From the NCBI GenBank assembly GCA_963726575.1, contig CAVSCR010000005.1, forward strand, positions 188,434 to 252,433: a stretch of DNA of 64,000 nucleotides, in the 5' to 3' direction. Numbering within the stretch: the first letter of the stretch is position 1; the number at the start of each line of letters is the position of its first letter. The translations under genes and the position numbers were made by a program. Under the pieces are notes generated by a model, which searched no databases, was not told the origin of the DNA, and worked only from the letters and a program-made list of their open reading frames with translations. This document shows, piece by piece, positions 1 to 64,000 of the stretch. This DNA comes from an uncultured Actinomycetota bacterium. Lineage in GTDB: Bacteria; Actinomycetota; Actinomycetes; JAHEKZ01.

Positions 1-417
1 ATCGCCGGGCGCTCTCGCGGTACGCCCAGGGTGGCCAACCGGCTGCTGCGCCGGGTGCGGGACTACGCGCAGGTGCGGGGCAGCGGGATCCTGAACCGCG
101 ACACGGCCCGAGCGGCGCTGAAGGTCTACGAAGTCGACGAGATCGGGTTGGACCGGCTCGACCGGGCGGTGCTCGATGCGCTGCTGCGGCGCTTCGGCGG
201 GGGACCGGTGGGGGTGAGCACGCTCGCCGTGGCGGTGGGCGAGGAGCGCGAGACGGTCGAGGAGGTCGCCGAGCCGTTCCTGGTCCGTTCCGGGCTGCTG
301 GCGCGCACCCCTCGCGGTCGAATCGCCACGCCGGCCGCGTGGGAACACCTGGGCCTGACCGCCCCGACCGGATCAGCTGGCCCCACGCTCTTCGACCCCA
401 CACCGGATGGGCCGTAG
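1..417 (+). CDS. ruvB: Holliday junction branch migration helicase RuvB, 3' part (5' truncated by window)
   Basis: Frame 1 open from base 1: [25 protein letters not shown]...[37 protein letters not shown], the typical RuvB C-terminus. Confidence 0.97.
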
Positions 418-473
418 GCTGCGCGGACCGCCGGCCAGCCCCGACCTGGTCGCCCTTCTCGAGTGAGTCTGAC

Positions 474-770
474 GTGCAACCCGGTTCGATCCTTCTCCTG
501 CTGGTCCCGCTGGTCCTCCTGTGGCTGCTCATCTTGCGGCCGGCCCGGCAGCGGCAGCGGCAGGTGCAGAGCCTGCAGTCGACCCTCGCCGTGGGCCAGG
601 AGGTCATGACCACCTCCGGCCTGTTCGGCACGATTGCGGACCTGGACGACCAGCGGGTGACGATCACCGTGGCCCCAGGCGTCGACCTCCAGTTCGTGCG
701 AGGGGCGGTCGGCGCGGTGGAACGCCCGGCCGACGACGGCCACCTCGACGACGACGCACCGGCCCCCTGA
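474..770 (+). CDS. yajC: Preprotein translocase subunit YajC
   Basis: GTG at 474, N-terminal TM helix, then RPARQRQRQ..LQSTL.VGQEVMTTSGLFGTI; directly upstream of secD. Confidence 0.93.
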   Translation: MQPGSILLLLVPLVLLWLLILRPARQRQRQVQSLQSTLAVGQEVMTTSGLFGTIADLDDQRVTITVAPGVDLQFVRGAVGAVERPADDGHLDDDAPAP

Positions 771-879
771 CCCCGGGGTGCATCACACGGCCGGTTGCGT
801 CAGGGATACTTTTCCGGCGGCCTGCGTGGGCCGGTAGGCCGGTCCCGGCCCCAGTCAGGCTCACCAGAGAGGCTCAGTC

Positions 880-2631
880 GTGGCGCCAAGCAAGTCCCAG
901 CCGGGACGCGCGCTCCTCGCGCTCGCCATCGCGCTGATCGCGCTGTTCGGCTGGATGGTGGTCACGGGCACCTTCGCGCCCAAGCTCGGCCTCGACCTGC
1001 GCGGTGGGACGTCGGTGGTGCTGCAGCCCGTACCGATCGCCGGTCAACCGGGCTCGGTGACCCAGGACTCGCTCAACCAGGCCGTCGACATCATTCGCGC
1101 CCGCGTGAACGGCACCGGCGTCGCCGAGGCCGAGGTGACCACCCAGGGCACCGGCGCGAATGCCGTGATCGTGGTGTCGGTGCCGGGGGTCAACGAGCAG
1201 GACCTCGTCGACATGGTGAGCAAGTCGGCGCGCATGACCTTCCGCCCGGTGCTCGCGGCCACGAACGGCGGCCCGGCTCCCACGACATCGCCGACGCCGA
1301 GCCCCACGGGCACCCACCACACGGCCAAGCCCAAGCCCTCGTCGAGCAAGAGCCCCACGGCCAAGCCCAAGCCGTCGAGCACCAAGAGCAGCCAGGGGAG
1401 CGTGCTGCCACGAACTCAGGCCCGTACCGACACCACCAGCCCGACGCCGACGCCGACACCGACGCCCACCACGTCTGGCTCACCGGCCCCGAGTCCCACA
1501 CCGTCGCCCACCACCACCACACCGAGCGCCGCCACGCTGAAGACCTACCAGACCGCGGACTGCTCGACCGAGGCGGGGCGCCAGGCGGTGGCCAATACCC
1601 AGTCGGACAGTGCACCAGCCGTGGCGTGCTCGACCGACGGCAAGGTCAAGTACCTGCTCGGACCTGTGGCGGTGGACGGCAAGGACATCACCGGCGCATC
1701 GGCCTCGATCCCGTCGAGCAGCACCGCATGGACGGTCAACGTCGCGTTCAACAGCACTGGGTCGAAAGCGTTCGGCGACACCACCGGTGCGATCTACCAG
1801 AACCCGTCTCCGCGCAACCAGTTCGCGATCGTGCTCGACGGCCAGGTGATCTCGGCGCCGGTTCCCAGCGGCCCGATCTACGGCGGAGCCGAGATCACCG
1901 GCTCGTTCACGCAGCAAGAGGCGACCCTGTTGGCCAACCAGCTCAAGTACGGCTCACTGCCGCTGCAGTTCAATGTGGCCGAGACGCAGACGATCTCCCC
2001 CACGTTGGGCAGCGACCAGCTGACGGCTGGTCTGATTGCCGGTGCCCTGGGCCTGGTCGTCGTGGTGATCTACCTGCTGATCTACTACCGCGCGCTCGGG
2101 CTCGTCGCCGTGGCCTCGCTGCTCATCGCAGCCGGCTTCACCTACAGCCTGGTGGTGCTGCTCAGCGCCACCATGGGATACACCCTGACGCTGGCGGGCG
2201 TCGCGGGTCTGGTGGTCGCGATCGGCATCACGGCGGACTCGTTCATCGTCTACTTCGAACGCATCCGTGACGAGATGCGCGACGGCCGGACGTTGCGAGT
2301 GGCGCTGGAGAACGGGTGGGTCAGAGCCCGGCGCACGATCATCGCCGCGGACTCGGTGTCGTTGATGGCCGCAGTGATCCTCTACGTCTTGTCGGTGGGT
2401 GGCGTGCGTGGATTCGCGTTCTCGCTCGGGCTGACGACTCTGGTCGACCTGCTCGTGGTGTTCTTCTTCACCAAGCCGTTCATGACCATCCTCGGCCGCA
2501 CCAAGTTCTTCAACTCCGGCAGCAGGTGGTCGGGGCTGTCCGCGGAACGTATCGGTGACCGGGACCTGCCTGCGCAGCGCGCGACCCTGCGCGGCGGCGC
2601 GAAGCCGGCGACCACGGCAGGGGAGTCCTGA
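880..2631 (+). CDS. secD: Protein translocase subunit SecD
   Basis: PKLGLDLRGGTSVVL, QFAIVLDGQVISAP, ANQLKYGSLPL, GITADSFIVYFERIRDE; has a Thr/Pro/Ser-rich insert. Confidence 0.98.
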   Translation: MAPSKSQPGRALLALAIALIALFGWMVVTGTFAPKLGLDLRGGTSVVLQPVPIAGQPGSVTQDSLNQAVDIIRARVNGTGVAEAEVTTQGTGANAVIVVSVPGVNEQDLVDMVSKSARMTFRPVLAATNGGPAPTTSPTPSPTGTHHTAKPKPSSSKSPTAKPKPSSTKSSQGSVLPRTQARTDTTSPTPTPTPTPTTSGSPAPSPTPSPTTTTPSAATLKTYQTADCSTEAGRQAVANTQSDSAPAVACSTDGKVKYLLGPVAVDGKDITGASASIPSSSTAWTVNVAFNSTGSKAFGDTTGAIYQNPSPRNQFAIVLDGQVISAPVPSGPIYGGAEITGSFTQQEATLLANQLKYGSLPLQFNVAETQTISPTLGSDQLTAGLIAGALGLVVVVIYLLIYYRALGLVAVASLLIAAGFTYSLVVLLSATMGYTLTLAGVAGLVVAIGITADSFIVYFERIRDEMRDGRTLRVALENGWVRARRTIIAADSVSLMAAVILYVLSVGGVRGFAFSLGLTTLVDLLVVFFFTKPFMTILGRTKFFNSGSRWSGLSAERIGDRDLPAQRATLRGGAKPATTAGES

Positions 2632-3785
2632 TGTCTCGCGTCGGATCGTTCACGCACGGCCTCTACACCGGGCAGGTTTCATTCAACATCGTCGACAACC
2701 GCCGACGTTGGTACCTGATCTCGACCGTGCTGGTGGTGCTGTCGCTCGGGTCACTGGTCTTCCGGGGGCTCAACTTCGGCATCGAGTTCTCCGGCGGCTC
2801 GGTGATCACGGTTCCGTCCGCGACCTGCACCGTCGAACAGGCACGTGCCGCGTTCCTCGGCGCCGGGGTGACCGCCGAGGATCCCACCGTCACCGTCACC
2901 CAGGGGTCGCTCGGTCGTAACGTGGACGTCCAGACGATCCACCTGGAGCCCAGCCAGACCAAGACTGCCCAGGACGCGCTGGCGAAGGGCTGCAACACCG
3001 ACGTCAACTCGATCACCACGCAGGTGGTGGGGGCCTCGTGGGGGCAGCAGATCACGCACAAGGCGATCGTCGGCCTTCTGGTGTTCCTCGCTGCCGTCGT
3101 GCTGTACCTGTCGGTGTGGTTCGAGTGGCGGATGGCGGTGGCGGCGCTGATCGCGCTCGCCCACGACATCATCATCACCGTTGGCGTCTACGCCCTGGTC
3201 GGCTTCGAGGTGACCCCCGCCACGGTGATCGGTGTGCTCACCATCTTGGGGTACTCGCTGTACGACACCGTCGTGGTGTTCGACAAGGTCAAGGAGAACA
3301 CCAAGGCGATCACCGCCAGTGCGCGCATGACGTACGGACAGGCCGCCAACCTGGCGGTCAACCAGACCCTGGTCCGGTCGATCAACACCTCGATCGTGGG
3401 ACTGCTGCCGGTCGCCTCCCTGCTCTTCGTCGGCTCGTACGTGCTCGGCGCGGGAACGCTGAAGGACCTGGCGCTGGCCTTGTTCGTCGGGATCGCCATC
3501 GGCACCTACTCCTCGGTGTTCGTGGCGACGCCTGTGCTCGTGGACTTCAAGAACCGCGAGCCTTCGATTCGCGCTCTCAACAAGCGGGTGGCCCAACGCG
3601 ACGCCGCGCGCGGTGGCGCGCCGTCGCAGGACTTGGACTCGGCTGCCGACGCGGCCAACGACACCAACGGCTCGGCAGCCGTCGCGGCCACGGTCGGCGG
3701 GGGCTCCAGCCCCACCGCGCGAGGGCCGAGGAACCAACCGAAGCGGTCCACGGGCAAACGTCGACCGCGCGGCAAGAAGCGCTGA
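2631..3785 (+). CDS. secF: Protein translocase subunit SecF
   Basis: LNFGIEFSGGS, LTILGYSLYDTVVVFDKVKEN, NQTLVRSINTS; coupled to secD by TGATG overlap. Confidence 0.98.
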   Translation: MSRVGSFTHGLYTGQVSFNIVDNRRRWYLISTVLVVLSLGSLVFRGLNFGIEFSGGSVITVPSATCTVEQARAAFLGAGVTAEDPTVTVTQGSLGRNVDVQTIHLEPSQTKTAQDALAKGCNTDVNSITTQVVGASWGQQITHKAIVGLLVFLAAVVLYLSVWFEWRMAVAALIALAHDIIITVGVYALVGFEVTPATVIGVLTILGYSLYDTVVVFDKVKENTKAITASARMTYGQAANLAVNQTLVRSINTSIVGLLPVASLLFVGSYVLGAGTLKDLALALFVGIAIGTYSSVFVATPVLVDFKNREPSIRALNKRVAQRDAARGGAPSQDLDSAADAANDTNGSAAVAATVGGGSSPTARGPRNQPKRSTGKRRPRGKKR

Positions 3786-3860
3786 GCCAGGCTGCGGCGC
3801 AGCGGCGCCTACACTGGGTGACCTGCGCCAGGCGATGCGCCGGGCGCGAAGTGGAGTGCA

Positions 3861-6179
3861 GTGGCCGATGAGGTAGCCCCGACCACGGCGGTCGCCACCG
3901 ACCGCCCGGGGTCTGCCGTGGCCGAATCGCCACACCCGCCCTCGCGGGTGCGCAAGGCGATCGCCCGTCGCCTGCCCGGCCGGAGCCAGGCCGTGCCGGC
4001 TCTCGAACCGCTCATCCGCACGGTCCGCTCCAGCCATCCCAAGGCCGACATCCGCACCATCGAGCGCGCCTACGAGACCGCTGCCTACCTGCATCGCGAC
4101 CAGCTGCGACTCTCCGGTGACCCCTACATCACCCACCCGTTGGCCGTCGCACAGGTGCTTGCCGAGCTCGGCATGACCACGCCCACCCTGGCGGCTGCGC
4201 TTCTGCACGACACGGTCGAGGACACCGAGTACAACCTCGACCAGCTGCGGCAAGACTTCGGCGACGAGGTGGCACTGCTCGTCGACGGCGTGACGAAGCT
4301 GGAGAAGGTCAAGTACGGGCAGGCGGCTCACGCCGAGACCGTGCGCAAGATGATCGTGGCGATGTCGAAGGACATCCGCGTGCTCGTGATCAAGTTGGCG
4401 GACCGGCTCCACAACATGCGCACGCTGCGCTACATGCCGCTGGAGAAGCAGGAGAAGAAGGCGCGCGAGACCCTCGAGATCTACGCGCCCCTGGCCCACC
4501 GGCTCGGCATGAACACCATCAAGTGGGAGCTCGAGGACCTCGCGTTCGCCACGTTGTACCCGAAGATGTACGACGAGATCGTCAACCTCGTCGACAAGCG
4601 AGCACCCAGCCGAGAGTCGTACCTCGACGACGTCATCGACGAAGTGTCGTCCGACCTTCGGTCGGCCCGGATCACTGCGACCGTCACCGGACGTCCCAAG
4701 CACTACTACTCGGTGTACCAGAAGATGATCGTCCGCGGTCGCGACTTCGCCGACATCTACGACCTGATGGGCATCCGCGTGCTCGTCGACTCGGTGCGTG
4801 ACTGTTACGCGGCACTGGGTGCCGTGCATGCGCGATGGAACCCGGTACCTGGTCGCTTCAAGGACTACATCGCCATGCCCAAGTTCAACATGTACCAGTC
4901 ACTGCACACCACGGTGATCGGGCCCGGCGGTAAGCCGGTCGAGCTGCAGATCCGCACGCACGCCATGCACCGTCGTTCGGAGTACGGCGTCGCCGCGCAC
5001 TGGAAGTACAAGGAGGACGCCGTCAGCGCGGTGGCTGCGGGCAAGGCCTCGCCGAACGACATGGCCTGGCTGCGGCAGCTGCTCGACTGGCAGCAGGAGA
5101 CGAGTGACCCGGGCGAGTTCCTCGAGTCGCTGCGTTTCGAGATCAACGCCTCCGAGGTCTTCGTGTTCACGCCGAAAGGTGACGTGGTCGCCCTGCCGAC
5201 CGGGGCGACGCCGGTGGACTTCGCCTACGCCGTCCACACCGAGGTCGGGCACCGGACCGTCGGCGCGCGGATCAACAGTCGTCTCGCTCCGTTGGACTCG
5301 ACGTTGGACAACGGCGACGTGGTCGAGGTGCTCACCACCAAGTCCCCTTCGGCTGGTCCCAGCCGCGACTGGCTGACGTTCGTCGCGAGTGCCCGTGCAA
5401 GGGGCAAGATCCGGGCCTGGTTCTCCAAGGAGCGACGCGAGGAGGCCATCGAGCACGGCAAGGACGCGATCCTCAAGGCGCTGCGCAAGCAGGGGTTGCC
5501 GCTGCAGCGGCTCATGGCTCAACCGGCCATGGTGCAGGTGGCCAATGAGCTGCACCAGAAGGACATCTCGTCGCTCTACGCGGCCGTCGGTGAGGGCCAG
5601 GTTGCCGCGCAGACCGTGGTGCAGCGGCTGCTCGAGGCGTTCGGGGGCGAGGAGGGTGCGGTCGAGGACCTCGCGGAGTCCGCGACGCCTTCGCGGCCCA
5701 TGCGCGGTCGCGCCCGTCCTGCCGGTGACCCCGGCGTGGTCGTCCGAGGTGCCAGTGATGTCTGGGTGAAGCTCGCCCGCTGCTGCACCCCGGTGCCGGG
5801 TGACACGATCACCGGCTTCGTGACGCGGGGAGACGGCGTGTCGGTCCACCGGACCGACTGCGCAAACGTGGGAACGCTCGACCCGCACCGGATGGTCGAG
5901 GTGGACTGGGCGCCGACGTCGAACAGCATGTTCTTGGTGAACATCCAGGTCGAGGCGCTCGACCGACCGCGACTGCTCTCCGACGTCACTCGCGTGCTGT
6001 CCGACCAGCACGTGAACATCCTCGCGGCGTCGGTGACGACCAGCCGCGACCGCGTGGCGCTGTCACGATTCACCTTCGAGATGGGGGACCCACGCCATCT
6101 GGGCCACGTGCTCAACGTCGTGCGAGGGGTCGAGGGCGTGTTCGACGCCTACCGGGTGACGTCGGCCGAGAACGGCTGA
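3861..6179 (+). CDS. relA: Bifunctional (p)ppGpp synthetase/hydrolase Rel
   Basis: HD domain ([16 protein letters not shown]), synthetase ([22 protein letters not shown]), TGS (VFVFTPKG), CC motif ([11 protein letters not shown]) and ACT domain. Confidence 0.98.
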
Positions 6180-6208
6180 CCCAGCCGTTCGGCCCGAGAC
6201 GATCGCCG

Positions 6209-7462
6209 TCAGCCGGAGAACTCCTCGAGCGCCTTCTGCGCCTCCACGAGCCACTCCCGCCGGGCCTGTAGGGCGTCCGTTGCGTCATCTGCGGCCGCGA
6301 CGTTGCCCTCTGCCCGTGCTTTCGCCAACTGTTGCTCGAGCTTGCTGATCGAGGTGGTCAGCTGAGCCACGGCCGCCTCGGCCCGCGAGCGGCCCTCCGG
6401 GTTCGACCGTCGCCATTGCTTCTGCTCCGTGTCGCGCACAGCCTGCTCCACCGCGTGCATCCGGCCCTCGACGGCGTCGCGGTCGCCGCGGGGCACGTGG
6501 CCGATCGCGGCGAACTTCTCCTGCAGGTCCCGCAGCGCGGTGCGGGCAGCCCGCAGGTCGTCGACCGGGACCAGTCGTTCCGCCTGTTCCACCAGCGCGA
6601 GCTTGGCCGCCAGGTTGGCGCGCTGGTCGGTGTCGCGCTCGGAGAACGCGGCCGAGCGCGCGGTGAAGAACGTGTCCTGGGCGACGCGGAAGCGTTTCCA
6701 CAACGCGTCCTCGGCCCCGCGTGGAGCCGGTCCAGCGGCCTTCCACTGCGTCATGAGCGCGCGGAACTGGGCCGCGGTCGGGCCCCAGTCGGTGGAGTCG
6801 GCCAGCGACTCGGCCTGCGCCGCCAGCGTCTCCTTGGTGACCGCCGCTTCCTTGCGCCGCTGGTCGAGCTCGCCGAAGTGGGCGCGGCGTCGCTTGTCGA
6901 AAGTCGCCCGGGCGTGGCTCAGTCGTTGCCACAGTTCCTGCTCGCCGGCTCGGTCGATGCGCGGGGCGGCCTTCCACTCATCGACGAGGGTGCGATAGCG
7001 GTCGCCGCTGCTCTTCCACTGCGTGGACTCGGCAAGGCGTTCGGCCTCCTGCACCATCTGCTCCCGTCGTTCCCGCGCCGCGGCCTTCGCCAGCTCGCGG
7101 TCGGCGGCTCGCTGCTGACGTTGGGCGTCCACCGCAGCGACCAGCAGGTCCAACCGCGACCTCAGCGCGTCCAGGTCACCGATGCACTGCGGGGTGTCGA
7201 CCTGTGAGCGCAGCTTGCCGATCTTGGCCATCGCCTCGTCGGGCGCGAGGTGGGCGTCCTTGACCCGCTGGGCCAGCAGCCCGATGTCGACCGACAACGA
7301 CTCGTACCGACGGGCGTAGTACGCCAGACCGGTCTCGGAGCTGCCGGCCAGCCAGGAACCCACGGCCGTCTCGCCCTCAGGCGTACGGACGTACACCGTT
7401 CCGTCGGCGTCGACCCGCCCCCAGGCCGATGCCGCGCTCGGCTGCGCGCCCGGTTGCGTCAT
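6209..7462 (-). CDS. DUF349 domain-containing helical protein
   Basis: WGRVDADGTVYVRT..GE..VGSW N-terminus and repeated W..A.RI....E..LW.R units; usual position downstream of rel in actinobacteria. Confidence 0.88.
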   Translation of the reverse strand: MTQPGAQPSAASAWGRVDADGTVYVRTPEGETAVGSWLAGSSETGLAYYARRYESLSVDIGLLAQRVKDAHLAPDEAMAKIGKLRSQVDTPQCIGDLDALRSRLDLLVAAVDAQRQQRAADRELAKAAARERREQMVQEAERLAESTQWKSSGDRYRTLVDEWKAAPRIDRAGEQELWQRLSHARATFDKRRRAHFGELDQRRKEAAVTKETLAAQAESLADSTDWGPTAAQFRALMTQWKAAGPAPRGAEDALWKRFRVAQDTFFTARSAAFSERDTDQRANLAAKLALVEQAERLVPVDDLRAARTALRDLQEKFAAIGHVPRGDRDAVEGRMHAVEQAVRDTEQKQWRRSNPEGRSRAEAAVAQLTTSISKLEQQLAKARAEGNVAAADDATDALQARREWLVEAQKALEEFSG

Positions 7463-7502
7463 CGATGCCTTTCCCTTGCGCCCCTTCGGGTTCCCTGCAT
7501 CG

Positions 7503-8348
7503 TCACGACGACGCCACCGTAGCGCGGGAGATCACCACAGCCTGGTTCGGGACGCCGTCGCCGGACGGGGTCGAACCGGCCTTGGCGATCTTCAGCAACG
7601 TGGCCAACCCCTGCGTCACGTGGCCGAAGATCGTGTAGTTGGCCGGGAGCACGGTGGTCCGGTACACGATGAAGAACTGCGCACCCGCCTTGCCACTTCC
7701 GCCCTCGGCCATCGCGACAGACCCCGCCGGGTAGGTGCCCTGTCCCGACTTGTTGGCCTTCGGGAGGTTCTCATCGGCGAGCTGGTAGCCGACGTTGCCG
7801 TTACCAGTGCCCGTCGGATCGCCGCACTGCAGCACGTAGAAGCCGGCCGTGGTGAGCCGGTGGCACGCGGTGTTGTCGTAGTAGCCCTTGCCCGACAAGA
7901 AGGCGAACGCGTTCGACGTCTTGGGAGCGCTTGCCGTGTCCAATGCGAACTGGATCGGCCCGCAGTTCGTGGCCAAGGTGGCGGTGGCGCTGCTGCCCGG
8001 CTTCAGGACGTTGCCCGGCTTCGCGAACGACGGCGGTGTGGCGTTGACCGAGATCGTCGTGTCACGACAACCTGCGACGACGGCCGCGGCCGGCCCGACC
8101 TTGACCAGCGGACTGGCCGCTGTCGGACTCGCGCTCGGCGTTGACTGGTCGGCGACCTTGCCGGCCGGGCTGCTCAGCAGGTGGACCACCCAGCCGAACG
8201 CGATAGCCGCGATGATCGCGCCCACGGTGAACACAGCGATGAACTTCTGACGGCGACGCCGCCGGTTGTGATGGTGGCGACGTGCCTGCTGCCGCTGGTA
8301 GTGGGCGCGCGCCAGCTCTCGCTGGCGCTGTTGCTTGCTCGGACTCAC
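7503..8348 (-). CDS. Membrane-anchored cyclophilin-type peptidyl-prolyl isomerase
   Basis: Basic N-terminus, TM helix, then TNCG.I...LD...APKT.NAF.FL...GYYDNT.CHRLTT.GFYVLQCGDPTGTG.G, QFFIVY..T.LP..YTIFG. Confidence 0.93.
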   Translation of the reverse strand: MSPSKQQRQRELARAHYQRQQARRHHHNRRRRRQKFIAVFTVGAIIAAIAFGWVVHLLSSPAGKVADQSTPSASPTAASPLVKVGPAAAVVAGCRDTTISVNATPPSFAKPGNVLKPGSSATATLATNCGPIQFALDTASAPKTSNAFAFLSGKGYYDNTACHRLTTAGFYVLQCGDPTGTGNGNVGYQLADENLPKANKSGQGTYPAGSVAMAEGGSGKAGAQFFIVYRTTVLPANYTIFGHVTQGLATLLKIAKAGSTPSGDGVPNQAVVISRATVASS

Positions 8349-8503
8349 CGCGTTCCTTTCGGGTTCTCGCCCGCACCCTCGGCCGCATCATCTGGGTGAC
8401 CGGGACCTGAGTGTATGAACCCCGGTCAAACCCGTTCGTATCCGTGTGCTGGTGGCCGGTAGGCTCAACACACCGACGCCACCGAACGACAGGGAGTTCC
8501 GCC

Positions 8504-9238
8504 GTGCTGGTTGCCGGCTTCCCGTCCGAGGCGTTCGGGACCAACGTCTACCTGGTGTCACCGGGGATCGGCGAGCAATGCGTGGTGGTGGATCCCGGGA
8601 TCGAGGTCTCCGACGGGGTCGATGACCTGCTGCGCGAGCTGGGCCTGGAACCGGTGGCTGTGCTGCTGACCCATGGCCACCTCGACCACACCTTCTCTGT
8701 GGTCCCGGTCGGTACCCGGCGCGGCATCCCCGCCTACATCCACGGCGGCGACCGCGACCTGCTGCGCGACCCGATGCCCGGGCTGAGTCAGGAGACGCGG
8801 ACCCTGTTCGGCGGTCGGCTGCAGTGGCAGGAGCCCGACGACGTGCAGATCCTCACCGACGGCACGACGTTGGAGATCGCGGGCTTGCAGATCAGCGTCG
8901 ACCACGCCCCGGGACACACTCCCGGGTCGGTCATGTTCCGGTTCCCCGGCGCGCCGGACGGTGCTGTCGGCGTCGGCGAGGCGCCGTCGCAGACTCTGCT
9001 CAGCGGAGACGTCTTGTTCGCGGGGTCGATCGGTCGCACCGACCTGCCCGGCGGCTCGTTGCCGCAGATGATGACATCGCTGGCACAACGTGTGCTGACG
9101 TTGTCGGACGACATCGTGGTCCTCCCCGGACACGGGCCGGCCACCACGATCGGGCGCGAGCGCGCCACCAACCCCTACCTGGCCCAGGCCGCCCACGAGG
9201 CCCCGACCGATGCCCCGGCACCGACGCGGGGGTTGTGA
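8504..9238 (+). CDS. MBL-fold metallo-hydrolase (glyoxalase II-like)
   Basis: THGHLDH, HAPGHTPGS, SGDVLFAGSIGRTDLPGG, VLPGHGP; GTG at 8504 after AGGGAG SD. Confidence 0.93.
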   Translation: MLVAGFPSEAFGTNVYLVSPGIGEQCVVVDPGIEVSDGVDDLLRELGLEPVAVLLTHGHLDHTFSVVPVGTRRGIPAYIHGGDRDLLRDPMPGLSQETRTLFGGRLQWQEPDDVQILTDGTTLEIAGLQISVDHAPGHTPGSVMFRFPGAPDGAVGVGEAPSQTLLSGDVLFAGSIGRTDLPGGSLPQMMTSLAQRVLTLSDDIVVLPGHGPATTIGRERATNPYLAQAAHEAPTDAPAPTRGL

Positions 9239-9241
9239 CGC

Positions 9242-10594
9242 ATGGCCAAGCCAGCTTCGCTGTCCGGCTTTCCCGAGTACCTGCCCGCAGATCGGATCGT
9301 CGAGCTGAACGTGCTCGACACCGTGCGGCGGGTCTTCGAGCTGAACGGTTTCGCATCGATCGAGACCCGGTCCGTCGAGCCACTCGAACAGATGCTTCGC
9401 AAGGGCGAGATCGACAAGGAGATCTACGTCCTGCGCCGTCTCCACGCTGCGGCTGACGACGGCGACGCCGGCCTGGGGCTGCATTTCGACCTGACAGTTC
9501 CGTTCGCTCGATACGTGCTCGAGAACGCCGGGCGCCTGGACTTTCCATTCCGGCGCTACCAGATCCAGAAGGCCTGGCGCGGTGAGCGCCCGCAAGAGGG
9601 TCGGTACCGCGAGTTCACGCAGGCTGATATCGACATCGTGGGGCGTGACACGCTGCCCTTCCACCATGAGGTCGAAGTTGCCGTCGTCATGGCCGAGGTG
9701 TTCCGGGCGCTGCCGTGCCCGCCCGCAGTCATCTTGGTGAACAACCGTCGACTTGCCGAAGGCTTCTTCCTCGGCGCCGGAGCCACCGATGCGCCGGCCG
9801 CTCTTCGGGCCATCGACAAGCTCGACAAGATCGGGCCGGAGAAGGTGGCCTACCTCCTCGTCAGTGAGGCCGGACTCAGCCAAGATGGGGCGCATCGCTG
9901 CTTGCAACTCGCTGCGATCCGTACTGACGACACGTCCTTCGTCCAACGGGTGCAGTCCCTCCAAGTGGAGCACCCCCTGCTGGACCAGGGCCTCGCCGAG
10001 CTGGCGGCCGTGGTCGGCGCCGCTCACGCGCGGATGCCGGGGGCCGTCGTGGCGGACCTCAAGATCGCTCGTGGGCTCGACTACTACACCGGAACCATCT
10101 ACGAGACCCAGTTGATCGGCTACGAGTCGCTGGGGTCCGTGTGCTCCGGAGGCCGATACGACGCGCTCGCCAGCGATGGACGGACGACCTATCCCGGGGT
10201 CGGAATCTCGCTGGGCGTCACCCGTCTCCTCGCGGTACTGGTGGGCAGGGGGCTGGTCACGGCGAGCCGCTCGGTCCCGACGTGCGTGCTCGTAGCGGTG
10301 AACGACGAAGCGGACCGTGCAGCTTCGGACGACATCGCCGCCGTGTTGCGGTCACGGGGAATCAACACCGAGGTCGCCCCTGCGGCGGAGAAGTTCGGCA
10401 AGCAGATCCGCTACGCCGACCGACGCGGGATTCCGTACGTCTGGTTCCCAGGTCGTGAAAGCGAGCACTCGGTCAAGGACATCCGGTCGGGGGATCAGGT
10501 CGACGCCGACCCGAACCTGTGGACCCCGCCGCCAGCGGATTGGTCTCCCGTCATCAGCACAGTCTCGCCCGAGGCCGAGGAGCGCACCCAGTGA
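9242..10594 (+). CDS. hisS: Histidine--tRNA ligase
   Basis: [58 protein letters not shown]. Confidence 0.98.
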
Positions 10595-12360
10595 TCCGCA
10601 GCCACGAGGCGGGAACGCTTCGCTCCTCCGACGCCGGGGTCGAGATCGTGCTCGCCGGCTGGGTGGCGCGCCGACGCGACCACGGCGGGGTGGCGTTCCT
10701 GGACCTGCGCGACGCCTCCGGCGTGGTGCAGGTAGTCGTGCGCGACGCGGCGGTGGCCGGCGACCTGCGCACGGAGTTCTGTCTGAGGGTCGTTGGTGAG
10801 GTCGTCGGACGCCCCGCCGGCAACGAGAACCCGGAGCTTCCCACCGGTGACATCGAGGTGATCGCCCAGGAGGTCGAGATCCTCAGTGAGGCGGCGACCC
10901 TCCCGTTCCCCATCGACGAGTACGTGAGCGTCGGTGAGGACGTCCGCCTGCGCTACCGGTACCTCGACCTGCGCCGCGAGGAACCGGGTCGTTTGCTCCG
11001 GCTGCGCTCCCGCACGACCAAGCTGATCCGCGACGTCATGGACGAGCACCGCTTCCTGGAGATCGAGACGCCGTACCTGACACGCTCCACCCCCGAAGGC
11101 GCCCGCGACTTCCTGGTACCCGTGCGCCTGCAGCCGGGAAGCTGGTACGCGCTCCCGCAGTCACCACAGCTGTTCAAGCAGCTGTTGATGGTGTCGGGCC
11201 TGGAGCGCTACTACCAGATCGCCCGGTGCTTCCGGGACGAGGACTTCCGCGCCGACCGCCAACCGGAGTTCACCCAGCTGGACGTGGAGATGTCGTTCTG
11301 CGACCAGGACGACGTCATCGCCCTCGGTGAGGCGGTGGTGGTCCGGCTGTGGCAGGAGCTCTTCGGGGATGCCGTCGCCACTCCGATCCGGCGCATGACC
11401 TACGCCGATGCCATGACGCGCTACGGCAGCGACAAGCCGGACCTGCGCTTCGGTAACGAGCTCGTCGACGTCACCGAGTACTTCGCGGCGACGCCGTTTC
11501 GGGTGTTCCAGTCCGAGCACGTCGGGGCGGTCGTCATGCCCGGCGGTGCCGAGCAGACGCGCCGAGAGCTCGACGCCTGGCAGGACTGGGCCAAGGCACG
11601 CGGTGCCAAGGGCCTGGCCTACGTACTCGTCGGAGCCGACGGCGAGCTCGGCGGGCCGGTGGCCAAGAACCTTTCCGAGGCGGAGCGGATCGGCCTCGCC
11701 GACGCCGTCGGGGCGGGTGCGGGCGATGCGGTCTTCTTCGGTGCCGGTGCCCGGATGCAGACGTTGGCCCTGCTCGGAGCGGCCCGCCTGGAGATCGGCC
11801 GACGCTGCGGACTGATCGCCGAGGACGCGTGGGAGTTCCTCTGGGTGGTCGACGCGCCGATGTTCGAGTCCGATGCAGCGGGTGGCTGGACGGCGGTGCA
11901 CCACCCGTTCACTGCTCCGAACGACGAGTGGGAGGCCGCGTTCGACGCGGAGCCGGGGCGGGCGCTTGCCTGGGCCTACGACCTGGTGCTCAACGGCAAC
12001 GAGATCGCCGGTGGCTCGATCCGTATCCACCGGCGCGAGGTGCAGCAACGCGTCTTCGACGTGATCGGGCTGACCCGCGACGAGGCACAGAGCAAGTTCG
12101 GGTTCCTCCTCGAGGCGTTCAACTACGGCCCTCCGCCTCATGGCGGGATCGCGTTCGGTCTCGACCGGCTGGTGGCCCTGCTGGGCGGTGCCGACTCGAT
12201 CCGCGAGGTGATCGCCTTCCCCAAGACCGCATCCGGCGGCGATCCGCTGACCGGCGCACCGACGCCGATCACCGCCGCCCAGCGCGCCGAAGCGGGCATC
12301 GACTACGTGCCACCGCAGGACGACGCCCCCGCGCAACCCGTCGAGTGGCCGACAGCGTGA
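10591..12360 (+). CDS. aspS: Aspartate--tRNA ligase, likely non-discriminating Asp/Asn type
   Basis: [61 protein letters not shown]. His in RDHGG and Gly in GNENP match non-discriminating signatures as recalled. GTGA overlap with hisS. Confidence 0.97.
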
Positions 12361-12435
12361 GTCTGACGAGCCGAGCTGCGGGTCAGGACTCACGCTCGGA
12401 GCCAATCGGCGTTGGAGGGGCTTAGGGTCGAGGAC

Positions 12436-13821
12436 GTGGCAACGGCCGACCTCTTCGACGCGGCGGCTGAGGATCTGACCCCTGGACCGCTGGCGGCGCG
12501 GATGCGCCCCCGCACGGTCGAGGAGGTCGTCGGGCAGGACCACCTCCTGCAGCCGGGCTCTCCGCTGCGCCGGCTGGTCGACGTGTCGTCGCCTCGCTCC
12601 GAAGTGTCAGGTTCTGAGGCTGGTCCGGTGTCGGTGATCCTCTGGGGTCCGCCGGGTACCGGCAAGACGACGCTGGCGAGCCTGATCAGTCAGTCCACGG
12701 GCCGTCGGTTCGTCGAGCTGTCGGCCGTCACCGCCGGCGTCAAGGACGTGCGCGCCGTGATCGACGAGGCGCGGCGGGGGATGGCCACGGGCGAGCCCGA
12801 GACCGTGCTCTTCGTCGACGAGGTGCACCGGTTCTCCAAGACGCAACAGGATGCGTTGCTCCCGTCGGTGGAGAACCGTTGGGTCGTGCTAGTGGCCGCG
12901 ACCACCGAGAACCCGCACTTCAGCGTCATCTCACCGCTGCTGTCCCGCTCGCTCGTCCTGACCCTGAAGCCGCTGGGGGACGACGCGGTGCGATCGTTGA
13001 TCGAGCGGGCCATCACGTCCCCGCGCGGGCTTGCCGGCGAGGTCGAGGTCACCGGCGATGCGGTCGACCAGCTCGTTCGGATGTCGGGCGGCGACGCGCG
13101 ACGCGGCCTGACCGCGCTCGAGGCGGCCGCCGGCGTGGCGGCCGACACCGGCCAGGCCGCCATCACGGCGCAGACCGTGGCGCAGGCGGTCGACCGAGCG
13201 TCGGTGCGCTACGACCGCGACGGGGACCAGCACTACGACGTGGCCAGCGCGTTGATCAAGAGCCTGCGCGGGTCGGACGTCGACGCAGCCCTGCACTACC
13301 TGGCCCGGATGGTCGAGGCCGGCGAGGATCCACGGTTCGTCGCGCGGCGGCTGGTGATCTTCGCCAGCGAGGACGTGGGGATGGCCGACCCGACGGCGTT
13401 GCAGATCGCCGTGGCGGCGCTGCAGGCGGCGCAGTTCGTCGGCCTGCCCGAGGCCCGGCTCAGCCTTGCGCAGGCCGTGATCCACCTGGCGCTTGCTCCC
13501 AAGTCGAATGCCGTGATCGTGGCGATCGACGCGGCGATCGCCGACCTGCGACGCGGCGTCATCGGTACGGTGCCGGCGCATCTGCGCGACGCGCACTACC
13601 CGGGTGCCCGCGATCTCGGCCACGGCCTCCGGTACCGCTACCCCCACGACGACCCGCGCGGCGTGGTCACCCAGCAGTACGCGCCGGACCCGGTCCTGGA
13701 TCGCACCTACTACGTCCCGACGCAGCACGGGAACGAACGGACGGTGGCCGAGCGCGCCGAGAAGGTCCGCGCGATCGTCCGGGCGGTAGACGACGAAGCC
13801 GCAGCCACCCCGGACGACTGA
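12436..13821 (+). CDS. rarA: Replication-associated recombination protein A (AAA ATPase, MgsA/RarA)
   Basis: [67 protein letters not shown]; GTG at 12436 after GAGGA. Confidence 0.96.
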
Positions 13822-13883
13822 TCCACCGCGCGGCGTCGCAAACGCGATCGAGGGCGACCCACCTGCTCGGATAGGCTCGCCGG

Positions 13884-16604
13884 ATGGGCCAGACGGACAC
13901 CTCGAGCGAACCCCGCACCCCGGTGTCCGGCATGGACTCCGCCGAGATCCGCCGCCGGTTCCTCGCCTTCTTCGAGGCCCGGGGCCACGTTCTCGTTCCG
14001 TCGGCGCCGCTGCCCCTGCCCGACCCGACGCTGCTCCTGGTCAACGCCGGAATGGTGCCGTTCAAGCCGTACTTCCTGGGCGAGCAGACCCCGCCGTACG
14101 CGCGCGCAGCGAGTGTGCAGAAGGTGGTACGCACCCTTGACATCGAAGAGGTCGGACGCACGACCCGCCACGCGTCCTTCTTCCAGATGGCCGGCAACTT
14201 CTCCTTCGGCGACTACTTCAAAGAGGCGGCCATCCCGTTCGCCTGGGAGCTGCTGACGACCTCTGTGGACGCGGGCGGCTACGGATTCCCGCCGGAGCGG
14301 TTGTGGGCCACCGTCTACACCGACGACGACGAGGCCGTGCAGATCTGGCATCGCGACGTCGGAGTGCCGATGGAGCGGATCCAACGGCGCGGGCTGAAGG
14401 ACAACTACTGGCACATGGGCGTGCCCGGCCCCGGGGGTCCGTGCAGCGAGATCTACTACGACCGCGGCGAGGAGTACGGCAAGGAGGGCGGCCCGGTCGT
14501 CGACGAGGACCGCTACCTGGAGGTCTGGAACCTCGTCTTCATGCAGGACGTCCTCGGCGAGGTCCGGGCGAAGGAGGACTTCGACCTGATCGGTGAGCTC
14601 CCGGCCAAGAACATCGACACCGGTATGGGCCTGGAGCGCATGGCCGCCGTGCTGCAAGGCGTGGGCAACATCTACGAGATCGACACCACCCGACCGATCA
14701 TCGATCGGGCCGCCGAGCTCAGCGAGACGACCTACGGCACCGACCTCGTGGACGACGTGCGCCTGCGGGTGGTGGCCGATCACGCGCGCACCGCCGTGAT
14801 GCTGATCGGCGATCAGGTCACTCCCGGCAACGAGGGTCGTGGCTACGTGCTGCGTCGTCTGATGCGACGCGTCATCCGGTCCATGCGGCTGCTCGGTGCC
14901 GACCAGCCGACGATGCGCGAGCTGGTGGCCACTGCGATTGCGGCCATGGGCCCGACGTACCCCGAGCTCGAGCTCGACCGGTCGCGGATCCACACGGTGG
15001 CCGAGTCGGAGGAGGCTACGTTCCTCGCGACGTTGCGGACGGGCACCCAGATCTTCGACGTCGCGGCGGACGAGACGCGTCGCTCAGGTGGCTCGACGTT
15101 GTCGGGGGAGGACGCGTTCAAGCTGCACGACACGTTCGGCTTCCCGATCGACCTGACGCTGGAGATGGCTGGCGAGCAGGGTCTGCAGGTCGACGAGCCC
15201 GCGTTCCGCCGACTGATGGCGCAGCAGCGGGAGAGGGCCAAGGCCGACGCCCGTGCGAAGAAGTCCGGTCACACCGATCTGAGTGCCTACCGTGCCCTGG
15301 CGCAGATCGGCGGGCGCAGCGAGTTCATGGGATACACGCAGACCAGCTCCGAGGCGACGTTGCGCGGTCTGCTCGTCAACGACTCGGTTGCTGCGGCCGC
15401 CTCCGTCGGTGACTCGGTGGAGTTCGTGCTCGACCGCACCCCGTTCTATGCCGAGGGTGGTGGCCAGCTCGCCGACCAGGGGCAGGTCCGGTTGGCCAAC
15501 GGTGCCCTGCTCGAGGTCGACGACGTCCAGACACCGATCGAAGGTCTGATCGTGCACCGCGCGCGGGTGCTCGACGGCACCGTCGAGACCGGGCTCGGTG
15601 CGCTGGCGGAGGTCGACGTGAGTCGTCGTCATGCGGTGTCACGGGCACACACCGCCACTCACATGGTGCACAAGGCCATGCGCGAGCTGCTGGGTGAGAC
15701 CGCGACCCAGGCAGGGTCGGAGAACGCGCCGGGACGGTTCCGCTTCGACTTCCCGAACGCCGGCGCGGTGCCGCCCAGCGTTCTGGCCGACGTCGAGGCT
15801 CGGGTGAACGAGATTCTGTTGGACGACCTCGACGTGACGGCGGAGTACCAACCGATCGACCAGGCGCGGGCGTCCGGTGCCACCGCGCTCTTCGGCGAGA
15901 AGTACGGCGACATCGTGCGGGTCGTCAGCGTCGGCGACTGGACCCGCGAGCTGTGCGGCGGTACCCACGTCGCCCGTACCGGACAGCTGGGTGTGGTGAA
16001 GCTGCTCAGCGAGTCGTCGATCGGCGCGGGCGTGCGCCGGATCGAGGCGCTGGTCGGCAACGACGCCTACCGTCACCTTGCGCGGGAGCACACCTTGGTG
16101 AACTTGCTGACCGAGCAGCTGAAGGTGCGTCCAGAGGAGCTCCCGGAGCGAGTGGCCGATCTCGTGGGGCGGCTGCGCGACGCCGAGCGAGAGATCGACA
16201 AGGCCCGGCGCACCCAGCTGGCCGCGCAGGCCGGTTCAGTAGCCGGCGACGCGCGCGACGTCGACGGCATCGCCGTGTGGTCGTTCGCAGCTCCGGCGGA
16301 CCTCAGTGCCGCCGAGCTGCGGCAGCTGGTGCTCGACACGTTGGGGGTCGCGGGCAACCGGCCGGGAGTTGTCGTCGGTTTCGCCGCCTCCGACGGCAAG
16401 GCAAGTGTCGTCGTCGCCACCACCGAGACCGCGCGATCCCAAGGCGTCGGAGCCGGGTCGGTGCTGCGGTCCGTCTTGCCGGCGATCGATGGCCGAGGCG
16501 GCGGCAAGGACGACGTGGCACAGGGCGGCGGCACCCTCCCTGAAGGGATCCCGGCGGCGCTGGCGGGCGTCGACGATGCGGTGCGGGCCGCCATCCGCGC
16601 CTGA
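13884..16604 (+). CDS. alaS: Alanine--tRNA ligase
   Basis: [60 protein letters not shown]. Start is 13884 (TAGGCT -10 six nt upstream, leaderless-like) or 13932 ([10 protein letters not shown]). Confidence 0.98.
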
Positions 16605-17065
16605 TGCGGCGCGGGGTTCGGTTGGCGGTCGACGTCGGATCAGTGCGGATCGGCGTGGCCCGCAGTGACATCGAGGGCAGGTTGGCCGTGCCGGTCGAGA
16701 CGGTCCGTCGCGGCACAGCCGACGTGGCGCGGATCGCGCAGCTGGCCGCCGAATGGTCTGCCATCGAGGTGGTGGTCGGGCTGCCGCGCGGCCTCTCTGG
16801 TGACGAGGGCGCCGCTGCCCGGGCGGTGCGCGGGTTCGCAACGGAGCTGGCCGACGTCGTGCCGCTGCCGCTGCGACTCGTGGACGAGCGGTTCACCACC
16901 GTGTCGGCCCAGCGCGGGCTGCACGCCGCGGGGCGCGACGTGCGGGCGAGCCGGGCGGTCGTCGACCAGGCGGCGGCCACGGTGCTGCTGCAGGACGCCC
17001 TCGACCGCGAGCGCAACAGCGGCGAGCCGCCCGGTGAGCTGCTGACGACGGGGGAGCTGGCCTGA
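16604..17065 (+). CDS. ruvX: Putative pre-16S rRNA nuclease / Holliday junction resolvase-like YqgF
   Basis: LAVDVGSVRIGVARSD, VVVGLP, LVDERFTT, VDQAAA..LLQ; canonical alaS-ruvX-mltG order. Confidence 0.95.
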   Translation: MRRGVRLAVDVGSVRIGVARSDIEGRLAVPVETVRRGTADVARIAQLAAEWSAIEVVVGLPRGLSGDEGAAARAVRGFATELADVVPLPLRLVDERFTTVSAQRGLHAAGRDVRASRAVVDQAAATVLLQDALDRERNSGEPPGELLTTGELA

Positions 17066-18087
17066 TGCGCAGATGGTTCGCCGGATGTGCGGTGATCGTC
17101 GTGGTGCTGGCACTGGGCGTGGGCGGCGTCGTGTTCCTCAAGGACAAGGTGGGCGGGCCGGCCGACTACAGCGGAGGCGGCGGGCCGGCCGTCACCGTGC
17201 AGGTGCATCCGGGGGACACCGCCACCGTGATCGGCTCGACCCTGCACCAGGCCGGTGTCGTCGCGAGCGTGGCCGCATTCGTGCAGGCGGCCATGCACGA
17301 CCAGAACTCAGTGAACGTGCAACCGGGCTACTACTCGCTTCCGACACAGATCAGCGCGTCCGACGCACTCACCGCGCTGCTCGATCCGGCCTCCCGCGTC
17401 CAGAACACGGTGACGATCCCCGAGGGCCTGCGGGTGGACCAGATCGTCGACCTGTTGGTCGCGGGCACCGGTGTGACCAAGCAACAGTTCGACCAGGTGC
17501 TTGCGCACCCGCAGTCGCTGCGCCTCCCTGCATACGCCAGCGGCGACCCAGAGGGCTTCCTCTTCCCGGCGACCTACGACTTCCCCCCCGATGCAACGGC
17601 TGTGACGATCCTGCGCACGATGGTGCGCCGCTTCGACCAGGCGGCGGCCGACATCCGGCTGGTCCCGCGCGCGGTTGCCGTCGGTCTGACCCCGCGACAG
17701 GCGGTCACGGTGGCCAGCATCGTCCAGGCGGAGGTGACGGTGGCGGACTTCGGCAAGGCGGCCCGCGTCATCTACAACCGGTTGAACCAAGGCATCAAGT
17801 TGCAGATGGACTCGACCGTGAACTTCGCGCTGAAGTCACACGACCTCACCCTGACGAACGAACAGATCGGCATCGACTCGCCGTACAACACCTACAAGTA
17901 CGCAGGTCTGCCGCCGGGCCCGATCAACTCACCAGGGCAGGCGGCACTGGAGGCGGCGCTGTCGCCCGCGACCGGTGACTGGCTGTACTTCATCGCGGTG
18001 GCGCCGGGAAGCACCCAGACCCGGTTCACGTCGTCGTACTCCCAGTTCCTCCAGTGGAAGTCCGAGTACTACGCGCAGTCGCCATGA
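17065..18087 (+). CDS. mltG: Endolytic transglycosylase MltG
   Basis: TIPEGLR, EGFLFPATY, ASIVQAE, RVIYNRL..G.KLQMDSTV, SPYNTY...GLPPGPINSPG, WLYFI. Confidence 0.96.
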   Translation: MRRWFAGCAVIVVVLALGVGGVVFLKDKVGGPADYSGGGGPAVTVQVHPGDTATVIGSTLHQAGVVASVAAFVQAAMHDQNSVNVQPGYYSLPTQISASDALTALLDPASRVQNTVTIPEGLRVDQIVDLLVAGTGVTKQQFDQVLAHPQSLRLPAYASGDPEGFLFPATYDFPPDATAVTILRTMVRRFDQAAADIRLVPRAVAVGLTPRQAVTVASIVQAEVTVADFGKAARVIYNRLNQGIKLQMDSTVNFALKSHDLTLTNEQIGIDSPYNTYKYAGLPPGPINSPGQAALEAALSPATGDWLYFIAVAPGSTQTRFTSSYSQFLQWKSEYYAQSP

Positions 18088-18950
18088 CACGTCCCGACCG
18101 ATGTGCCGCTGTGCTCGGGTCGCCGATCGGGCACTCGTTGTCCCCGCGCCTGCACCGGGCCGCCTACGAATGGCTGGGTCTGTCGTGGACCTATGACGCG
18201 ATCGACGTCACGGCGCAGGCCCTGCCTCAGTTCCTCGCCGGCCTCGGACCGGAGTGGGTCGGGCTGTCGCTGACCATGCCGTTGAAGGAAGCCGTCCTCC
18301 CGTTGCTGGACGAGGTGGAGCCGGCCGCGCTGCTGACGCGAGCGGTCAACACCGTGGTGCTCGAGAGCGGTCGACGTCTCGGCTTCAACACCGACATCGA
18401 CGGCCTCGTCGACGTGCTGCGCCGACATCGCTTCGCGGCCGGCACGCCCGCCCTGGTCCTGGGCGGTGGCGCCACCGCACGCTCGGCCGTGGCCGCGTTG
18501 GCTCGGGTGGGCGTCTCGCGTGTCACTGTGGTGACGCGACGGGAATCCGCCGGTGACGACCTCGTGACGCTCGGCGTCGACCTGGGCCAAGACGTCGTGG
18601 CGCGCGACTGGTCTGAGGTGGCGCCGCTGCTCCACTCGACCGCCGGTGCCGCAGATCTCGTGGTGAGCACCGTGCCCACGGGGGCGACCGACGACCTGGC
18701 GGTGACGGGTCCACTGCCCCCCAATGCCCTGCTCGTGGACGTGCTCTACGAACCGTGGCCGACACCACTCGCGCGGGCCTGGGGCAACGCCGGGGGAACC
18801 GCGGTCGGTGGCCGTGACCTGCTCGTCGGCCAGGCCCTGGAGCAGGTCCGCCTGATGACCGGGGAGCCGGTGCCGGCCGACGTCCTCTGGGCGGCCCTGG
18901 CCGACGGGTCCGGCACCTCAAGACCCTCGGGCGACCCGCCGAAAGAGTGA
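18084..18950 (+). CDS. aroE: Shikimate dehydrogenase
   Basis: AVLGSPIGHSLSPRLH, GLSLTMPLKE, AVNT, NTDIDG, LGGGATARS, LLVGQALEQV.LMTG; ATGA overlap with mltG. Confidence 0.95.
   Translation: MTRPDRCAAVLGSPIGHSLSPRLHRAAYEWLGLSWTYDAIDVTAQALPQFLAGLGPEWVGLSLTMPLKEAVLPLLDEVEPAALLTRAVNTVVLESGRRLGFNTDIDGLVDVLRRHRFAAGTPALVLGGGATARSAVAALARVGVSRVTVVTRRESAGDDLVTLGVDLGQDVVARDWSEVAPLLHSTAGAADLVVSTVPTGATDDLAVTGPLPPNALLVDVLYEPWPTPLARAWGNAGGTAVGGRDLLVGQALEQVRLMTGEPVPADVLWAALADGSGTSRPSGDPPKE
18917..18943 (+). promoter_or_regulatory. Sigma-28/FliA/WhiG-type promoter for the roadblock-DUF4388-GTPase operon (inside the aroE 3' end)
   Basis: CTCA-agaccctcgggcgaccc(17 nt)-GCCGAA, about 90 nt upstream of ATG 19035. 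Confidence 0.75.
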
Positions 18951-19034
18951 CAGGAGTGGGCGCCGTCCGGGCGACCGCTCCGGCGACCATTGGCCAGGCA
19001 GGGGCGGTTCACCACCGCCGCGAGAGGGTGCGTC

Positions 19035-19871
19035 ATGTCCCACGGATACGGGTCCTACGACCAGCAGTACGGCGCGGGTGCCACCGCGGACGGTCCCGGT
19101 CGCTCCGGTCAGCTCGACCGGGTGCTCGCGGACCTGATGGGCCAAGCCCCTGAGGTCGAGGCCGCGGCAGTGGTCTCCTTCGACGGGTTGCCCATGGCGT
19201 CTGCCCTGCCGGCAGGCATGGACGAGGACCGGGTGGCCGCCATGAGCGCGGCTCTGCTGTCACTTGGTGAGCGGGCCGCACAAGGTCTGGGCCGCGGTGA
19301 CCTGAACCAGGTCTACGTGGAGGGCCAGACCGGAACCGTGTTCCTGGTGTCCGCCGACGACGAGGCGGTGCTGGTGGCCGTCGGTGCTCGCGGCGCGAAG
19401 GTCGGTCTGATGCTGTTCGAGGTGCGCCAGGCGGCCGACCGGGTGGCCGCTGTGCTGCGCGAGGTGCCGGTCGTGACCGAGCAGCTCGTCGACGACGTGA
19501 CCAGCGCCGAGCCGCAGGTCGTGGCCGTCCCGCAGGTGGTGCCGGTGGCCGAGGTGCCGGTGGCTGAGGTGCCCGTGGCTGAGGTGCCGGTGGTCGAGGT
19601 GCCCCAGGTGCCCGTGCCCGTGGCCGAGCGCCCCCTGATGGCCCCCATGAACGAGCTGCCCCCGACGCCCGCGCCCATCGAGTCCCTGCCCCCCGTGCCG
19701 GTGCCGGTCGCCGAGACCTCCCTTGACGCGGTCGAGGAACCCGAGGACGACGGCGCCGCGGTGGCGTCGGTGCCGCAGGCCGCGTCCAACGGCAACGGCT
19801 CCCACGGCGCTCCGAACGGGACCTGGCCGGTGTACCCGGCGGCCAACGGGGACTCCTCCTCCTGGTCCTGA
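19035..19871 (+). CDS. Roadblock/LC7 (MglB-like) protein with long acidic Pro/Val-rich C-terminal tail
   Basis: LDRVLADL....PEVEAAAVVSFDGLPMASALP..MDEDRVAAMSAALLSLGERA...LGRG.LNQVYVEG..G.VFL is a Robl_LC7 pattern; ATG 19035 after GAGAGGG. Confidence 0.9.
   Translation: MSHGYGSYDQQYGAGATADGPGRSGQLDRVLADLMGQAPEVEAAAVVSFDGLPMASALPAGMDEDRVAAMSAALLSLGERAAQGLGRGDLNQVYVEGQTGTVFLVSADDEAVLVAVGARGAKVGLMLFEVRQAADRVAAVLREVPVVTEQLVDDVTSAEPQVVAVPQVVPVAEVPVAEVPVAEVPVVEVPQVPVPVAERPLMAPMNELPPTPAPIESLPPVPVPVAETSLDAVEEPEDDGAAVASVPQAASNGNGSHGAPNGTWPVYPAANGDSSSWS
19545..19604 (+). repeat. 4 x 15-nt in-frame tandem repeat (VAEVP/VVEVP) in the roadblock tail
   Basis: gtggccgaggtgccg / gtggctgaggtgccc / gtggctgaggtgccg / gtggtcgaggtgccc. 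Confidence 0.9.
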
Positions 19872-19933
19872 CGCCGCAGGCGACCGATCGGCGACTTCGC
19901 CGCCCCTGACGCCATGACGCCCCACCCGCACAG

Positions 19934-21238
19934 ATGGGACCCGACGTGAACCTCGAAGGCTCGCTCGACGCGTTCAGCCTTCCGGACGTCTTCCAGCTGC
20001 TCAGCCTGACGAAGAAGTCCGGGGGACTGCACCTGACCGACGGTCAGGTGCGCGGCGTCGTGTCGTTCCACGAGGGTGCTGTCACGGGGGCGACCGCAGA
20101 TGCCGGGCGCCAGTCGCTGGCCCGACGCCTGGTCGGCATCGGTGTCGTCGACGACGCGGCGCTGCGCCGGGCGGTCGAACGAGCCGCGCACGACCGCGTT
20201 GGTGTGGCCCGGGCACTGGTCGAGGCCGGCGCGGTCGACTCCGAGACGGTGCGCACCTTGGCTGCCGAGCAGACCGTCGACGCCGTCTTCGACCTGCTGC
20301 GCTGGAGCCAGGGTGACTTCGCTTTCGCGCTGGACGAGACCAACCCGAACGACGTCGGGATCGCCCTGCCCGCTGACCAGGTGGTCGCCGAGGCCACCCG
20401 CCGACGCCAGCTGTGGGACTCGGTCTCGAAGGTGATCCCCTCGCCCGACGTCGTGCTGGTGATGCCCGTCGTACTGCCGGCCGATCCGACCGTCACCCGC
20501 GACGAGTGGTCGCTGTTGGCCCTGGTCGACGGAGCCCGCACGGTCGGCGAGCTCGTGGAGCTGAGTGGAGCCGGACAGTTCAGTGTCGTGTCAGCTCTGG
20601 CCGGTCTGGTGCAACGGGGGATGCTGTCGATCAAGGACGAGGATGCGCCGGATCACGTGGTGCTGGTGCTGCGCCGCCAGGTGACGCTGGCCGCGTTGGA
20701 GACCTCGCTGCTGGAGCAGGACGCCCCGACCGACGCCTCCGGGCAGACGCTCACCGGTGAGCCGACGCAGGTCGCGCCGCAGCAGCAGGTGCAGGTGGCG
20801 CCAGCGAACGAGCCAGCCGCCACGGCGCCGCCGACGCCAACACCTGAACCGGCGCAGGTTCGCCAGCCGGCCCCGCCGCCCCTCGACCAACCGTCGGGGC
20901 CGGTCGGACTGACCAAGGCTCCCACGCCCGGGGAGGCAAGCGGCCGCGGCGCCCATCGGCCCGAAGCGGTCGTGCCCGAGCGGCCCGAGCCGTTCCGTCG
21001 GCCCCGCTCTCCGGAGCACCCGGACTCCTTGCCGAACCGACAGTCGGCGTCCGCCCAACCGGTGGCCGCACCGCCGCTGCCGCCGGTCACGTCCTCGGGC
21101 GTACCGGCGAGACCCGCTGGTTCCAGCACGGTCGGGTCGTCGGCGGTAGCCGCGGCGGCGAACCCGGCCATCGAACGTGATCCGAGCGTGAATCGGAGCC
21201 TGCTGCTGAAACTCATCGCCGGGGTCAAGGGGCTGTAG
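19934..21238 (+). CDS. DUF4388 (PATAN-like) domain protein with MshEN-like repeat, Pro-rich linker and C-terminal helix
   Basis: LEGSLDAFSLPDVFQLLSLTKKSGGLHL..G...G.VSFHEGAVTGA N-terminus; VFDLLRWSQGDFAF; EWSLLALVDGARTVGEL winged-helix-like segment; ends RSLLLKLIAGVKGL. Confidence 0.82.
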   Translation: MGPDVNLEGSLDAFSLPDVFQLLSLTKKSGGLHLTDGQVRGVVSFHEGAVTGATADAGRQSLARRLVGIGVVDDAALRRAVERAAHDRVGVARALVEAGAVDSETVRTLAAEQTVDAVFDLLRWSQGDFAFALDETNPNDVGIALPADQVVAEATRRRQLWDSVSKVIPSPDVVLVMPVVLPADPTVTRDEWSLLALVDGARTVGELVELSGAGQFSVVSALAGLVQRGMLSIKDEDAPDHVVLVLRRQVTLAALETSLLEQDAPTDASGQTLTGEPTQVAPQQQVQVAPANEPAATAPPTPTPEPAQVRQPAPPPLDQPSGPVGLTKAPTPGEASGRGAHRPEAVVPERPEPFRRPRSPEHPDSLPNRQSASAQPVAAPPLPPVTSSGVPARPAGSSTVGSSAVAAAANPAIERDPSVNRSLLLKLIAGVKGL

Positions 21239-21240
21239 AG

Positions 21241-21816
21241 ATGGCGACCAACAAGCGACGACGTCACGGTGGCCAAGCCGTCAAGGTGGTGATCACCGGT
21301 CCGTTCGCGGCGGGCAAGACGACGCTGATCCGCACGATCAGCGAGATCACGGTGCTGTCCACCGAGCGGGGGATCACCGACAACACCCGGTCTCGCAAGA
21401 ACGAGACCACCGTGGCCATGGACTTCGGCCGGATCACCATCGACGGCGATCTGGTCCTCTACCTGTTCGGGACACCCGGTCAGGAACGCTTCGACTTCAT
21501 GTGGGAGATCCTCGGCGAGGGCATGCTCGGCTACGTGGTGCTGGTCGACGTCACCCGCGCCGACTCCTTGGCCGAGGCACGAGGCATCCTCGACGCGTTC
21601 CGGCGCATGGCCCGCGTCCCGTTCGTGGTGGGCCTGAACCGTACGGACGGGGACGACGACTCCCAGGAGGCGCAGGTGCGCGAGCACCTCGACCTGGCTG
21701 CCCACATTCCTGTCGTGCCGTGCGACGCGACCGACAAGGAGTCGGTCAAGGCGCTGCTGCTGGCGCTGCTGTACAGCGTTCTCGACGAGATCGAGGCCGA
21801 GCCGGCCACGGTGTAG
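21241..21816 (+). CDS. Small Ras-like ATP/GTP-binding protein (MglA/CvnD-like)
   Basis: VKVVITGPFAAGKTTLI (G1), ETTVAMDFG (G2), LYLFGTPGQERFDFMW (G3 variant), NRTD (G4 variant), CDA. Confidence 0.93.
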   Translation: MATNKRRRHGGQAVKVVITGPFAAGKTTLIRTISEITVLSTERGITDNTRSRKNETTVAMDFGRITIDGDLVLYLFGTPGQERFDFMWEILGEGMLGYVVLVDVTRADSLAEARGILDAFRRMARVPFVVGLNRTDGDDDSQEAQVREHLDLAAHIPVVPCDATDKESVKALLLALLYSVLDEIEAEPATV

Positions 21817-21828
21817 GCGGGTACCTCG

Positions 21829-22038
21829 ATGACGTGGTTCCGCCGTAGCGCTCGGGCTCGCCCCGCGGTCGCGCCGGCCGCCCAGGTGCCGGACTGGTGG
21901 CACGAGCCGGTGGTCCGGCTCACCTTCGCCGATGACTCGGTGGTGACGCTGCCGCCGGGCGACCCTCGTACCCGGGCGTTCACCGCTCTGGCCGACGCCC
22001 TGCGTGGGTCAAGCGGGTCACCCGTCCGGCCGATCTGA
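21829..22038 (+). CDS. Small hypothetical protein (69 aa), last gene of the GTPase module
   Basis: ATG 12 nt after the GTPase stop; MTWFRR...VRLTFADDSVVTLPPGDPRTRAFTALADAL; fills the gap before the next gene. Confidence 0.6.
   Translation: MTWFRRSARARPAVAPAAQVPDWWHEPVVRLTFADDSVVTLPPGDPRTRAFTALADALRGSSGSPVRPI
22008..22034 (+). promoter_or_regulatory. Sigma-28-type promoter for the O-antigen-ligase-like gene (possibly leaderless)
   Basis: GTCA-agcgggtcacccgtccg(17 nt)-GCCGAT; GTG start 10 nt after the -10 hexamer. Confidence 0.6.
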
Positions 22039-22043
22039 TCGAC

Positions 22044-23930
22044 GTGTCCACCCTAGAAGCGCTCGTGCCCCACGGGAGCGCCACGACGCGACGCTCGTGG
22101 TGGCAGCGGGTCGGCGGCGTCGAGGCCCTCGCGGCCGCGCTCGCCCTGCTGGGCTGGGGCATCGTCTTGACGCATGCCACCGGTGGACAGGCTCCCTACA
22201 CGTTGGCTCTGGTCACCGCGTCTGCGCTGCCGTTGCTCTTCGTCAGCGGGGCGGCTCGACGGGTGCCCCTGCGCGCGCTCGCCTTCGTGCTGCTGCCCGG
22301 GGCGGTCGCGCTCGGCCTGAACAGCGTGTCGGCCACCGGCTGGTCGGGACTCGGCGAGGCCGCCGCGTGGTGGTATGCCGCTCTGCTCGGACTCGGCGTC
22401 GTCAGCTACGCACGGACTCCGGCCCGGCGGCAGCTCGTGGCCGCACTGGTGCTGCTGGTCGGCACCGAGCAGATGTACCAGGCCTGGTTCGCCTGGTGGG
22501 GATCCGGCGATCGCCAGGCCCTGATGGTCGGCACCTTCTTCTGGCACAACCCCTTCGCCGCGTTCCAGGCGGCGATCTCGCTGGTGGCGCTCGCGGTCGC
22601 GATGCGGGCGACCGGCTGGCTGCGCCGTCTCGGGCTCGTGCTCGCCCCTTGGTTGGCCGCCGGGGTGTGGCTGTCCGGGAGTCGTGCCGGCCTGGCCCTG
22701 TGGGTGCTGGCGGTCCTGGCCCTCGTGGCCCTCGGGGCACGCACCTGGCGCCAGGCCGCCACGGTTGGCGCCGCATCCGTGGGGTCGCTCGCGCTCGCCT
22801 GGCTGTTGGCCTCACCGGTGCTGATGGGGGGAGCGGCCGGGTCGGGTGGCTCCGGCGTCGGTGCGGCCGGGCGCACGGAGGCGGCTGAGGGCAACTTCTT
22901 GATCCGGCTGGACTACTGGCGGGCCGCGGCGCGGCTGGCCAGCCACCATCTCTGGACCGGTTCCGGGTTCGGCTCGTTCGCCGGGGCCGGAGCCCCGTAC
23001 ATGCCGGCCGACAAGTCGGCCAGCTCTGCGGTGCACAACGGCTGGTTGCAGGCGATGGTCGACGGCGGTCTCGTGCTGGCCCTTCCGGTCATCGCAGTCA
23101 CGGGGTGGCTCGCCATCCGTGCCGTCCGGCGGCTGCTGAGCGCCCGGCATGCCGGCGCCGACCCGGTCGCCATCGGCGCGGCATCCGGGGTCGTGCTCTT
23201 GCTCGCCCACGCCCTCTTCGACCTCGACTGGGCCTACCCGGCACTGCTGGCGCTGTTCGCCGTGCTGGTGGGGCTGCTCCCGTGGCGGTTGCAGGCGGTC
23301 GCCGCCCCCCGGTCGGGGCGCCTCTCCCGCTGGGGGGTCGCCCCAATTCCGGTGGTGGCAGTGCTGGCTGCGGTGGGAGTGCTGACGGTGGGTGCCGCGC
23401 TGGTCGACGGCGCGCAACGGGTGCAGGATCGCCCCGCTGTCGGGTGGCAGCGGGTCGTCGACCAGGTGCTTCCCGTCAGGGCGCTGGCCGCGCGCCTGCC
23501 CAGTGAGTCGCAGCAGATCGCAGTCCTGCTCGCGGCGCGCACGCTGGCGCCGCCGGCGGTTCGCGACGCGCTGGCCCAGACGGTCCGAGCCAGCGCCGAC
23601 GATCCCGTGCTGGCCCAGTACCGGGCATTCGCCATGGTGGCGCTCGGCGACGTCGACGCCGGCCTCGCCGAATCGGCCGCGAGGTATCCGGCCGCTCCTC
23701 GCCCGAAGACCGTGCTGGCCCGCGCCGAGGTGCTGGTGGCCGCCGGCGACACCCGTGGCGCCGTCGACCTCGTCACCCAGGCACTCGGGGCGGCGCAACG
23801 GGCCGGATCGCCGGCTGCGCCTGATCTGGCGCAATGGCTCAGTTTGCATCCCGCTTCTGCCGAAGCCTCTACGCAGGGCGGGGATTCGACCTCGGTGGGG
23901 ACCGACACGTTTGGGGAGGCCACCCGGTGA
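22044..23930 (+). CDS. O-antigen ligase (Wzy_C)-family polytopic membrane protein; candidate pilin oligosaccharyltransferase
   Basis: About 12 hydrophobic segments; GTFFWHNPFAAF, LSGSRAG, IRLDYWRAA, WTGSGFGSF, AVHNGWLQAMVDGGL, LLAHALFD; Ala-rich helical C-terminus. Confidence 0.85.
   Translation: MSTLEALVPHGSATTRRSWWQRVGGVEALAAALALLGWGIVLTHATGGQAPYTLALVTASALPLLFVSGAARRVPLRALAFVLLPGAVALGLNSVSATGWSGLGEAAAWWYAALLGLGVVSYARTPARRQLVAALVLLVGTEQMYQAWFAWWGSGDRQALMVGTFFWHNPFAAFQAAISLVALAVAMRATGWLRRLGLVLAPWLAAGVWLSGSRAGLALWVLAVLALVALGARTWRQAATVGAASVGSLALAWLLASPVLMGGAAGSGGSGVGAAGRTEAAEGNFLIRLDYWRAAARLASHHLWTGSGFGSFAGAGAPYMPADKSASSAVHNGWLQAMVDGGLVLALPVIAVTGWLAIRAVRRLLSARHAGADPVAIGAASGVVLLLAHALFDLDWAYPALLALFAVLVGLLPWRLQAVAAPRSGRLSRWGVAPIPVVAVLAAVGVLTVGAALVDGAQRVQDRPAVGWQRVVDQVLPVRALAARLPSESQQIAVLLAARTLAPPAVRDALAQTVRASADDPVLAQYRAFAMVALGDVDAGLAESAARYPAAPRPKTVLARAEVLVAAGDTRGAVDLVTQALGAAQRAGSPAAPDLAQWLSLHPASAEASTQGGDSTSVGTDTFGEATR
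23838..23864 (+). promoter_or_regulatory. Sigma-28-type promoter for pilB (inside the 3' end of the ligase gene)
   Basis: CTCA-gtttgcatcccgcttct(17 nt)-GCCGAA, 63 nt upstream of GTG 23927. Confidence 0.72.
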
Positions 23931-25669
23931 CGGATGTGGTGCACAACGACGCCTGGACGTCGGATGCCGTGATGTCAGATGTCGCCCGGCAGATGGTGGA
24001 CCTGCTGGTCAACGCCAAGCTGGTCACCCTGGAGCAGGCGCAAGATGCCTACAACGAGTCGCTCACGAGCGGCGAGACGTTGTCCCAGACGCTGGTGCGC
24101 AAGCGCATCGTCACCGAGGCGCAGATCAAGATGGCGCTGTTCAGCCTCGGCGGGCTGGAGGTCGTCGACCTGTCCGACTACTCCGTCGACGGCAGTGTGG
24201 TCGCGCGGGTGTCGGCGTCGTTGTGCCGGACGCACCTCGCCATCCCGATCAAGTTCGACGACGACGGCCGGCTTCTGCTGGCGATGGAGAATCCCTACAA
24301 CGTCCTGGCCATCGACGACATCAAGGCCAATCTCGCGGCCGCTGGGCTGCAGGTGGACATCCACCGCGTGGTCGCGACCAAGGACGACATCCTGGCCGCG
24401 ATCGACAAGTTCTTCCGCGACGACGACCAGCTCGACGACCTCCAGGCCGCGATGGAGAGCGAGGGCGACGACAGCGAGGACCTCTCGTCGCTGAAGGAGG
24501 CGACCGAGGACGCCCCGATCGTCAAGTGGGTCAACGGCGTCATCACGAACGCGATCAGGGATCGCGCCTCCGACATCCACATCGAGCCCGGTGAGCATTA
24601 CCTACGGGTGCGCCAGCGCATCGACGGTGTCCTCCACGACGTCATGCAGTCGAACCGCTCGATCCAGTCCGGCGTGATCTCGCGCCTGAAGATCATGGCC
24701 GACATCAACATTGCCGAGCGCCGCGTGCCGCAGGACGGCCGGCTCTCGGTGGTCGTGAACGGACGCAAGATCGACCTGCGTGTTGCCACGCTTCCCACGG
24801 TGTGGGGCGAGAAGGTCGTCATGCGGGTGCTCGACAACTCCACGGCTCGTCTGGAACTGGCGGACCTCGGCTTCTCCCAGCACAATCACGACTCGTACGG
24901 CGAGAGCTTCACCAAGCCGTACGGCATGATCTTGGTGACCGGCCCGACCGGTTCGGGGAAGTCGACCACGCTCTACGCGACGCTGAACCAGATCGCGCGT
25001 CCCGAGGTGAACGTCATCACCGTCGAGGACCCGGTCGAGTACCGGATCCCGGGCATCAACCAGGTGCAGACGAACGTCAAGGCCGGGCTGACCTTCGCCT
25101 CGGCGTTGCGCTCCATCCTTCGCTCGGACCCCGACATCGTTCTGATCGGTGAGATCCGCGACCACGAGACCGCCCAGATCGCGGTCGAGGCCGCCCTCAC
25201 CGGTCACCTCGTGCTGTCGACGCTGCACACCAACGACGCTCCTTCGTCGATCACCCGGTTGGTCGAGATGGGACTGGAACCGTTCCTGGTCGGTTCTGCG
25301 CTCGACTGTGTGCTTGCCCAGCGGCTCGCGCGGCGACTGTGCGAGAAGTGCCGGGAGGAGTACGTGCCGACTCCGGAGCAACTGGCCTCGGCCCGCTACC
25401 CGTGGCACGACGGCGAGCCCCTGCCGACGCTGTTTCGTCCCATCGGCTGCTCCAACTGCTCCAAGACCGGCTACAAGGGGCGGCTCGCTCTGCACGAGGT
25501 GATGCAGGTGTCGGAGCGGATCGAGCGAATGGCCGTGGAGCGTGAGTCAGCCGCCCGGATCATGACAGCCGCCAAGGAGGAGGGCATGTTGACGCTGCGC
25601 GAGGACGGCATGTCGAAAGTCGCCGAGGGCGTGACGTCGATCGACGAGATCCTCCGCGTGGTCGTCTAG
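23927..25669 (+). CDS. pilB: Type IV pilus extension ATPase PilB (GspE/PulE family)
   Basis: ASDIHIEP, DINIAERRVPQDGR, GPTGSGKSTTLY, TVEDPVE, LRSDPDIVLIGEIRD, GHLVLSTLHTND, Zn motifs LCEKC...GCSNCSKTGYKGR; GTG after GGGGAGG. Confidence 0.96.
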   Translation: MTDVVHNDAWTSDAVMSDVARQMVDLLVNAKLVTLEQAQDAYNESLTSGETLSQTLVRKRIVTEAQIKMALFSLGGLEVVDLSDYSVDGSVVARVSASLCRTHLAIPIKFDDDGRLLLAMENPYNVLAIDDIKANLAAAGLQVDIHRVVATKDDILAAIDKFFRDDDQLDDLQAAMESEGDDSEDLSSLKEATEDAPIVKWVNGVITNAIRDRASDIHIEPGEHYLRVRQRIDGVLHDVMQSNRSIQSGVISRLKIMADINIAERRVPQDGRLSVVVNGRKIDLRVATLPTVWGEKVVMRVLDNSTARLELADLGFSQHNHDSYGESFTKPYGMILVTGPTGSGKSTTLYATLNQIARPEVNVITVEDPVEYRIPGINQVQTNVKAGLTFASALRSILRSDPDIVLIGEIRDHETAQIAVEAALTGHLVLSTLHTNDAPSSITRLVEMGLEPFLVGSALDCVLAQRLARRLCEKCREEYVPTPEQLASARYPWHDGEPLPTLFRPIGCSNCSKTGYKGRLALHEVMQVSERIERMAVERESAARIMTAAKEEGMLTLREDGMSKVAEGVTSIDEILRVVV

Positions 25670-25712
25670 GGGCTCACCCACTTGGCCCCGGGACTAGTTC
25701 GTCTGGTCTGCG

Positions 25713-25739
25713 CTCAAGGGGTGACGCCCTCGCGCCGAT
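25713..25739 (+). promoter_or_regulatory. Sigma-28-type promoter for pilT-pilC
   Basis: CTCA-aggggtgacgccctcgc(17 nt)-GCCGAT in the pilB-pilT intergenic region. Confidence 0.78.
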
Positions 25740-25814
25740 GCCTGCCAAAGAGGAATACCGCTGGCGCCGCCGGTGGTCAAGGAACCCGCGCTCGGGCGCG
25801 GAGGGAGGGCCCAC

Positions 25815-27619
25815 GTGGAGACCTCGGGATACCGCAACCCTGCGCCTTCTCCGGACGCCCCTGCTGAGCCGAACGCGGCTCCAGCCACCGACTACGGCTT
25901 CTTCGCGCCCGCACCCGCCGTGGTGCCGGCCGACGGTGCCACTGAACCCGCCCCGGAACCTGCCCCGGAACCCACCGTCTCGGCCACCGACGAGGTGGTC
26001 CACGAGTCCGTGACCGAGCCGACGGTCGAGCCGGCAGTCGAGCCGCGGCGACCGAGCCGGCGTACGAGCCGGCCCTGGCGGTACCCGCACCTGAGGCGGA
26101 ACCCGCGCCCGAACCTGCGCCCGAACCTGCGCCCGAACCTGTTGTGCAGTCGCCCGCCGAGGTCGCACCCACCTTGGTCGAAGAGGCAACGCCCGAGGCG
26201 GCCGAGGGCCTGCCCATGTCCCTCGCCATCGCTGCGCAGGAGGCCGCCGAGGTCGACCTGAGCCAGCCGGTCGAGCCGGCCGGCGTGGACTACTCCGGCT
26301 TCAACGGCTTGGGTGACGCGCCGCAGACGAGCGACGTGCTGACTGACGCACCCGCGGAGTCGGGCCTGGAGGGCAGCTATGACGCCGGCTACGACAGCGC
26401 GTTGACGGCGCCCACGGAGTCCACCTACGAAGCGGGGTACGACGCGGGCTTCGAGACTGCGGTTCTCGCCGAGGAGGCCGGCGTCGGCCTGGCCGACTCC
26501 GAGGCCGAGGAGTCGGCCTACCACCGTCGTACCACCGAGGTCTCGGCGAGTGACGACATCATCCTGGTCGACCTGCTGCTCGAGGTGCTGAACCGTAAGG
26601 CGTCCGACCTTCACCTGAGCGCCGGAGCCCGGCCGATGATCCGGGTCAACGGCGAGCTGGAGCAGCTCGACGACCAGCCCGTCCTGACCCCGCCGGTGAT
26701 CCAGCGCGTCATGTACGCGTCCATCACCCAGCGGCAGCGAGAGAAGTTCGAGGAGAACCTCGAGCTCGACTTCGCCTACTCCGTCCCGGGCCGGGCCCGG
26801 TTCCGCGTCAACATGTACCGGCAGCGCGACGCCGTCGGTGCTGCGTTCCGGTTGATCCCGTTCGAGATCAGGCGGCTCGAGGACCTCGGCGTACCACCGC
26901 AGGTGGCGAACTTCTCGATGCTGCCCCGTGGATTCGTCCTGGTGACAGGCCCCACCGGTTCTGGCAAGTCCACGACGCTGGCGTCGCTGCTCGACCTGGC
27001 GAACCGGAACCGCAAAGACCACATCATGACGGTCGAGGACCCGATCGAGTTCCTCCACCGGCACCAGTCGTGCCTGGTCAACCAGCGCGAGGTGGGGGAG
27101 GACACGTGGTCCTTCCAGAACGCACTGAAGCATGTGCTGCGGCAAGACCCCGACATCATCCTGGTCGGCGAAATGCGTGACCTGGAGACGATCTCGGTGG
27201 CGTTGACCGCGGCCGAGACCGGCCACCTGGTGTACGCGACCCTGCACACGCAGGATGCGGCGCAGACGATCGACCGCGTGATCGACGTGTTCCCGCCGCA
27301 CCAGCAGCAGCAGATCCGCGCGCAGCTGGCGACGTCGATCCAAGGCGTTGTCTGCCAGACGCTGGCGCGCAGCGCCGACGGCCGTGGCCGCGTCGTTGCC
27401 TGCGAGGTGCTGGTGGCGACACCGGCGGTTCGCAACCTGATCCGCGAAGGAAAGACCCACCAGATCTACAGCGCGATGCAGGCCGGCGGGAAGTTCGGCA
27501 TGCAGACCATGGACCAGCACCTCGCGGAGCTGGTGAACAAGGGCCGGATCAACTACGACACCGGCCTGGAGAAGTGCCACCACATCGAGGACTTCAACCG
27601 GCTCACCGGTCGGATCTGA
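25815..27619 (+). CDS. pilT: Type IV pilus retraction ATPase PilT with long acidic N-terminal extension; apparent 1-nt frameshift near 26043-26045
   Basis: Intact core ASDLHLSAG, RFRVNMYRQR, GPTGSGKSTTL, TVEDPIE, LRQDPDIILVGEMRD, TGHLVYATLHT, AVRNLIREGK. The Pro/Glu-rich leader starts at GTG 25815 (SD GAGGGAGG) and changes frame at gagccgcggcg. An alternative ATG at 26216 has a GAGGG SD. Confidence 0.92.
26105..26140 (+). repeat. 3 x 12-nt perfect tandem repeat (APEP) in the PilT leader
   Basis: gcgcccgaacct x3. Confidence 0.92.
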
Positions 27620-27630
27620 GGGGCTGACTC

Positions 27631-28851
27631 ATGGCAACGACCACCTACCAGTACTCCGTCCGAGACAAGGCCGGCAAGGTCTTCACGGGCACCATCGAGG
27701 CGGACTCCGAAGCCGCGGTGGCACAGAAGCTGAAGAGCATGGGCTACGCGCCCATGTCGATCGGCCAGCACAAGCCTGGCCTGGGTCGCGACCTCGCCAT
27801 CCCGGGGTTCGGGCCGAAGGTGAAGCTGAAGGACCTGGCCGTGATGTCGCGACAGTTCGCGACGATGATCAACTCCGGCCTGTCGCTGATGCGGGCGCTG
27901 AGCATCCTGGCCGAGCAGACGCCGAACAAGAAGCTTGGCCCGGTGCTGGCTGAGGTGCGCAACGAGGTCGAGACCGGCCAGGCGTTGTCGTCCGCGCTTG
28001 CGCTGCACGACGACGTCTTCCCGCCCCTGATGATCAACATGGTGCGTGCCGGCGAGGTCGGCGGCTTCCTCGACCAGGTGCTGCTGCAGGTCGCGGCGAA
28101 CTACGAGGCCGAGGTCAGGCTGCGCGGAAAGATCAAGTCGGCCATGACCTACCCGGTCGTGGTGTTCTGCATCGCCATGCTCGCGGTGACCGGCATGTTG
28201 CTGTTCATCGTCCCCGTGTTCGCGAAGATGTTCCAGAGCCTTGGCGCCAAGCTGCCGATGGCGACCCAGGTCCTGGTGAACCTCTCACACTTCCTGAAGA
28301 CCTGCTTCCCGCTGATCATCATCGCTGCCATCGTCGCGATGGTGCTGTGGAAGAAGTTCAAGCGCGACGAGCGCGTGCGCAACGTGGTCGACCCGCTGAA
28401 GCTGAAGATCCCGGTCTTCGGTGCGTTGTTCCAGAAGATCGCCATCAGCCGGTTCACGCGCAACTTCGGCACCATGCTGCACGCCGGTGTCCCGATCCTG
28501 CAGAGCCTCGACATCGTGGCCGACACCTCAGGCAACGTCGTCGTGGCCCACGCGGTCCGCGACGTCCAGGAGAGTGTGCGTAACGGTGAGTCGTTGACCG
28601 CGCCCCTGGCGAACCACGCGATCTTCCCGCCCATGGTGGTGCAGATGATGTCGGTCGGTGAGGACACCGGGGCGCTCGACTCGATGCTGCACAAGATCAG
28701 TGACTTCTACGACCAGGAGGTCGAGGCGACCACGGAGTCGTTGACCTCCCTGATCGAGCCTTTGATGATCGCGGTGCTCGGCGGCCTGGTCGGGGCGATG
28801 ATCATCGCCCTGTACATGCCGATCTTCAGCATCTTCAACCTGATCAAGTAG
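27631..28851 (+). CDS. pilC: Type IV pilus platform protein PilC (T2SSF family)
   Basis: YQYSVRD..GK...G.IEA, DLAVMSRQFATMINSGL, MVRAGEVGGFL, RFTRNFGTML.AGVPI, GEDTGALDSML.KISDFY, LIEPLMI. Confidence 0.97.
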   Translation: MATTTYQYSVRDKAGKVFTGTIEADSEAAVAQKLKSMGYAPMSIGQHKPGLGRDLAIPGFGPKVKLKDLAVMSRQFATMINSGLSLMRALSILAEQTPNKKLGPVLAEVRNEVETGQALSSALALHDDVFPPLMINMVRAGEVGGFLDQVLLQVAANYEAEVRLRGKIKSAMTYPVVVFCIAMLAVTGMLLFIVPVFAKMFQSLGAKLPMATQVLVNLSHFLKTCFPLIIIAAIVAMVLWKKFKRDERVRNVVDPLKLKIPVFGALFQKIAISRFTRNFGTMLHAGVPILQSLDIVADTSGNVVVAHAVRDVQESVRNGESLTAPLANHAIFPPMVVQMMSVGEDTGALDSMLHKISDFYDQEVEATTESLTSLIEPLMIAVLGGLVGAMIIALYMPIFSIFNLIK

Positions 28852-28863
28852 TCCGACCCGACC

Positions 28864-28905
28864 CGACCAGGCCCGGTCGTCCCGCGGGACGACCGGGCCT
28901 GGTCG
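28864..28905 (+). terminator. Perfect ~19-bp hairpin after pilC
   Basis: cgaccaggcccggtcgtcc-cgcg-ggacgaccgggcctggtcg. Confidence 0.8.
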
Positions 28906-28943
28906 TTCGTGATCCTTCCGTGACCTGATCACCCGGGCCGATG

Positions 28944-28970
28944 CTCAAGTCGTCTTCCGCCGGGGCCGAA
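28944..28970 (+). promoter_or_regulatory. Sigma-28-type promoter for the riboswitch-major pilin transcript
   Basis: CTCA-agtcgtcttccgccggg(17 nt)-GCCGAA(AA), about 20 nt upstream of the aptamer. Confidence 0.8.
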
Positions 28971-28990
28971 AACCCCTAGGTCAAGAGCCA

Positions 28991-29076
28991 TCCGGCCAGA
29001 AACGGCACTCCCGTCGTAAGGCGGGGTCGCAAAGCCAGGGGACCCAAGCCGGTCAGCCCAGCTACCTCGGTCCGGA
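28991..29076 (+). ncRNA. Cyclic di-GMP-I (GEMM) riboswitch in the major pilin 5' UTR
   Basis: GGCAC, stem CCCGTC/GGCGGG capped by a GNRA loop (GTAA), conserved GCAAAG junction, second stem GACC..GGTC, then GCTACC; matches the recalled c-di-GMP-I consensus. Boundaries approximate. Confidence 0.85.
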
Positions 29077-29142
29077 TCCCTCCGGGGGTCCTAGAGGCGA
29101 CAAGCCGGCGGCTCACCGGTTCGTCCGAAAGGGCAACAGCTG

Positions 29143-29583
29143 ATGCTCGCACGAATTCGCAAGGCGATGGACGAGCGTGAAGAGGGCTTCACCCTCATCG
29201 AGCTCCTCGTCGTCATCATCATCATCGGTATTCTGGCCGCGATTGCGATCCCGGTCTTCCTGAACCAGCGCAAGAAGGCAGTCGACGCCTCGATGAAGTC
29301 CGACTCCCGGACGATCGCCAACGAGGAAGAGACCTACTTCACTGACTACCAGGCCTACGTTGCCACGAGCGGCTCCGCGCCGGTCATTGGTGCCACCACG
29401 GTCCGGTTGTCCACCGGTAACACCGCCACGATCACGCTGAACACTGCTACTTCGGCGTACTGCATCCTGATGGACCGTGTGGCGGGCGCCCAGCCCGGCA
29501 CCCAGAAGTGGGTCTACATCAGCAGCCAGGGCGGCCTCCAGGCAACTGGCACCGTCGCCTGCCCGGCAGCGGGTTCCTTCTAG
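29143..29583 (+). CDS. pilA: Major type IVa pilin (PilA-like)
   Basis: Class III signal MLARIRKAMDEREEG/FTLIELLVVIIIIGILAAIAIPVFLNQRKK with Glu5; C-terminal Cys pair; has its own promoter, riboswitch and terminator. Confidence 0.92.
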   Translation: MLARIRKAMDEREEGFTLIELLVVIIIIGILAAIAIPVFLNQRKKAVDASMKSDSRTIANEEETYFTDYQAYVATSGSAPVIGATTVRLSTGNTATITLNTATSAYCILMDRVAGAQPGTQKWVYISSQGGLQATGTVACPAAGSF

Positions 29584-29598
29584 TCCAGATCGCAGCTC

Positions 29599-29649
29599 GA
29601 AACGGCGGGAGCCGGTGCCCCTGCGGCACCGGCTCCCGTCCGCCGTTTC
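29599..29649 (+). terminator. Hairpin after the major pilin
   Basis: 14-bp perfect stem cgggagccggtgcc-cctgc-ggcaccggctcccg, with outer complementary arms gaaacggcgg/ccgccgtttc. Confidence 0.8.
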
Positions 29650-29766
29650 CAGACGCGCTGACTGGCTAGCCCGATCGGGCTCCGTCAATCGGCGCAACAG
29701 GGGCGACGCGAGCCACGTCGATACCGACAGCGCACCCATTGCTAAAGAAGGACTTGAGGAGGACAG

Positions 29767-30222
29767 ATGCCACCCCGGGACGACTTCCGGGGCCAGGGGG
29801 AGCTGGACTCACCCGACACAGGATTCACCCTGATCGAGTTGCTCGTCGTCATCATCATCATTGGCATCCTGGCGGCAATCGCGATCCCGGTGTACCTGAA
29901 CCAGAGGCAGCGGGCCTATGACGCCGCAGCCAAGTCGGACATCCGCAACCTGGCCCAGTTCGAAGAGACCTACCTGGTCAGCTACGGCACGTACGGTTCG
30001 TTCACGGACCTGGCCGGCAACTCGCTGTCGGTGACGGCGACGCGCAAAGTGACGCTGACGATCAGCTACATCGGCGGCACCGGGTTCTGCCTCACCGGCA
30101 AGAACGCGATGTCCCCGACGACGTGGTACTACGACAGCCAAGCCGGTGGTCTGCAACCCACCGGGAGCGGCAGCTGTCCGATCTCGACGGGCGGCACCAG
30201 CGGCGGAAGCCTGACCGGTTGA
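29767..30222 (+). CDS. Second type IVa pilin (PilA paralogue)
   Basis: SD GAGGAGG; leader ...DSPDTG/FTLIELLVVIIIIGILAAIAIPVYLNQR; FCLTG...WYYDS..GGLQ...SC, same layout as the first pilin. Confidence 0.9.
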   Translation: MPPRDDFRGQGELDSPDTGFTLIELLVVIIIIGILAAIAIPVYLNQRQRAYDAAAKSDIRNLAQFEETYLVSYGTYGSFTDLAGNSLSVTATRKVTLTISYIGGTGFCLTGKNAMSPTTWYYDSQAGGLQPTGSGSCPISTGGTSGGSLTG

Positions 30223-30240
30223 CGCCACTGCGAACGACCT

Positions 30241-30277
30241 CCGGCCGGCCACCCGCAGCGCGCGGGTGGCCGGCCGG
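30241..30277 (+). terminator. 16-bp hairpin after the second pilin
   Basis: ccggccggccacccgc-agcgc-gcgggtggccggccgg. Confidence 0.78.
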
Positions 30278-30320
30278 TCGGCCGTTCGGGGGAAGGTGGG
30301 GCCGCCTGAGGGGCTTCGTG

Positions 30321-30347
30321 CTCAAGACGGCCTCAGACGATGCCGAT
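30321..30347 (+). promoter_or_regulatory. Sigma-28-type promoter for the minor pilin operon (possibly leaderless)
   Basis: CTCA-agacggcctcagacgat(17 nt)-GCCGAT; ATG 30357 is 10 nt downstream. Confidence 0.78.
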
Positions 30348-30356
30348 GGCCTGGGC

Positions 30357-31709
30357 ATGCGGATGGCATCGACGCGTCTTCGACGTGTCTCGCGACGGAT
30401 GACCGGCTCTGACACCCAAGCCGGTCTCACGATGATCGAGGTCATCATGGCCATGGTGATCTTCGCCATGGTGGCCGGGGCGGTCGTGACCGGCCTGGCG
30501 AGCGCCATGAAGACGGCACGGACCGACAAGAACCGCGTGGCGGCGGCCAACCTCGCCGCCCGCGAGCTGGAGATCACCCGCAACGAGTTCAACTCGAGCT
30601 CGGGCAGCCCGGCCGCGCTGGCCGCGCAGAACCAGGTGGTCGACCCTCACCCGCTGCCCGGCGGCACGGCTGGCAACCCGCTGCTGGTCGACAACGTCCC
30701 CTACACGGTCACCCGCAACGTCGAGTGGCTGCCCGCCGGCAGCGGCAAGAGTGCCTGTGACGGCGGCGCCGCGATCACGTACCCGACCCTGTCGGTGCAC
30801 GTCGAGGTGACCTGGCCGGTGATGGGCAACGTGCCACCGGTCGAGACGACGACGATGATGACGCCGGCCAAGGGCACCATGGCCTCGACTCTGTCGTTCG
30901 TCGGAGTGAAGGTCCTCAACAGTGCCGGGTCGCCGCAGAGCGACCTGCCGGTGTCGCTGAGCGGCCCAGGAGGATCCTTCACCGACACCACGGCCGACGA
31001 CGGCTGCGCCGTCTTCGCGCTCTCGTCAGCCGGCACGTACACGGCATCGCTGAGCTCGAGCGGCTACGTCGACTACTACGGCACCGCGGCGCCGACCAAG
31101 ACGGTGGTGGTGACGGCGAGCACGCTGTCGCAGCTGCAGTTCAACTACGACAAGGCCGCGACGTTGACGGTGGGTCTCACGACCCAAGCCGGATACGCGC
31201 TGCCCACCACGTTGCCCGGTATCACCTTGGCCAACACCGGGCTGCAGCCCTCCGGCGTCCGTACGCAGGCGTCGAGCGGCGCCAGCACCACCATCCCGAC
31301 GTTGTGGCCGTTCACCGACGGCTACTCGGTGTGGGCCGGTACGTGCTCGCAGTCCGACCCCGCGACCGCAGGCGGCACGCGCTCCCCGGCCGTCATCGTC
31401 AATCCCGGCGCCTCCGGATCGACGACCGCGTCGTTGGCGCCGGTCCAGGTGAACGTCAAGAACGCCGCGGGAGTCGCACTGGCCAACGCGACCGTGGTCG
31501 CGGTACCGCTGTCGACCACTGGCTGCCTCACGACGGAGACCTCGTTGACCCTCGGCGTCACGAACTCGACCGGCCTGCTGATGACGTCCTTGCCGGCCGG
31601 CAAGTGGACCTTGCAGGTCTCGGGCAAGAGCCCGTCAGGCAGCTGGCCGACTACTCCGTCGCTGCTCCCGACCTCATCCCCGACGACCATGATGGTGGTG
31701 ACCACGTGA
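30357..31709 (+). CDS. Large PilV-like minor pilin with C-terminal beta-rich (prealbumin/carboxypeptidase-regulatory-like) domains
   Basis: Leader MRMASTRLRRVSRRMTGSDTQAG/LTMIEVIMAMVIFAMV, then A..LAARELE; Ser/Thr/Gly-rich C-terminal part with TxxxGCAVF and TNSTGLL motifs. Confidence 0.8.
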   Translation: MRMASTRLRRVSRRMTGSDTQAGLTMIEVIMAMVIFAMVAGAVVTGLASAMKTARTDKNRVAAANLAARELEITRNEFNSSSGSPAALAAQNQVVDPHPLPGGTAGNPLLVDNVPYTVTRNVEWLPAGSGKSACDGGAAITYPTLSVHVEVTWPVMGNVPPVETTTMMTPAKGTMASTLSFVGVKVLNSAGSPQSDLPVSLSGPGGSFTDTTADDGCAVFALSSAGTYTASLSSSGYVDYYGTAAPTKTVVVTASTLSQLQFNYDKAATLTVGLTTQAGYALPTTLPGITLANTGLQPSGVRTQASSGASTTIPTLWPFTDGYSVWAGTCSQSDPATAGGTRSPAVIVNPGASGSTTASLAPVQVNVKNAAGVALANATVVAVPLSTTGCLTTETSLTLGVTNSTGLLMTSLPAGKWTLQVSGKSPSGSWPTTPSLLPTSSPTTMMVVTT

Positions 31710-32422
31710 TCGCAGCGTTGCGACGCCGGATCCGATCCGCTCGCCCAGACGGTGGCTTCACGCTGACCGAGCTGCTGGTGACCATCTTCATCCTCGGCAT
31801 CGTGCTGGCCGGCGTGCAGACGACCCTGATCTTCACGCAGCGCACGGTCGGCGAGCAGTCGATCCGCGTCGACCAGACGCAGCAGACCAGCGAAGCGATG
31901 AACGCGGTCACGAAGACGCTGCGCACGGCCGTTCTGCCGTCCCAGCTCAACGGCACCTGCTCCAGCTGTGACCTGGCCGCCTTCATCCAGGGAACGCCGA
32001 CCTCGGTGTCCTTCTACGCCAACATCAACAACGACGGCAACACCGTCGGCCCGTCGCGGGTGAGCTACTCGGTGAACTCCAAGTACGAGCTCATCGAGTC
32101 GATCCAGCCGCCGAACCCGCACGCGACCACCGACTTCAACTACCAGTACTGCACGCCAGGGACGTCCGGCTGCGTGGTCAAGACCCGAGTCCTGGCCCGC
32201 AATCTCGTTCCGGGCTCGGCGATCTTCACCTACTACGACCCGAACGGTGTCTCGCTCGGCACCGGCACGCTGACCGCCACCGACCTGGCCAACGTCGACA
32301 CGATGGACGTGGTCATCTCGGTACGCGACTCCACGGCGTCGCGGGTACCCCCCACCACCTTCATGGCACGCGTGAGCATGCCGAACCACGACTCCGTCAC
32401 CACGGCGTCGGCGAGTCCGTGA
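31706..32422 (+). CDS. PilW-like minor pilin
   Basis: GTGA overlap; MIAALRRRIRSARPDGG/FTLTELLVTIFILGIVLAG; AMNAVTKTLRTA. Confidence 0.85.
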   Translation: MIAALRRRIRSARPDGGFTLTELLVTIFILGIVLAGVQTTLIFTQRTVGEQSIRVDQTQQTSEAMNAVTKTLRTAVLPSQLNGTCSSCDLAAFIQGTPTSVSFYANINNDGNTVGPSRVSYSVNSKYELIESIQPPNPHATTDFNYQYCTPGTSGCVVKTRVLARNLVPGSAIFTYYDPNGVSLGTGTLTATDLANVDTMDVVISVRDSTASRVPPTTFMARVSMPNHDSVTTASASP

Positions 32423-32433
32423 CAGGAGCGACG

Positions 32434-34072
32434 ATGTTCGCAGAGATGGTCGCCCGACTTCGTGCGCGGTCGCAGCGCGTAGACGGCCGCGATGAGGGCA
32501 TTGCCATGATCATGGTGATGGCCTCGATCGTGGTGCTCAGCATGCTGCTGGCCACCGCCTACATGGTGGCGCTACAGGCGCAGCCGGAAGCGCGGCACAC
32601 CCAGGACTGGGACGGTGCGCTCGCAGCGGCGCAGGCCGGCGTGGACGACTACATCGCCCGTCTGAACCAGAGCGACACCTACTGGACCACGGTTGACTGC
32701 ACGAACCCAGCCTTGAAGGGTCCCAAGGCAGGAACGAACTCCTGCGGCTGGACCTCGACGACGCCGGTCGGATGGCAGTCGGTCCAACCGGGCAACCCGA
32801 ACGCGGGCCGGTTCCACTACGACGTCGACGCGTCGGGCATCTACAGCCAAGGCGCAGTCCGCGTGACCGCCACCGGACAGGTGCGCGGCGTCTCGCGCTC
32901 CATCCAGGTGCTGGTGTCCCGAGGTGGCTCGACCCAGTTCCTGTACTACACCGACTTCGAGGACGCCGACCCGGCGAACACCCAGGCCTACCCGAGCGGG
33001 GCGCCGAACAACGCCTGTGGCAAGTCCGGTCCGACGCTGGCGCAGTACTACTGGCAGAACAGCAGCCGTGGCTGTGTCGAGATCCAGTTCGTCACGGGTG
33101 ACACGCTGGACGGCGCCGTGCACTTCAACGACACCCCACTGATCAACGGATCGACAGTCTTCCTGAAGTCCTACGAGACGTCAGACCCGAAGTGCCAGAC
33201 CCCGTCGATCGCCAACTGCCGTCGCGGGACCGGTACCCCGAACCTGAACGGTGGCCAGCCGCGGTATGCACCGCTGCTGTACCTGCCCGACAACAGCAAC
33301 CAGTTCTCGACGTTCCCCGGCTGCCAGTACACCGGCGACACCCGCATCGTGTTCAACAACGACGGAACCATGAAGGTGTGGAGCTACGGCAGCACGGGCA
33401 CAACGCTCGGCACCGGTTGCGGCAACCCGGCGGGACCGTGGCCGCAGACCGTCAACGTGCCCAACGACCAGGTGATCTACATCAAGAACGGCTCGACGCA
33501 GAGCAAGTGCACCACGGGACAGATCGGTGACGGCCTGCCCTCTGGCAACGGACGACAACGTGAACACGCCGACGTTCTACTGCGGCAACGGAAACGCCTA
33601 CATCGAGGGCACCGTCAAGGGTCGCGTGACGCTGGCGGCGCAGAACAACGTGATCGTCACCGACGACCTGCTGGTCGCCAGCACACCGGTCACCCAGGCG
33701 CCGGTCGGCCCGGACATCGTCGGCCTGGTGGCGGGCAACTCGGTGGTCGTCTACCACCCGGTCAATGCCTCGGGCACGAACCTGAAGGCGCCGGAGGACC
33801 GCTGGATCTACGCCTCGATCCAGGCCCTGCAGCACAGCTTCTGGGTCCAGTCCTACGACCAGGGCGTCAAGATGGGCACCCTGCACGTACGCGGCTCGAT
33901 CGCCCAGAAGTGGCGCGGCATCGTCGGTACCAGTGGCAGCAGCGGCACCGGCTACCTGAAGGACTACGGCTACGACTCGCGGCTGAAGTTCACCTCACCG
34001 CCGTACTTCCCCCAGTGGACGAACGCGGTGTGGGGCGCCAAGACCACGGCGGAGCTGACCCCGCAGTACTGA
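32434..34072 (+). pseudogene. PilX-like large minor pilin/tip adhesin, interrupted by an apparent +1 frameshift at 33538-33540 (real lesion or sequence error)
   Basis: Leader ...RDEG/IAMIMVMASIVVL (no Glu5, PilX-like); ALAAAQAGVDDY. After GDGLP the first frame turns non-protein-like, while the shifted frame continues LATDDNVNTPTFYCGNGNAYIEG...YDSRLKFTSPPYFP to TGA 34072. Confidence 0.8.
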
Positions 34073-34083
34073 GCAACCGCACA

Positions 34084-34121
34084 CGGCCGCGACCCGAGGT
34101 GTTTCACCCGGGTCGCGGCCG
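34084..34121 (+). terminator. Hairpin after pilX
   Basis: cggccgcgacccg-aggtgtttcac-ccgggtcgcggccg (13-bp perfect outer stem). Confidence 0.72.
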
Positions 34122-34198
34122 CATGCTGACCCGCGGCCGTCGACGTGGCCATCACCCCGCCGGTTCGGGATTCGACTCCGACAGGTTGTCGTCAAAGG

Positions 34199-34225
34199 CT
34201 CAAGCCCAGGCAAAGTCGCTCCGAT
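34199..34225 (+). promoter_or_regulatory. Sigma-28-type promoter for pilMNOP
   Basis: CTCA-agcccaggcaaagtcgc(17 nt)-TCCGAT (one mismatch to GCCGAT), in the pilX-pilM intergenic region. Confidence 0.68.
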
Positions 34226-34298
34226 GCCTTCCTTTGACATGGCCCGAATGGGCTCACCCACGCGGCCTAGCCGCGGATACGGTGAAGGGAAGATCGCA

Positions 34299-35363
34299 GT
34301 GGCTGCACGAACCGCCATCGGTCTCGACATCGGCACCTCGGGGGTGCGGGCCGCAGAGCTTGCCTTTGGCAAGAGCGGCATCACGCTGGAGAAGTTCGGG
34401 CAGGTCGCCCTCCCCGAAGGCGTCGTCAGGGACGGCGAAGTCTTCGACCCCGACGCCGTCACAGAGGCCATCAAGCAGTTGTGGGCGCACACCAAGTTCG
34501 CCAGCAAGAAGGTCGTCATCGGTGTCGCCAACCAGAAGGTGATCGTCCGCCAGGTCGACCTTCCCTGGGCGCCCCTGGACGAGCTGAAGGGCTCGCTGGG
34601 GTTCCTGGTGCAGGACACGATCCCGATGCCGGTCGAGAGCGCGCTGCTGGACTTCTACCCGCTGGAGGACCTCACCGGTGACGGTGGCGTCAAGATGGTG
34701 CGCGGCCTGCTGGTCGCCGCATCGCGGGAGATGGTCTCCTCGCACCTCAGCGCGGTCCAGAAGGCCGGCCTGCAGCCCGAGATGGTCGACCTGACCGCCT
34801 TCGCCGTGCTGCGCGCGCTGGCCGACATGGATGACGTGGGCATGGGCGGACAGCTCGAGGCCCTCGTCGACGTCGGCGCCCGGGTCACCAACGTCATCGT
34901 GCACGAAGGCGGCGTTCCCCGGTTCGTCCGCATCCTGCTCATGGGCGGTCAAGACGTCACCGAAGCGGTCGTCGACCGCGCCGGCGTCTCCTCCGCCCAA
35001 GCCACCGCGCTGAAGCAGGAGATCGGCATGCAGGCCACGGGAGCGACCATGGAGGCGCAAGCCGCCGGACGCGTCATGGACGCAGCCGGCCAGGCCTTCG
35101 TGGACCAGGTTCGTGGCTCGCTCGACTACTACACCGCCTCGAGCGGCTCGCAGCCGTTGTCCCGGCTGGTCCTCACCGGTGGTGGCTCGCGACTGATCGG
35201 CCTGGCCGAGCGGCTCGCGCAAGCCACCCGGGTCCCCGTCGTTCCCGGCAACCCGTTCGCTGACCTGACGGTCGGCAAGACCGGGTTGTCGCCGGAGCAA
35301 CTCACATTCGTCGAGCCACTGGCCTCCGTGCCGGTCGGTCTTGCCCTGGGGGTGGCGTCGTGA
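34299..35363 (+). CDS. pilM: Type IV pilus assembly protein PilM
   Basis: AIGLDIGTSGVRAAEL, KKVVIGVANQKVIVRQVDLP, ALVDVGARVTNV, QVRGSLDYY, LTGGGSRL; GTG after GAAGGGA. Confidence 0.95.
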   Translation: MAARTAIGLDIGTSGVRAAELAFGKSGITLEKFGQVALPEGVVRDGEVFDPDAVTEAIKQLWAHTKFASKKVVIGVANQKVIVRQVDLPWAPLDELKGSLGFLVQDTIPMPVESALLDFYPLEDLTGDGGVKMVRGLLVAASREMVSSHLSAVQKAGLQPEMVDLTAFAVLRALADMDDVGMGGQLEALVDVGARVTNVIVHEGGVPRFVRILLMGGQDVTEAVVDRAGVSSAQATALKQEIGMQATGATMEAQAAGRVMDAAGQAFVDQVRGSLDYYTASSGSQPLSRLVLTGGGSRLIGLAERLAQATRVPVVPGNPFADLTVGKTGLSPEQLTFVEPLASVPVGLALGVAS

Positions 35364-36040
35364 CCACGCTGACCGCGACCCGGGTCGCCACACTGCCCCG
35401 CGTCAACCTGCTTCCGCCCGAGATCGCCGAGGCCGCGAAGTTCCGCCGGCTGCAGACGCTCCTCGGCGTGGCCGTGGGCGTGACCCTGCTCTTGGTCGGG
35501 GCGCTGTGGTTCATGGCGCGCTCGTCGGCGGATTCGGCCCAGACGCGTCTCAACGAGGCCACGCTGGCGTCGGTCAGCCTGCAGCAACAGGTGGCCCAGT
35601 ACGCCAGCGTGCCCGAGAAGGCGCAGGAGCTGGCCACGGCCGAAGGACAGCTCGCCGTGGCGATGGCGCCCGAGGTGCGCTGGTCCTTCTACCTCAACGA
35701 CCTCAGCCTGACCATCCCCGACGGCGTGCGTCTGACCACGCTGACGATGACCGAGCCGCTGGCGACCTCGCTGGGCTCGGGAACCGTCACGACCACGACG
35801 GGCGTCGAGGGCTCGGTCGGCATCGGTGGCATCAGCTACACGGGTGCGGCGTCCTCGTTCGACTCCGTTGCCAAGTGGCTGCAGGTCCAGACGCACGAAT
35901 GGGGCGTCACCGAGCCGTGGCCGGTCGACCTGGAGAACGCCGCAGGGCAGACGACGGTCAAGCCCGTCACCGACTGGTCCTCGAAGATCACCGTCACCAC
36001 CGACGCGTTGTCGCACCGCTACGACAAGTGGGGTAACTGA
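35360..36040 (+). CDS. pilN: Type IV pilus assembly protein PilN
   Basis: PilM-binding LPRVNLLPPE motif, TM helix, coiled coil, WS..LNDLS..IPDGV.LT.L. Confidence 0.92.
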   Translation: MTTLTATRVATLPRVNLLPPEIAEAAKFRRLQTLLGVAVGVTLLLVGALWFMARSSADSAQTRLNEATLASVSLQQQVAQYASVPEKAQELATAEGQLAVAMAPEVRWSFYLNDLSLTIPDGVRLTTLTMTEPLATSLGSGTVTTTTGVEGSVGIGGISYTGAASSFDSVAKWLQVQTHEWGVTEPWPVDLENAAGQTTVKPVTDWSSKITVTTDALSHRYDKWGN

Positions 36041-36042
36041 CC

Positions 36043-36711
36043 ATGACCCGCAGCCGACAGTGGACCCTCGGTGCCGTTGCGATCGTGGTTGTGATCGCAC
36101 TGGCCGGATGGTTCCTCCTCGTGCAGGCCGAGCGTAAGCACGCTGCCTCGCTCAACCTGCAGACTGCCCAGCAGCTCAAGACCAACCAGGGGCTCCAGGC
36201 GCAGATCGCCATGCTGAAGGCGCAGAGCAAGAACCTGCCTCAGATGGAGGCCAGCCTGGCCAAGGTCAGGACCAGCATCCCGGTGGCATCTGAGATGCCG
36301 CAGCTGATCCGCCAGCTCACGGACGCCGCGAACGCCTCTGGCGTCACGCTGCGCTCCCTGATGCCGGCCGACCCGGTCTCGGTCACGCCGACCTCGTCGG
36401 AGACCGGTGGGGTCGTCCTGCCTCCTGGCCAGCTGGCGATCGTCAACCTGAAGCTGGAGTTCGACGGCAACTTCTTCGAGACCGAAGAGTTCATGAGCCG
36501 GCTCGAGAAGATGCCGCGGGCGATCCTCACCAGCTCGCTGCAGCTCGCCTCGCAGTCGGACACCAACCAGCTGCACGGTGTGATCCAGGCTCGTGTGTTC
36601 TTCGCACCGCAGGAACTGCCGGTGACGTCGGAGATCCCGGGCGTCACTCCTCCGGCACCCGTCTCGTCCCCGGCAGCTTCTTCCACGGCCGCCCCGACCA
36701 CGGTCCAGTAG
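36043..36711 (+). CDS. pilO: Type IV pilus assembly protein PilO
   Basis: TM helix, coiled coil, IP...EMPQLIRQL..AA..SGV.L, FFETEEFM.RLEKMPR. Confidence 0.9.
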   Translation: MTRSRQWTLGAVAIVVVIALAGWFLLVQAERKHAASLNLQTAQQLKTNQGLQAQIAMLKAQSKNLPQMEASLAKVRTSIPVASEMPQLIRQLTDAANASGVTLRSLMPADPVSVTPTSSETGGVVLPPGQLAIVNLKLEFDGNFFETEEFMSRLEKMPRAILTSSLQLASQSDTNQLHGVIQARVFFAPQELPVTSEIPGVTPPAPVSSPAASSTAAPTTVQ

Positions 36712-36724
36712 GAAAGGCACTTCG

Positions 36725-37366
36725 ATGAGCGACATGAACCAGGTACCCGCGGAGCAGGCGCAGCTCGACAACGCGCTCACTCCGGAGGGTGGCACCGGCA
36801 CCAACCGCCGGCTGTTGTTCGTGCTGGGTGGGGCTGCCCTCGTGGTGGCCGCGCTGGGTGGCTTCTTCCTGCTGCACTCCGGTGGTTCCAGCGGCGGGGA
36901 CGTCAGCGGCGTGGTCGTGGTCGCCCACCCCACCACCAAGGCGAAGCCGAGCGCGAGCGCCAGCCCGAGCGCCGGACAGACCGTGCCTCCGGTGTACCAC
37001 GGCCAAGCGGGGCGCAACCCGTTCAAGCCGTTGGCCATCGAAGCTCAGGTCACGTCGTCGGCCCTGCCGACCGACACGTCCAGCCCGGCGCCGACGTCCG
37101 GCTCCGGAGGGACGACGCCGTCAGCGGTGTCGACCTACCAGCTGACGGTCGAGAGCGTGAGCGTCTCCGGTCAGACCGCGACCTTCTGGGTCAACGGCGT
37201 GAAGTACTCCGACGTGGCCGTCGGTGGCACCTTCGCGTCGGTGTTCCGGCTCGACAGCGTCGGCACCGACAGCAAGTCCGGCAAGAAGTTCGTGACGCTC
37301 ACCTTCGGTGACGTCGCGCAGCCGGGCAAGCGCTACGAGCAGTCCACCTGGATCTTCACCCCCTGA
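36725..37366 (+). CDS. Membrane-anchored pilus-associated protein in the PilP position
   Basis: Single TM helix, Ser/Pro linker, GRNPFKPL (RNPF motif as in PilP-like proteins), small C-terminal beta domain; last gene of the pilMNO operon. Confidence 0.65.
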
Positions 37367-37376
37367 CGATCCGCAC

Positions 37377-37415
37377 CGCGAAACGGCCGCCCTGTTCCGG
37401 GGCGGCCGTTTCGCG
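37377..37415 (+). terminator. 16-bp hairpin closing the pilus block
   Basis: cgcgaaacggccgccc-tgttccg-gggcggccgtttcgcg. Confidence 0.8.
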
Positions 37416-37448
37416 TCGTGGAAGGATGATCGTCATGGTGAGGTCGCA

Positions 37449-38627
37449 ATGCTGCGCTGGCTGACGGCCGGGGAGTCACACGGCCCGGCCCTCGTCGCGA
37501 TCCTCGAGGGCTTGCCCGCTGACGTCGCCATCACGACCGACGACCTGCGACGCGGGCTGGCCAGACGTCGGCTCGGCCACGGTCGCGGTGCGCGCATGAC
37601 GTTCGAGCAGGACGACGTGCGCATCCTCGGCGGCGTCCGGCACGGCCGTACGCTCGGGTCACCGGTGGCCGTCGAGATCGGCAACACCGAGTGGCCCAAG
37701 TGGGAGACGGTCATGGCGGCCGACCCGGTCGATCCTGAGGTCCTCGCCGGACAGGCACGCAATGCACCGCTGACGCGCCCCCGTCCCGGTCACGCCGACC
37801 TCGTCGGGATGCAGAAGTACGGCTTCGACGACGCCCGCCCGGTGCTGGAGCGCGCCAGTGCACGCGAGACGGCGGCCCGGGTCGCACTGGGTTGCGTCGC
37901 GTCGGCGTTCCTGGCGCAGGCGGCCGACATTGCGCTGGTGAGCCATGTCGTGGAGATCGGTGGTACTGCGGCACCGGTCGGGTCGTGGCCCGGGCTGGGC
38001 GACGTGCTCAGGCTCGACGCCGACCCGGTGCGCTGTCTCGACCCGAGCGCCAGTGCGGCCATGGTCGAGACGATCGAACGGGCCAGGACCGAAGGGGACA
38101 CCCTCGGCGGAGTGGTGGAGGTGCTGGCCTACGGCCTGCCGCCCGGTCTCGGCAGCCACGTGCACTGGGACCGTCGCCTCGACGCCCGACTGGCGGCAGC
38201 CCTCATGGGCATCCAGGCGATCAAAGGGGTGGGTGTCGGGGACGGGTTCGACCTCGCTCGGGTGCCCGGATCCCAGGCGCACGACGAGATCGTGAACGAC
38301 GAGGGCACGTTGCGCCGCACGTCGGGGCGCTCCGGGGGCACCGAGGGGGGCATGAGCACCGGTGAGGTGCTGCGCGTGCGCGCTGCCATGAAGCCGATCG
38401 CCACCGTTCCCAAGGCGCTCGCGACGGTCGACGTCGCCACCGGCGAGCCGGCCAAGGCGATCAACCAGCGCTCCGACGTCTGTGCCGTCCCGGCCGCCGG
38501 CATCGTCGCCGAGGCGATGGTCGCGTTGGTGCTCGCCGACGCTGTGCTGGAGAAGTTCGGCGGCGACTCCGTGGTCGAGACACGGCGCAACGTGATGGCC
38601 TACCGCGACCACCTTCTTCTCACATGA
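37449..38627 (+). CDS. aroC: Chorismate synthase
   Basis: [60 protein letters not shown]. Confidence 0.98.
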
Positions 38628-39169
38628 CCGGCGCTGCACCCGGGTCACCTCCCCGGGCCGTGCTCGTGGGCCCACCCGGCGTCGGCAAGACGACGGTGGG
38701 GCGGTTGCTCGCCACGCGCTGGGGTGTGGACTTCGTCGACACCGACGACGTGGTCGCGGCAGAGTCGGGCCGTTCGGTCGCCGACATCTTCGTGGAATCG
38801 GGTGAACCGGCCTTTCGGGCGCTGGAGAAGTCGGCGGTGGAACAGACGCTCGCCCACGCCAGCGGCGTCGTCGCGGTCGGGGGAGGTGCGGTTCTCGACC
38901 AGGACACGCGGCAGCTGTTGGCGCCTCACGTGGTCGTCTTTCTCGACGTCGGGCTGGCGGACGCGGCCCGACGGGTCGGGCTGAACCGGGACCGGCCACT
39001 GCTGCTGGGCAACATCCGTGGCCAGTGGGTCGAGCTCATGTCGGCCCGTCGACCCTTCTACGAGGAGGTCGCGCGGGTGCGCGTGGCGACCGACGGGCTC
39101 GACGCGCCGCAGGTGGTGGACGCGGTACTGGCGGCGATCGCCGCCGCCCCCACCGGGGAGTCGGTATGA
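38624..39169 (+). CDS. aroK: Shikimate kinase
   Basis: [44 protein letters not shown]. Confidence 0.95.
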
Positions 39170-40242
39170 GCATCGCCGTGGTCGAGGTGCACGGCGACCA
39201 CCCCTATCCCGTGCGGGTGGGAGCCGGCGTCACCGCGGAGCTGGCGCACCACATCCCCGACGGGGTGACCCGGGTGGCGGTGGTCCATGCCGGCGCACTC
39301 GCCGCGACCGCGAGACGGCTGGGGGACCAACTCGACGCCCAAGGGCTCCAGGCCTTGCTGCTGCAGATCCCCGACGCCGAGTCGGCCAAGACCGTGGCGG
39401 CGGCCCAGCGCTGCTGGGACGAGCTGGGCGCGGCCGGATTCACCCGGAGCGACCTGGTCGTCGGACTCGGGGGCGGCGCCACGACCGACCTGGCGGGCTT
39501 CGTGGCGGCGACCTGGCTCCGAGGCGTGCGGGTGATCCAGGTCCCGACGACGTTGCTGGGGATGGTCGACGCCGCTATCGGCGGCAAGACGGCGATCAAC
39601 ACCGCGGCGGGCAAGAACCTCGTGGGTGCGTTCCACTCACCGACGCTGGTGCTGTGCGATCTCGACGCGTTGACCACGCTCCCGAGACCGGACTACACAG
39701 CCGGTCTGGCCGAGATCATCAAGGTCGGGTTCATTCGCGACCCGCAGATCCTCGAGCTGGTCGGCGACGACCCGACGGGCGCGGTCACCCCCGGCGGCCG
39801 TCACACCCACGAGCTCATCGTGCGGGCCATCCAGGTGAAGGCGGACGTGGTCGCGGTGGACCCGACGGAGGCCGGCGAACGCGAGATCCTCAACTACGGG
39901 CACACGCTGGGCCACGCCATCGAACGTCGGGAGGGCTACCGGTGGCGTCACGGTGACGCCGTGTCCGTGGGGCTCGTATTCGCGGCTGCCCTGGCCAGGT
40001 CCGACGGCCGGATCCCGGAGGACGTCGTCGCGCTGCACCGTCAGTTGCTGACCGGGGTGGGACTGCCGGTGACCTACCCCGCCGAAGCCTGGCCGGAGCT
40101 GCGCGAGACCATGCGGGTCGACAAGAAGGCCCGGGGCCGGCGGCTGCGGTTCGTCGTGCTGGACGGCATCGGCTCGCCGGGGCGACTGGACGACCCGCCC
40201 GACGACCTGCTGGCTGCAGCCTACGAAGAGGTGGCGCGATGA
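39166..40242 (+). CDS. aroB: 3-dehydroquinate synthase
   Basis: GGGATTDLAGFVAATWLRG, PTTLLGMVDAAIGGKTAIN, KNLVGAFH, LNYGHTLGHAIE, HGDAVSVG, DKKARG. Confidence 0.97.
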   Translation: MSIAVVEVHGDHPYPVRVGAGVTAELAHHIPDGVTRVAVVHAGALAATARRLGDQLDAQGLQALLLQIPDAESAKTVAAAQRCWDELGAAGFTRSDLVVGLGGGATTDLAGFVAATWLRGVRVIQVPTTLLGMVDAAIGGKTAINTAAGKNLVGAFHSPTLVLCDLDALTTLPRPDYTAGLAEIIKVGFIRDPQILELVGDDPTGAVTPGGRHTHELIVRAIQVKADVVAVDPTEAGEREILNYGHTLGHAIERREGYRWRHGDAVSVGLVFAAALARSDGRIPEDVVALHRQLLTGVGLPVTYPAEAWPELRETMRVDKKARGRRLRFVVLDGIGSPGRLDDPPDDLLAAAYEEVAR

Positions 40243-40682
40243 CGGAGGACCGACGGCGGGTCCTGGTGCTCAACGGCCCCAACCTTGGCCGGCTGGGCAG
40301 CCGGGAGCCGGAGGTCTACGGCGACCTCGACTTCGGTGACCTCGAACGGGTCTGCATCGAGGGCGGCGATGCACTCGGTCTGGACGTCGACGTGCGCCAG
40401 ACCGACGACGAGGCGCAGCTGGTGGGTTGGCTGCACGAAGCCGCCGACGGGCACTTCCCGGTAGTGCTGAACCCCGCCGCGTTCACGCACTACTCCTATG
40501 CGCTGCGCGACGCCGCTGCTCAACGCACCGCACCCCTCATCGAGGTGCATCTGACCAACCCCGCCACCCGCGAGCAGTTCCGGCACACCTCCGTCGTCGC
40601 GGGTGTCGCGAGCGGGACCATCTCGGGCTTCGGCGCTGCGTCGTATCTCTTGGCGCTGCAAGCGATCGCGCACGAGAGCTGA
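40239..40682 (+). CDS. aroQ: Type II 3-dehydroquinate dehydratase
   Basis: LNGPNLGRLGSREPEVYG, NPAAFTHYS.ALRDA, EVHLTN...RE.FRHTS. Confidence 0.96.
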   Translation: MTEDRRRVLVLNGPNLGRLGSREPEVYGDLDFGDLERVCIEGGDALGLDVDVRQTDDEAQLVGWLHEAADGHFPVVLNPAAFTHYSYALRDAAAQRTAPLIEVHLTNPATREQFRHTSVVAGVASGTISGFGAASYLLALQAIAHES

Positions 40683-40699
40683 TCGGCCAGGCCACGACG

Positions 40700-41779
40700 A
40701 TGCCCGAGATCCACGACGCCCGCCGCCGCCGTTTGGCCGACATCATGGTCGAGCGCGGCTTCGATGCGGTGCTCGTGACCGATCTCGTGAACGTGCGCTA
40801 CCTGAGCGGCTTCGCCGGTTCCAACGCTGCGCTGCTCGTCAGTGCCGACGCGACGTCGGTGCTCGCCACCGACGGTCGTTACCAGGACCAGAGCGCGAGC
40901 GAGGCGCCCGACGTACAGCGCGTCATCACGCGCACTCTCGAGCGTGAGCTGTTGTTGCGCGGAGTCAGGCAGCACCTCGGCCGGGTGGGGTTCGAGGACC
41001 TCCAGCTCACGGTCGCCACCCACACCGAGCTGAGCAAGCTCGGGTCGGTCGAGCTCGCGCCGGTGGGCGACCTCGTGATCGACCTGCGCGTGGTGAAGGA
41101 CGTCGCGGAGGTGGCCCTGCTGCGTGACGCCTGTCGGATCGGCGACGCAGCGCTGGCCGCGTTGCTGCCGCAGCTGCAGGTCGGTCAGACCGAGCGGGAG
41201 ATTGCGCGCCGACTCGAGAACCTCATGTACGACGAGGGCGCCGACGCGATCGCGTTCGACACGATTGTGGCGTCTGGTCCGAACTCGGCGGTGCCGCACC
41301 ATCAGCCGACGAGCCGACCGCTGGCGAGCGGCGACCTGTTGAAGATGGACTTCGGTGCGCTGCGCGACGGCTACCACTCCGACATGACCAGGACCGTGGT
41401 GGTGGGCTCGCCGGCCCGGTGGCAGGAGGAGCTGTACCTCGTCGTGGCTGCTGCGCAGCGCGCCGGGCGGGAGGCGTTGGTCGACGGCGCCGGGCTGGCC
41501 GATGTCGACCACGCGGCGCGCAGTGTCGTCGTCGATGCCGGGCTGGGGGACCACTTCACCCACGGGCTGGGACACGGGGTGGGTCTGCAGATCCATGAGG
41601 CGCCGTTCCTGGGCGCCACTGCGCTCGGTAAACTCCGGTCCGGAACGCCGGTCACCGTGGAGCCCGGCGTGTATCTCCCCGGCCGCGGCGGCGTACGCAT
41701 CGAGGACACCCTCCTCGTCGGGCGGCGTCATGCGGAGTCCTTGACCACCACGACCCGAGAGTTGCTCGTCGTCGGCTGA
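40700..41779 (+). CDS. pepQ: Xaa-Pro aminopeptidase (M24 family)
   Basis: [32 protein letters not shown]...[38 protein letters not shown]. Confidence 0.93.
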
Positions 41780-41814
41780 CGGCGGGCGCTGGACCGACTG
41801 CAGGAGATCACCGC

Positions 41815-42372
41815 GTGGCGACCACCAACGACCTGAAGAACGGGTTGGTCCTCAACCTCGACGGCCAGCTCTGGACCGTCGTGGAGTTCCAGCACGTCAA
41901 GCCGGGCAAGGGCGGCGCCTTCGTACGGACCAAGCTCAAGAACGTGCTGTCGGGGAAGGTGGTCGACAAGACGTTCAATGCGGGTGTGAAGGTCGAGACC
42001 GCGAACGTCGACAAGCGGACGATGCAGTACCTGTACCAGGACGCCTCCGACTATGTGTTCATGGACGTGCAGACCTACGAGCAGACCCACGTGCCCGGCG
42101 ACGTCGTCGGCGATGCGTCGCACTTCATGCTGGAGAACCAGGAAGCAGTGGTGGCCACCCACGAGGGTGTGCCGCTTTACGTGGAGCTTCCCGCTGCTGT
42201 CGAGCTCACCATCACCTACACCGAGCCCGGCTTGCAGGGCGACCGCTCCACCGGCGGCACCAAGCCGGCCACGTTGGAGACCGGCTACGAGGTGTCCGTC
42301 CCGCTGTTCATCATCCAAGGCGAGAAGGTCCGGGTGGACACCCGCGACGGCAGCTACCTCGGGCGCGCCTGA
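41815..42372 (+). CDS. efp: Elongation factor P
   Basis: [46 protein letters not shown]...VDTR.G.Y. Confidence 0.98.
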
Positions 42373-42377
42373 CACCG

Positions 42378-42827
42378 ATGTCGGCTCGGAGCAAGGCCCG
42401 CAAACGCGCCGTCGACATCTTGTTCGAGGCTGACCAGCGCGGTGCCGACCCACTGGTCATCCTGGAGCAGCGCCGCGAGGCGGGAGAGCCACCGACCAAC
42501 CCGTACACGACGGAGTTGGTCGAAGGGGTCGCTGCGCACGCCAGCACGATCGATGCCACGATCAGCGGTCATGCCCGGGGCTGGACGCTCGAGCGGATGC
42601 CGGCGGTCGACCGCGCCGTTCTCCGGCTGGCCGTCTACGAGCTGAACTACGGCACCGAGGTCCCGGCCGCCGTCGCGGTGGACCAGGCGGTCGAACTGGT
42701 CAAGGACCTGTCCACCGGCGACTCGGCGTCGTTCGTGAACGGGGTACTCGGCGCCGTCGTGGCCGCGGGGCCGCCACCGACACAGGTACCCCCGGTGGGA
42801 TTCGAACCCACAAACCCCGCAGTTTGA
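42378..42827 (+). CDS. nusB: Transcription antitermination factor NusB
   Basis: ARSKARKRAVDILFEAD, WTLERMPAVDRAVLRLAVYEL, AVDQAVELVK, FVNGVLG; the last 41 nt overlap the tRNA on the opposite strand. Confidence 0.95.
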   Translation: MSARSKARKRAVDILFEADQRGADPLVILEQRREAGEPPTNPYTTELVEGVAAHASTIDATISGHARGWTLERMPAVDRAVLRLAVYELNYGTEVPAAVAVDQAVELVKDLSTGDSASFVNGVLGAVVAAGPPPTQVPPVGFEPTNPAV

Positions 42828-42860
42828 GTGCGGTCCCTATGCCAGTTCGGGTACGGGGGC
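42787..42860 (-). tRNA. tRNA-Leu(CAA), 74 nt, short variable loop, full CCA not encoded
   Basis: Reverse complement GCCCCCGTACCCGAACTGGCATAGGGACCGCACTCAAACTGCGGGGTTTGTGGGTTCGAATCCCACCGGGGGTA: acceptor GCCCCCG/CGGGGGT, anticodon arm CCGCA-CTCAAAC-TGCGG, T arm GTGGG-TTCGAAT-CCCAC; -10 TAGACT 10 nt upstream. Confidence 0.95.
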
Positions 42861-43035
42861 GAGGCGACCCAGTCTAGGGGGACCCCCTCTCCGAGCGGCC
42901 GCAAGGTCACGAAGCCACAACGACCGAGGGCACAGCCGTGCGCAGGCGGTGTCAGACGACGGCCGCGACCGCTAGGTTTCGCCCCACGCGGCAGGTCACC
43001 CGTGACTCGTCACGCTTCCGAACGAGGAGAGATGC

Positions 43036-44400
43036 ATGATCCGACTCAACGCCACATGGCGTTTCATTGCGGTCGCAGGAGTTGCCAGCCTTGCGCTGGC
43101 GGCCTGCGGGAGCAGCAGCGGCGGCGGGACGAGCAGTTCCAGCACCGGTGCAGCATCGACCGGCACACCGCTGTACATGGTCGACGGCAACATCGGCACC
43201 GGACCGATCAAGGCCCTGCCGGCCGGCACGATGACCGGCACCAAGGCCACTCAGCCAGGCGCGCAGGTCAGTGACGCGTTCAAGCAGCAGCTGAACAAGA
43301 TCAACCCGAAGCTGCCGTCGATCGGCTACGCGTACGGACCGGAGACGTACGACGCCATGGTGCTCGTGGCCCTGGCCGCGACCGAGGCGAAGTCGGACGC
43401 CGGACGCGACATCGCGGCGCACATGCTCGACGTCTCACAGGGCGGCACGGTCTGCACCACGTTCAAGGACTGTGCCAACTTGCTGAAGCAGGGCAAGGAC
43501 ATCGACTACAACGGGCAGTCCGGTCCGGTGTCGTTCGACAAGTACGGCGACCCCACGCAAGCAACGATTGGCGTGTTCCAGTACAACTCCCAGAACTCGA
43601 TCCCCGGGTTCGACACCGCGCCCGACCCTGCCTTCCCGATCACCTACACCGAGGGCAAGATCACCCCGCCCACCAGCCCACCGCCGGCAGCGTTGACCAA
43701 CGTGGTCAACGCCGGCGCTGCGGACAACGTGCTCACCTACGGTGGCCTGCTACCGATCACGGGCTCGTTGTCGTCGCTGTACCCGCCGGAGGGCGCGGCC
43801 GCCAAGCTCGCCGTGCAGGACATCAACGCCGCTGGTGGCGTGCTGGGCAAGCCGGTCGTGTGGGTCCCCGGAGACTCCGGAGACACCTCGACCGACACGG
43901 CGCAGGTGACCATCCAGCGTGAGCTGAAGCAGAACGTCGACGCCGTCATCGGTGCCGCATCGTCGAGCAGCACGCTCAGCGTCGCCGACAAGGTGACGGG
44001 TGCTGGCGTCATCCAGGTGTCCAACGCTGCGACGTCGCCGGAACTGACGACGTTCCCCGACGGTGGTCTGCTCTGGCGCACGTCGCCTTCGGACGTCCTT
44101 CAGGGGCGCGTCCTCGCCAGCACGATCCTGAACGACGGATACCAGAACGTCGGGATCATCGCGCGGCAGGACTCCTACGGTGAGGGCCTGGCCAAGTACG
44201 CCGGGCAGTACCTGACCCAAGGTGGTGGCCAGGTCGTCGGCGGGGTTCAGTTCTACGACCCCAACGGTGCGACGAGCTACAGCGCACAGGTCTCCGCGGT
44301 GAAGGCGGCCGGACCGGAGGCGATCATCCTGATCGGTTTCGACGAGTCCGGCAAGGTCGTGCAGGAGATGGTGAAGCAGGGCATCGGCCCGAACAGCTGA
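43036..44400 (+). CDS. Branched-chain amino acid-type ABC solute-binding lipoprotein, apparently circularly permuted
   Basis: Lipobox LALAAC; contains LLPITGSL, DINAAGGVLGKPV, DAVIGAASS, RTSPSDVLQG, QDSYGEGLA and YDAMVLVALAA...GKDIDYNGQSGPVSFD, but in swapped order. Confidence 0.9.
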   Translation: MIRLNATWRFIAVAGVASLALAACGSSSGGGTSSSSTGAASTGTPLYMVDGNIGTGPIKALPAGTMTGTKATQPGAQVSDAFKQQLNKINPKLPSIGYAYGPETYDAMVLVALAATEAKSDAGRDIAAHMLDVSQGGTVCTTFKDCANLLKQGKDIDYNGQSGPVSFDKYGDPTQATIGVFQYNSQNSIPGFDTAPDPAFPITYTEGKITPPTSPPPAALTNVVNAGAADNVLTYGGLLPITGSLSSLYPPEGAAAKLAVQDINAAGGVLGKPVVWVPGDSGDTSTDTAQVTIQRELKQNVDAVIGAASSSSTLSVADKVTGAGVIQVSNAATSPELTTFPDGGLLWRTSPSDVLQGRVLASTILNDGYQNVGIIARQDSYGEGLAKYAGQYLTQGGGQVVGGVQFYDPNGATSYSAQVSAVKAAGPEAIILIGFDESGKVVQEMVKQGIGPNS

Positions 44401-44422
44401 TCCATTCGCACCACAGCAGTCG

Positions 44423-44460
44423 ACAGTGGGGCCCGGTCCGAAAGGACCGGGCCCCACTGT
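44423..44460. terminator. Bidirectional terminator between the SBP gene and livF
   Basis: 17-bp perfect stem acagtggggcccggtcc-GAAA-ggaccgggccccactgt between convergent genes. Confidence 0.88.
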
Positions 44461-44479
44461 TCAGTACGGCTGGCTCGGC

Positions 44480-45316
44480 CTATGCCTCCGTGCCCAAGGT
44501 TCCGAGGTAGAGCTCGATGACCTTCGGGTCGGTGAGCAGCTGCTGTCCCGTGCCCGTGTAGGCATTGTGCCCCTGGTCGAGCACGTACCCGCGGTCGCAG
44601 ATCTGCAGGCATCGACTGGCGTTCTGCTCGACCATGATGACGGTCACGCCCGCCTCGTTGATCTGCTTGGTGCGGATGAACACCTCGTCCTGCATCACGG
44701 GGGACAGGCCCGCCGAGGGCTCGTCGAGCAGCAGCACCGAAGGATCCATCATCAGCGCCCGGCTCATGGCGACCATCTGTCGCTCGCCGCCGGACAGCGA
44801 GCCGGCCGGTTGCTTGCGCCGGTCGGCCAGCGTCGGGAACAGCGACGCGACGAACTCGAAGCGCTCCTTGAAGTTCTTGGGCGCCTGGTAGGCACCCATC
44901 TCGAGGTTCTCCTCGATCGTCAGCGACGGGAAGACGTTGTTCGTCTGCGGCACGAACCCCACGCCCATGGTGACGAGCTTGTTGGGCCGCAGGTTCGTGA
45001 TGTCCTGGTCCCCTAGGGTCACCGTGCCGGTGCCGACGTGCACGAGCCCGAACATGGCCTTGAGCAGCGTCGACTTTCCTGCTCCGTTCGGCCCGATGAC
45101 GCCGACCAGCTCGCCCTTGTTCGCATAGAGGTCGCAGCCGTTGAGGATGTTGACACCCGGCAGGTAGCCCGCGATCAGGTCGTCGGCCACGACGAGTGCG
45201 TCCTTGGTTGCACCGACGTGTGCCCGTCGGTCGCGGGTGGGCTCGTCGCGGTCGCCGACCAGGCGCTCCTCAGCCCGGTTGACGGCTCCGCTGTCACGGG
45301 TCGGATCGTTCGTCAC
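44480..45316 (-). CDS. livF: Branched-chain amino acid ABC transporter ATPase (LivF-like)
   Basis: GPNGAGKSTLLK, GFVPQTNNVFPSLTIEENL, LSGGERQMVAM, LLDEPSAGLSP, MVEQNA. Confidence 0.93.
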   Translation of the reverse strand: MTNDPTRDSGAVNRAEERLVGDRDEPTRDRRAHVGATKDALVVADDLIAGYLPGVNILNGCDLYANKGELVGVIGPNGAGKSTLLKAMFGLVHVGTGTVTLGDQDITNLRPNKLVTMGVGFVPQTNNVFPSLTIEENLEMGAYQAPKNFKERFEFVASLFPTLADRRKQPAGSLSGGERQMVAMSRALMMDPSVLLLDEPSAGLSPVMQDEVFIRTKQINEAGVTVIMVEQNASRCLQICDRGYVLDQGHNAYTGTGQQLLTDPKVIELYLGTLGTEA

Positions 45317-46293
45317 GACGCCCCCTCGGCATCGGTCGAGCCGTGGTCGATGACGTCCTGGGTTCCGAGGTCGCCCAGTCCGATCTGCTCGGCGACCTCG
45401 GTGAGGGTCTGGTCGTGGTGGGCGCCCAGGTACGCGTCGATCACGCGCTGCTCGCGCATCACCTCGTGAGGTGGCCCCTCGGCGATGAGACGACCCTGCG
45501 CCATGACGATGACCCAGTCCGAGATGTCGCGCACCATGTCCATGTCGTGCTCGACGAACAGCACCGTCATGCCTTGCTCGCGCAGGTCCTTCACGTGCCC
45601 CAGCAGCGACTGCGTCAACGCCGGGTTCACGCCCGCCATCGGCTCGTCGAGCATCACCAGCGTCGGGTCGGTCATCAGCGAACGGGCCATCTCGAGCAGC
45701 TTGCGCTGTCCGCCCGACAGCTCGCCGGCGAAGTCGCCGCGCTTCTCGTCGAGCTTGAACCGGGCCAGCAGCTCGTCAGCCTTTACCGTGATGGCGTCCT
45801 CCTGAGGACGCCACAGCGAGCGGATCAGGGCCGGCAAGAACCGTTCACCCCGTTGGTTCTTGGCACCGAGCCTCATGTTCTCGATGACGGTGAGCTTGCT
45901 GAGCACCTTGGTGAGCTGGAAAGTGCGCACCATGCCCAGCCGCGCGACCTTGTACGCCGACATCCCCTTGAGGTCGGTGCCTTCGAAGGTCCAGCTGCCG
46001 GCGGTCGGCTGGTCGAAGCCGGTCAGGATGTTGAAGAACGTGGTCTTGCCCGCCCCGTTGGGGCCGATCAGGGCGGTGATCGCCCCCCGCTGGACCTCGA
46101 CGTGCTCGACGTCGACCGCGGTGAGGCCACCGAACTGCCGAACGACCCCGTCGGCCACGAGGATCGGGTCCGGCTTGGCGGCACCCGGCTCGCGCGGGAC
46201 GTCGGCCAACGCACGTGCCGCCACGTCGCGTTGCGTCGTCGATCGGGTCGCGTCCTGCTCGGCCTGCGTCGGTTCAGCGTTCATCGAGTGCAA
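45313..46293 (-). CDS. livG: Branched-chain amino acid ABC transporter ATPase (LivG-like)
   Basis: FGGLTAVD, GPNGAGKTTFFN, MVRTFQ, LSGGQRKLLEMAR, LDEPMAGVNP, VEHDM, VIDAYLG. Confidence 0.93.
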   Translation of the reverse strand: MHSMNAEPTQAEQDATRSTTQRDVAARALADVPREPGAAKPDPILVADGVVRQFGGLTAVDVEHVEVQRGAITALIGPNGAGKTTFFNILTGFDQPTAGSWTFEGTDLKGMSAYKVARLGMVRTFQLTKVLSKLTVIENMRLGAKNQRGERFLPALIRSLWRPQEDAITVKADELLARFKLDEKRGDFAGELSGGQRKLLEMARSLMTDPTLVMLDEPMAGVNPALTQSLLGHVKDLREQGMTVLFVEHDMDMVRDISDWVIVMAQGRLIAEGPPHEVMREQRVIDAYLGAHHDQTLTEVAEQIGLGDLGTQDVIDHGSTDAEGAS

Positions 46294-47269
46294 TCTCCTT
46301 CCGATCGCCGAGGATGCCTTGCGGTCGGAAGATCATCAGCAGCATCAGCACGACGCCGGCGAACAGGAACCGCACCTGCGAGGCCTGGTCGGCCGACAAG
46401 TACGAGAAGGGAACGATCCCGTTGCTGACGCCGTTCTGCAGCAGAACGTCGGTGAACTGGATGAGGAACCAGAAGATGAGGGCGCCGAGGATCGGTCCCA
46501 TGACTCGAGCCGCTCCACCGAGGATGAGCATGGTGTAGGCGAAGAAGGTGAGGTTGGTGGAGTAGCTGTCGGGAGCCACGGCGGCTTGCCCGAGCGCATA
46601 GATGAACCCACCGAACGCTCCCACCAGGGCACCGAGCAGGAGCGCCTGCATCTTGTACCAGTAAACGTTCTTGCCGAGTGAGCGAACGGCGTCCTCGTCC
46701 TCACGGATGCCCTTCAGGATGCGACCCCAGGGACTACGGGTGAGCAGCCAGGTGAGGATGGTGAAGATCGCCACCAAGGTCCAGCCGACGACCGAGACCC
46801 AGGCCGTCTTGGAGTCCATGGTGACCGGGCCGAACTTGTAGTTGGCGTTGGTGGGGAACGGGTTCAAGTTGTAGAACGGCGCGGCGAACTTCTGCAGCCC
46901 ATCTGAGCCGCCGAAGACGCTGCGGAACCGCACCGACGCGAGCAGCAACCGCACGATCTCAGAGGCCGCGATGGTGACGATCGCCAGGTAGTCGGCGCGC
47001 AGTCGTAGCGTCGGGATGCCCATGAGGAGCGCCAGCAGCAATGCACTGGTGATGCCCACGACGATGCCGAGCCAGAACGGCAGCCCGGCCGTCGTGACGA
47101 TGGTCGCCAGCCCGTAGCTGCCGCAGGCCAGGAAGGCGGCCTGCCCGAAGCTCAGCAGCCCGGCGTAGCCGAACTGGATGTTGAGCCCGATCGCCGCCAG
47201 CGCGTACACCACGGCGAGGAAGCCGATCGCTGACGAGATCGACGCATTGAAGATCAGGGACCAGTCCAT
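46274..47269 (-). CDS. livM: Branched-chain amino acid ABC transporter permease (LivM-like)
   Basis: GLNIQFGYAGLLSFGQAAF, LRLRADYLAIVTIA, SPWGRILKGIREDE.A..LG. Confidence 0.92.
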   Translation of the reverse strand: MDWSLIFNASISSAIGFLAVVYALAAIGLNIQFGYAGLLSFGQAAFLACGSYGLATIVTTAGLPFWLGIVVGITSALLLALLMGIPTLRLRADYLAIVTIAASEIVRLLLASVRFRSVFGGSDGLQKFAAPFYNLNPFPTNANYKFGPVTMDSKTAWVSVVGWTLVAIFTILTWLLTRSPWGRILKGIREDEDAVRSLGKNVYWYKMQALLLGALVGAFGGFIYALGQAAVAPDSYSTNLTFFAYTMLILGGAARVMGPILGALIFWFLIQFTDVLLQNGVSNGIVPFSYLSADQASQVRFLFAGVVLMLLMIFRPQGILGDRKEIALDER

Positions 47270-47276
47270 GCCCGCC

Positions 47277-48557
47277 TCACCCGATCCGACTTCGACGGCC
47301 GAGCAGACCCACCGGTTTGACCATCAAGATGATGATCAGGATCGCGAGGGCGGTGACGTTCTGGAGCTCGGCCGGCACTCCGAACCACACCGACACCTGC
47401 GTGAGCACCCCGATCACGAGCGAACCGATCAGTGCCCCGAAGGCGGTTCCGAGGCCGCCGAGGGTGACGGCCGCGAAGACGAGCAGCAGGATGTTCTGGC
47501 CGAGGTTGAAGGCGACCTCCTGCGAGACGGCCAGGAAGATCCCGCACAGCCCAGCCAGTGCCGCGCCGCACACCCAGACCACCAGGATCACCTGCTCGAC
47601 GTCGATGCCGGTGGTCGACGCCAGGGCCGGGTTGTCGGCCACCGCACGCGTCGCCTTGCCGATGCGAGTCCGCAGCAGTGCCAGGCCGGACAGGATCAGC
47701 ACGACGCTGGCCATGACCGTGATCGCGATGTCGGCCGGGGTCACGTCGATGCTGCCGATGCTGATGCCGGCCTGCGCGGTGAACTGGTTGTACGGCTTCG
47801 GCTGGCCGCCGTAGATGATCAGGTAGAGGCTGCGCAACGACAGGGCCAGACCGATCGAGACGATCATCATGGCGATCAGCCCGGTGCCGCGTCTTCGCAA
47901 CGGTTTCCACAGACCTCGGTCGAGGACCAACCCGAAGATGCCGGTTGCGATGACCCCGAGGACGCCGGCCAGCAGCAGGCCCATGTGCAGCGTCGTGTTG
48001 AACGTATAGGTGATCAGCGCCCCGAACGTGATGATCTCGCCGTGGGCGAAGTTGGTCAGGCCAGTGGTGCCGTAGATCAACGAGAGTCCCACCGCGCCGA
48101 GCGCGATGATCAACCCGACCCGGAAGCCGTCGACGATGTACTGCGGCAGCTGGGCGAACTTGCTCTCGGTGTGGCGGGCTGGCTGCCCGAGCTTGAACAG
48201 CACGAAGGTCGGGTTGCCTGGATTCACCGTCACGGTCAACGGGTTCGTGACGGGAGTCGGCGTTCCGCTGGGCAGCGTGGTCTCGTCCAGCGTGACCGTG
48301 TAGTCACCGCCGGGAACGGGGATCGAGAAGGTCCCGTCGGCCTTCGTCGAGACCGACTTCTGGAAGCCCGAGCTGCTCGTGACGGTGATGGTCACTCCCG
48401 ACACCGGCTGTCGGTCGTTGGTCCGCAGGGTCCCGACGATCGCCTGGCCGCTGTCGGCGTGTGCCGGGGTGGCGCCGATCGACACAGCCCCCACGCAGAG
48501 GGCGGCGATACCGATCACCAGGAGGCCGACCACCTGCACGAAGCGCCGTGCGACCAC
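47277..48557 (-). CDS. livH: Branched-chain amino acid ABC transporter permease (LivH-like) with N-terminal extracellular beta domain
   Basis: GLSLIYGTTGLTNFAHGE, TRIGKATRAVADN, FAAVTLGGLG; preceded by a signal-like segment and a QPVSGVTITV...STKADGTFSIPVPGGDYTVTL domain. Confidence 0.92.
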   Translation of the reverse strand: MVARRFVQVVGLLVIGIAALCVGAVSIGATPAHADSGQAIVGTLRTNDRQPVSGVTITVTSSSGFQKSVSTKADGTFSIPVPGGDYTVTLDETTLPSGTPTPVTNPLTVTVNPGNPTFVLFKLGQPARHTESKFAQLPQYIVDGFRVGLIIALGAVGLSLIYGTTGLTNFAHGEIITFGALITYTFNTTLHMGLLLAGVLGVIATGIFGLVLDRGLWKPLRRRGTGLIAMMIVSIGLALSLRSLYLIIYGGQPKPYNQFTAQAGISIGSIDVTPADIAITVMASVVLILSGLALLRTRIGKATRAVADNPALASTTGIDVEQVILVVWVCGAALAGLCGIFLAVSQEVAFNLGQNILLLVFAAVTLGGLGTAFGALIGSLVIGVLTQVSVWFGVPAELQNVTALAILIIILMVKPVGLLGRRSRIG

Positions 48558-48659
48558 TCGGTGCCTCCTCGCTCACGCGCGGGGCGGCGGCTGGGGGGCC
48601 GCTCGCCGACGCGCCGGACTATAGCCAGGCTGGGGGGCCTGTGGCAGCAATCGCGGAGA

Positions 48660-49076
48660 TCACGAATCGAGAACTTCGGGGAGCGGGCGCATGAGACAGG
48701 TGATGCGTGCGGTGCAGATGAGGTGGCCCTCCTCGTCACTGAGGCGCACCTGCCACGTGCTCAGGGTCCGACCGTGACGGATCGGCGTGGCCACTCCCGT
48801 GACCACACCCTTCGTGACCGACCGGTGGTGGGAGGCGTTGATCTCGATCCCGACCGGTGCGGCCCGCCCCTGCGCCGCGACCGCAGCCCCGAAGGAGCCG
48901 AGACTCTCGGCCAGCACCAGGCTGGCGCCGCCATGGAGGAGGCCGAAGGGCTGGGTGTTGCCCGCCACCGGCATCGTCCCGACCACCTCGGTGGGGCTCG
49001 CCGCAGTGATGATGATGCCGAGCCGCTCGTGGATCGCGGCCGGAGGGAACAGGGCGAGGGCGTCGGGTTCCGTCAC
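48660..49076 (-). CDS. PaaI-family hotdog-fold thioesterase
   Basis: MPVAGNTQPFGLLHGGASLVLAESLGS, VGIEINASHHRS, W.V...DEEG.LICTARIT. Confidence 0.92.
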   Translation of the reverse strand: MTEPDALALFPPAAIHERLGIIITAASPTEVVGTMPVAGNTQPFGLLHGGASLVLAESLGSFGAAVAAQGRAAPVGIEINASHHRSVTKGVVTGVATPIRHGRTLSTWQVRLSDEEGHLICTARITCLMRPLPEVLDS

Positions 49077-49098
49077 CGGGCCAGCCTAGGATCGCGGC
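49077..49098. promoter_or_regulatory. 22-bp divergent spacer with overlapping -10 elements for polA (TAGGAT, +) and the thioesterase (TAGGCT, -)
   Basis: TAGGAT 49087-49092 is 6 nt before GTG 49099; TAGGCT 49088-49083 (minus strand) is 6 nt before GTG 49076; no SD on either side. Confidence 0.6.
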
Positions 49099-51774
49099 GT
49101 GCCCGACCGCCCGCGACTCCTCCTGCTCGACGGTCACTCGCTGGCCTACCGCGCGTTCTATGCGCTGCCGGTCGAGAACTTCTCGACGTCGACCGGTCAA
49201 CCGACCAACGCCGTCTACGGCTTCACCTCGATGCTGATCAACGCGTTGCGCGACGAGACGCCCACGCACGTGGCAGTGGCCTTCGACGTCTCGCGCAACA
49301 CGTTCCGCTCCGAACAGTTCCCGGAGTACAAGGCCAACCGGGCGCAGAGCCCCGACGCCTTCAAGGGTCAGGTCAGCCTGATCCAGGACGTGCTGCAGGC
49401 CCTGCACCTACCGGCCCTGCAGGTGCAGGGCTTCGAGGCCGACGACATCATCGCCACGTTGACCGGCCAGGCCCACCAGCGTGGCATCGAGGTGGCCATC
49501 ATCACCGGCGACCGGGACGCCTTCCAGCTCGTCGCCGACGATGTCACCGTGCTGTACCCCAAGCGGGGTGTCTCCGAGCTCGACCGGATGACCCCGGAGG
49601 CGGTTGAGCAGCGCTACGGCCTGACCCCTGTCCAGTACCCCGACTACGCAGCGCTACGCGGGGACCCGAGCGACAACCTGCCCGGAATCCCAGGGGTCGG
49701 GGAGAAGACGGCAGCCAAGTGGGTGCGCGAGTTCGGCTCCCTCGCCCAGCTGCTCGCCCGGGCCGACGAGGTCAAGGGGAAAGCAGGTGAGGCGCTGCGG
49801 GACCACCTCGAACAGGTCCAGCGGAACCGGACGCTCACCCAGCTCGTTGCCGACGTCCCGCTCCCGGTCGACGTCGATGCGCTCGTTCGTCAGTCGTGGG
49901 ACCGCGACGCGGTGGCCGAGGTGTTCGACGCGTTGCAGTTCCGGGTGCTGCGCGACCGGCTGTACCAGACGCTGGAGACCCCCGAGCCGGAGGCCGAGTC
50001 CGGGTTCGACGTCGAGGTGACCCGGCTCGACTCCGCATCCCTGGCTGCGTGGCTGTCCGCCCACGCCGGCGGCTCTCTGCCCACCGGCCTCGCGGTCGCC
50101 GGCACCTGGGCGAGGGGCGGTGGGGAGTGCTCCGGGATCGCGTGGGCCGCGGCCGACGGCGCCACCGCGTGGGTCGACCCGCAGGCCCTGGACTCGGTGG
50201 CCGAGCCGGTGCTGCAGGAGTGGCTCGCTGCTGCTGACCGCCCCAAGGTCATGCACCATGCCAAGGGCCCGATGCTGGCGCTGCGGGCGCAGGGCTGGCC
50301 GCTCAGGGGTGTCCGGTTCGACACCGAGCTGGCTACCTACCTGATCCGCCCCGACCAACGTTCTTACGAGCTGGCCGACCTCGTGCTGCGCAACCTGCAC
50401 CGCGAGCTGCGCAGTGAGTCGGCCGACAACGGTCAGCTGACCCTCGACGCAGACCCGGAGGAGACGGCGGCCCTGGAACTGGGGCTGCAGGCGCGGGCTG
50501 TCCTCGACCTGGCCGATGCGGTCGACCGCGAGCTGGAGCGTGGCGGCGCCGACGCGCTGCTGCGCGACGTCGAGATCCCGCTCGAGTACGTCCTCGTCGA
50601 CATGGAGGTGGCGGGCATCGGCACGGATGTCGCCTACCTCGACGAGCTGCGCAGCCATTTCGCGGACGAGGTCAAGGCCGCCGCCCAGGCCGCCTACGCC
50701 GAGATCGGGCGGGAGGTGAACCTCGGCTCGCCCAAGCAGCTGCAAGTGGTGTTGTTCGAGGAGCTGAACCTTCCGAAGACCAAGCGGATCAAGACGGGTT
50801 ACACGACCGATGCCGACGCGCTACAGGGTCTGTACGTTCAGACCGAGCATCCGTTCCTGCAGCACCTGTTGCGCCACCGAGACGCGGCCAAGCTGCTCGT
50901 GACGGTCGAGGGACTGCAGCGTTGTGTCAACGATGACGAGCGCATCCACACCACCTACAACCAGACCGTGGCAGCGACCGGGCGCTTGTCGTCGGCGGAC
51001 CCGAACCTGCAGAACATCCCGATCCGTACCGACGAGGGCCGACGCATCCGGCGCGCGTTCGCGGTCGGCGCCGGCTACGAGTCGCTGCTGACCGCGGACT
51101 ACAGCCAGGTCGAGATGCGGATCATGGCGCACCTCTCCGAGGACGAAGCACTGCGAGACGCCTTCGACTCCGGGGAGGACCTGCACACCACCGTGGCATC
51201 GCGCGTCTTCGGGGTACCGCCGGCTGAGGTGACGCCAGCGATGCGGGCCCGCATCAAGGCCATGTCGTACGGCTTGGCGTACGGCCTTTCGGCCTACGGG
51301 TTGTCCCAACAGCTCGGGATCGGGCCGGAGGAGGCCAAGGGCCTCATGGACGAGTACTTCGAACGGTTCGGCGGAGTGCGCGACTATCTCAACGACATCG
51401 TGGCGCAGGCCAGGACCACCGGTTACACGCAGACCATCATGGGACGGCGTCGGTACCTGCCGGACCTGACCAGCGACAACCGTCAGCGGCGCGAGATGGC
51501 TGAACGCATGGCGCTGAACGCACCGATCCAGGGCTCTGCCGCGGACATCATCAAGGTGGCCATGCTCAACGTGGCCCAGGCGATGCACGACCACCGCCTC
51601 GAGTCGCGGCTGTTGCTGCAGGTGCACGACGAGCTGGTCTTCGAGGTGGCACCTGGTGAGCGCGACGCCCTCGAGTCGCTTGTGCGCGAGCAGATGGCGG
51701 GTGCGTACGCGCTACGTCCGTCGCTTGAGGTGAGCGTGGGCGTCGGACGCACCTGGGACGACGCCGCCCACTGA
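49099..51774 (+). CDS. polA: DNA polymerase I
   Basis: LLLDGHSLAYRAFYALP, FEADDIIAT, LRGDPSDNLPGIPGVGEKTA, TGRLSSADPNLQNIP, ADYSQVEMRIMAH, KAMSYGLAYG, NAPIQGSAADIIK, QVHDEL. Confidence 0.99.
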   Translation: MPDRPRLLLLDGHSLAYRAFYALPVENFSTSTGQPTNAVYGFTSMLINALRDETPTHVAVAFDVSRNTFRSEQFPEYKANRAQSPDAFKGQVSLIQDVLQALHLPALQVQGFEADDIIATLTGQAHQRGIEVAIITGDRDAFQLVADDVTVLYPKRGVSELDRMTPEAVEQRYGLTPVQYPDYAALRGDPSDNLPGIPGVGEKTAAKWVREFGSLAQLLARADEVKGKAGEALRDHLEQVQRNRTLTQLVADVPLPVDVDALVRQSWDRDAVAEVFDALQFRVLRDRLYQTLETPEPEAESGFDVEVTRLDSASLAAWLSAHAGGSLPTGLAVAGTWARGGGECSGIAWAAADGATAWVDPQALDSVAEPVLQEWLAAADRPKVMHHAKGPMLALRAQGWPLRGVRFDTELATYLIRPDQRSYELADLVLRNLHRELRSESADNGQLTLDADPEETAALELGLQARAVLDLADAVDRELERGGADALLRDVEIPLEYVLVDMEVAGIGTDVAYLDELRSHFADEVKAAAQAAYAEIGREVNLGSPKQLQVVLFEELNLPKTKRIKTGYTTDADALQGLYVQTEHPFLQHLLRHRDAAKLLVTVEGLQRCVNDDERIHTTYNQTVAATGRLSSADPNLQNIPIRTDEGRRIRRAFAVGAGYESLLTADYSQVEMRIMAHLSEDEALRDAFDSGEDLHTTVASRVFGVPPAEVTPAMRARIKAMSYGLAYGLSAYGLSQQLGIGPEEAKGLMDEYFERFGGVRDYLNDIVAQARTTGYTQTIMGRRRYLPDLTSDNRQRREMAERMALNAPIQGSAADIIKVAMLNVAQAMHDHRLESRLLLQVHDELVFEVAPGERDALESLVREQMAGAYALRPSLEVSVGVGRTWDDAAH

Positions 51775-53079
51775 GCCGCCGGCGGTCGGCTCTGGCGCGC
51801 CGGACCCGCTCAGGCGGGCCAGGTCGAGTACCAGCAGCAAGACCGCAGTCAGCGTCGCCACGACCGCAGCTACGACTGCGATGGCGGACACGGTGGGCTG
51901 GCGCAGCAGGACCAGCGCCGATGCCTCGACAAACACCCCGACGGCCACGACAGCACCAGTCGCGCTCCGCCCTCGGGCCACGCTGCCCATGAGTAGGTAT
52001 TGGGTCGCGGCCAGTGCGGTACCGAGCGCGGTGAAGAGTGGTAGCACCGCAGTGACCGGCGCGTACGACGCTCCGACGCTGGTCGCGATCACCACAGTCG
52101 GGACGACCGCAGACAAGGCGATGCCGATGGCGCCGAGCACGACGACGACACCGAGGCCGGCCAGCAACGTTGTGCGCCTACTGCGCGGCGCCCGGCGCGA
52201 GGAGAGGTCGGCATACGCCGCCACTGCGGCAAACTGAAGCAGCCAGAACACTGCTCGTGCTGCTAGTGACCCGAGGGCGTACCGGTCCGACGCCAAAGGT
52301 GGCAGGCGGTGACGGGCCATGAGCAGGTCGACGTTGGCCAGGGCGAGTACCGTCAACAACGCCAGCGCGGTCCGACCGACCTCCAGCCACAGCCGCCGCT
52401 CGGGCAACGAAGGATCGGCTGCGGCCGCCGGTGCTGCCACCACCCGCCATGCGAGCAGCGCCGTGGCCAATGCGCCAAGCGCTACGCCGGCCATCGCCAC
52501 GGTCGTCGTGGGATGGAGGACAAGTCCGGCCGCGACGAACAGCAGCCGCAGCGCGGCGTAGGCGAAGTACAAGCTCGCGAACACCAGCGTCCGACGCTGG
52601 CCCTGGACGCAGCCCAGACCTACGCCGACGAGCGGCAGCGGCGCCAGCCCGGCGGCGAGCAGCAGGACCGCCAGGATCGGCACATGCAAGAACGCTGCGA
52701 TGGCCGGCGCCGCGACCACCGTGACCGCCATGAGTCCGGCGCCGCACCACCAGGCCGGAACCACCAATGCCCGAGCCGAGTGGCGGCGCCCGTCGTCGTC
52801 ACTCCACGACATGCGGCGCGCTACCACGGCTTGGACCGCGAGGAGCGACACCGAGCCGACGACGGTGCAGGCGAGCAGCGCGCCGAAGCCACCGAACTCG
52901 CCGGCCGGCAGGGTCCTGGCCGCCAGCACCTGCAGCACGTACTGAAGCAGCGTCGCCACGGCCATGGACGGCGCGAGCAGCAACGACGCACGCGCGAAGG
53001 AGTGACGGCCGGACGCGGTCGAGGTCCGCACGTGCTGTGGGGCATCCTGTCGTCCGTGGCCCACGCTCTCGGACGACAT
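51712..53079 (-). CDS. Polysaccharide biosynthesis / flippase-like (Wzx/MATE-like) membrane protein
   Basis: About 12 TM segments; YVLQVLAARTLPAGEFGGFGAL, ANVDLLMARH, YALGSLAARAVFWL. ATG 53079 with TACCGT -10 six nt upstream. The stop lies inside polA (63-nt convergent overlap). Confidence 0.75.
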   Translation of the reverse strand: MSSESVGHGRQDAPQHVRTSTASGRHSFARASLLLAPSMAVATLLQYVLQVLAARTLPAGEFGGFGALLACTVVGSVSLLAVQAVVARRMSWSDDDGRRHSARALVVPAWWCGAGLMAVTVVAAPAIAAFLHVPILAVLLLAAGLAPLPLVGVGLGCVQGQRRTLVFASLYFAYAALRLLFVAAGLVLHPTTTVAMAGVALGALATALLAWRVVAAPAAAADPSLPERRLWLEVGRTALALLTVLALANVDLLMARHRLPPLASDRYALGSLAARAVFWLLQFAAVAAYADLSSRRAPRSRRTTLLAGLGVVVVLGAIGIALSAVVPTVVIATSVGASYAPVTAVLPLFTALGTALAATQYLLMGSVARGRSATGAVVAVGVFVEASALVLLRQPTVSAIAVVAAVVATLTAVLLLVLDLARLSGSGAPEPTAGGSVGGVVPGASDAHAHLKRRT

Positions 53080-53123
53080 GGCGTCACGGTAACCCGGGGT
53101 TGTGCGACTCGTCCGGCGCCTCG

Positions 53124-54938
53124 GTGACCGGCGCCGTCCCAACCACCCGGTTGGCCCGACGACGGGGGCCGCGGTGGCTGTCCGACGCCGTCGTCGCGGT
53201 GACCGTGACCCTGCTCCTGCTCGGTCCTGCCCTCGGCTCGGGTTACGTCCTGAGCTACGACATGGTGTTCGTCCCACGAATGCCGTTCACGGACCGGCTG
53301 CTGGGGATCGACGGATCTGTGCCGCGCGCGGTACCCAGCGACGCCGTCGTCGCGGCGTTGTCGCGCGTCGTCCCTGCCATGGTGCTGCAGAAGGGGATCC
53401 TGGTCGGCCTGTTGGTCGCGGCCGGGATGGGGGCCGCGTTCATGGTGCGGCGTCATGGGCGTGCAGCCAGCGCGGTCGCTGTCGTGTTCGCGTTGTGGAA
53501 CCCCTACGTCGCTTCGCGGCTGTGGCTGGGTCAGTGGGCGATCCTCGTCGCGTATTCCGTGCTGCCCTGGCTGGTGCTCTGTGCCGCGCGGCTGCGGCGT
53601 GGTGAGCGTCGGCTGGCCGCGGCGACGGTCGTGCTGCTGGCCCTCGCCGCGGTGACTGCGTCAGGTGGCCTCATCGCCACCGCGACCGCCCTCTGCGTCG
53701 TCGCCTGCTCGCCAGCCGCGTGGCCGCACCGCTGGCGGGTGCTTGGTCTGGTCACGCTCGCTGGCGTCGTCGTGAACCTCCCCTGGCTGCTGCCGTCCCT
53801 GTTGCGCCCTGGCGGGTGGCCGTCGGACGTGCTCGCCCTCGAGACCTTCGCGGCTCGCGCGGACACTGCGATGGGCACGGTGGGCAGCGTCTTGACCCTT
53901 GGCGGCACCTGGAACGCGCAGACCATGCCGGCTGGGAGGGATTCGTGGTGGACCGCACCGGCGCTGCTCCTGATGTTCGTCGTCACGGTGCTCGGCGTCG
54001 TGGCGCTCCTTCGGGCGCGGCCGCGTCCGGGCTGGGCGCTGGGGGTGGTGGTGGCGGCTGCTGGTTCGACGGTGGTCGCGCTCGCGGCGTCCCTCCCGTT
54101 TCTCCGGGAGGGGCTGCGGCACCTTGTCGTCGCGGTCCCTGGTCTGGCCTTGCTGCGCGACGGTACGAGGTACCTCCCGCCGTTGGTGCTGCTCAGTGCG
54201 GTCGGGCTGGCCATCGGCGCGCGCTGGGTGGCAGCGCGTGCCCGTCCACCCGAGCTGGCGCCGCTGGTCATGGTCTTCGCGCTGCTGGCGCCGGTGGCAG
54301 CTCTCGTCGGCGCCGCCTGGGGTGACTTCGGCGCGCTGGGTGCGGCCACCTACCCCGCTGGCTGGGACGAGGCGCGTGCCGCAATCGGCGCGGACCGGGG
54401 CCACGGCGCGGTGGTCTCACTGCCGTGGGACAGCTACCGGCGGTATGGCTGGAACGCCGACCGAACCGTCTACGACCCGGCGAACCGCTGGCTGCCTGCT
54501 CCGGTGATCACCGACGACCGCCTCCGGGTGGACGGCGTCGTTCTCACCGGGGAAGATCCGCGGGCGGCTGCCGTGACGGCGCTGCTGCGTCACGCCGCCG
54601 ACGAGCCGTTGACCGATGCGCTCGCTGCCGAAGGCGTCGGATGGGTGCTCGTGACCTCCGAAACCGGGGTCGAGCCGCCACCTGCGGTCTGGTTCGGGGG
54701 GATGACCAAGGTGGTCGACACCGACGACGTCCAGCTGTGGCGGGTTCCTGATCCCGCCTCGGTCGTCACCACCATCCCGGGAGCCACGGCCGTGGTCGTG
54801 ATCGACGTCGCCGTGTTGTTCCTGGTCGTCGGCTGTTTGCTGGTCGCGTGTCGACCCAATCGCCGTGATCGGGGCACCGGTGCCGTTAACATGACCACGC
54901 AACGGCCATCCCGGTCGGCCAAGGAGTCGCCGTCATGA
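53124..54938 (+). CDS. Polytopic membrane protein resembling Rv0226c-type GT-C-like proteins
   Basis: GYVLSYDMVFVP, PRAVPSD.VVA.LS, WNPYVASRL.LGQW, LGGTWNAQTMP, LRDGTRY, YP.GW, YRRYGW, DPANRWLP; start position approximate. Confidence 0.65.
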   Translation: MTGAVPTTRLARRRGPRWLSDAVVAVTVTLLLLGPALGSGYVLSYDMVFVPRMPFTDRLLGIDGSVPRAVPSDAVVAALSRVVPAMVLQKGILVGLLVAAGMGAAFMVRRHGRAASAVAVVFALWNPYVASRLWLGQWAILVAYSVLPWLVLCAARLRRGERRLAAATVVLLALAAVTASGGLIATATALCVVACSPAAWPHRWRVLGLVTLAGVVVNLPWLLPSLLRPGGWPSDVLALETFAARADTAMGTVGSVLTLGGTWNAQTMPAGRDSWWTAPALLLMFVVTVLGVVALLRARPRPGWALGVVVAAAGSTVVALAASLPFLREGLRHLVVAVPGLALLRDGTRYLPPLVLLSAVGLAIGARWVAARARPPELAPLVMVFALLAPVAALVGAAWGDFGALGAATYPAGWDEARAAIGADRGHGAVVSLPWDSYRRYGWNADRTVYDPANRWLPAPVITDDRLRVDGVVLTGEDPRAAAVTALLRHAADEPLTDALAAEGVGWVLVTSETGVEPPPAVWFGGMTKVVDTDDVQLWRVPDPASVVTTIPGATAVVVIDVAVLFLVVGCLLVACRPNRRDRGTGAVNMTTQRPSRSAKESPS

Positions 54939-55081
54939 GCGTCATCGTCGGTTGGATCGCTGCGGTGCTCGTCGGGCTGTTCCTGGCCGGCGCAGCCGGT
55001 GTCGGCGTCGTGAGCGCAGCCAACCGGAACCCGGCAGTCGGTCCGGTGTTCGACCCGGTCACCTACGGCACCAAGCAGTGA
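54935..55081 (+). CDS. Small membrane protein, DUF2613/Rv0236A-like (48 aa; absent from the ORF track)
   Basis: ATG after AAGGAG, overlapping the upstream stop; MSVIVGWIAAVLVGLFLAGAAGVGVVSAANRNPAVGPVFDPVTYGTKQ; the C-terminal V.YG motif resembles Rv0236A; GTGA overlap with the next gene. Confidence 0.65.
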   Translation: MSVIVGWIAAVLVGLFLAGAAGVGVVSAANRNPAVGPVFDPVTYGTKQ

Positions 55082-55827
55082 CGCCGCGGCGTCCCGCCGC
55101 GCACGACAGCCAGGCCACGCTTCGTCGCTCGATCCGCCTGTTCTCCGCCTTCCGCGCGGAGCCCCGCGACCCCGACGACTACTACCGGCTCCTCGCCGCC
55201 GACTCCGTCGCCCAGCTGCGGCGCTACACCGGGCTCGACGGTGCGAGCGTGCTGGACGTCGGCGGTGGTCCTGGCTACTTCCGTACCGAGTTCGAGCGCC
55301 AGGGCGCAAGCTATCGCTGGGTCGAGCCGGGCCTCGGGGAGTTCTCCGACGTGCGTCGCCCAGGCCCGGGCATGGTCATCGCCAGCGGTGAGGCGTTGCC
55401 GTTCCGGAGCGGTTCGATGGATGTCTGCTACTCGTCCAACGTCCTTGAGCACGTGCGCCGGCCGTGGGTCATGGCCGACGAAATGCTGCGCGTGACTCGG
55501 CCCGGGGGCATCGCGTTCTGCTCGTTCACGTTGTGGTGGTCGCCCTGGGGCGGGCACGAGACCTCGCCTTGGCATGTGCTCGGCGGCGAGCGCGCTGCAC
55601 GGCGCTACCAGCGTGCGCACGGGCGGCCGCCGAAGAACCGCTATGGGGACAGCCTGTTCGCCGTCCGCGCTGGCGACGCCGTCCGCTGGGCTGGATCGTC
55701 GTCACAGGCCGACCTACTCGACGTTTTCCCCAGGTACCTGCCGTGGTGGGTCCACTGGACCGCACGAGTGCCGGGACTGCGTGAGGTTGCCTGCTGGAAC
55801 CTGGCCCTGGTGCTGCGCCGCCGGTGA
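55078..55827 (+). CDS. Class I SAM-dependent methyltransferase (Rv0224c/MtrP-like)
   Basis: ATLRRSIRLFSAF, VLDVGGGPGYF, SSNVLEHV..PW.MADEMLRVTRPGG, PWGGHETSPWH.LGG, PRYLPWW, REVACWNLALVLRR. Confidence 0.88.
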   Translation: MTPRRPAAHDSQATLRRSIRLFSAFRAEPRDPDDYYRLLAADSVAQLRRYTGLDGASVLDVGGGPGYFRTEFERQGASYRWVEPGLGEFSDVRRPGPGMVIASGEALPFRSGSMDVCYSSNVLEHVRRPWVMADEMLRVTRPGGIAFCSFTLWWSPWGGHETSPWHVLGGERAARRYQRAHGRPPKNRYGDSLFAVRAGDAVRWAGSSSQADLLDVFPRYLPWWVHWTARVPGLREVACWNLALVLRRR

Positions 55828-55972
55828 CCAGGGCGCCCACCGATGTGGGAACGGGTGCGTCACGATCCGAGCGTCGCGTTCCACGCGAACAGCACAGGCG
55901 CTATGTTTCCGGCCAGTAACTAGCCGGGCGACCAACCGGCGCGGTCCTGTCACTCGACGGACGGATGGTGTG

Positions 55973-56956
55973 ATGCGTCGGATCTTCGGCTTCGTCCTGG
56001 TGGCAATCGGCGTCTTCGGCATCGCTCTTGCCCCCCTCTTCCACTTCGTGGTGCTGCCGAAGGTGGAGCAGTTCCCGCTCGACGAGAACTTCACCGACTA
56101 CGCCTCGGGGCAGGGCAGCTATCTCGACTTCACCGACCTGACGATGAAGAACGACGCCTTGATGACCGTGTGCCGTACTGCCCTCGGCGACGTGTCGGCC
56201 GGCGAGAAGGCGAACGCGGCGGTGTGGGACGTCGTCACGTACCTGCACACCCCCGGCCAGAAGGAGTGCGGGAGCACCGACGCGGCGTGGAACGTCACCG
56301 TCGAGCGCTGGGCGTTCGACCGGCACACGGTCCAGGCCGTCGACGTGAGCGGGAAGCCGGACTTCGGCGACGCCAATGCCTACCTGGTGTTTCCGTTCAA
56401 CGTGGATAGCGGCACCACGTACAACTACTGGGACGCATCGGCCAAGGGAGCCTTCCCGGCCAAGTACGACGGCACCCAGGTGGCGGACGGTCTGACCGTC
56501 GACAAGTTCGTGTCGGTCGTACCGCCGACGCTCGTGCTCGAGGGTCAGCCTCTGGCCTCGGTCTTCGGGAACAAGAACAGCAAGGCGAAGTACGACGTGT
56601 ACTACTCCAACCCGGAGTCGGTGGCCCTCGTCGACCCGTTGACCGGCATCGTCGTGGGTGGTTCCAGCCACCTGATCCTGACCGCCCGCGAGCAAGGGTC
56701 CACCACCGACGCCGGGAACATCCTCGACGTGCAGTTGAACGAGCGCGAGGACTCGGTGAAGGCGCTCACCGACCTGGCCGTCGAGAACGGCAACAAGCTC
56801 AACCTGATCGGCACGACCATCCCGATCGTGTCGCTGATCGCGGGCGTGATCTTGTTGGTGCTCGGCATCTGGCTGGTGGTCAGCAGCGAGCGGTCGCGGC
56901 GGTCCGGCGGCGGTCCAGACGCGCCGTCGGCAACGACCGTCGCCGCTGCCCCGTGA
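55973..56956 (+). CDS. DUF3068 / PorA-family bitopic protein (Rv0227c-like)
   Basis: N- and C-terminal TM helices; FDRHT, YLVFPF, YNYWD...K..FPA.Y.G, VDPLTGIV; ATG at 55973. Confidence 0.75.
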   Translation: MRRIFGFVLVAIGVFGIALAPLFHFVVLPKVEQFPLDENFTDYASGQGSYLDFTDLTMKNDALMTVCRTALGDVSAGEKANAAVWDVVTYLHTPGQKECGSTDAAWNVTVERWAFDRHTVQAVDVSGKPDFGDANAYLVFPFNVDSGTTYNYWDASAKGAFPAKYDGTQVADGLTVDKFVSVVPPTLVLEGQPLASVFGNKNSKAKYDVYYSNPESVALVDPLTGIVVGGSSHLILTAREQGSTTDAGNILDVQLNEREDSVKALTDLAVENGNKLNLIGTTIPIVSLIAGVILLVLGIWLVVSSERSRRSGGGPDAPSATTVAAAP

Positions 56957-57756
56957 GCGACTTGCCCGCGGTGCGTCCGCGCGTCGATCTAGAAGTGGTC
57001 GTGCCGGCCGCCAACGAAGCCGGCCGGCTCGGTCCGACGCTGCTCCGGCTCACCGAGGCACTCTCCACTTTGCCGATCAGCACCGCGGTCGTGGTGGTGG
57101 ACAACGCCAGTACCGACGGCACAGCAGAGCTGGCGCGCCGCGTGACCCACGACTCGGTGCCCGTTCACGTGGTCTCGTGCCCGATCCGAGGCAAGGGTTA
57201 CGCCGTACGCAGCGGGGTGATCTCCGGTCGGTCTCGCTGGGTTGGCTTCATGGATGCCGATCTCGCCACTGACCTGTCTGCGCTGCCGGTCGCCCTGGGC
57301 CACCTCGCCGTGGGATGGCCGGTTGTCATCGGTTCCCGAGCGTTGTCGGACTCGGTCGTGACCGCCCGCCACCGAGCAGCGCGACGGCTCGGTGCCTACG
57401 CGTTCCGTCGTACGGTGGCGGCGGTCGTGGCAGGCGTCGGCGACACACAGTGCGGGTTCAAGTTCTTCGAAGGCGACCTCGCGCGGCGTGTCTTTGCTGA
57501 TCTCGTCGATGGCGGCTTCGCCTTCGACGTCGAGGTGCTCGCATCCTGTCAACACCGCGGCGCGACGATTGTCGAGATCCCGGTGCGGTGGGACGACCAA
57601 CCCGGTTCGACGTTCAGACCTGGCCACGACGGCTGGCGCAGCTTCGTCGAGGTGTGGCGCATCTCGCGCCGGGTTGCCGCCCGCGACTGGTCCACCACCT
57701 CGGATCCGATCGTGTTGTCGCAGCGCGGCGAAGCGGAGCTGGCGACCGGGGCGTGA
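56953..57756 (+). CDS. GT2 glycosyltransferase (polyprenyl-phosphate sugar synthase-like)
   Basis: VVVPAANEA.RL, VVDNASTDGT, GKGYAVRSG, FMDADLAT, DTQCGFKFF, FAFDVEVL, VEIPVRW.DQPGS. Confidence 0.9.
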   Translation: MSDLPAVRPRVDLEVVVPAANEAGRLGPTLLRLTEALSTLPISTAVVVVDNASTDGTAELARRVTHDSVPVHVVSCPIRGKGYAVRSGVISGRSRWVGFMDADLATDLSALPVALGHLAVGWPVVIGSRALSDSVVTARHRAARRLGAYAFRRTVAAVVAGVGDTQCGFKFFEGDLARRVFADLVDGGFAFDVEVLASCQHRGATIVEIPVRWDDQPGSTFRPGHDGWRSFVEVWRISRRVAARDWSTTSDPIVLSQRGEAELATGA

Positions 57757-59186
57757 GCGTGCCGTCGACTCGGCGGCCGCACGTGGTCGTTGCGAACTGG
57801 CGCGACGCCGGCCATCCCGACGCCGGCGGCGCCGAGGTGTACGCCGAGCAGATGGCCGCCGCCCTGCACCACCGCGGATATCGCGTGACGTTCCTCGCCG
57901 CCGCGCACCCAGGCGGCGCGGATTCGACGGCTCCCGACCGCGACGCGGCTGACGTTAGGCGAGTGCGCGCCGGCGGTCGCTGGACGGTGTACCCGCGCGT
58001 GGCCTGGTGGTTGGCCCGCCACCGAAGCGACGTCGACGTGGTCATCGACTGCCAGAACGGCATCCCGTTCTTCGCGCCCTTGTGGGTGCGCCGAACGACA
58101 GCGGTGGTCTGCGTCGTCCATCACGTGCACACCGACCAGTTCGGCCGACACTTCCCAACCCCGGTGGCGGCGCTCGGACGCTGGCTCGAAGGGCCGGTCG
58201 CCAGTCGTGTCTACGGTCGGCGCCCGGCGGTGGCGGTATCGCCGTCAACGGCCCGCGGCCTTCGGCAGCGCCTCGGCTGGCGCGGGTCCATCACGGTGGT
58301 GCCGAACGGCGCGCCGCCGGTCGGGCCGGAGCGAGACCACGCCCAGCGCGCTGTCGAGCCAACGGTGGTCAGCGTCGCGCGGCTGGTCGTGCACAAGCGA
58401 CTCGACCTCTTGATCGAGGCTGCGCGCCGACTCACGGCCCTGGTCCCCGGCGTACAGGTGCGGCTGATCGGCTCCGGACCAGAAGCGGCACATCTGACTG
58501 CCCTGATGTCCGGGTTGCGCGGCGTCGTCACGCCGACCGGCTGGCTGGACGACGCCGCGGTGGCGGCGGAGCTGGACCGCGCCTGGATTCACGTCGTCAC
58601 CACGGCCGGGGAGGGTTGGGGCTTGTCGGTCCTCGAGGCGGCGGCGCGGGGAGTGCCCACGATCGGGTTCGACGTCGAGGGCATCCGCGACTCGGTGCGG
58701 CGGGGGCGCACTGGTTGGCTCCTGCCAGACGGTGCGGATCTGGCCGCCGGACTCGCGGCCGCCCTCCGGGAGTTGTCGGTGCCCGATCGCGCCGCGAGCG
58801 TGGCGGCCGCCTGCCAGGAGTGGGCGTGTGAGTTCAGCTGGGAGGGCAGTGCCGGGCGGCTCATGGCGGTGCTCGAGACCGAGCTCGAACGGCGACGTGG
58901 GGTGGACCAGGAGCGACGTCAAGTGACCGATGATGCATGGGTGGTGGAGTTGCGCGCGCGCCCCGAGGCGTCCGGCGACGTCGCGGCTCGGCTCCGGCGC
59001 AGCGACCGCACGGGCGCGTGGCGGGGTCGGCCGTGGTGGTTGCTGCAGCAGTGCGGCAGATCTGGCGTCGAGGTGGTCCTGCGTCGGCTCGGCCGATCCG
59101 TCGACGACGTCGTGAGCATGCGGCCGGCCACCGACGAGGACCTGCTGCGCGCTGTGCCGCTACGGACCTGGGTGACTGCCCCGTGA
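57753..59186 (+). CDS. GT4 glycosyltransferase (Rv0225-like) with C-terminal extension
   Basis: NWRDAGHPDAGGAE, VIDCQNGIPFFAPLW, HHVHTDQF, AVSPST, RLVVHKRLD, EGWGLSVLEAAARGVP, GIRDSV..G.TG. Confidence 0.9.
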   Translation: MSVPSTRRPHVVVANWRDAGHPDAGGAEVYAEQMAAALHHRGYRVTFLAAAHPGGADSTAPDRDAADVRRVRAGGRWTVYPRVAWWLARHRSDVDVVIDCQNGIPFFAPLWVRRTTAVVCVVHHVHTDQFGRHFPTPVAALGRWLEGPVASRVYGRRPAVAVSPSTARGLRQRLGWRGSITVVPNGAPPVGPERDHAQRAVEPTVVSVARLVVHKRLDLLIEAARRLTALVPGVQVRLIGSGPEAAHLTALMSGLRGVVTPTGWLDDAAVAAELDRAWIHVVTTAGEGWGLSVLEAAARGVPTIGFDVEGIRDSVRRGRTGWLLPDGADLAAGLAAALRELSVPDRAASVAAACQEWACEFSWEGSAGRLMAVLETELERRRGVDQERRQVTDDAWVVELRARPEASGDVAARLRRSDRTGAWRGRPWWLLQQCGRSGVEVVLRRLGRSVDDVVSMRPATDEDLLRAVPLRTWVTAP

Positions 59187-62100
59187 GGCAGTCCCGTGAG
59201 ACGGGGGCGCCGGCCACCCGGGCGGCACCTGAGCCGGTCAGTGATCCGGTCAACGGACCGCCCGATATCGCTTCAGTGCGCCCGACGGTGCGTCATCGCC
59301 TGCGCCTGATGGTGGTGTGCGCAGGCTTGGTGACGCTGGCGTTCTTCCAGGCACCCGGGCTCGTGGTCGCCGACACCAAGCTCGACCTGGTGGTCGCGCC
59401 GACGCGGTTCCTCCAATCGGCCCTGCACCTGTGGGACCCGCAGCACGATTTCGGTCGGCTGCAGGACCAGGTGGTCGGCTACCTGTTCCCGATGGGGCCG
59501 GTCTTCGCCGCCGGTCATGCGCTGCACGTCCCGGCGTGGGTGATCCAGCGCAGTTGGCTGGCGGCGTTGTTGATCCTGGCGTTCCTCGGCGCGGTGCGGG
59601 TGAGCACGCGCCTGGGCGTGCGTGGTTCGTGGCCGGTGATCGTGGCCGGCGCCTTGTATGTGGCTGCTCCGCGGGCGCTCAGCCTGGCCGCGACCAACTC
59701 CTCCGAGCTCATTCCGTGGGCGCTGGCGCCTTGGGCGCTGGTCACCTTGCTGCCGAGGACGGGACCGATCACCCGGCGTAACGCGGCGCGGTCCGGTCTC
59801 GTCGTCGCTGCGATGGGCGGGATCAACGCCGCGGCGGTCGCCGCGGTGCTCCCGTTGTCCGCGCTGTGGCTGCTCACCCGGCGGTGGTCGTGGCGCCTGG
59901 CACGCATCGGCGGCTGGTGGTTGCTCGCGTTGGGGCTGGCCACCGCGTGGTGGCTCGTCCCTCTGCTGCTGCAGGCGCGCTACGGATTCGGCTTCCTGCC
60001 CTACACCGAGAGCGCCGTCACCACGACGTCGCACACGTCGCCGGGGGAGTCGTTACGTGGTGTGTCCGACTGGGTCGGATACCTCGGCGTCAGTGGGCAG
60101 CCCTGGTTGCGGGCCGGCTGGTGGTTGTCCACCGACGCAGTGGCCGCGGTGTTCACCGCCGTCGCCGCGGCCGGCGGCGCCGCCGGCTTGGCCCTCCCAC
60201 GAGTCCCGCACCGTCGCTTCTTGGTGTTGACGCTGACCGTGGGGCTGGTGGCGGTGACCCTGGGTCACGTCGGCGAGCTGTCGCCGATGTGGTCCCCGTC
60301 TTTCCAGCACCTGCTCGACGGCGCGTTCGCGCCGCTGCGCAACACCCACAAGTTCGACCCGCTGATCCGGCTGCCGCTGGCGGTCGGTCTTGGTCATCTG
60401 GTGTCCCGCGCGACTGTGCTGCTGCCCGGACGCCTGGACCTGCCGGCCCGACGCTTCGCGGCGTTCGGTGCCGCTGCGGTGGTCGCGGTCGTTGCGTGGC
60501 CGGCGGTCACCGCGGACCTTCCGTCCCGCGGCAGCTTCGCTGGCGTGCCCGCGTATTGGCAGGACGCGGCGGACTGGCTCGACGCCCACGCCGGCCAGAC
60601 GACCACACTCGCCTTGCCGGCGTCGGGGTTCGGCGAGTACACGTGGGGCCGTCCCCTCGACGAACCGTTGGCCGCGTTGTCCGGGACCGGCAGCGCCTCC
60701 CGCACGGTCATCCCGCTCGGCTCGACGGGGGAGATCCGGGTCCTGGACGCGGTCGAACGGGTCGTGGACTCCGGGCAGCCGTCCGCCGGGCTCGCGGCGT
60801 TCCTGCGCCGAGCGGGTGTGCAGTACGTACTGGTGCGCAATGACCTCGACCGCGCCGCCAGCGGCGCACCGTGGCCGGTCCTGGTCCACGCCAGTCTGGA
60901 CCGGTCTCCGGGCCTGGTCCCGGTGGCGCAGTTCGGTCCCACGGTCGGCCAGACCGTCGCGGGTGCGGCGGCGCTGCAGTACAGCGGGGACCTCGGGCTC
61001 GATGTGGGCTATCCCGCCCTGGAGATCTACCGGGTCGACGGAGCCGGCCAGCCGGTCAGCGTCTACCCGGCCGCGGGGGCGGTGGCCCTCAGCGGCGGGC
61101 CCGAGAGTCTGCTGCAACTGGCGTCGTCCGGGGCGCTCCGCGACCGGGCGACCGTGCTCAGTGCCGACGATCCGAGCGGACTGACGCTGTCCTCGACGGT
61201 GGTGACCGACGGCCTACGGCGTCGCGAGGTCAACTTCGGCCTGGTCCGGTACAACAGCTCGGCCACCCTCGCCGCCACCGACCCGTTCCGCATCGGTGCG
61301 CCGGCTCACGACTACCTGCCGGTCCCGGGGGTCGAGCACCAGACGGTCGGCGGCATGGCCGACGAGTCGGTGGTGTCGGCGTCCAGCTCCGCCGCCGACG
61401 CCTCGGTGATCGGCTTCATCCGCGGACCCCAGTTCAAGGCCGCGAACGCCTTCGACGACGACCCGAGCACCGCCTGGCTGTCGTCCCCCGACCAGTCGGT
61501 GGTCGGGCAGTGGGTCCGGCTCGGTCTGCCGACGACGGTGACTCCCACTCAGTTGGCGCTGCGCCTGGTCGACTACCCCACGCAGCCGCACATCGACCGG
61601 CTCACGATCTCCACCGACGCGGGCAGCGAGCAGGTGCGCCCGCAGGCCGGGGGTGGTGTCCAGGTCTTCCCCGTGCCGCCGGGCCCGACGCAATCGGTGA
61701 CGCTGCTCGTCGACTCGGTGCGGGGACCGCACCCGATCGGCACGGTGGTCGGGATCGTGGACGTGTCGATGCCACCCAGTCATCCCGAGTGGACGCTGAC
61801 CGTGCCGTCCGACTCGCCGGCGCCCGGTCCCACCACCTACGACTTCGCCCTGGCCCCCGGGTCCCGGCGGTCCTGCGTCCCCACGCCGGGGCTGGTGATC
61901 TGCCAGCCGCTGCTGAACGTGCCGGGGGAGGAGACCCGCCTGGATCGGACCTTCCAGGTGCCGACCGCGGAGTCGGTCGGCGGGACCGGGTGGGTGCTGC
62001 CACAGCCGGGGTCGGCTCTGGACGCGTTGCTGGCCACCGTCAGGAGCACGCCGACGGTGGCTGCGTCGTCGTCCCAGGTTCTCGATCCCGAGGGGAACGC

Positions 62101-63382
62101 CACCGCCGCCGTCGACGGCGATCCGCGCACCGCGTGGATCGCCGGTGGTGACCCCAACGTCACGTACACGCTCTCGTGGCCGCGGCCACGCACCTTGTCG
62201 TCGTTCCAGTTCGTGGATCCGGCCGGTCTGCCCGCGAGCCCTCCGGAGGTGATCGACGTCAGGACGACGCAGGGCGACCAGAGTGCGCTGGTCGACGACC
62301 ATGGCACCGCGACGCTGTCGCCGGTGCGCACTTCGTTCGTCTCGATCTCCTTCCCGCGAACGTTCCAGCGCTACTCGGCGGCGCTGGGGCAGGCGCCGGT
62401 GCCTTTGCCGGTCGGCTTCGCCGAACTGCGGGTGAACGGCGACACCAACGTCTTCACAGACGCAGCGACGCCGGTGCGGCTGCCGTGCGGGCACGGGCCG
62501 GCGGTGACGGTCGACGGCACCAGCCACGCCACCGCGGTTCGTGGGTCGCTGGGCGGTCTCGTAGCCGGTGGACTGCTGCGGCTGCGGGTCTGCGGTGACG
62601 GGCTGTCGCTGTCGGCCGGGTCACACCGCGTGGTGGCTGCACCCACGCGGTCGTTCGCGGTGTCCAGCCTCACCCTCACACCGGACGACATCGGCACGTC
62701 GAGCAGTGCCGGGACGAGCCGTGTCAGCGTCACAGCGACCGACTGGGGGACAGCCGACCGCACGGTCACCGTCACCGGCAACGAGACCGAACCGGTCCTG
62801 CTGGACGTCCACGAGAACGACAACGCGGGATGGGTCGCCACCGCGGACGGCAAGACGCTGACCGCGGTCCGGCTCGACGGCTGGCAGCAGGGCTGGCTGG
62901 TCCCGGCCGGCGTCGCCACCGTCCATCTCACCTACCGACCGGACTCGCTCTATCGCGCAGGGTTGGTCGGCTCGGCCGTGCTCCTTGTCGTACTGGTGGT
63001 CCTTGCGGTCCTTCCGTCCCGGCGTCCGCGGTCGGGCGTCAGGTGGCAGCGAGAGCCGGGACGCCGTCAGCAAGTGGTCGAGGTGGTCGCGATGCTCGCG
63101 CTCGGTGTGCTCGCCGGCGGGATCTGGTTCGTGCTGGCCGTGGCCGTGGCCGGCGCCCTGCGCTTGCTGCGCGCCGGCCGCTGGCTGCCGCTCGTGGCCG
63201 CGATCGGCGTGCTGGTCACCGCGTGGCCGGCTCTACCCACGGTGACGGCACCAGGTGCGATCGCCGTGGCATGGCCGGCCCGCGCGGCCACTGCCGCTGC
63301 CCTGCTGGCATTGTCCGTCATCGTCGTCGCCGCGGTCCCCGCGCGTGACCGGGGCCGTGCCCACCGGAAGGCTGCCGCGTGA
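59183..63382 (+). CDS. DUF3367 / AftD-like alpha-(1->3)-arabinofuranosyltransferase-family GT-C protein with discoidin/CBM-like domains
   Basis: DTKLDL, LWDP...FG.LQDQ..GYLFPMGP, WVIQRSW, ESLRG.SDW, LRNTHKFDP.IRLPL, WG.PLDEPL, YVLVRNDLD, NAFDDDPSTAW and AVDGDPRTAW repeats; start approximate. Confidence 0.88.
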   Translation: MRQSRETGAPATRAAPEPVSDPVNGPPDIASVRPTVRHRLRLMVVCAGLVTLAFFQAPGLVVADTKLDLVVAPTRFLQSALHLWDPQHDFGRLQDQVVGYLFPMGPVFAAGHALHVPAWVIQRSWLAALLILAFLGAVRVSTRLGVRGSWPVIVAGALYVAAPRALSLAATNSSELIPWALAPWALVTLLPRTGPITRRNAARSGLVVAAMGGINAAAVAAVLPLSALWLLTRRWSWRLARIGGWWLLALGLATAWWLVPLLLQARYGFGFLPYTESAVTTTSHTSPGESLRGVSDWVGYLGVSGQPWLRAGWWLSTDAVAAVFTAVAAAGGAAGLALPRVPHRRFLVLTLTVGLVAVTLGHVGELSPMWSPSFQHLLDGAFAPLRNTHKFDPLIRLPLAVGLGHLVSRATVLLPGRLDLPARRFAAFGAAAVVAVVAWPAVTADLPSRGSFAGVPAYWQDAADWLDAHAGQTTTLALPASGFGEYTWGRPLDEPLAALSGTGSASRTVIPLGSTGEIRVLDAVERVVDSGQPSAGLAAFLRRAGVQYVLVRNDLDRAASGAPWPVLVHASLDRSPGLVPVAQFGPTVGQTVAGAAALQYSGDLGLDVGYPALEIYRVDGAGQPVSVYPAAGAVALSGGPESLLQLASSGALRDRATVLSADDPSGLTLSSTVVTDGLRRREVNFGLVRYNSSATLAATDPFRIGAPAHDYLPVPGVEHQTVGGMADESVVSASSSAADASVIGFIRGPQFKAANAFDDDPSTAWLSSPDQSVVGQWVRLGLPTTVTPTQLALRLVDYPTQPHIDRLTISTDAGSEQVRPQAGGGVQVFPVPPGPTQSVTLLVDSVRGPHPIGTVVGIVDVSMPPSHPEWTLTVPSDSPAPGPTTYDFALAPGSRRSCVPTPGLVICQPLLNVPGEETRLDRTFQVPTAESVGGTGWVLPQPGSALDALLATVRSTPTVAASSSQVLDPEGNATAAVDGDPRTAWIAGGDPNVTYTLSWPRPRTLSSFQFVDPAGLPASPPEVIDVRTTQGDQSALVDDHGTATLSPVRTSFVSISFPRTFQRYSAALGQAPVPLPVGFAELRVNGDTNVFTDAATPVRLPCGHGPAVTVDGTSHATAVRGSLGGLVAGGLLRLRVCGDGLSLSAGSHRVVAAPTRSFAVSSLTLTPDDIGTSSSAGTSRVSVTATDWGTADRTVTVTGNETEPVLLDVHENDNAGWVATADGKTLTAVRLDGWQQGWLVPAGVATVHLTYRPDSLYRAGLVGSAVLLVVLVVLAVLPSRRPRSGVRWQREPGRRQQVVEVVAMLALGVLAGGIWFVLAVAVAGALRLLRAGRWLPLVAAIGVLVTAWPALPTVTAPGAIAVAWPARAATAAALLALSVIVVAAVPARDRGRAHRKAAA

Positions 63383-64000
63383 AGCGTTCGACGCCGGGGC
63401 ACTGGGAGCGGTACTGGCGCGACCAGGCGACCGCAGACGGCGCCGGTCTCGAGGCGTATCCGAACCACCAGCGACTTGTCGCCGCCTGCAGTGGGGTCGG
63501 TGGGCTGGATGGCGCGCGGGTGCTCGAGGTGGGAGCCGGTTCGGGTCAGGCAGCGGTGGAGCTGTCCCGGGGCGGCGCCGAGGTCACCGTGATCGACTAC
63601 GTGGAGTCCAGCCTGGCGGTCGTGCGCCATTACGCGGCACGAGCTGGGGTCTCGCTTCAGCTGCTTCGCGGTGACGCCTTCCACCTTCCGTTCGCCGACC
63701 GTTCCTTCGACTTCGTCGTGCACCAGGGCCTGTTGGAGCACTTCCGCAATCCGTGCGACCTCCTCGCAGAGAACTACCGCGTATTGCGTCCTGGTGGTCG
63801 CGCGGTCGTCGACGTGCCACAGCGCTGGCACCTTTACACACCGGTCAAGCGGACGCTGATCGCCACCGATCGCTGGTTCGCCGGCTGGGAGACGTCGTAC
63901 ACGATCGGTGAGTTGACCGAGCAGCTGCAGCAGGTCGGGTTCGTCGAGGAAGCACGGTTCGGCGACTGGATGGTGCCCAGCTTCGTCTACCGCAGCATCC
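63379..64000 (+). CDS. Class I SAM-dependent methyltransferase (3' truncated by window; absent from the ORF track)
   Basis: GTGA overlap; MKRSTPGHWERYW...VLEVGAGSG...GDAFHLPFADRSFDFV..QGLLEHF..P..LL.ENYRVLRPGG; open to the window end. Confidence 0.88.
   Translation, partial: MKRSTPGHWERYWRDQATADGAGLEAYPNHQRLVAACSGVGGLDGARVLEVGAGSGQAAVELSRGGAEVTVIDYVESSLAVVRHYAARAGVSLQLLRGDAFHLPFADRSFDFVVHQGLLEHFRNPCDLLAENYRVLRPGGRAVVDVPQRWHLYTPVKRTLIATDRWFAGWETSYTIGELTEQLQQVGFVEEARFGDWMVPSFVYRSI

Follow-up and report, generated by a model that had tools for sequence, protein, structure and literature searches.

Organization of the locus

The 64-kb window, which is the whole stretch of DNA analysed and derives from an uncultured actinobacterium, contains between aroE and aroC a block of type IV pilus genes together with a small GTPase module, all encoded on the + strand. 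Pfam assignments agree with the gene content that the initial annotation gave for this interval, which consists of the following features:

18054-18950, +: aroE (Pfam)
19035-19871, +: roadblock/LC7 (MglB-like) protein (Pfam Robl_LC7, 64.6 bits)
19934-21238, +: PATAN (DUF4388) protein (Pfam DUF4388, 87.5 bits)
21241-21816, +: MglA-family small GTPase, Group 5-like (Pfam ATP_bind_1, Ras and Arf; NCBIfam small_GTP)
21829-22038, +: small protein of 69 aa, fourth gene of the module (phmmer homologues)
22044-23930, +: Wzy_C (O-antigen-ligase family) membrane protein (Pfam Wzy_C, 46.9 bits)
23966-25669, +: pilB, extension ATPase (Pfam T2SSE, 465 bits, and MshEN; TIGR02538, 630 bits)
25816-27619, +: pilT, retraction ATPase with a low-complexity N-terminal extension (TIGR01420, 482 bits)
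27631-28851, +: pilC, platform protein (Pfam T2SSF, two domains, 223.5 bits)
28865-28905, +: GC-rich inverted repeat 3′ of pilC, read from the sequence; terminator-like hairpin without a U-tract
29143-29583, +: pilA, major pilin (Pfam N_methyl; class III signal peptide ...EEGFTLIELLVV)
29767-30222, +: pilA2, second pilin (Pfam N_methyl and a weak ComP_DUS match)
30357-31709, +: large minor pilin in the PilV/W position (Pfam N_methyl; homologues in related loci)
31703-32422, +: minor pilin, start approximate (Pfam N_methyl at residues 150-171 of a long ORF; homologues in related loci)
32419-34072, +: gene in the PilX position (by position; no Pfam family)
34224-35363, +: pilM (Pfam PilM_2, 163.8 bits)
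35360-36040, +: pilN-like gene (by position and topology; Pfam PilN, 17.8 bits, below cut-off)
36043-36711, +: pilO (Pfam PilO, 44.3 bits)
36725-37366, +: gene in the PilP position, 213 aa (by position)
downstream border of the block, +: aroC (Pfam)

The genes from the roadblock gene to Wzy_C are closely packed, with intergenic gaps of 62, 2, 12 and 5 nt, and the end of Wzy_C overlaps, or falls just 5′ of, the start of pilB, an arrangement consistent with a single operon. Wzy_C is accessory, being found in only about 11 related loci, and its product is presumably a candidate pilin O-glycosylase comparable to TfpO/PglL. The N-terminal domain of PilB is of the MshEN type, with an alternative ATG upstream at 23834; its MshE-type c-di-GMP motif scores 29 bits, below the 38-bit cut-off. 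In the protein at the PilP position, a Ser/Pro-rich linker joins a membrane anchor to a C-terminal domain; the protein gave no Pfam or NCBIfam match above noise. The inverted repeat behind pilC received no score from a terminator scan.

Two genes are interrupted by apparent frameshifts. In pilT, a break near 26,020-26,045 separates the extension from the core ORF (26144-27619); in relatives the extension is unbroken, 100-250 aa long, and begins just 3′ of the promoter. The gene in the PilX position is broken near 33,530-33,540 and is a single continuous ORF in the relatives compared (loci L031 and L076). The term ‘monoderm’ used in the initial annotation is a tentative label; genes for an AftD-like arabinofuranosyltransferase and a PorA-family protein are also present in the window.

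The GTPase module

The motifs of the GTPase (G1 GPFAAGKT, G2 ETTV, G3 FGTPGQ, G4 NRTD and G5 CDAT) were compared with those of 113 representative relatives and with the published group definitions (PMC4316618). With GTPGQ as its G3 motif, in which Thr replaces Asp, the protein belongs to the MglA family as proposed. It is not MglA proper, since it has neither the Group 1 arginine finger nor the TVPGQ motif, and the Myxococcus MglA/MglB mechanism is therefore not simply transferable. Across the clade that shares the locus (see below) the GTPase is 70-83% identical.

The roadblock protein has a long C-terminal tail rich in Pro, Val and Glu. Its nearest solved structures are the roadblock proteins 7f8m and 9jue and CvnB5 (3leq), and it carries the ‘DG’ pair (SFDGLP) noted for the MglB partners of Groups 2-5 (Wuichet 2015). 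In the PATAN protein, the PATAN domain itself contains a helical insertion and is followed by a winged-helix-like domain, a Pro-rich linker that is disordered, and a C-terminal helix; the AlphaFold2 model has pLDDT above 90 for most of the stretch 11-230 and shows disorder from residue 270 to 415. The C-terminal helix (...NRSLLLKLIAGVKGL) is conserved, its motif being kept as far as the Chloroflexi. The 69-aa protein matches no Pfam or NCBIfam family, and about 30 related loci have a phmmer homologue immediately 3′ of the GTPase gene, with the motifs M.W.RR..GRH at the N-terminus and V.LGFADGS.V.L..DDPR...F at the C-terminus.

Judged by its sequences and gene order, the roadblock-DUF4388-GTPase trio is an MglB-PATAN-MglA Group 5 module. 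The order MglB>PATAN>MglA has been catalogued for Group 5 in Acidothermus, Aquificae, Chloroflexi, Cyanobacteria and Deinococcus, the Acidothermus cellulolyticus entry being printed as ‘Accl_1323’, presumably Acel_1323 (Wuichet & Sogaard-Andersen 2015, supplement). CvnA and DUF742 are both missing from the block, as had been observed. The suggestion that DUF4388 fills the CvnC slot of a conservon gives way to the catalogued Group 5 arrangement, and on the same grounds we rejected a stripped-down conservon as the origin of the trio.

Linkage of the module to pilus genes

Conservation was counted in 80 species-level genomes, with the testable loci as denominators. The clade carrying the locus comprises uncultured genomes labelled ‘Nanopelagicales’, genomes of Sporichthyaceae, Acidothermaceae and Frankiaceae, and the cultured Longivirga. 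Within it, pilB adjoins the module in 61/61 loci; the GTPase (71/71), pilT (45/45) and aroE (64/65) are similarly linked, and the roadblock gene lies 5′ of the PATAN gene in all 70 testable loci. The alaS-ruvX-mltG-aroE...aroC frame is equally conserved without any functional link to the pilus, so that synteny within the clade is, taken alone, weak evidence.

Three more distant GTPase lineages (49-57% identity) also join the PATAN-GTPase pair to pilB, in other gene orders. The order in locus L084 is PATAN C-terminus, GTPase, a 408-aa protein, pilin, DUF7305, pilB and pilT; in L087/L088 it is aroE, pilB′, PATAN, GTPase, pilB, pilT, pilC, pilin and pilD; and in L092, PATAN C-terminus, GTPase and pilB. 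The expectation that the module stands beside pilus genes elsewhere in the Actinomycetota is thus borne out both inside the clade and in these lineages. Among the closest non-actinobacterial homologues, the Chloroflexi PATAN-GTPase pairs (56-60% identity), pil genes are adjacent in 0/3, and two sister GTPases have a roadblock gene as neighbour and no visible pil gene; one of the two sits 3′ of a GyrA-like gene.

Promoters and riboswitch

The following regulatory elements were identified within the block:

18917-18945, +: promoter P1, CTCAAG-N15-GCCGAAAG, exact motif match 5′ of the roadblock gene
22008-22036, +: weaker sigma-28-like site, GTCAAG-N15-GCCGATCT, 5′ of Wzy_C and pilB
25713-25741, +: promoter P2, CTCAAG-N15-GCCGATGC, motif match 5′ of pilT
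28944-28972, +: promoter P3, CTCAAG-N15-GCCGAAAA, motif match 5′ of riboswitch-pilA
28994-29069, +: c-di-GMP-I riboswitch aptamer, part of the pilA leader (Rfam RF01051; 49.3 bits against a gathering score of 35)
30321-30349, +: promoter P4, CTCAAG-N15-GCCGATGG, motif match 5′ of the minor-pilin/pilMNO unit

The motif CTCAAG-N14-16-GCCGA has four matches in the window, compared with 0.11 expected. All four are intergenic, lie on the + strand, take the form CTCAAG-N15-GCCGA, and each heads a unit of the pilus block. What varies across the 80 genomes is the spacers, the -35 and -10 blocks being retained, with 0-1 matches on the opposite strand. At the P1 position, the aroE-roadblock gap, the relaxed motif is present in 65/71 loci (one on the opposite strand) and the strict form in 53/71. 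The pilB-pilT gap, corresponding to P2, has the relaxed motif in 58 of 59 loci and the strict motif in 41, and the distant locus L084 has it at this position as well. Between pilC and the first pilin (P3) the relaxed motif occurs in 45/51 loci and never on the control strand; it is visible 5′ of all ten riboswitch aptamers inspected in related loci. P4 has a counterpart in the distant locus L087, where the same motif precedes the minor-pilin unit. The weaker site at 22008 is the positional equivalent of CTCAAG-N14-GCCGATCT/GA, found 5′ of pilB in 13 loci; a relaxed motif is present at this position in 24/69.

The motif matches the sigma-28 (WhiG1/FliA) consensus published for actinobacteria, CTCA-N16-17-GCCGA (PMC12871210), and the common promoter noted ahead of the GTPase module and the pilus units is real. 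The acting sigma factor would be of the sigma-28 (WhiG/FliA) type; no gene for it lies in the 64-kb window. The aptamer ends 74 nt before the pilA ATG, and in a sample of 11 clade loci, 10 had a c-di-GMP-I aptamer 5′ of pilin genes. Of the c-di-GMP control that had been ascribed to the whole block, the riboswitch stands, but it governs the pilin unit alone and the rest of the block lies outside it. Nor is such regulation undescribed, because control of type IV pili by sigma-28 (WhiG/FliA) and c-di-GMP has been published for Rubrobacter and Actinoplanes (PMC8325347; PMC12871210). Overall, the earlier interpretation is partly supported.

On the basis of these elements, sigma-28 (WhiG/FliA)-type promoters appear to drive transcription of the locus in four or five units. 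The first would comprise the roadblock, PATAN, GTPase and small-protein genes, sometimes Wzy_C, and pilB; the second, pilT and pilC; the third, the major pilin behind the c-di-GMP-I riboswitch, so that pilin supply would additionally be gated by c-di-GMP; and the fourth, the minor pilins and pilMNO.

Possible function of the module

The best explanation, to which we assign a probability of roughly 0.6, is a conserved type IVa pilus locus of Actinomycetes with an embedded GTPase-PATAN module that acts on the pilus motor. Control of type IV pili by MglA-family GTPases is described for both Myxococcus and Bdellovibrio. In Synechocystis, the PATAN domains of PixE and PixG bind PilB1 and PilC at the N-terminus and suffice by themselves to alter pilus-driven behaviour (bioRxiv 10.1101/2021.06.11.447907). 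By analogy, a GTPase-gated PATAN adaptor on the PilB/PilC motor would be the most likely mechanism, for which we infer the protein contacts, the GAP activity and the direction of regulation. The PATAN protein would serve as effector or adaptor, docking, as in Synechocystis, at the N-terminal domain of PilB, of PilC or of both. The roadblock protein may cycle the GTPase, as GAP and/or GEF, and engagement of the motor by the PATAN protein, or the place where it happens, would depend on the nucleotide state of the GTPase, such that pilus extension is switched on or off, or confined to a single site. At the C-terminus of the PATAN protein, the invariant helix could be a handle for the GTPase or the roadblock protein, or a membrane tether. 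The polarity or timing switch dedicated to pilus extension and retraction that was originally proposed is a putative function of the module.

Alternatively, the module could serve polarity, growth, division or the envelope as a general switch of the cell and sit beside the pilus genes only through the frozen alaS...aroC gene order. The flanking housekeeping genes do match the module in synteny (aroE, 64/65), Chloroflexi pairs with this architecture have no pil genes nearby, and other sister GTPases adjoin a GyrA-like gene or just a roadblock gene. However, the promoter of the module is the sigma-28-type motif of the pil units and is kept across the clade, the PATAN-GTPase pair stays by pilB in three distant lineages despite their differing gene orders, and PATAN domains are tied experimentally to PilB and PilC (bioRxiv 10.1101/2021.06.11.447907), so we consider a general switch unlikely. 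It is quite improbable that the PATAN protein is instead a DNA-binding regulator, placing its winged helix on pil promoters under control of the GTPase state and tuning transcription rather than the motor. Such a domain is predicted C-terminal to the PATAN domain (AlphaFold2 helices 189-227 and a strand), and some homologues have precomputed MarR_2 matches, yet the weak MarR_2/HTH_9 match of the window protein is far under the Pfam cut-offs (14.9 vs 27 bits). Work on cyanobacteria speaks against DNA binding by PATAN regulators and locates them at the membrane and motor (bioRxiv 10.1101/2021.06.11.447907), and an amphipathic C-terminal helix after a long disordered linker resembles a tether or docking peptide, not part of a transcription factor.

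Both frame breaks, in the pilT extension and in the pilX-like gene, stand against continuous ORFs in relatives and could also be genuine, in which case the block would be a relic of a pilus system decaying in the source genome. In the same direction, no prepilin peptidase gene (pilD) was found among the long window ORFs scanned, that is, all but 40.2-41.6 kb and a few short ORFs; pilD may, however, be encoded elsewhere, as it often is. The remaining genes are intact with normal codon-position GC, as are the promoters and the riboswitch, and two single-base frame errors in 18 kb are typical of assembly, the one in pilT falling in a repetitive GC-rich stretch. Decay is accordingly a doubtful reading.

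For the pilus locus with its embedded GTPase-PATAN module, the individual parts are already known from other organisms, and it is their conserved combination that would be new: we found no description, in the searchable literature, of an MglB-PATAN-MglA module coupled to pilus genes. This conserved union of pilus and module may offer a route to learning the function of Group 5-type bacterial GTPases.

Organization of the pilus block

All genes from aroE to aroC are on the + strand, within a window whose GC content is 64–74% (2-kb windows). The block opens with a module of three genes, encoding a roadblock protein, a protein with a DUF4388 domain, which is the PATAN (PatA N-terminal) domain, and a small GTPase. 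The gene list and coordinates proposed in the initial annotation were confirmed by Pfam and NCBIfam, its riboswitch by Rfam and its promoter motif by counting. In NCBIfam, none of the roadblock, PATAN, small and Wzy_C proteins had a match.

Genes of the aroE–aroC block
18054–18950, +, aroE, left border of the block
19035–19871, +, roadblock/LC7 protein (Pfam Robl_LC7, 64.6 bits)
19934–21238, +, DUF4388/PATAN protein (Pfam PF14332, 87.5 bits, residues 8–161)
21241–21816, +, small GTPase, 191 aa (Pfam, NCBIfam)
21829–22038, +, small conserved ORF, 69 aa (homologues in ~30 related loci)
22044–23930, +, Wzy_C membrane protein (Pfam)
then, +, PilB, PilT and PilC (Pfam and NCBIfam)
then, +, two pilins and two large minor pilins, followed by the PilX-position gene at 32419–34072 (Pfam or position)
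then, +, PilM, PilN (weak match), PilO and a gene without a family in the PilP position (Pfam or NCBIfam)
about 37446–38627, +, aroC, right border of the block

The core of a type IVa pilus is present, comprising the PilB and PilT ATPases, the PilC platform, PilM/N/O (PilN by a weak match only, with a family-less gene at the position of PilP) and pilins with class III signal peptides. No secretin was found in the pilus block. A Peptidase_A24 (PilD) gene was not detected among the long window ORFs scanned, which exclude 40.2–41.6 kb and a few short ORFs. Since L087, a distantly related locus, carries pilD within its cluster, pilD of the window genome is probably located at another genomic site. 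Likewise, no sigma-factor gene was found among the ORFs scanned in these 64 kb of the genome, and no genes for c-di-GMP enzymes were seen there.

The block is framed by housekeeping genes, with secDF, relA, hisS, aspS, alaS, ruvX and mltG upstream and aroC, aroK, aroB, efp and polA downstream. A tRNA gene downstream of efp (42787–42860, − strand; Rfam 57.7 bits) is unrelated to the pilus block. Two arabinogalactan-type envelope genes are located further along the window, encoding a PorA-family protein (PF11271; 55496–56956) and an AftD-like arabinofuranosyltransferase of 1482 aa (58934–63382), so that the assumption of a simple monoderm host needs checking. Of the 80 related loci, no more than about 11 were found to have the Wzy_C gene, which separates the module from pilB. 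The gene may have been gained or lost sporadically, and its product is a candidate pilin O-glycosylase (TfpO/PglL type).

A shared sigma-28-type promoter

The motif CTCAAG-N15-GCCGA occurs at four sites in the 64 kb, against 0.11 expected, and a degenerate fifth copy is also present. The consensus of the WhiG1/FliA (flagellar) clade in Actinoplanes consists of a −35 CTCA, a spacer of 16–17 nt and a −10 GCCGAACT (PMC12871210, a 2026 preprint); that of WhiG2 is T(A/C)AA-N16-GCCGATAA, in which the central CGA is invariant (PMC12871210). Read as CTCA-N17-GCCGA, the window motif fits the WhiG1/FliA consensus of PMC12871210 exactly. Thus all elements of a predicted sigma-28 promoter are found: a −35 of CTCA or T(A/C)AA, a 16–17 nt spacer and a −10 GCCGA containing CGA.

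A relaxed form of the motif, T[CA]AAG-N14-16-NNCGA[AT], was counted in the corresponding intervals of the related loci, with the opposite strand as control.

Promoter motif sites in the window and relaxed motif in related loci
18917, before the roadblock gene; aroE–roadblock interval, 65/71 loci, opposite-strand control 1
22008, degenerate copy upstream of Wzy_C and pilB; GTPase–pilB interval, 24/69 loci, control 0
25713, before pilT; pilB–pilT interval, 58/59 loci, control 1
28944, before the riboswitch; pilC–first pilin interval, 45/51 loci, control 0
30321, before the minor pilins

Across the clade, the motif blocks are kept and the spacers differ, which gives a phylogenetic footprint at three positions. 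The interval counts indicate that the module and the pilus units are headed by one promoter type throughout the clade. CTCAAG...GCCGA is also found within the pilus clusters of two distant loci, L084 and L087.

The pilin riboswitch and c-di-GMP

A c-di-GMP-I aptamer (RF01051) spans 28994–29069, scoring 49.3 bits against a threshold of 35 over the full model span (Rfam), and lies 74 nt upstream of pilA. A riboswitch precedes the pilin genes in 10 of the 11 clade loci sampled, sometimes as tandem riboswitch-pilin units. Such tandem aptamers are located at 16703–16788 and 17540–17625 in L011, at 9771–9845 and 10458–10532 in L057, and at 16835–16909 and 17509–17584 in L065; the second of L011 matches the c-di-GMP-I-GGC variant (RF03167, 60.6 bits). 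Folding of the pilA leader revealed no clear terminator or RBS-sequestering alternative, with a minimum free energy no better than that of shuffled sequences (z = −0.86), and a terminator scan of the leader stayed at chance level.

The N-terminus of PilB (window 23966–24140) carries a Pfam MshEN domain. The MshE-type c-di-GMP motif model NF053729 scores 29 bits there, below its 38-bit cut-off, and the key glycines of the two MshE-type motifs are absent on visual inspection. Direct control of the PilB extension ATPase by c-di-GMP is possible, and is not supported by these motifs.

Classification of the GTPase and its roadblock partner

The GTPase contains the motifs GPFAAGKT (G1), ETTV (G2), FGTPGQ (G3), NRTD (G4) and CDAT (G5), of which GPFAAGKT and FGTPGQ are invariant in the family alignment. 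The MglA family is defined by a threonine in place of aspartate in G3 (PMC4316618; PMC3000849). The window protein conforms to this definition, with a P-loop of the form GxxxxGK[ST] and a G3 of the form [T]xxGQ. Within the family, Groups 2–5 (classes of Wuichet & Sogaard-Andersen 2015) are marked by GTPGQ and by TT in place of the arginine finger (PMC4316618).

The GTPase is not MglA proper (Group 1), as it lacks the arginine finger, with Thr at the Arg position of ETTV, and lacks TVPGQ; its similarity to T. thermophilus MglA (3t12) is weak (E = 0.0027). Group 2, which contains the conservon proteins CvnD/MfpB, has NxFD in G4 and DAR in G5, with cvnA (histidine kinase) and cvnC (DUF742) as neighbours (PMC4316618). 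The window GTPase has NRTD and CDAT at these positions, and neither a histidine kinase nor DUF742 was found in the block by Pfam. The winged-helix part of the PATAN protein was considered as a fused CvnC and rejected, as Pfam at E ≤ 10 returned only weak MarR_2 and HTH_9 matches. The suggestion of a reduced conservon, with DUF4388 in the slot of CvnC, is thus not borne out, given the Group 5 motifs and the lack of CvnA and DUF742.

Judged by its motifs and neighbours, the GTPase is a Group 5-like member of the MglA family. It combines the Group 2–5 signatures (GTPGQ, TT in G2, no arginine finger) with a near-canonical G4, in which Arg replaces Lys (NRTD), with PATAN and MglB neighbours, and without conservon signatures. 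Its nearest relatives among 113 full-length representatives are a mixture, including some Group 5-like proteins with a canonical G4 (NKQD); conservon proteins with NxFD and DAR are found among the relatives at 40–48% identity. An AlphaFold2 model of the GTPase from a shallow alignment reached a pLDDT of 60 and was left out of the fold search. The roadblock protein, which matches roadblock structures in the PDB, contains the conserved Asp-Gly pair (SFDGLP), and its gene adjoins the GTPase/PATAN genes in all 70 testable loci.

The PATAN protein and the 69-residue protein

For the PATAN protein, AlphaFold2 confidence is high across most of residues 11–230. The model consists of a β-sheet core with a four-helix insertion (residues 61–122; pLDDT above 90) between β-strands, followed by a winged-helix-like domain (189–234), a disordered region (270–415) and a terminal helix. 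No significant global match to the PDB was obtained with Foldseek (best E = 0.12). The insertion (window 20114–20299) gave short local matches to the c-di-GMP-bound N-domain of MshE (5htl_B; 52 columns, rmsd 1.5) and to a PilB N-domain (7lkn_A), which we regard as a lead and not as evidence, and its sequence loosely resembles an MshEN repeat. If this modeled likeness holds, the insertion may be a second c-di-GMP input.

The extreme C-terminus of the PATAN protein, ...NRSLLLKLIAGVKGL (window 21190–21238), is kept in all lineages examined, and its Chloroflexi form is ...QRSLINRLIERIRSI. From Actinomycetes to Chloroflexi, the last ~15 residues follow the amphipathic pattern (R/K)(S/G)L(L/I/V)x(R/K)(L/F)Ix(G/R)(V/I)(R/K)(G/S/E)(L/I), while the length of the preceding linker ranges between about 20 and about 180 residues. 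This pattern is present in L081 (9163–9972), L083 (9174–9986), L084 (3–224), L087 (9001–9984) and L091–L093, and upstream of the GTPase representatives P0253 and P0254 on contigs of ~1 kb. This C-terminal helix may serve in docking, or may tether the protein to the membrane.

The conservation of the 69-aa ORF identifies it as a real gene, with homologues directly 3′ of the GTPase gene in about 30 related loci. The family belongs to no named family and is characterized by an N-terminal M.W.RR..GRH, a variable linker and a C-terminal V.LGFADGS.V.L..DDPR...F.

Conservation of the locus

A genome scan with the alignment of PATAN homologues as query, covering one genome per species (GTDB), returned 80 loci; seeded in this way, its reach is limited to pilus loci that have the module. 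The 80 loci comprise Actinomycetes MAGs labelled 'Nanopelagicales', Sporichthyaceae, Acidothermaceae and Frankiaceae, together with Longivirga aurantiaca. On sufficiently long contigs, the gene order of the clade is alaS, ruvX, mltG, aroE, roadblock, PATAN, GTPase, (Wzy_C), pilB, pilT, pilC, pilin.

Genes present in testable loci
GTPase, 71/71
roadblock, 70/70
pilB, 61/61
pilT, 45/45
aroE, 64/65

The GTPase (70–83% identity across the clade) is far more conserved than PATAN (42–71%) or PilB (49–88%). Distant GTPase lineages (49–57% identity) are also located beside pilB, in different arrangements.

Distant loci with the GTPase beside pilB
L084: PATAN C-terminus, GTPase, 408-aa protein, pilin, DUF7305, pilB, pilT
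L087/L088: aroE, pilB′, PATAN, GTPase, pilB, pilT, pilC, pilin, pilD, ..., pilM; roadblock gene absent
L092: PATAN C-terminus, GTPase, pilB

In L087 (7267–12294; GCA_034399355.1), the PATAN-GTPase pair is flanked by two full-length PilB paralogues, with pilD inside the cluster. This locus would help to tell which of the PilB proteins is the partner of the module. The gene for a sister GTPase (56% identity) in L085 and L086 has a GyrA/ParC-like gene on one side and a roadblock gene on the other, an arrangement that recalls the mycobacterial MfpB system, whose target is DNA gyrase.

Proposed mechanism and alternative interpretations

We propose that the module regulates the pilus machinery, to which we assign a probability of roughly 0.6. 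Under this proposal, a sigma-28-family factor would drive four or five transcription units, of which the pilin unit would be additionally gated by c-di-GMP through the riboswitch, and the first unit would co-express PilB with the G-protein module. By analogy with the PATAN domains of Synechocystis, the PATAN subunit would engage PilB and/or PilC; the support for this binding is gene adjacency to pilB in the clade and in the distant lineages. The nucleotide state of the GTPase would govern the engagement, and the roadblock partner would set that state. The more specific idea that the module and the small protein form a dedicated motor switch, in which PATAN docks on PilB/PilC and the GTPase cycle times or places pilus extension, is put forward tentatively and carries less than even odds.

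Synteny alone is no proof of a functional link, because the housekeeping frame is equally conserved, and the module might be a general switch that is merely syntenic with the pilus genes. In Chloroflexi, none of three PATAN-GTPase pairs (56–60% identity; PATAN architecture as in the window) lies within 10 kb of pil genes. Two short actinobacterial-like contigs carry GTPase-roadblock genes and show no pil gene, and one of these two pairs follows a GyrA-like gene. However, the promoter footprint and the linkage to pilB in other gene orders give weight to a functional link, and we consider a general switch unlikely. The winged-helix-like domain could also make the PATAN protein a transcription regulator, which appears improbable; its matches to helix-turn-helix families are the weak ones described for the fused CvnC, and the terminal motif is kept across lineages at the end of a variable linker.

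A third explanation, that the pilus locus is decaying in the window genome, would be compatible with the other readings and is given a similarly low probability. The PilX-position gene has an apparent frame break near 33,530–33,540: the frame changes after ...TTGQIGDGLP and resumes as LATDDNVNTPTFYCGNGNAY... In L031 and L076, it is a single uninterrupted ORF of roughly 600 aa or more, which runs past the end of the locus. Either the assembly is wrong at this point or the gene is a pseudogene. PilT proteins of the clade have a Pro/Glu/Ala-rich N-terminal extension of 100–250 aa that begins 50–100 nt past the sigma-28-type promoter. In the window, this extension (25816–26144) starts at a GTG at 25816 with a good RBS and meets a stop at 26013, and the core frame opens at 25946; the apparent frameshift (about 26.03 kb) falls in a repetitive region, with three copies of CCCGAACCTGCG at about 26100–26140.

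Relation to known systems

The regulatory shell of the locus, sigma-28 promoters and c-di-GMP, is an already-known theme in Actinomycetota. In Rubrobacter radiotolerans, a (RsiG)2-(c-di-GMP)2-WhiG switch governs the type IV pilus cluster by way of three internal promoters (PMC8325347). For Actinoplanes, FliA-type promoters in the pilus cluster are reported to have been confirmed, and further ones to have been predicted in five other actinobacterial families (PMC12871210). The window resembles R. radiotolerans and Actinoplanes missouriensis in that its type IV pilus cluster contains several promoters of the sigma-28 type, with a predicted involvement of c-di-GMP. The c-di-GMP input is the anti-sigma factor RsiG in Rubrobacter, whereas the input visible in the window is the riboswitch in the pilin leader. 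In both PMC8325347 and PMC12871210, riboswitches, GTPases, roadblock genes and DUF4388 go unmentioned.

Clostridioides difficile has a c-di-GMP riboswitch in the leader of its major type IV pilin and no secretin (Bordeleau 2015, as cited in PMC6916266). The window is similar in that its major pilin gene, too, has a c-di-GMP riboswitch in the leader. Its aptamer is of class I, and some relatives have tandem riboswitch-pilin units. The C. difficile aptamer is reportedly of class II, and a sigma-28 promoter is said to be absent.

Published Group 5 MglB/PATAN/MglA entries include Acidothermus cellulolyticus (printed as 'Accl_1323', presumably Acel_1323), Aquifex aq_1844, Roseiflexus RoseRS_3912 and Deinococcus DR_2180 (PMC4316618), and the supplement of that paper also lists the trio MglB>PATAN>MglA for Aquificae, Chloroflexi, Cyanobacteria and Deinococcus-Thermus. 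The three gene types are the same as in the window, and the gene order is alike in the Aquificae and Roseiflexus entries. An Acidothermaceae genome in our data set has the same locus with a GTPase of 192 aa, compared to 193 aa in the Acidothermus entry; thus, the window module is very probably orthologous to that entry. The window module lies inside a type IVa pilus locus, both by gene position and, judging from the predicted promoters, in transcription. The 2015 catalogue is silent on the pilus link ('pilus' occurs 0 times in its supplement), the fourth small gene, the C-terminal motif of PATAN and the promoter, all of which are noted here.

MglA/MglB of Myxococcus xanthus (MglA Group 1) are similar in comprising a Ras-like GTPase with Thr for Asp in G3 and a roadblock-fold partner, and are functionally tied to type IV pili, through SgmX. 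However, the window GTPase lacks the Group 1 arginine finger and TVPGQ, its proposed effector is the PATAN protein, and genes for RomR/RomX, SgmX or Frz were not found in the block. The Myxococcus mglAB genes are encoded apart from those of the interaction partners named in PMC4316618. Conservons (cvnABCD) also pair an actinobacterial roadblock protein, here resembling CvnB5 (3leq), with an ATP_bind_1-type GTPase, and the GTPases share the NCBI name 'ATP/GTP-binding protein'; in place of the CvnA kinase and CvnC, the window has PATAN and a small conserved protein.

In Synechocystis, PATAN domains (PixE/PixG) bind the N-termini of PilB1 and PilC and control pilus-driven movement (bioRxiv 10.1101/2021.06.11.447907). 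Cyanobacterial PixG, PixE and LsiR share with the window protein a PATAN domain with a helical insertion, and have a receiver domain and phosphorelay or photoreceptor input. Unlike them, the window protein has a winged-helix-like domain, a disordered linker, a C-terminal helix and a GTPase partner. By analogy, the system is most like a combination of the Myxococcus MglA/MglB-pilus link with the cyanobacterial PATAN-PilB/PilC link.

In the searchable literature, we found no description of a type IVa pilus locus that harbours a Group 5 module, of a sigma-28-type promoter shared by such a module and pili, of the fourth small gene or the conserved PATAN C-terminal motif, or of a class I riboswitch on actinobacterial pilins. 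To our knowledge, type IVa pili of Actinomycetota have barely been studied, and the locus brings three putative regulatory layers together on one of them: a sigma-28-type regulon, a c-di-GMP riboswitch on the pilin and a G-protein switch.

Even if the module does not act on the pilus, a conserved pilus locus would have been cleanly annotated and the degenerate-conservon idea corrected. The combination of Group 5 MglA, PATAN and roadblock proteins occurs in at least six phyla, and we found no function assigned to it. In this large clade, which includes the cultured Longivirga aurantiaca and Acidothermus cellulolyticus, the module and pilB have one promoter type and probably one operon in common, which opens the function of Group 5 GTPases to ordinary experiments. 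The main value of the finding is a concrete, testable function for a widespread, uncharacterised class of GTPases. If true, the motor-switch proposal would give Group 5 MglA proteins their first assigned function, and would make this pilus the first under GTPase control beyond the Gram-negative Myxococcus/Bdellovibrio paradigm.

Follow-up and report, generated by a model that had tools for sequence, protein, structure and literature searches.

Here, analysis of the window (the whole 64-kb stretch of DNA) led us to propose, with a probability of about 0.8, that the type IV pilus cluster of this high-GC actinobacterium is organized as six or seven transcription units, each preceded by the same flagellar-type (sigma-28/WhiG) promoter. 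The repeated elements are probably promoters for RNA polymerase carrying a sigma-28-family sigma factor of the actinobacterial WhiG/FliA group, with one sigma directing the whole pilus block in its six or seven units. In the proposed mechanism, CTCAAG (core TCAAG) would serve as the −35 element and GCCGA(T/A) (core CGA) as the −10 element, transcription would start at a purine 10 nt past the −10 hexamer, most units would be terminated by GC-rich hairpins, and two would be leaderless. The units would comprise a Roadblock/DUF4388/GTPase module, a Wzy_C ligase-like gene (probably together with pilB), pilT-pilC, the pilins, the minor pilins, and pilMNO. Dozens of related genomes share this promoter arrangement, and it fits the WhiG/FliA control of pili that is already known in other actinobacteria.

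The promoter motif in the window and in related loci

An earlier note on this DNA had described seven copies of a 10-position motif, CTCA-N17-GCCGAW, and all seven sequences were located on the plus strand at the coordinates given below. Five of them matched exactly, as claimed, against 0.28 expected in the whole window (0 of 100 shuffles reached five), in agreement with the chance estimate made at the time, and all five lay on the plus strand within the pilus block. The two one-mismatch copies gained nothing from the 10-position motif, for which 14 matches with one mismatch allowed against 9.3 expected are not significant alone, but they were recovered by a longer, refined motif, (g)CTCAAG-N15-GCCGA(T/A). 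When CTCAAG-N15-GCCGAW was searched with at most one mismatch, exactly six window sites were obtained (18917, 22008, 25713, 28944, 30321, and 34199; 0.40 expected, with 0 of 100 shuffles reaching six), all on the plus strand and all in the pil block. The remaining copy, at 23838, has a defective −35 element (CTCAGT) and is the weakest of the seven, while the other six do carry AG after the −35 tetramer and TCAA within the −35 element. CTCAAG by itself was not enriched in the window (16 versus 17.8 expected); it occurs 10 times on the plus strand, and only the five copies within the pil block are followed by a −10 element.

The motif was further compared across 80 species-level related actinobacterial pil loci, labelled Frankiales, Sporichthyaceae, Motilibacteraceae, and Acidothermaceae. 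At 11 or more of 12 positions, the refined motif gave 243 matches on the gene strand and 18 on the opposite strand. The 17-nt spacer of the shorter form was also strand-specific (110 versus 9 matches, with 1–16 for other spacers), and between CTCAAG and GCCGAW a spacer of 15 nt accounted for 108 exact matches, 14 nt for 13, and other lengths for at most 3 each. Recurrent positions lay downstream of aroE and ahead of the ligase gene, pilT, pilA, the minor pilins, and pilM. Mismatches among the related sites were confined to C1, G22, C23, and W27, leaving TCAAG and CGA invariant; C24, G25, and A26 were each kept in at least 241 of 242 sites, the variation falling in the two bases before them. 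A5 and G6 were invariant though they lay outside the original search motif. Downstream of the hexamer, position 28 was G in 59% of the related sites and positions 28–29 were not A-rich. The resulting consensus for this group, CTCAAG-N15-GCCGAW with the predicted +1 ten bases on, is sharper than before and usable for whole-genome regulon scans.

Transcription units and hairpins of the pilus block

As had been claimed, each site lay just upstream of a transcription unit, the units being delineated by GC3 frame analysis and Pfam; all features described here are on the plus strand. Site P1 (CTCAAG-N15-GCCGAA, 18917–18943, 12/12 match) falls within the last aroE codons, with a predicted +1 near 18953, and is predicted to drive a first unit (19035–21816) encoding a Roadblock/LC7 protein (19035–19871, assigned by Pfam and start codon), a DUF4388 protein (19934–21238, Pfam), and a small Ras-like GTPase (21241–21816, Pfam). 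An orthologous post-aroE site was present in 49 of 61 related loci, and the DUF4388 and GTPase genes were syntenic in 54–55 of the 80.

Site P2 (GTCAAG-N15-GCCGAT, 22008–22034, 11/12 match) has its predicted +1 at 22044, the G of the GTG start codon of a Wzy_C (O-antigen-ligase-like) membrane protein gene (22044–23930, PF04932). Among eight relatives having the ligase gene, four carried the motif, and in all four the start codon (ATG or GTG) of a long ORF lay exactly at motif position 37. The stop codon of this gene overlaps the start of pilB (23927–25669), which encodes an extension ATPase with T2SSE and N-terminal MshEN domains (Pfam) and whose start was chosen from homologue coverage and sequence. 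Within the final part of the ligase gene, and 63 nt ahead of the pilB GTG, lies P3 (CTCAGT-N15-GCCGAA, 23838–23864), an uncertain, weak candidate promoter that is exact to the loose motif but matches only 10/12 of the refined one, breaking two positions that are invariant in the relatives. Degenerate or full versions of the motif occur at the same place in loci L003, L072, and L036, and a motif precedes pilB in 16 of 79 related loci.

The pilT-pilC unit (25815–28851; pilT, 25815–27619; pilC, 27631–28851; both by Pfam) would be driven by P4 (CTCAAG-N15-GCCGAT, 25713–25739, 12/12 match, predicted +1 near 25749), for which an orthologous site before pilT was found in 72 of 77 related loci. Here, pilT has a PE-rich N-terminal extension, and frame analysis together with comparison to loci L001, L003, and L010 placed a frame break near 26000–26140. 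Site P5 (CTCAAG-N15-GCCGAA, 28944–28970, 12/12 match, predicted +1 at 28980) is predicted to drive one or both of the pilin genes pilA1 (29143–29583) and pilA2 (29767–30222), both recognized by the Pfam N_methyl domain. Site P6 (CTCAAG-N15-GCCGAT, 30321–30347, 12/12 match) precedes the minor-pilin unit (30357–34072), and its predicted +1, 30357, is the A of the first minor pilin's ATG; motifs before minor pilins are common among the related loci. This unit comprises genes at 30357–31709, about 31700–32422, and 32419–34072 (Pfam N_methyl and frame plot), the last of which is a large pilX-like gene that, relative to a single ORF in L003, is broken by a 1-nt insertion near 33544–33551. Finally, P7 (CTCAAG-N15-TCCGAT, 34199–34225, 11/12 match, predicted +1 near 34235) would drive pilM (34299–35363), a pilN-like gene (35360–36040), pilO (36043–36711), all assigned by Pfam, and the gene that follows, the last of the pilMNOP unit (34299–37415), which encodes a 213-aa protein with no family assigned (36725–37366). 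An orthologous site before pilM was present in 31 of 34 related loci, several of which share the identical TCCGAT variant.

Five strong hairpins were found, rather than the four unit-ending ones of the earlier note. They follow pilC (28864–28905, a perfect 19-bp GC-rich stem, z = −6.2, ending the pilT-pilC unit), pilA1 (29607–29637, z = −6.8), pilA2 (30241–30277, z = −4.2), the minor-pilin (pilVWX) unit (34085–34120, z = −3.5), and the pilMNOP unit (37377–37415, z = −6.2, preceding aroC). Hairpins stand directly upstream of four promoters, and no strong hairpin was found after the GTPase gene or after pilB. By sharing the promoter, a polarity-type GTPase module and a ligase that may glycosylate pilin would join the pilus genes in one regulon.

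Promoter function and the choice of sigma factor

The sequence evidence indicates that the motif behaves as a promoter. Among the related sites, motif position 37, 10 nt after the −10 hexamer, was a purine in 83% of cases, and the start codons (ATG or GTG) of long ORFs peaked at that very position, with 22044 and 30357 as the window's own cases; the exact start sites predicted here were derived from this purine peak and the leaderless start codons. Since the predicted +1 of P2 and of P6 falls on the start codon, leaderless mRNAs are predicted for both units. Taken together, a strand-specific conserved two-block element with a fixed spacer, the purine 10 nt past the −10 hexamer, the leaderless starts, the terminator-like hairpins, and the distance to the riboswitch described below argue for promoters. 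Operators, too, are conserved sequences that precede co-regulated genes, and the motif might accordingly be bound by a transcription factor or some other DNA-binding protein. Such a reading appears highly improbable, as the motif's two blocks are short and non-palindromic and are separated by a 15-nt spacer of fixed length but unconserved sequence, its orientation strictly matches that of the genes, and it is followed at the right distance by the purine, the start codons, and the riboswitch; moreover, no competing sigma-70-like promoter was found in the motif-bearing gaps. The view that the copies arose by chance, or as a by-product of the GC-rich base composition, finds some encouragement in the lack of enrichment of one-mismatch matches to the short motif, yet it is refuted by their conservation at the same positions across the 80 loci, and the shuffles, the restriction of all matches to one strand of one block, and the invariance of A5 and G6 speak against it as well.

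Regarding the sigma factor, published queries for actinobacterial WhiG/FliA promoters read CTCA-N16-17-GCCGA (WhiG1) and T(A/C)AA-N16-GCCGA (WhiG2), and the window motif satisfies both, reading CTCA-N17-GCCGA and TCAA-N16-GCCGA; in the second form, the spacing is N16 at every window site. The same tolerance pattern, an invariant central CGA with variable bases before it, is reported for WhiG/FliA targets. In the relatives, the −35 element alternates with the canonical one (CTCAAG 23, CTAAAG 7, and GTAAAG 1 among riboswitch-linked promoters), and in E. coli the FliA promoters at flgKL and fliL, identified by ChIP-seq, read TCAAG-N14-GCCGATAA. These lines of evidence support the sigma-28 reading put forward in the earlier note, whose term "regulon" holds for the pilus block and is assertable for this block only. 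Its account of the literature was also essentially right, both in the A. missouriensis consensus CTCA-N16-17-GCCGAACT, reported for flagellar and type IV pilus genes, and in GCCGATAA as the sigma-28/WhiG −10 element. The sites here do not carry the full octamer GCCGATAA, as its terminal TAA is not conserved among the related sites; a preprint describes these last −10 bases as variable among confirmed actinobacterial targets and leaves them out of its query.

We infer the sigma assignment from the promoters, since no sigma gene is present in the window. The earlier note had suggested looking for fliA/whiG and rsiG genes, and none emerged: no sigma-28, RsiG, FlgM, or flagellar genes were found in the 64-kb window, where Pfam annotated no RsiG candidate, nor did any of these appear in the 10 kb on either side of pilB across the 80 related loci. 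A WhiG orthologue and flagellar genes are reported for Acidothermus, a member of one of the families represented in the relatives, whereas WhiG is reported absent from Frankia, in the broader group, and therefore cannot be assumed in the source organism. This lack of a sigma gene in the window and the related flanks, together with the missing 3' TAA of the canonical −10 element, leaves some room for a different alternative sigma factor (an ECF or other group-3 sigma) whose specificity merely resembles the sigma-28 consensus. Several actinobacterial ECF sigmas do recognize CGA- or CGT-containing −10 elements. We nevertheless regard a different sigma as unlikely, because both halves of the motif and their spacing match the WhiG/FliA queries exactly, the −35 element alternates with CTAAAG, TCAAG is a proven FliA −35 element in E. 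coli, and pilus clusters have been tied experimentally to the WhiG/FliA family in two actinobacterial genera.

The sigma-28-family reading also places the cluster next to known systems. In Actinoplanes, FliA-family sigmas direct pilus as well as flagellar genes, and the zoospore promoters of A. missouriensis (WhiG1-type) share the −35 tetramer, the GCCGA −10 element, and the spacing seen here, their targets likewise including a type IV pilus cluster in several units. In contrast, the −35 element here extends to an almost invariant CTCAAG with a single spacer length, GCCGA(A/T) is not followed by CT, the host is of another lineage, and sigma dependence is predicted from sequence. In Rubrobacter, WhiG targets a type IV pilus cluster with mapped start sites; the R. 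radiotolerans consensus (WhiG2-type) is T(A/C)AA-N16-GCCGATAA, compared with TCAA-N16-GCCGA here, and the two systems share several promoters inside one pilus cluster and a link to c-di-GMP. Canonical sigma-28 promoters (E. coli FliA and B. subtilis SigD, TAAA-N15-GCCGATAA) have the same two-block layout and CGA core, with TCAAG as the −35 element at flgKL and fliL, but here the spacer exceeds theirs by 1 nt, conservation does not extend to the terminal TAA, and the targets are pili rather than flagella. A 2026 preprint predicted WhiG-controlled pilus clusters in five families, and our findings would add a further, large group of Actinomycetota, known mostly from metagenomes, to those with sigma-28/WhiG-controlled type IV pili.

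A c-di-GMP-I riboswitch in the pilA leader

The 163-nt pilA leader contains a c-di-GMP-I (GEMM-I) riboswitch aptamer (28994–29070, plus strand; Rfam RF01051, 49.3 bits against a gathering score of 35). This element was absent from the earlier note's reading of the leader. In the relatives, RF01051 gave eight matches at 41–56 bits across seven loci, and 7 of 7 retested loci passed. Overall, about 38 related loci contained 43 homologues of the aptamer, every one in the same location, and among 34 sequences 8 of the 18 predicted pairs showed compensatory changes on both sides, while the tetraloop varied (GUAA, GCAA, GAGA, or GUGA). The ligand-contacting bases of the classical class are present, as the alignment shows no variation in GGCA or CGCAAAGC; under the presumed correspondence to Vc2 numbering, the contacts are the G preceding the paired GC, the A of CGCAAAGC, and the C of AGC. 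Where the GGC variant has G, the window aptamer has A. The aptamer begins about 14 nt after the predicted start position, and in the relatives the spacing between promoter and riboswitch is fixed at 60–63 nt.

Since the pilin transcript would carry this riboswitch, pilin output may also be c-di-GMP dependent. We tentatively raise the possibility, which remains doubtful, of a two-level gating of pili in this large, mostly uncultured clade, in which a sigma-28-family sigma would fire the six or seven promoters and the riboswitch would tune only the major pilin. In R. radiotolerans, c-di-GMP acts through the anti-sigma factor RsiG, whereas the only c-di-GMP sensor seen here is the RNA aptamer of the pilin leader. 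If only an RsiG-independent WhiG1 is present, the riboswitch would be the c-di-GMP route to the pilus and would functionally replace the protein anti-sigma of Rubrobacter and Streptomyces; if WhiG2 and RsiG are present, c-di-GMP would act twice on one gene. The portions of the Actinoplanes literature consulted mention no riboswitch, in contrast to its presence here on the pilA leader.

In Clostridioides difficile, a class II c-di-GMP riboswitch upstream of pilA1 acts as an "on" switch. The likeness is that, in a monoderm bacterium, the major type IV pilin gene has a leader that senses c-di-GMP, although the aptamer here is of class I and the phylum is different. The pilin promoter–riboswitch unit provides a specific and testable connection between c-di-GMP and the pili of high-GC monoderms. 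Forcing P1 of the riboswitch to form shifted the predicted accessibility of the ribosome-binding site in no consistent direction. With regard to long-range helices in the pilA leader, two candidates did not exceed controls and only one did.

Gene organization of the pilus block

A gene map derived from GC3 frame analysis and Pfam placed the type IV pilus block inside a run of housekeeping genes, with alaS, ruvX, yceG and aroE as its 5′ neighbors and aroC, aroK, aroB, aroQ, a peptidase gene and efp on its 3′ side. The first unit (19035–21816), which lies under the same kind of promoter as the rest of the block, encodes a Roadblock/LC7 protein, a DUF4388 protein and a small Ras-like GTPase, and we take it to resemble the MglB/MglA-type polarity modules of pilus-driven motility. 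It is followed by a gene for a Wzy_C ligase-like protein (22044–23930) directly 5′ of pilB (23927–25669), then by pilT and pilC (25815–28851), two pilin genes (29143–30222), three minor-pilin genes (30357–34072), and pilM, a pilN-like gene, pilO and one unassigned gene (34299–37366). Further downstream, tRNA-Leu(CAA) at 42785–42860 (− strand) is the sole tRNA of the window.

Scanning with PilB, with one genome kept per species, yielded 80 related loci (1.28 Mb) at PilB identities of 62–72%, the closest relative being just 72% identical. These loci, labelled as uncultured Actinomycetota, Frankiales, Sporichthyaceae, Motilibacteraceae, Acidothermaceae, Kineosporiaceae or Nanopelagicales, share a conserved gene order. 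Synteny extends to the DUF4388 and GTPase genes in 54–55 of the 80, and the Wzy_C ligase-like gene, whose product may O-glycosylate pilin in the manner of PglL/TfpO, is present in only 10. The N-terminal domain of PilB (23927–24500) is of the MshEN type, a fold that binds c-di-GMP in MshE; the window's PilB does not obviously have the glycines typical of the binding motif. A prepilin-peptidase-like ORF lies between pilX and pilM in one related locus (L003, 20319–21527 of that locus) and is absent from window positions 34073–34298 and from the rest of the 64 kb.

Two genes of the block showed frame breaks. The large pilX-like minor-pilin gene (32419–34072) is split over two frames near 33544–33551 by one extra base (window GCAACGGACGAC vs. 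L003 GCCAACGACGAC, where the gene is a single ORF), which points to a pseudogene or else to an indel in the assembly. In pilT, a proline/glutamate-rich N-terminal extension that begins VETSGY (25815–26144) shifts frame near 26000–26140. In two related loci (L001 and L010) the extension is an intact single ORF, and L003 has a break there too, a pattern suggestive of a repeat affected by long-read indel errors.

A constant-spacer element upstream of the pilus units

The earlier note had proposed that seven promoters of the form CTCA-N17-GCCGA(A/T), five of them exact and two variant, constitute a sigma-28 regulon over the pilus block. The five exact copies (18917, 23838, 25713, 28944 and 30321) were recovered as the only exact matches in the 64-kb window, all on the + strand, against a mean expectation of 0.28 in dinucleotide-preserving shuffles, none of which (0/100) gave five. 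When one mismatch was allowed, this ten-position motif was uninformative (14 matches vs. 9.3 expected), and thus left the variant copies at 22008 and 34199 unproven by itself.

The relatives sharpened the motif considerably. Across their 1.28 Mb, the gene strand had 110 occurrences of CTCA-N17-GCCGAW and the opposite strand nine, and the other spacers from 13 to 20 nt gave 1–16 matches each. Although neither position had been searched for, the fifth base was A in 108 and the sixth was G in 109 of the 110 sites, and this near-invariance indicates that the real motif is (g)CTCAAG-N15-GCCGA(T/A)(g). Matches at 11 or more of its 12 positions numbered 243 on the gene strand vs. 18 on the opposite strand. 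The element was located after aroE in 49 of 61 loci, between pilB and pilT in 72 of 77, before pilM in 31 of 34, between pilC and the pilins in 23 of 53, before the ligase gene in 4 of 8, and directly before pilB in 16 of 79; most remaining sites lay 5′ of further pilin or minor-pilin genes. Single mismatches fell on C1 (37 sites), G22 (47), C23 (28) and W27 (14), and almost never within TCAAG or CGA.

With up to one mismatch, the refined motif occurred exactly six times in the window (18917, 22008, 25713, 28944, 30321 and 34199), always on the + strand and within the pilus block, against 0.40 expected and with 0/100 shuffles reaching six. This result restored sites 22008 and 34199, whose GTCAAG and TCCGAT elements are the same kinds of mismatch that are tolerated among relatives. 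Site 23838 reads CTCAGT at its −35 element, matches only 10 of 12 positions and is the odd one out. Motifs at the same position before pilB in three related loci, L003 (CTCCAG-N15-ACCGAT), L072 (CTTCAG-N15-GTCGAT) and L036 (GTCAAG-N15-GCCGAT), make a weak internal promoter at 23838 plausible. The overlap of the ligase stop with the pilB start makes it probable that transcription from 22008 also extends through pilB. The gene map bore out the further claim that each copy lies just 5′ of a unit, since all are found in gaps or in the final codons of the preceding gene. The note's observation is confirmed, and the sequence evidence, as far as it goes, supports its interpretation. Elsewhere in the window, the relaxed query T[AC]AA-N16-NNCGA[AT] matched just once more, at 63845–63870 (+ strand) within a methyltransferase gene, probably by chance.

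Evidence for promoter function and the proposed cognate sigma factor

Several independent features of the sequence agree that these elements are promoters. Each consists of two short non-palindromic blocks separated by a spacer that is constant in length and not in sequence, and is always oriented toward the genes. In 83% of sites a purine occupies motif position 37, located 10 nt past the −10 hexamer, and the ATG or GTG starts of long ORFs coincide with this position in 16 cases (nine at position 35 and 0–9 at other offsets), including all four ligase promoters of the relatives. In the window, this predicted +1 falls on the ligase gene's GTG (22044) and on the ATG of the first minor-pilin gene (30357), whose mRNAs would be leaderless from these starts; leaderless mRNAs are common in actinobacteria. 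Behind pilC, each of the two pilin genes (pilA1 and pilA2), the minor-pilin unit and the final pil gene lie strong GC-rich hairpins lacking U-tails (z −3.5 to −6.8), and the next motif comes directly after four of these. A generic scan for sigma-70-type promoters and a search for U-tailed terminators returned nothing above shuffles.

Taken from its first base the motif is CTCA-N17-GCCGA, and from its second base TCAA-N16-GCCGA; it therefore matches both queries of a 2026 preprint, which used the former for WhiG1 (A. missouriensis) and the latter for WhiG2 (Streptomyces and Rubrobacter), two branches of the actinobacterial sigma-28 family. In the same preprint, the central CGA is the best-conserved part of the −10 element and the final three bases vary. 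Among 34 riboswitch-associated pilin promoters from the window and its relatives, the −35 element was CTCAAG in 23, CTAAAG in seven, and GTAAAG and CTTAAG in one each, so that one position alternates between C and the A of the canonical sigma-28 TAAA. TCAAG-N14-GCCGATAA is the sequence of the ChIP-seq-defined FliA promoters at flgKL and fliL in E. coli. Searches of the window (Pfam, all window genes) and of the regions flanking the 80 loci for a fliA/whiG gene and its rsiG partner found no sigma, RsiG or flagellar gene, and tblastn of S. venezuelae WhiG (sequence taken from a PDB alignment) against the window and the 80 loci returned noise only. We therefore hold the probability that a sigma-28-family factor reads the motif at about 0.8; that another sigma of similar specificity does so, a reading that the motif's match to both WhiG queries must be set beside, appears unlikely. 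A WhiG orthologue and flagellar genes have been reported in Acidothermus, and Frankia is reported to lack WhiG.

The sigma-28-family reading would add a further case to a known type of control. Pilus and flagellar genes of Actinoplanes are under FliA-like sigmas, the pilus cluster of Rubrobacter is a WhiG target with start-site support, and the 2026 preprint predicts the same control in Cellulomonadaceae, Cryptosporangiaceae, Sanguibacteraceae, Rubrobacteraceae and Jonesiaceae; sigma-28-family control of actinobacterial type IV pili is thus established in two genera and predicted across several families. Specific to the present block are a longer, near-invariant −35 element, combined with one spacer length and an inferred start; a layout of six to seven promoters with hairpin-bounded units conserved over a large, mostly uncultured clade; and a pilin promoter fused to a c-di-GMP-I riboswitch. 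We consider the finding ordinary in kind but clean, with the riboswitch as its one worthwhile extra.

A c-di-GMP-I riboswitch aptamer in the pilin leader

The 163-nt pilA leader contains a c-di-GMP-I aptamer at 28994–29070 (+ strand; Rfam 49.3 bits vs. a gathering score of 35), which begins about 14 nt past the predicted start at 28980. The c-di-GMP-I-GGC variant was rejected, as the score was below that family's threshold and the aptamer has the classical A rather than G. A covariance model made from 34 aptamer copies added another 43, spread over about 38 of the 80 loci; each is located on the gene strand, in the interval from pilC to a pilin gene. Compensatory changes affect 8 of 18 aptamer pairs. 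Seven loci, among them the one in the complete genome of Acidothermaceae bacterium B102 (AP028633.1), were retested with the Rfam model, and every one scored above its threshold. The motif start lies 60–63 nt from the invariant aptamer GGCA in 28 of 33 cases, which suggests that promoter and riboswitch are kept as one unit and independently supports the predicted pilin start site. The literature searched held no description of a c-di-GMP-I riboswitch on actinobacterial pilin genes, which is weak evidence of novelty.

Pairing between GAGCC in the leader's first bases (28986–28992) and a GGCUC box (29110–29116) would form a long-range helix (alignment A2, columns 9–15 and 173–179) that exceeded shuffle and slide controls. 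The box is conserved about 30 nt 5′ of the ribosome-binding site, and the helix shows some covariation above controls. Two other candidate helices, an anti-sequestor and a sequestor, did not rise above the same controls, and forcing the aptamer helix P1 in 26 leaders produced no consistent change in predicted ribosome-binding-site accessibility.

The second pilin gene, pilA2, has neither a motif nor a riboswitch of its own (29584–29766 contains a CTAAAG without a CGA −10 element) and, being preceded by a strong hairpin, may depend on read-through. Some relatives duplicate the promoter–riboswitch unit and carry one aptamer before each pilin gene.

Follow-up and report, generated by a model that had tools for sequence, protein, structure and literature searches.

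The major type IV pilin gene (pilA) of an uncultured actinobacterium very probably carries a genuine, cis-acting c-di-GMP-I riboswitch in its leader, positioned behind a promoter of the WhiG family. Both parts are of kinds already known, and a literature search found no report of a c-di-GMP-I riboswitch and a WhiG/sigma-28-type promoter on one gene. The gene lies in a pilus cluster within the stretch of DNA analysed here, which spans 64 kb and is referred to below as the window (Table 1), and the N-terminus of its product recurs in 70+ related loci. Strong hairpins flank pilA on both sides, so it appears to form a monocistronic unit, and the terminator-like repeat that follows pilC probably insulates it from read-through. 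The pilA mRNA is thus envisaged as an insulated, monocistronic transcript started from a WhiG/sigma-28-family promoter, with a leader of ~164 nt that includes a canonical c-di-GMP-I aptamer.

Table 1. Features of the pilA region and of the wider pilus cluster, in window coordinates.
Feature	Position	Strand	Details or basis
WhiG/sigma-28-type promoter	28944..28972	+	-35 CTCAA 28944-28948, 16-nt spacer, -10 GCCGA 28965-28969
Extended -10, GCCGAAAA (GCCGA(AAA))	28965-28972	+	sequence
Second TCAAG-N15-GCCGA site	18918..18942	+	5' of Roadblock/LC7 (MglB-like) gene
Third TCAAG-N15-GCCGA site	22009..22033	+	5' of Wzy_C-like gene and pilB
Fourth TCAAG-N15-GCCGA site	25714..25738	+	in pilB / pilT-like intergenic gap
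Fifth TCAAG-N15-GCCGA site	30322..30346	+	directly 5' of minor-pilin start (ATG 30357/30399, ...AGLTMIEV...)
pilC (T2SSF platform protein), 5' of leader	27631..28851	+	Pfam PF00482, E 7e-67
Inverted repeat after pilC stop, terminator-like	28864..28905	+	perfect 21+21 nt, 100% complementary; -45.1 kcal/mol, z -7.9
P0 5' strand, GAGCC	28985..28989	+	pairs with 29110-29114; 5-7 nt from inferred 5' end
P1 5' strand, AUCCGGCCAG	28990..28999	+	28992-28996 (CCGGC) alternatively pairs with 29104-29108
c-di-GMP-I aptamer	28994..29069	+	Rfam alignment, covariation
P1a/P1b hairpin, GUAA loop	29005-29030	+	Rfam alignment
AAA linker	29031-29033	+	Rfam alignment
P2 hairpin	29033-29063	+	Rfam alignment
Ligand-contact equivalents	G20 = 29004, A47 = 29031, C92 = 29065	+	Rfam alignment
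P1 3' strand, CUCGGUCCGGAU	29066..29077	+	GGAU (29074-29077) common to P1 and H1
Hairpin H1, GGAUCCC-UCCG-GGGGUCC	29074..29091	+	-13.9 kcal/mol; no U tract
Anti-P1 / P0 3' strand, GCCGG-C-GGCUC	29104..29114	+	pairs with 28985-28996
Small hairpin, GUCC-GAAA-GGGC	29123..29134	+	local fold; covers likely Shine-Dalgarno GAAAGGG 29127-29133
pilA, major type IV pilin (MLARIRKAMDEREEG, then FTLIELLVV...)	29143..29583	+	Pfam N_methyl PF07963, E 1e-7
Strong hairpin 3' of pilA stop	29599..29649	+	-42.9 kcal/mol, z -7.95

A first-pass annotation, made from the letters of the window, had proposed a GEMM-type aptamer between the promoter and pilA and had named a covariance-model search with RF01051 as its check. 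That search returned a significant, full-length match (model positions 1-87) at 28994-29069 on the forward strand, between the promoter-like site and the pilA ATG at 29143, at 49.3 bits (gathering score 35; E 1.3e-6). Across the 64-kb window Rfam reported no other riboswitch, including no c-di-GMP-II element at gathering score, and a covariance model built for the clade gave 87 bits at the same position and found no second copy. In the Rfam alignment the first hairpin of the aptamer reads GC / ACU / CCCGUC-GUAA-GGCGGG / GUC / GC, with the stems of 2 and 6 bp, the internal loop of 3 nt and the GNRA-type loop by which class I has been described (PMC1950547). RNAalifold mispaired the junction of the aptamer alignment and the Rfam architecture was imposed instead for the covariation analysis, in which every cell of the first hairpin was paired (100%, with 3 compensatory pairs), as were 92.8% of the cells of P2, where 6 of 12 pairs have changed on both sides. 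For the whole aptamer the figure was 93.4%, against 26-44% when the partner strand was slid, with 10 compensatory pairs, and none of 500 shuffles scored as high. The linker, GCAAAGCC in the window, is invariant across the 22-sequence alignment; a single relative (L054) has AGA instead of AAA, the second base being G.

The bases equivalent to the ligand contacts G20, A47 and C92 (G29004, A29031 and C29065) are invariant across aptamers. A47 contacts the ligand in the Vc2 structure; its position here was located by comparison with the GGC variant model. Roles in ligand contact are documented for G20 and C92, and a G at position 20 separates sensors of c-di-GMP from those of cGAMP, which carry A (PMC6140456). 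Since each of the 24 aptamers has G at the G20 equivalent, c-di-GMP and not cGAMP is the expected ligand. A different dinucleotide ligand, for example 3',3'-cGAMP, or membership of a GGC or UAU variant class with altered specificity is very unlikely: one relative (L003) does reach 59.7 on the variant family RF03167, whose gathering score is 59, but at the defining position of the GGC variant its base is A instead of G, and the G in place of the A of cGAMP switches, like the invariant C92 equivalent, argues the same way. Assignment to c-di-GMP-I-GGC (RF03167), which needs G at A47, was also rejected for the window, whose best family is RF01051. That the match arose by chance, or that the element is a functionless relic in decay, is scarcely credible. 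The aptamer region folded as a single sequence is indeed unremarkable (z -1.8), and its structure of lowest energy differs from the GEMM fold, but the RF01051 score exceeds the gathering score, and the aptamer recurs at one position across 23 loci of several families, where its helices show compensatory changes and its ligand-site bases do not vary, a comparative record by which that reading is already contradicted. The element is, by the same comparative evidence, a genuine and conserved c-di-GMP-I riboswitch, whose ligand binding is predicted from family membership.

The sigma-28 promoter that had been called at the major pilin also stands. Its -35 and -10 elements, CTCAA-N16-GCCGA (28944-28969), match exactly the published WhiG consensus of XT(C/A)AX, 16 nt and GCCGA, located no more than 200 bp from the start codon (PMC13595943); here the -10 begins 178 nt 5' of ATG 29143, within that distance, and transcription would start near 28978-28980, a promoter of this class being expected to start 7-9 nt past its -10. 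The site is conserved phylogenetically, with the strict consensus present 40-260 nt 5' of 62 of 88 major-pilin genes, where 0.10 is expected per 220-nt search window (about 9 of the 88 genes by chance), and it is kept regardless of whether an aptamer is present. Furthermore, the window contains five copies of TCAAG-N15-GCCGA, all within the pilus cluster, against an expectation of 0.10 and a maximum of one in shuffled sequences. The motif GCCGAWAA alone was rejected as promoter evidence because its observed frequency is that of chance (1 found, 0.96 expected). The pilA promoter would thus be one of five WhiG-type sites that organise the entire pilus cluster, and in Rubrobacter and Actinoplanes it is established that sigmas of the WhiG family control type IV pilus genes (PMC8325347).

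Using PilC as an anchor, we retrieved 80 related actinobacterial loci, and in 23 of them an aptamer lies upstream of the major-pilin gene. Against the clade model these 23 and the window score 75-101 bits; the distance from aptamer to an ATG of major-pilin type is 130-170 nt in 22 of the 23 (those with the ATG identified), and among the first 20 related loci 15 reach the Rfam gathering score at the same position. Three loci (L019, L037 and L054) combine paralogues of major-pilin type with and without the aptamer. Around the aptamer, the stem P0 is paired in 90% of cells in 20 leaders, against 13-46% with the partner slid, although covariation in its core is modest (2 double changes among the 20 sequences); a subgroup with short leaders has GACCGC/GCGGUC at the P0 position. 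The -10 element stands 161-203 nt from the ATG where there is an aptamer and 61-92 nt from it in 38 of 43 leaders where there is none (five outliers, 108-230 nt), and the P0 motif pair is kept in 17 of 38 leaders that lack the aptamer. Based on this spacing and on the retention of P0, the aptamer appears to be an insertion of ~100 nt into an older WhiG-driven leader, within its 5'-terminal stem-loop, and offers an apparently clear example of riboswitch gain by insertion into an existing stem-loop of a leader.

The same stem suggests how the RNA may switch. Without ligand, 29104-29114 would pair with 28985-28996, lengthening P0 and capturing the outer half of the 5' strand of P1; with c-di-GMP bound, P1 would close and displace the P0 extension. 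The P0 core itself is compatible with P1, and the true competitor is an extension of only 3-6 bp, which changes sequence in concert with the 5' strand of P1. An unrestricted search for duplexes between the 5' and 3' parts was non-specific in such GC-rich RNA (z about -0.8), and the 5' element had to be limited to 18 nt. The anti-P1 duplex exceeds P1 in stability in the window (-19.7 vs -12.9 kcal/mol) and in 24 of 24 leaders (means -18.9 vs -11.0), and the anti-P1 element ends 18-31 nt 5' of the AUG in every leader. When the aptamer and anti-P1 states were each forced, whole-leader energies were near equal (means -79 and -81 kcal/mol), as expected of a bistable RNA that is tipped by its ligand.

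Downstream of the aptamer lie both hairpins that had been picked out in the first-pass annotation: ggatccc-tccg-ggggtcc (29074-29091), which at -13.9 kcal/mol has no U tract, and the small GTCC-GAAA-GGGC (29123-29134) overlapping the likely Shine-Dalgarno, which forms in the local fold. The long leaders of relatives carry a hairpin at the H1 position with unrelated sequences, and a terminator scan of 28700-29800 returned 0 intrinsic sites. The likely Shine-Dalgarno, GAAAGGG, lies 9 nt 5' of ATG 29143, under a weak hairpin of 4 bp; in most related leaders, read by eye, there are hairpins in which a pyrimidine run is followed by a loop of 4-5 nt and the Shine-Dalgarno. With no terminator and a hairpin over the Shine-Dalgarno, translational control, as suggested earlier, is the likelier output, and would act on initiation through the small hairpin. 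We lean, if weakly, towards an ON switch in which c-di-GMP exposes the ribosome-binding site. In the forced states the Shine-Dalgarno was more open when bound in 10 leaders and less so in 6 (means 0.49 and 0.46), accessibility of the whole ribosome-binding site was split 7 vs 10 leaders, and between unconstrained and aptamer-forced folds the accessibility of the Shine-Dalgarno or AUG did not shift consistently. A thermodynamic prediction of ON or OFF was discarded, the folding models being inconsistent across leaders. Manual models gave ON for L016/17, L008/14/18 and the window; for L001-L006/L010 they gave OFF, by way of a GCGAGC segment with complementarity to AUGCUCGC. Neither set is trusted. 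It is rather unlikely that the riboswitch acts instead through Rho termination, U-tract-less termination at H1 or mRNA stability through P0. Accessibility of the ribosome-binding site scarcely differs between states, H1 directly adjoins P1 with an overlap of 4 nt, and P0 begins 5-7 nt from the presumed start of the mRNA, a place at which stem-loops are known to protect transcripts; against this, H1 has no U tract, relatives keep a hairpin over the Shine-Dalgarno, and any involvement of Rho or an RNase is hypothetical. On the preferred reading, pilin synthesis would require an active WhiG-family sigma and would then pass through a c-di-GMP gate.

Whether c-di-GMP acts in one layer or two depends on the sigma factor. 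Actinobacterial WhiG homologues are of two types, the flagellar WhiG1, which is not bound by RsiG, and WhiG2, which RsiG sequesters together with c-di-GMP; the promoters that the two read are similar (PMC13595943). In the 64-kb window a motif scan, with Pfam on the ORFs scanned, found no sigma gene, and the RsiG motif E(X)3S(X)2R(X)3[QH](X)3D is absent from all six frames. Because the promoter is read by both WhiG types and the window holds neither sigma nor RsiG, control in two layers, which requires RsiG and, under it, a WhiG2 sigma bearing K57/G61/R62 equivalents, is proposed as a conditional hypothesis. We consider it possible, and hold it tentatively, that RsiG sequesters WhiG2 at high c-di-GMP, so that an OFF switch would yield coherent double repression and an ON switch a band-pass or pulse. 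The promoter fits the WhiG consensus, and RsiG homologues occur in Kineococcus radiotolerans, Cellulomonas gilvus, Acidothermus cellulolyticus and Cryptosporangium aurantiacum, relatives of the organisms in the locus set. However, RsiG binds WhiG2 only, and many relatives belong to motile genera, which makes the presence of a flagellar WhiG1 likely; Actinoplanes pilus genes, moreover, use WhiG-like sigmas without RsiG (PMC8325347).

It is quite possible that the sigma is a c-di-GMP-insensitive WhiG1/FliA of flagellar type, which would leave the riboswitch alone to sense c-di-GMP at pilA; production of pilin would then be confined to an active motility or dispersal programme, with c-di-GMP as a subsequent gate. 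Aptamer-less loci of Cellulomonas, Kineococcus, Actinotalea and Motilibacter have the same promoter type, WhiG1 is found together with flagellar clusters, the Actinoplanes case is a precedent (PMC8325347), and late insertion of an aptamer into a WhiG-driven leader fits the gain of a missing c-di-GMP input. On the other side, RsiG is present in some relatives and the sigma is not identifiable from the window. An incoherent gate, in which RsiG-WhiG2 would stop transcription at high c-di-GMP while the riboswitch requires c-di-GMP for translation, is improbable; if true, pilin would appear only at intermediate or rising c-di-GMP, a natural band-pass or pulse from a single messenger that arose by aptamer insertion into an older WhiG-dependent leader. 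A further c-di-GMP layer, through the MshEN domain matched by Pfam in PilB, was rejected, as the glycines of the motif RLGxxLLxxG(L/I) are replaced.

In its architecture the window aptamer resembles Vc2 of Vibrio cholerae and the GEMM elements (RF01051) of Geobacter pilus genes, with the same two-hairpin fold, GNRA-type loop, AAA linker and G20/A47/C92, and like other GEMM-I elements it occupies a 5' regulatory position at a surface-appendage gene; GEMM was tied to pilM, pilO, pilQ and pulF as early as 2007 (PMC1950547). It differs from those of Vibrio and Geobacter in its host, a high-GC actinobacterium, in having no terminator, in its WhiG/sigma-28-type promoter, and in being nested in an older stem, P0, with the anti-P1 strand about 30 nt downstream. 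Rubrobacter radiotolerans, with RsiG, and Actinoplanes missouriensis, without it, have the same promoter consensus at type IV pilus genes (PMC8325347), and WhiG/FliA pilus promoters are also predicted in Cellulomonadaceae, Cryptosporangiaceae and others (PMC8325347, PMC13595943). Several WhiG-type promoters per pilus cluster are likewise shared, three in R. radiotolerans and five in the window, whereas in the window a c-di-GMP aptamer follows only the pilA promoter; PMC13595943 and PMC8325347 contain 0 mentions of a riboswitch in those leaders. The first-pass annotation had also invoked c-di-GMP-I control of pilin genes in Clostridioides difficile, which does not hold: the pilin riboswitch there is of class II, with a different fold, and is an ON switch acting by transcription termination, while class I controls flgB (PMC11477304). 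The likeness that remains is that leader RNA carries c-di-GMP control of a pilin, and that a riboswitch and a sigma-28-family factor share one circuit. Their order differs, in that class I in C. difficile precedes the flgB operon containing sigD, whereas in the window the sigma-28-type promoter precedes the riboswitch.

Published work on c-di-GMP in Actinomycetota centres on protein effectors, for example BldD and RsiG-WhiG. In the present case the same messenger would be sensed by a conserved RNA on the major pilin mRNA of a mostly uncultured actinobacterial group, inside a regulon read by a sigma family that c-di-GMP can control. Homologous leaders with and without the aptamer among relatives provide a natural comparison set, and pilA a concrete, testable case of sigma-factor and riboswitch logic on one gene. 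If the sigma proves to be RsiG-controlled, this would be, to our knowledge, the first case in which c-di-GMP acts on both the transcription initiation and the leader RNA of a single gene.

A genuine, conserved c-di-GMP-I riboswitch occupies the pilA leader, adding a case to an established class. In an Rfam scan of the whole window, RF01051 (c-di-GMP-I) was matched over its full model at 28994-29069 (+ strand) with 49.3 bits (gathering score 35), and the only other match in the 64 kb was one tRNA. This is where the first-pass annotation had placed a GEMM-type aptamer, between promoter and pilA, and the covariance search it had proposed as a check gave a significant match. In the Vc2 structure one ligand guanine is read by G20 and the other pairs with C92, and position 20 is A in cGAMP-sensing relatives (PMC6140456). 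The contact equivalents G29004 (G20), A29031 (A47) and C29065 (C92) are invariant across the aligned aptamers, and the ligand expected from family membership is c-di-GMP.

PilC, with numerous close homologues in metagenomes, served as anchor for one scan of representative genomes, which yielded 80 loci from Sporichthyaceae, Motilibacteraceae, Frankiaceae, Kineosporiaceae, Nanopelagicales, unclassified Actinomycetota MAGs and isolates of Kineococcus, Cellulomonas and Actinotalea. Among the first 20 loci Rfam detected the aptamer in 15, directly 3' of pilC, and a covariance model on the Rfam architecture found it in 23 of 80, and once in the window. It lies 130-170 nt 5' of a major-pilin-type ATG in 22 of the 23; the remaining locus (L022) also has a pilin, missed by the stricter search pattern. 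Across a 22-sequence alignment, 93.4% of cells in the aptamer helices are paired, against 26-44% with the 3' partners slid, and 10 pairs have changed on both sides (0 of 500 shuffles reach the observed values). Rfam assigned one relative (L003, 4297-4381) to the variant family c-di-GMP-I-GGC (59.7 bits, gathering score 59), an assignment we rejected because that alignment column holds A, not the defining G; judged by sequence it is a canonical aptamer whose P1 helix happens to suit the variant model, which can therefore capture canonical aptamers.

Features of the pilus cluster and pilA leader, in window positions
Feature	Position	Strand	Remark
TCAAG-N15-GCCGA	18918-18942	+	before Roadblock/LC7 gene
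Roadblock/LC7 (MglB-like) protein gene	18990-19871	+	
DUF4388 protein gene	19934-21238	+	
Small Ras-like GTPase (MglA-like) gene	21241-21816	+	
TCAAG-N15-GCCGA	22009-22033	+	before Wzy_C-like gene and pilB
Wzy_C-like (O-antigen-ligase-like) membrane protein gene	22044-23930	+	heads pilB operon
pilB	23834-25669		MshEN domain, residues about 50-110 (Pfam)
TCAAG-N15-GCCGA	25714-25738	+	pilB-pilT gap
pilT-like ATPase gene	26144-27619		
pilC	27631-28851		
Hairpin upstream of pilA	28864-28905		-45 kcal/mol, z -7.9; no U tract
CTCAA-N16-GCCGA(AAA)	28944-28972	+	WhiG-type promoter (candidate)
TCAAG-N15-GCCGA	28945-28969	+	before pilA
P0 strands	28985-28989, 29110-29114	+	GAGCC, GGCUC
c-di-GMP-I aptamer	28994-29069	+	
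H1 hairpin	29074-29091	+	GGAUCCC-UCCG-GGGGUCC, -13.9 kcal/mol
Anti-P1 segment	29104-29108	+	GCCGG
Small hairpin	29123-29134	+	GUCC-GAAA-GGGC
pilA	29143-29583	+	N-terminus MLARIRKAMDEREEG then FTLIELLVV
Hairpin downstream of pilA	29599-29649		-43 kcal/mol, z -8.0; no U tract
Further pilin-like genes	starts 29767, 30123, 31304		
TCAAG-N15-GCCGA	30322-30346	+	before minor pilin
pilM	34224-35363		
PilO-like gene	36043-36711		

The leader is housed in a type IV pilus cluster flanked by aroE and aroC (window G+C 69%), where very strong hairpins on both sides of pilA argue that it is transcribed from a promoter of its own as an insulated single-gene unit. That promoter, read as sigma-28-type by the first-pass annotation, is an exact fit to the consensus published for predicting actinobacterial WhiG1/WhiG2 regulons (-35 XT(C/A)AX, 16-nt spacer, -10 GCCGA; PMC13595943), and transcription would start at about 28978-28980. 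Among the 88 major-pilin-type genes in 81 sequences, 62 have the strict consensus at a distance of 40-260 nt on their 5' side, where the background rate of 0.10 per 220-nt search window predicts about 9 such genes; most genes without it have a spacer off by one base or TTAAG at -35. Five copies of TCAAG-N15-GCCGA occur in the window against 0.10 expected (at most one in any of 100 shuffles), all on the + strand and within the pilus cluster, and the pilA copy alone is followed by an aptamer. Because the consensus precedes so many pilin genes and all five copies fall in the cluster, a sigma-28/WhiG-type promoter before pilA is well supported at the level of sequence, and the entire cluster looks like a WhiG/sigma-28 regulon, a pattern matching the multiple WhiG promoters within one pilus cluster of Rubrobacter radiotolerans (PMC8325347). 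GCCGAWAA by itself was rejected as promoter evidence, its count being non-significant. Directly 5' of the pilus genes, behind one WhiG-type promoter, stand the Roadblock/LC7, DUF4388 and Ras-like GTPase genes, a trio that may be a polarity module for pilus-based actinobacterial motility; the Wzy_C-like protein may be a pilin glycosylation enzyme.

A WhiG-driven 5' stem-loop probably came first, its inner hairpin later receiving the aptamer as an insertion. The distance from -10 to ATG is 161-203 nt in leaders with an aptamer and 61-92 nt in 38 of 43 without (five outliers, 108-230 nt). Around the aptamer runs the helix P0, with 90% of cells paired against 13-46% slid in 20 long leaders and with GACCGC/GCGGUC at its position in a short-leader subgroup; its motif pair recurs in 17 of 38 leaders without an aptamer, and Kineococcus leaders of that kind carry GAGCCGC...GCGGCUC around a plain hairpin. 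In the aptamer-less major-pilin leaders that retain the 5' stem (L050, L053, L055, L062, L064, L065, L069, L072, L075, L076 (Kineococcus) and others), a GAGCA...UGCUC hairpin linking Shine-Dalgarno to start codon is retained as well, and the two elements together suggest an older, c-di-GMP-independent post-transcriptional control of pilin.

How the aptamer acts on pilA is less firmly read. Both hairpins described in the first-pass annotation exist: H1, whose GGAU (29074-29077) is contested by P1, and the small hairpin covering the likely Shine-Dalgarno GAAAGGG, 9 nt 5' of the ATG. No intrinsic-terminator-like sites were found between 28700 and 29800. The anti-P1 segment, immediately 5' of the P0 3' strand, reads GCCG, CCGUGG, GCCGAA or GUCGG in other leader subgroups and is complementary to the outer P1 5' strand, the two changing in step. 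The duplex of P0 and its extension is stronger than P1 in 24 of 24 leaders (means -18.9 versus -11.0 kcal/mol), and whole-leader energies with either conformation forced are nearly equal (-79 and -81 kcal/mol), behaviour to be expected of a ligand-tipped switch. A translational output is moderately favoured over a Rho- or decay-based one. With the aptamer state forced, predicted Shine-Dalgarno accessibility rises in 10 leaders and falls in 6, that of the whole ribosome-binding site splits 7 versus 10, and hand-built switch models run in opposite directions in different subgroups; between ON and OFF we lean weakly towards ON. The first-pass annotation erred in holding that class I riboswitches control Clostridioides difficile pilin genes, since in that species a class II ON switch governs the pilus cluster and the gene under class I control is flgB (PMC11477304).

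Its proposal of two-layer control, in which c-di-GMP acts through an RsiG-held sigma as well as the leader, is tentative and somewhat doubtful. Actinomycetota WhiG homologues are described in the literature as two groups reading similar promoters, WhiG1, linked to flagellar clusters and left unbound by the anti-sigma RsiG, and WhiG2, which RsiG binds with c-di-GMP; pilus genes stand under WhiG-like sigmas both in Rubrobacter, where RsiG is present, and in Actinoplanes, without it (PMC8325347). RsiG is listed in Kineococcus radiotolerans, Cellulomonas gilvus, Acidothermus and Cryptosporangium, which makes it plausible in this lineage; a motif scan and a Pfam search of a subset of the ORFs found neither a sigma gene nor an RsiG motif within the 64-kb window.

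GEMM has been tied to pilus genes since it was discovered (PMC1950547), and WhiG control of pilus genes is already published (PMC13595943, PMC8325347); riboswitches go unmentioned in both WhiG papers, and a non-exhaustive full-text search for actinobacterial c-di-GMP riboswitches in connection with pilin or type IV pili returned nothing relevant. The interest lies in the context: in a clade whose members are for the most part uncultured actinobacteria, the leader of the major pilin gene carries an aptamer behind a WhiG-family promoter. Three relatives carry several major-pilin-type paralogues (starts 4454, 5098, 5763, 6450 and 7153 in L019; 4548 and 5767 in L037; 4422 and 5798 in L054) with an aptamer before one only, in L054 the later gene (5798), so that in such relatives c-di-GMP may select among pilin variants.
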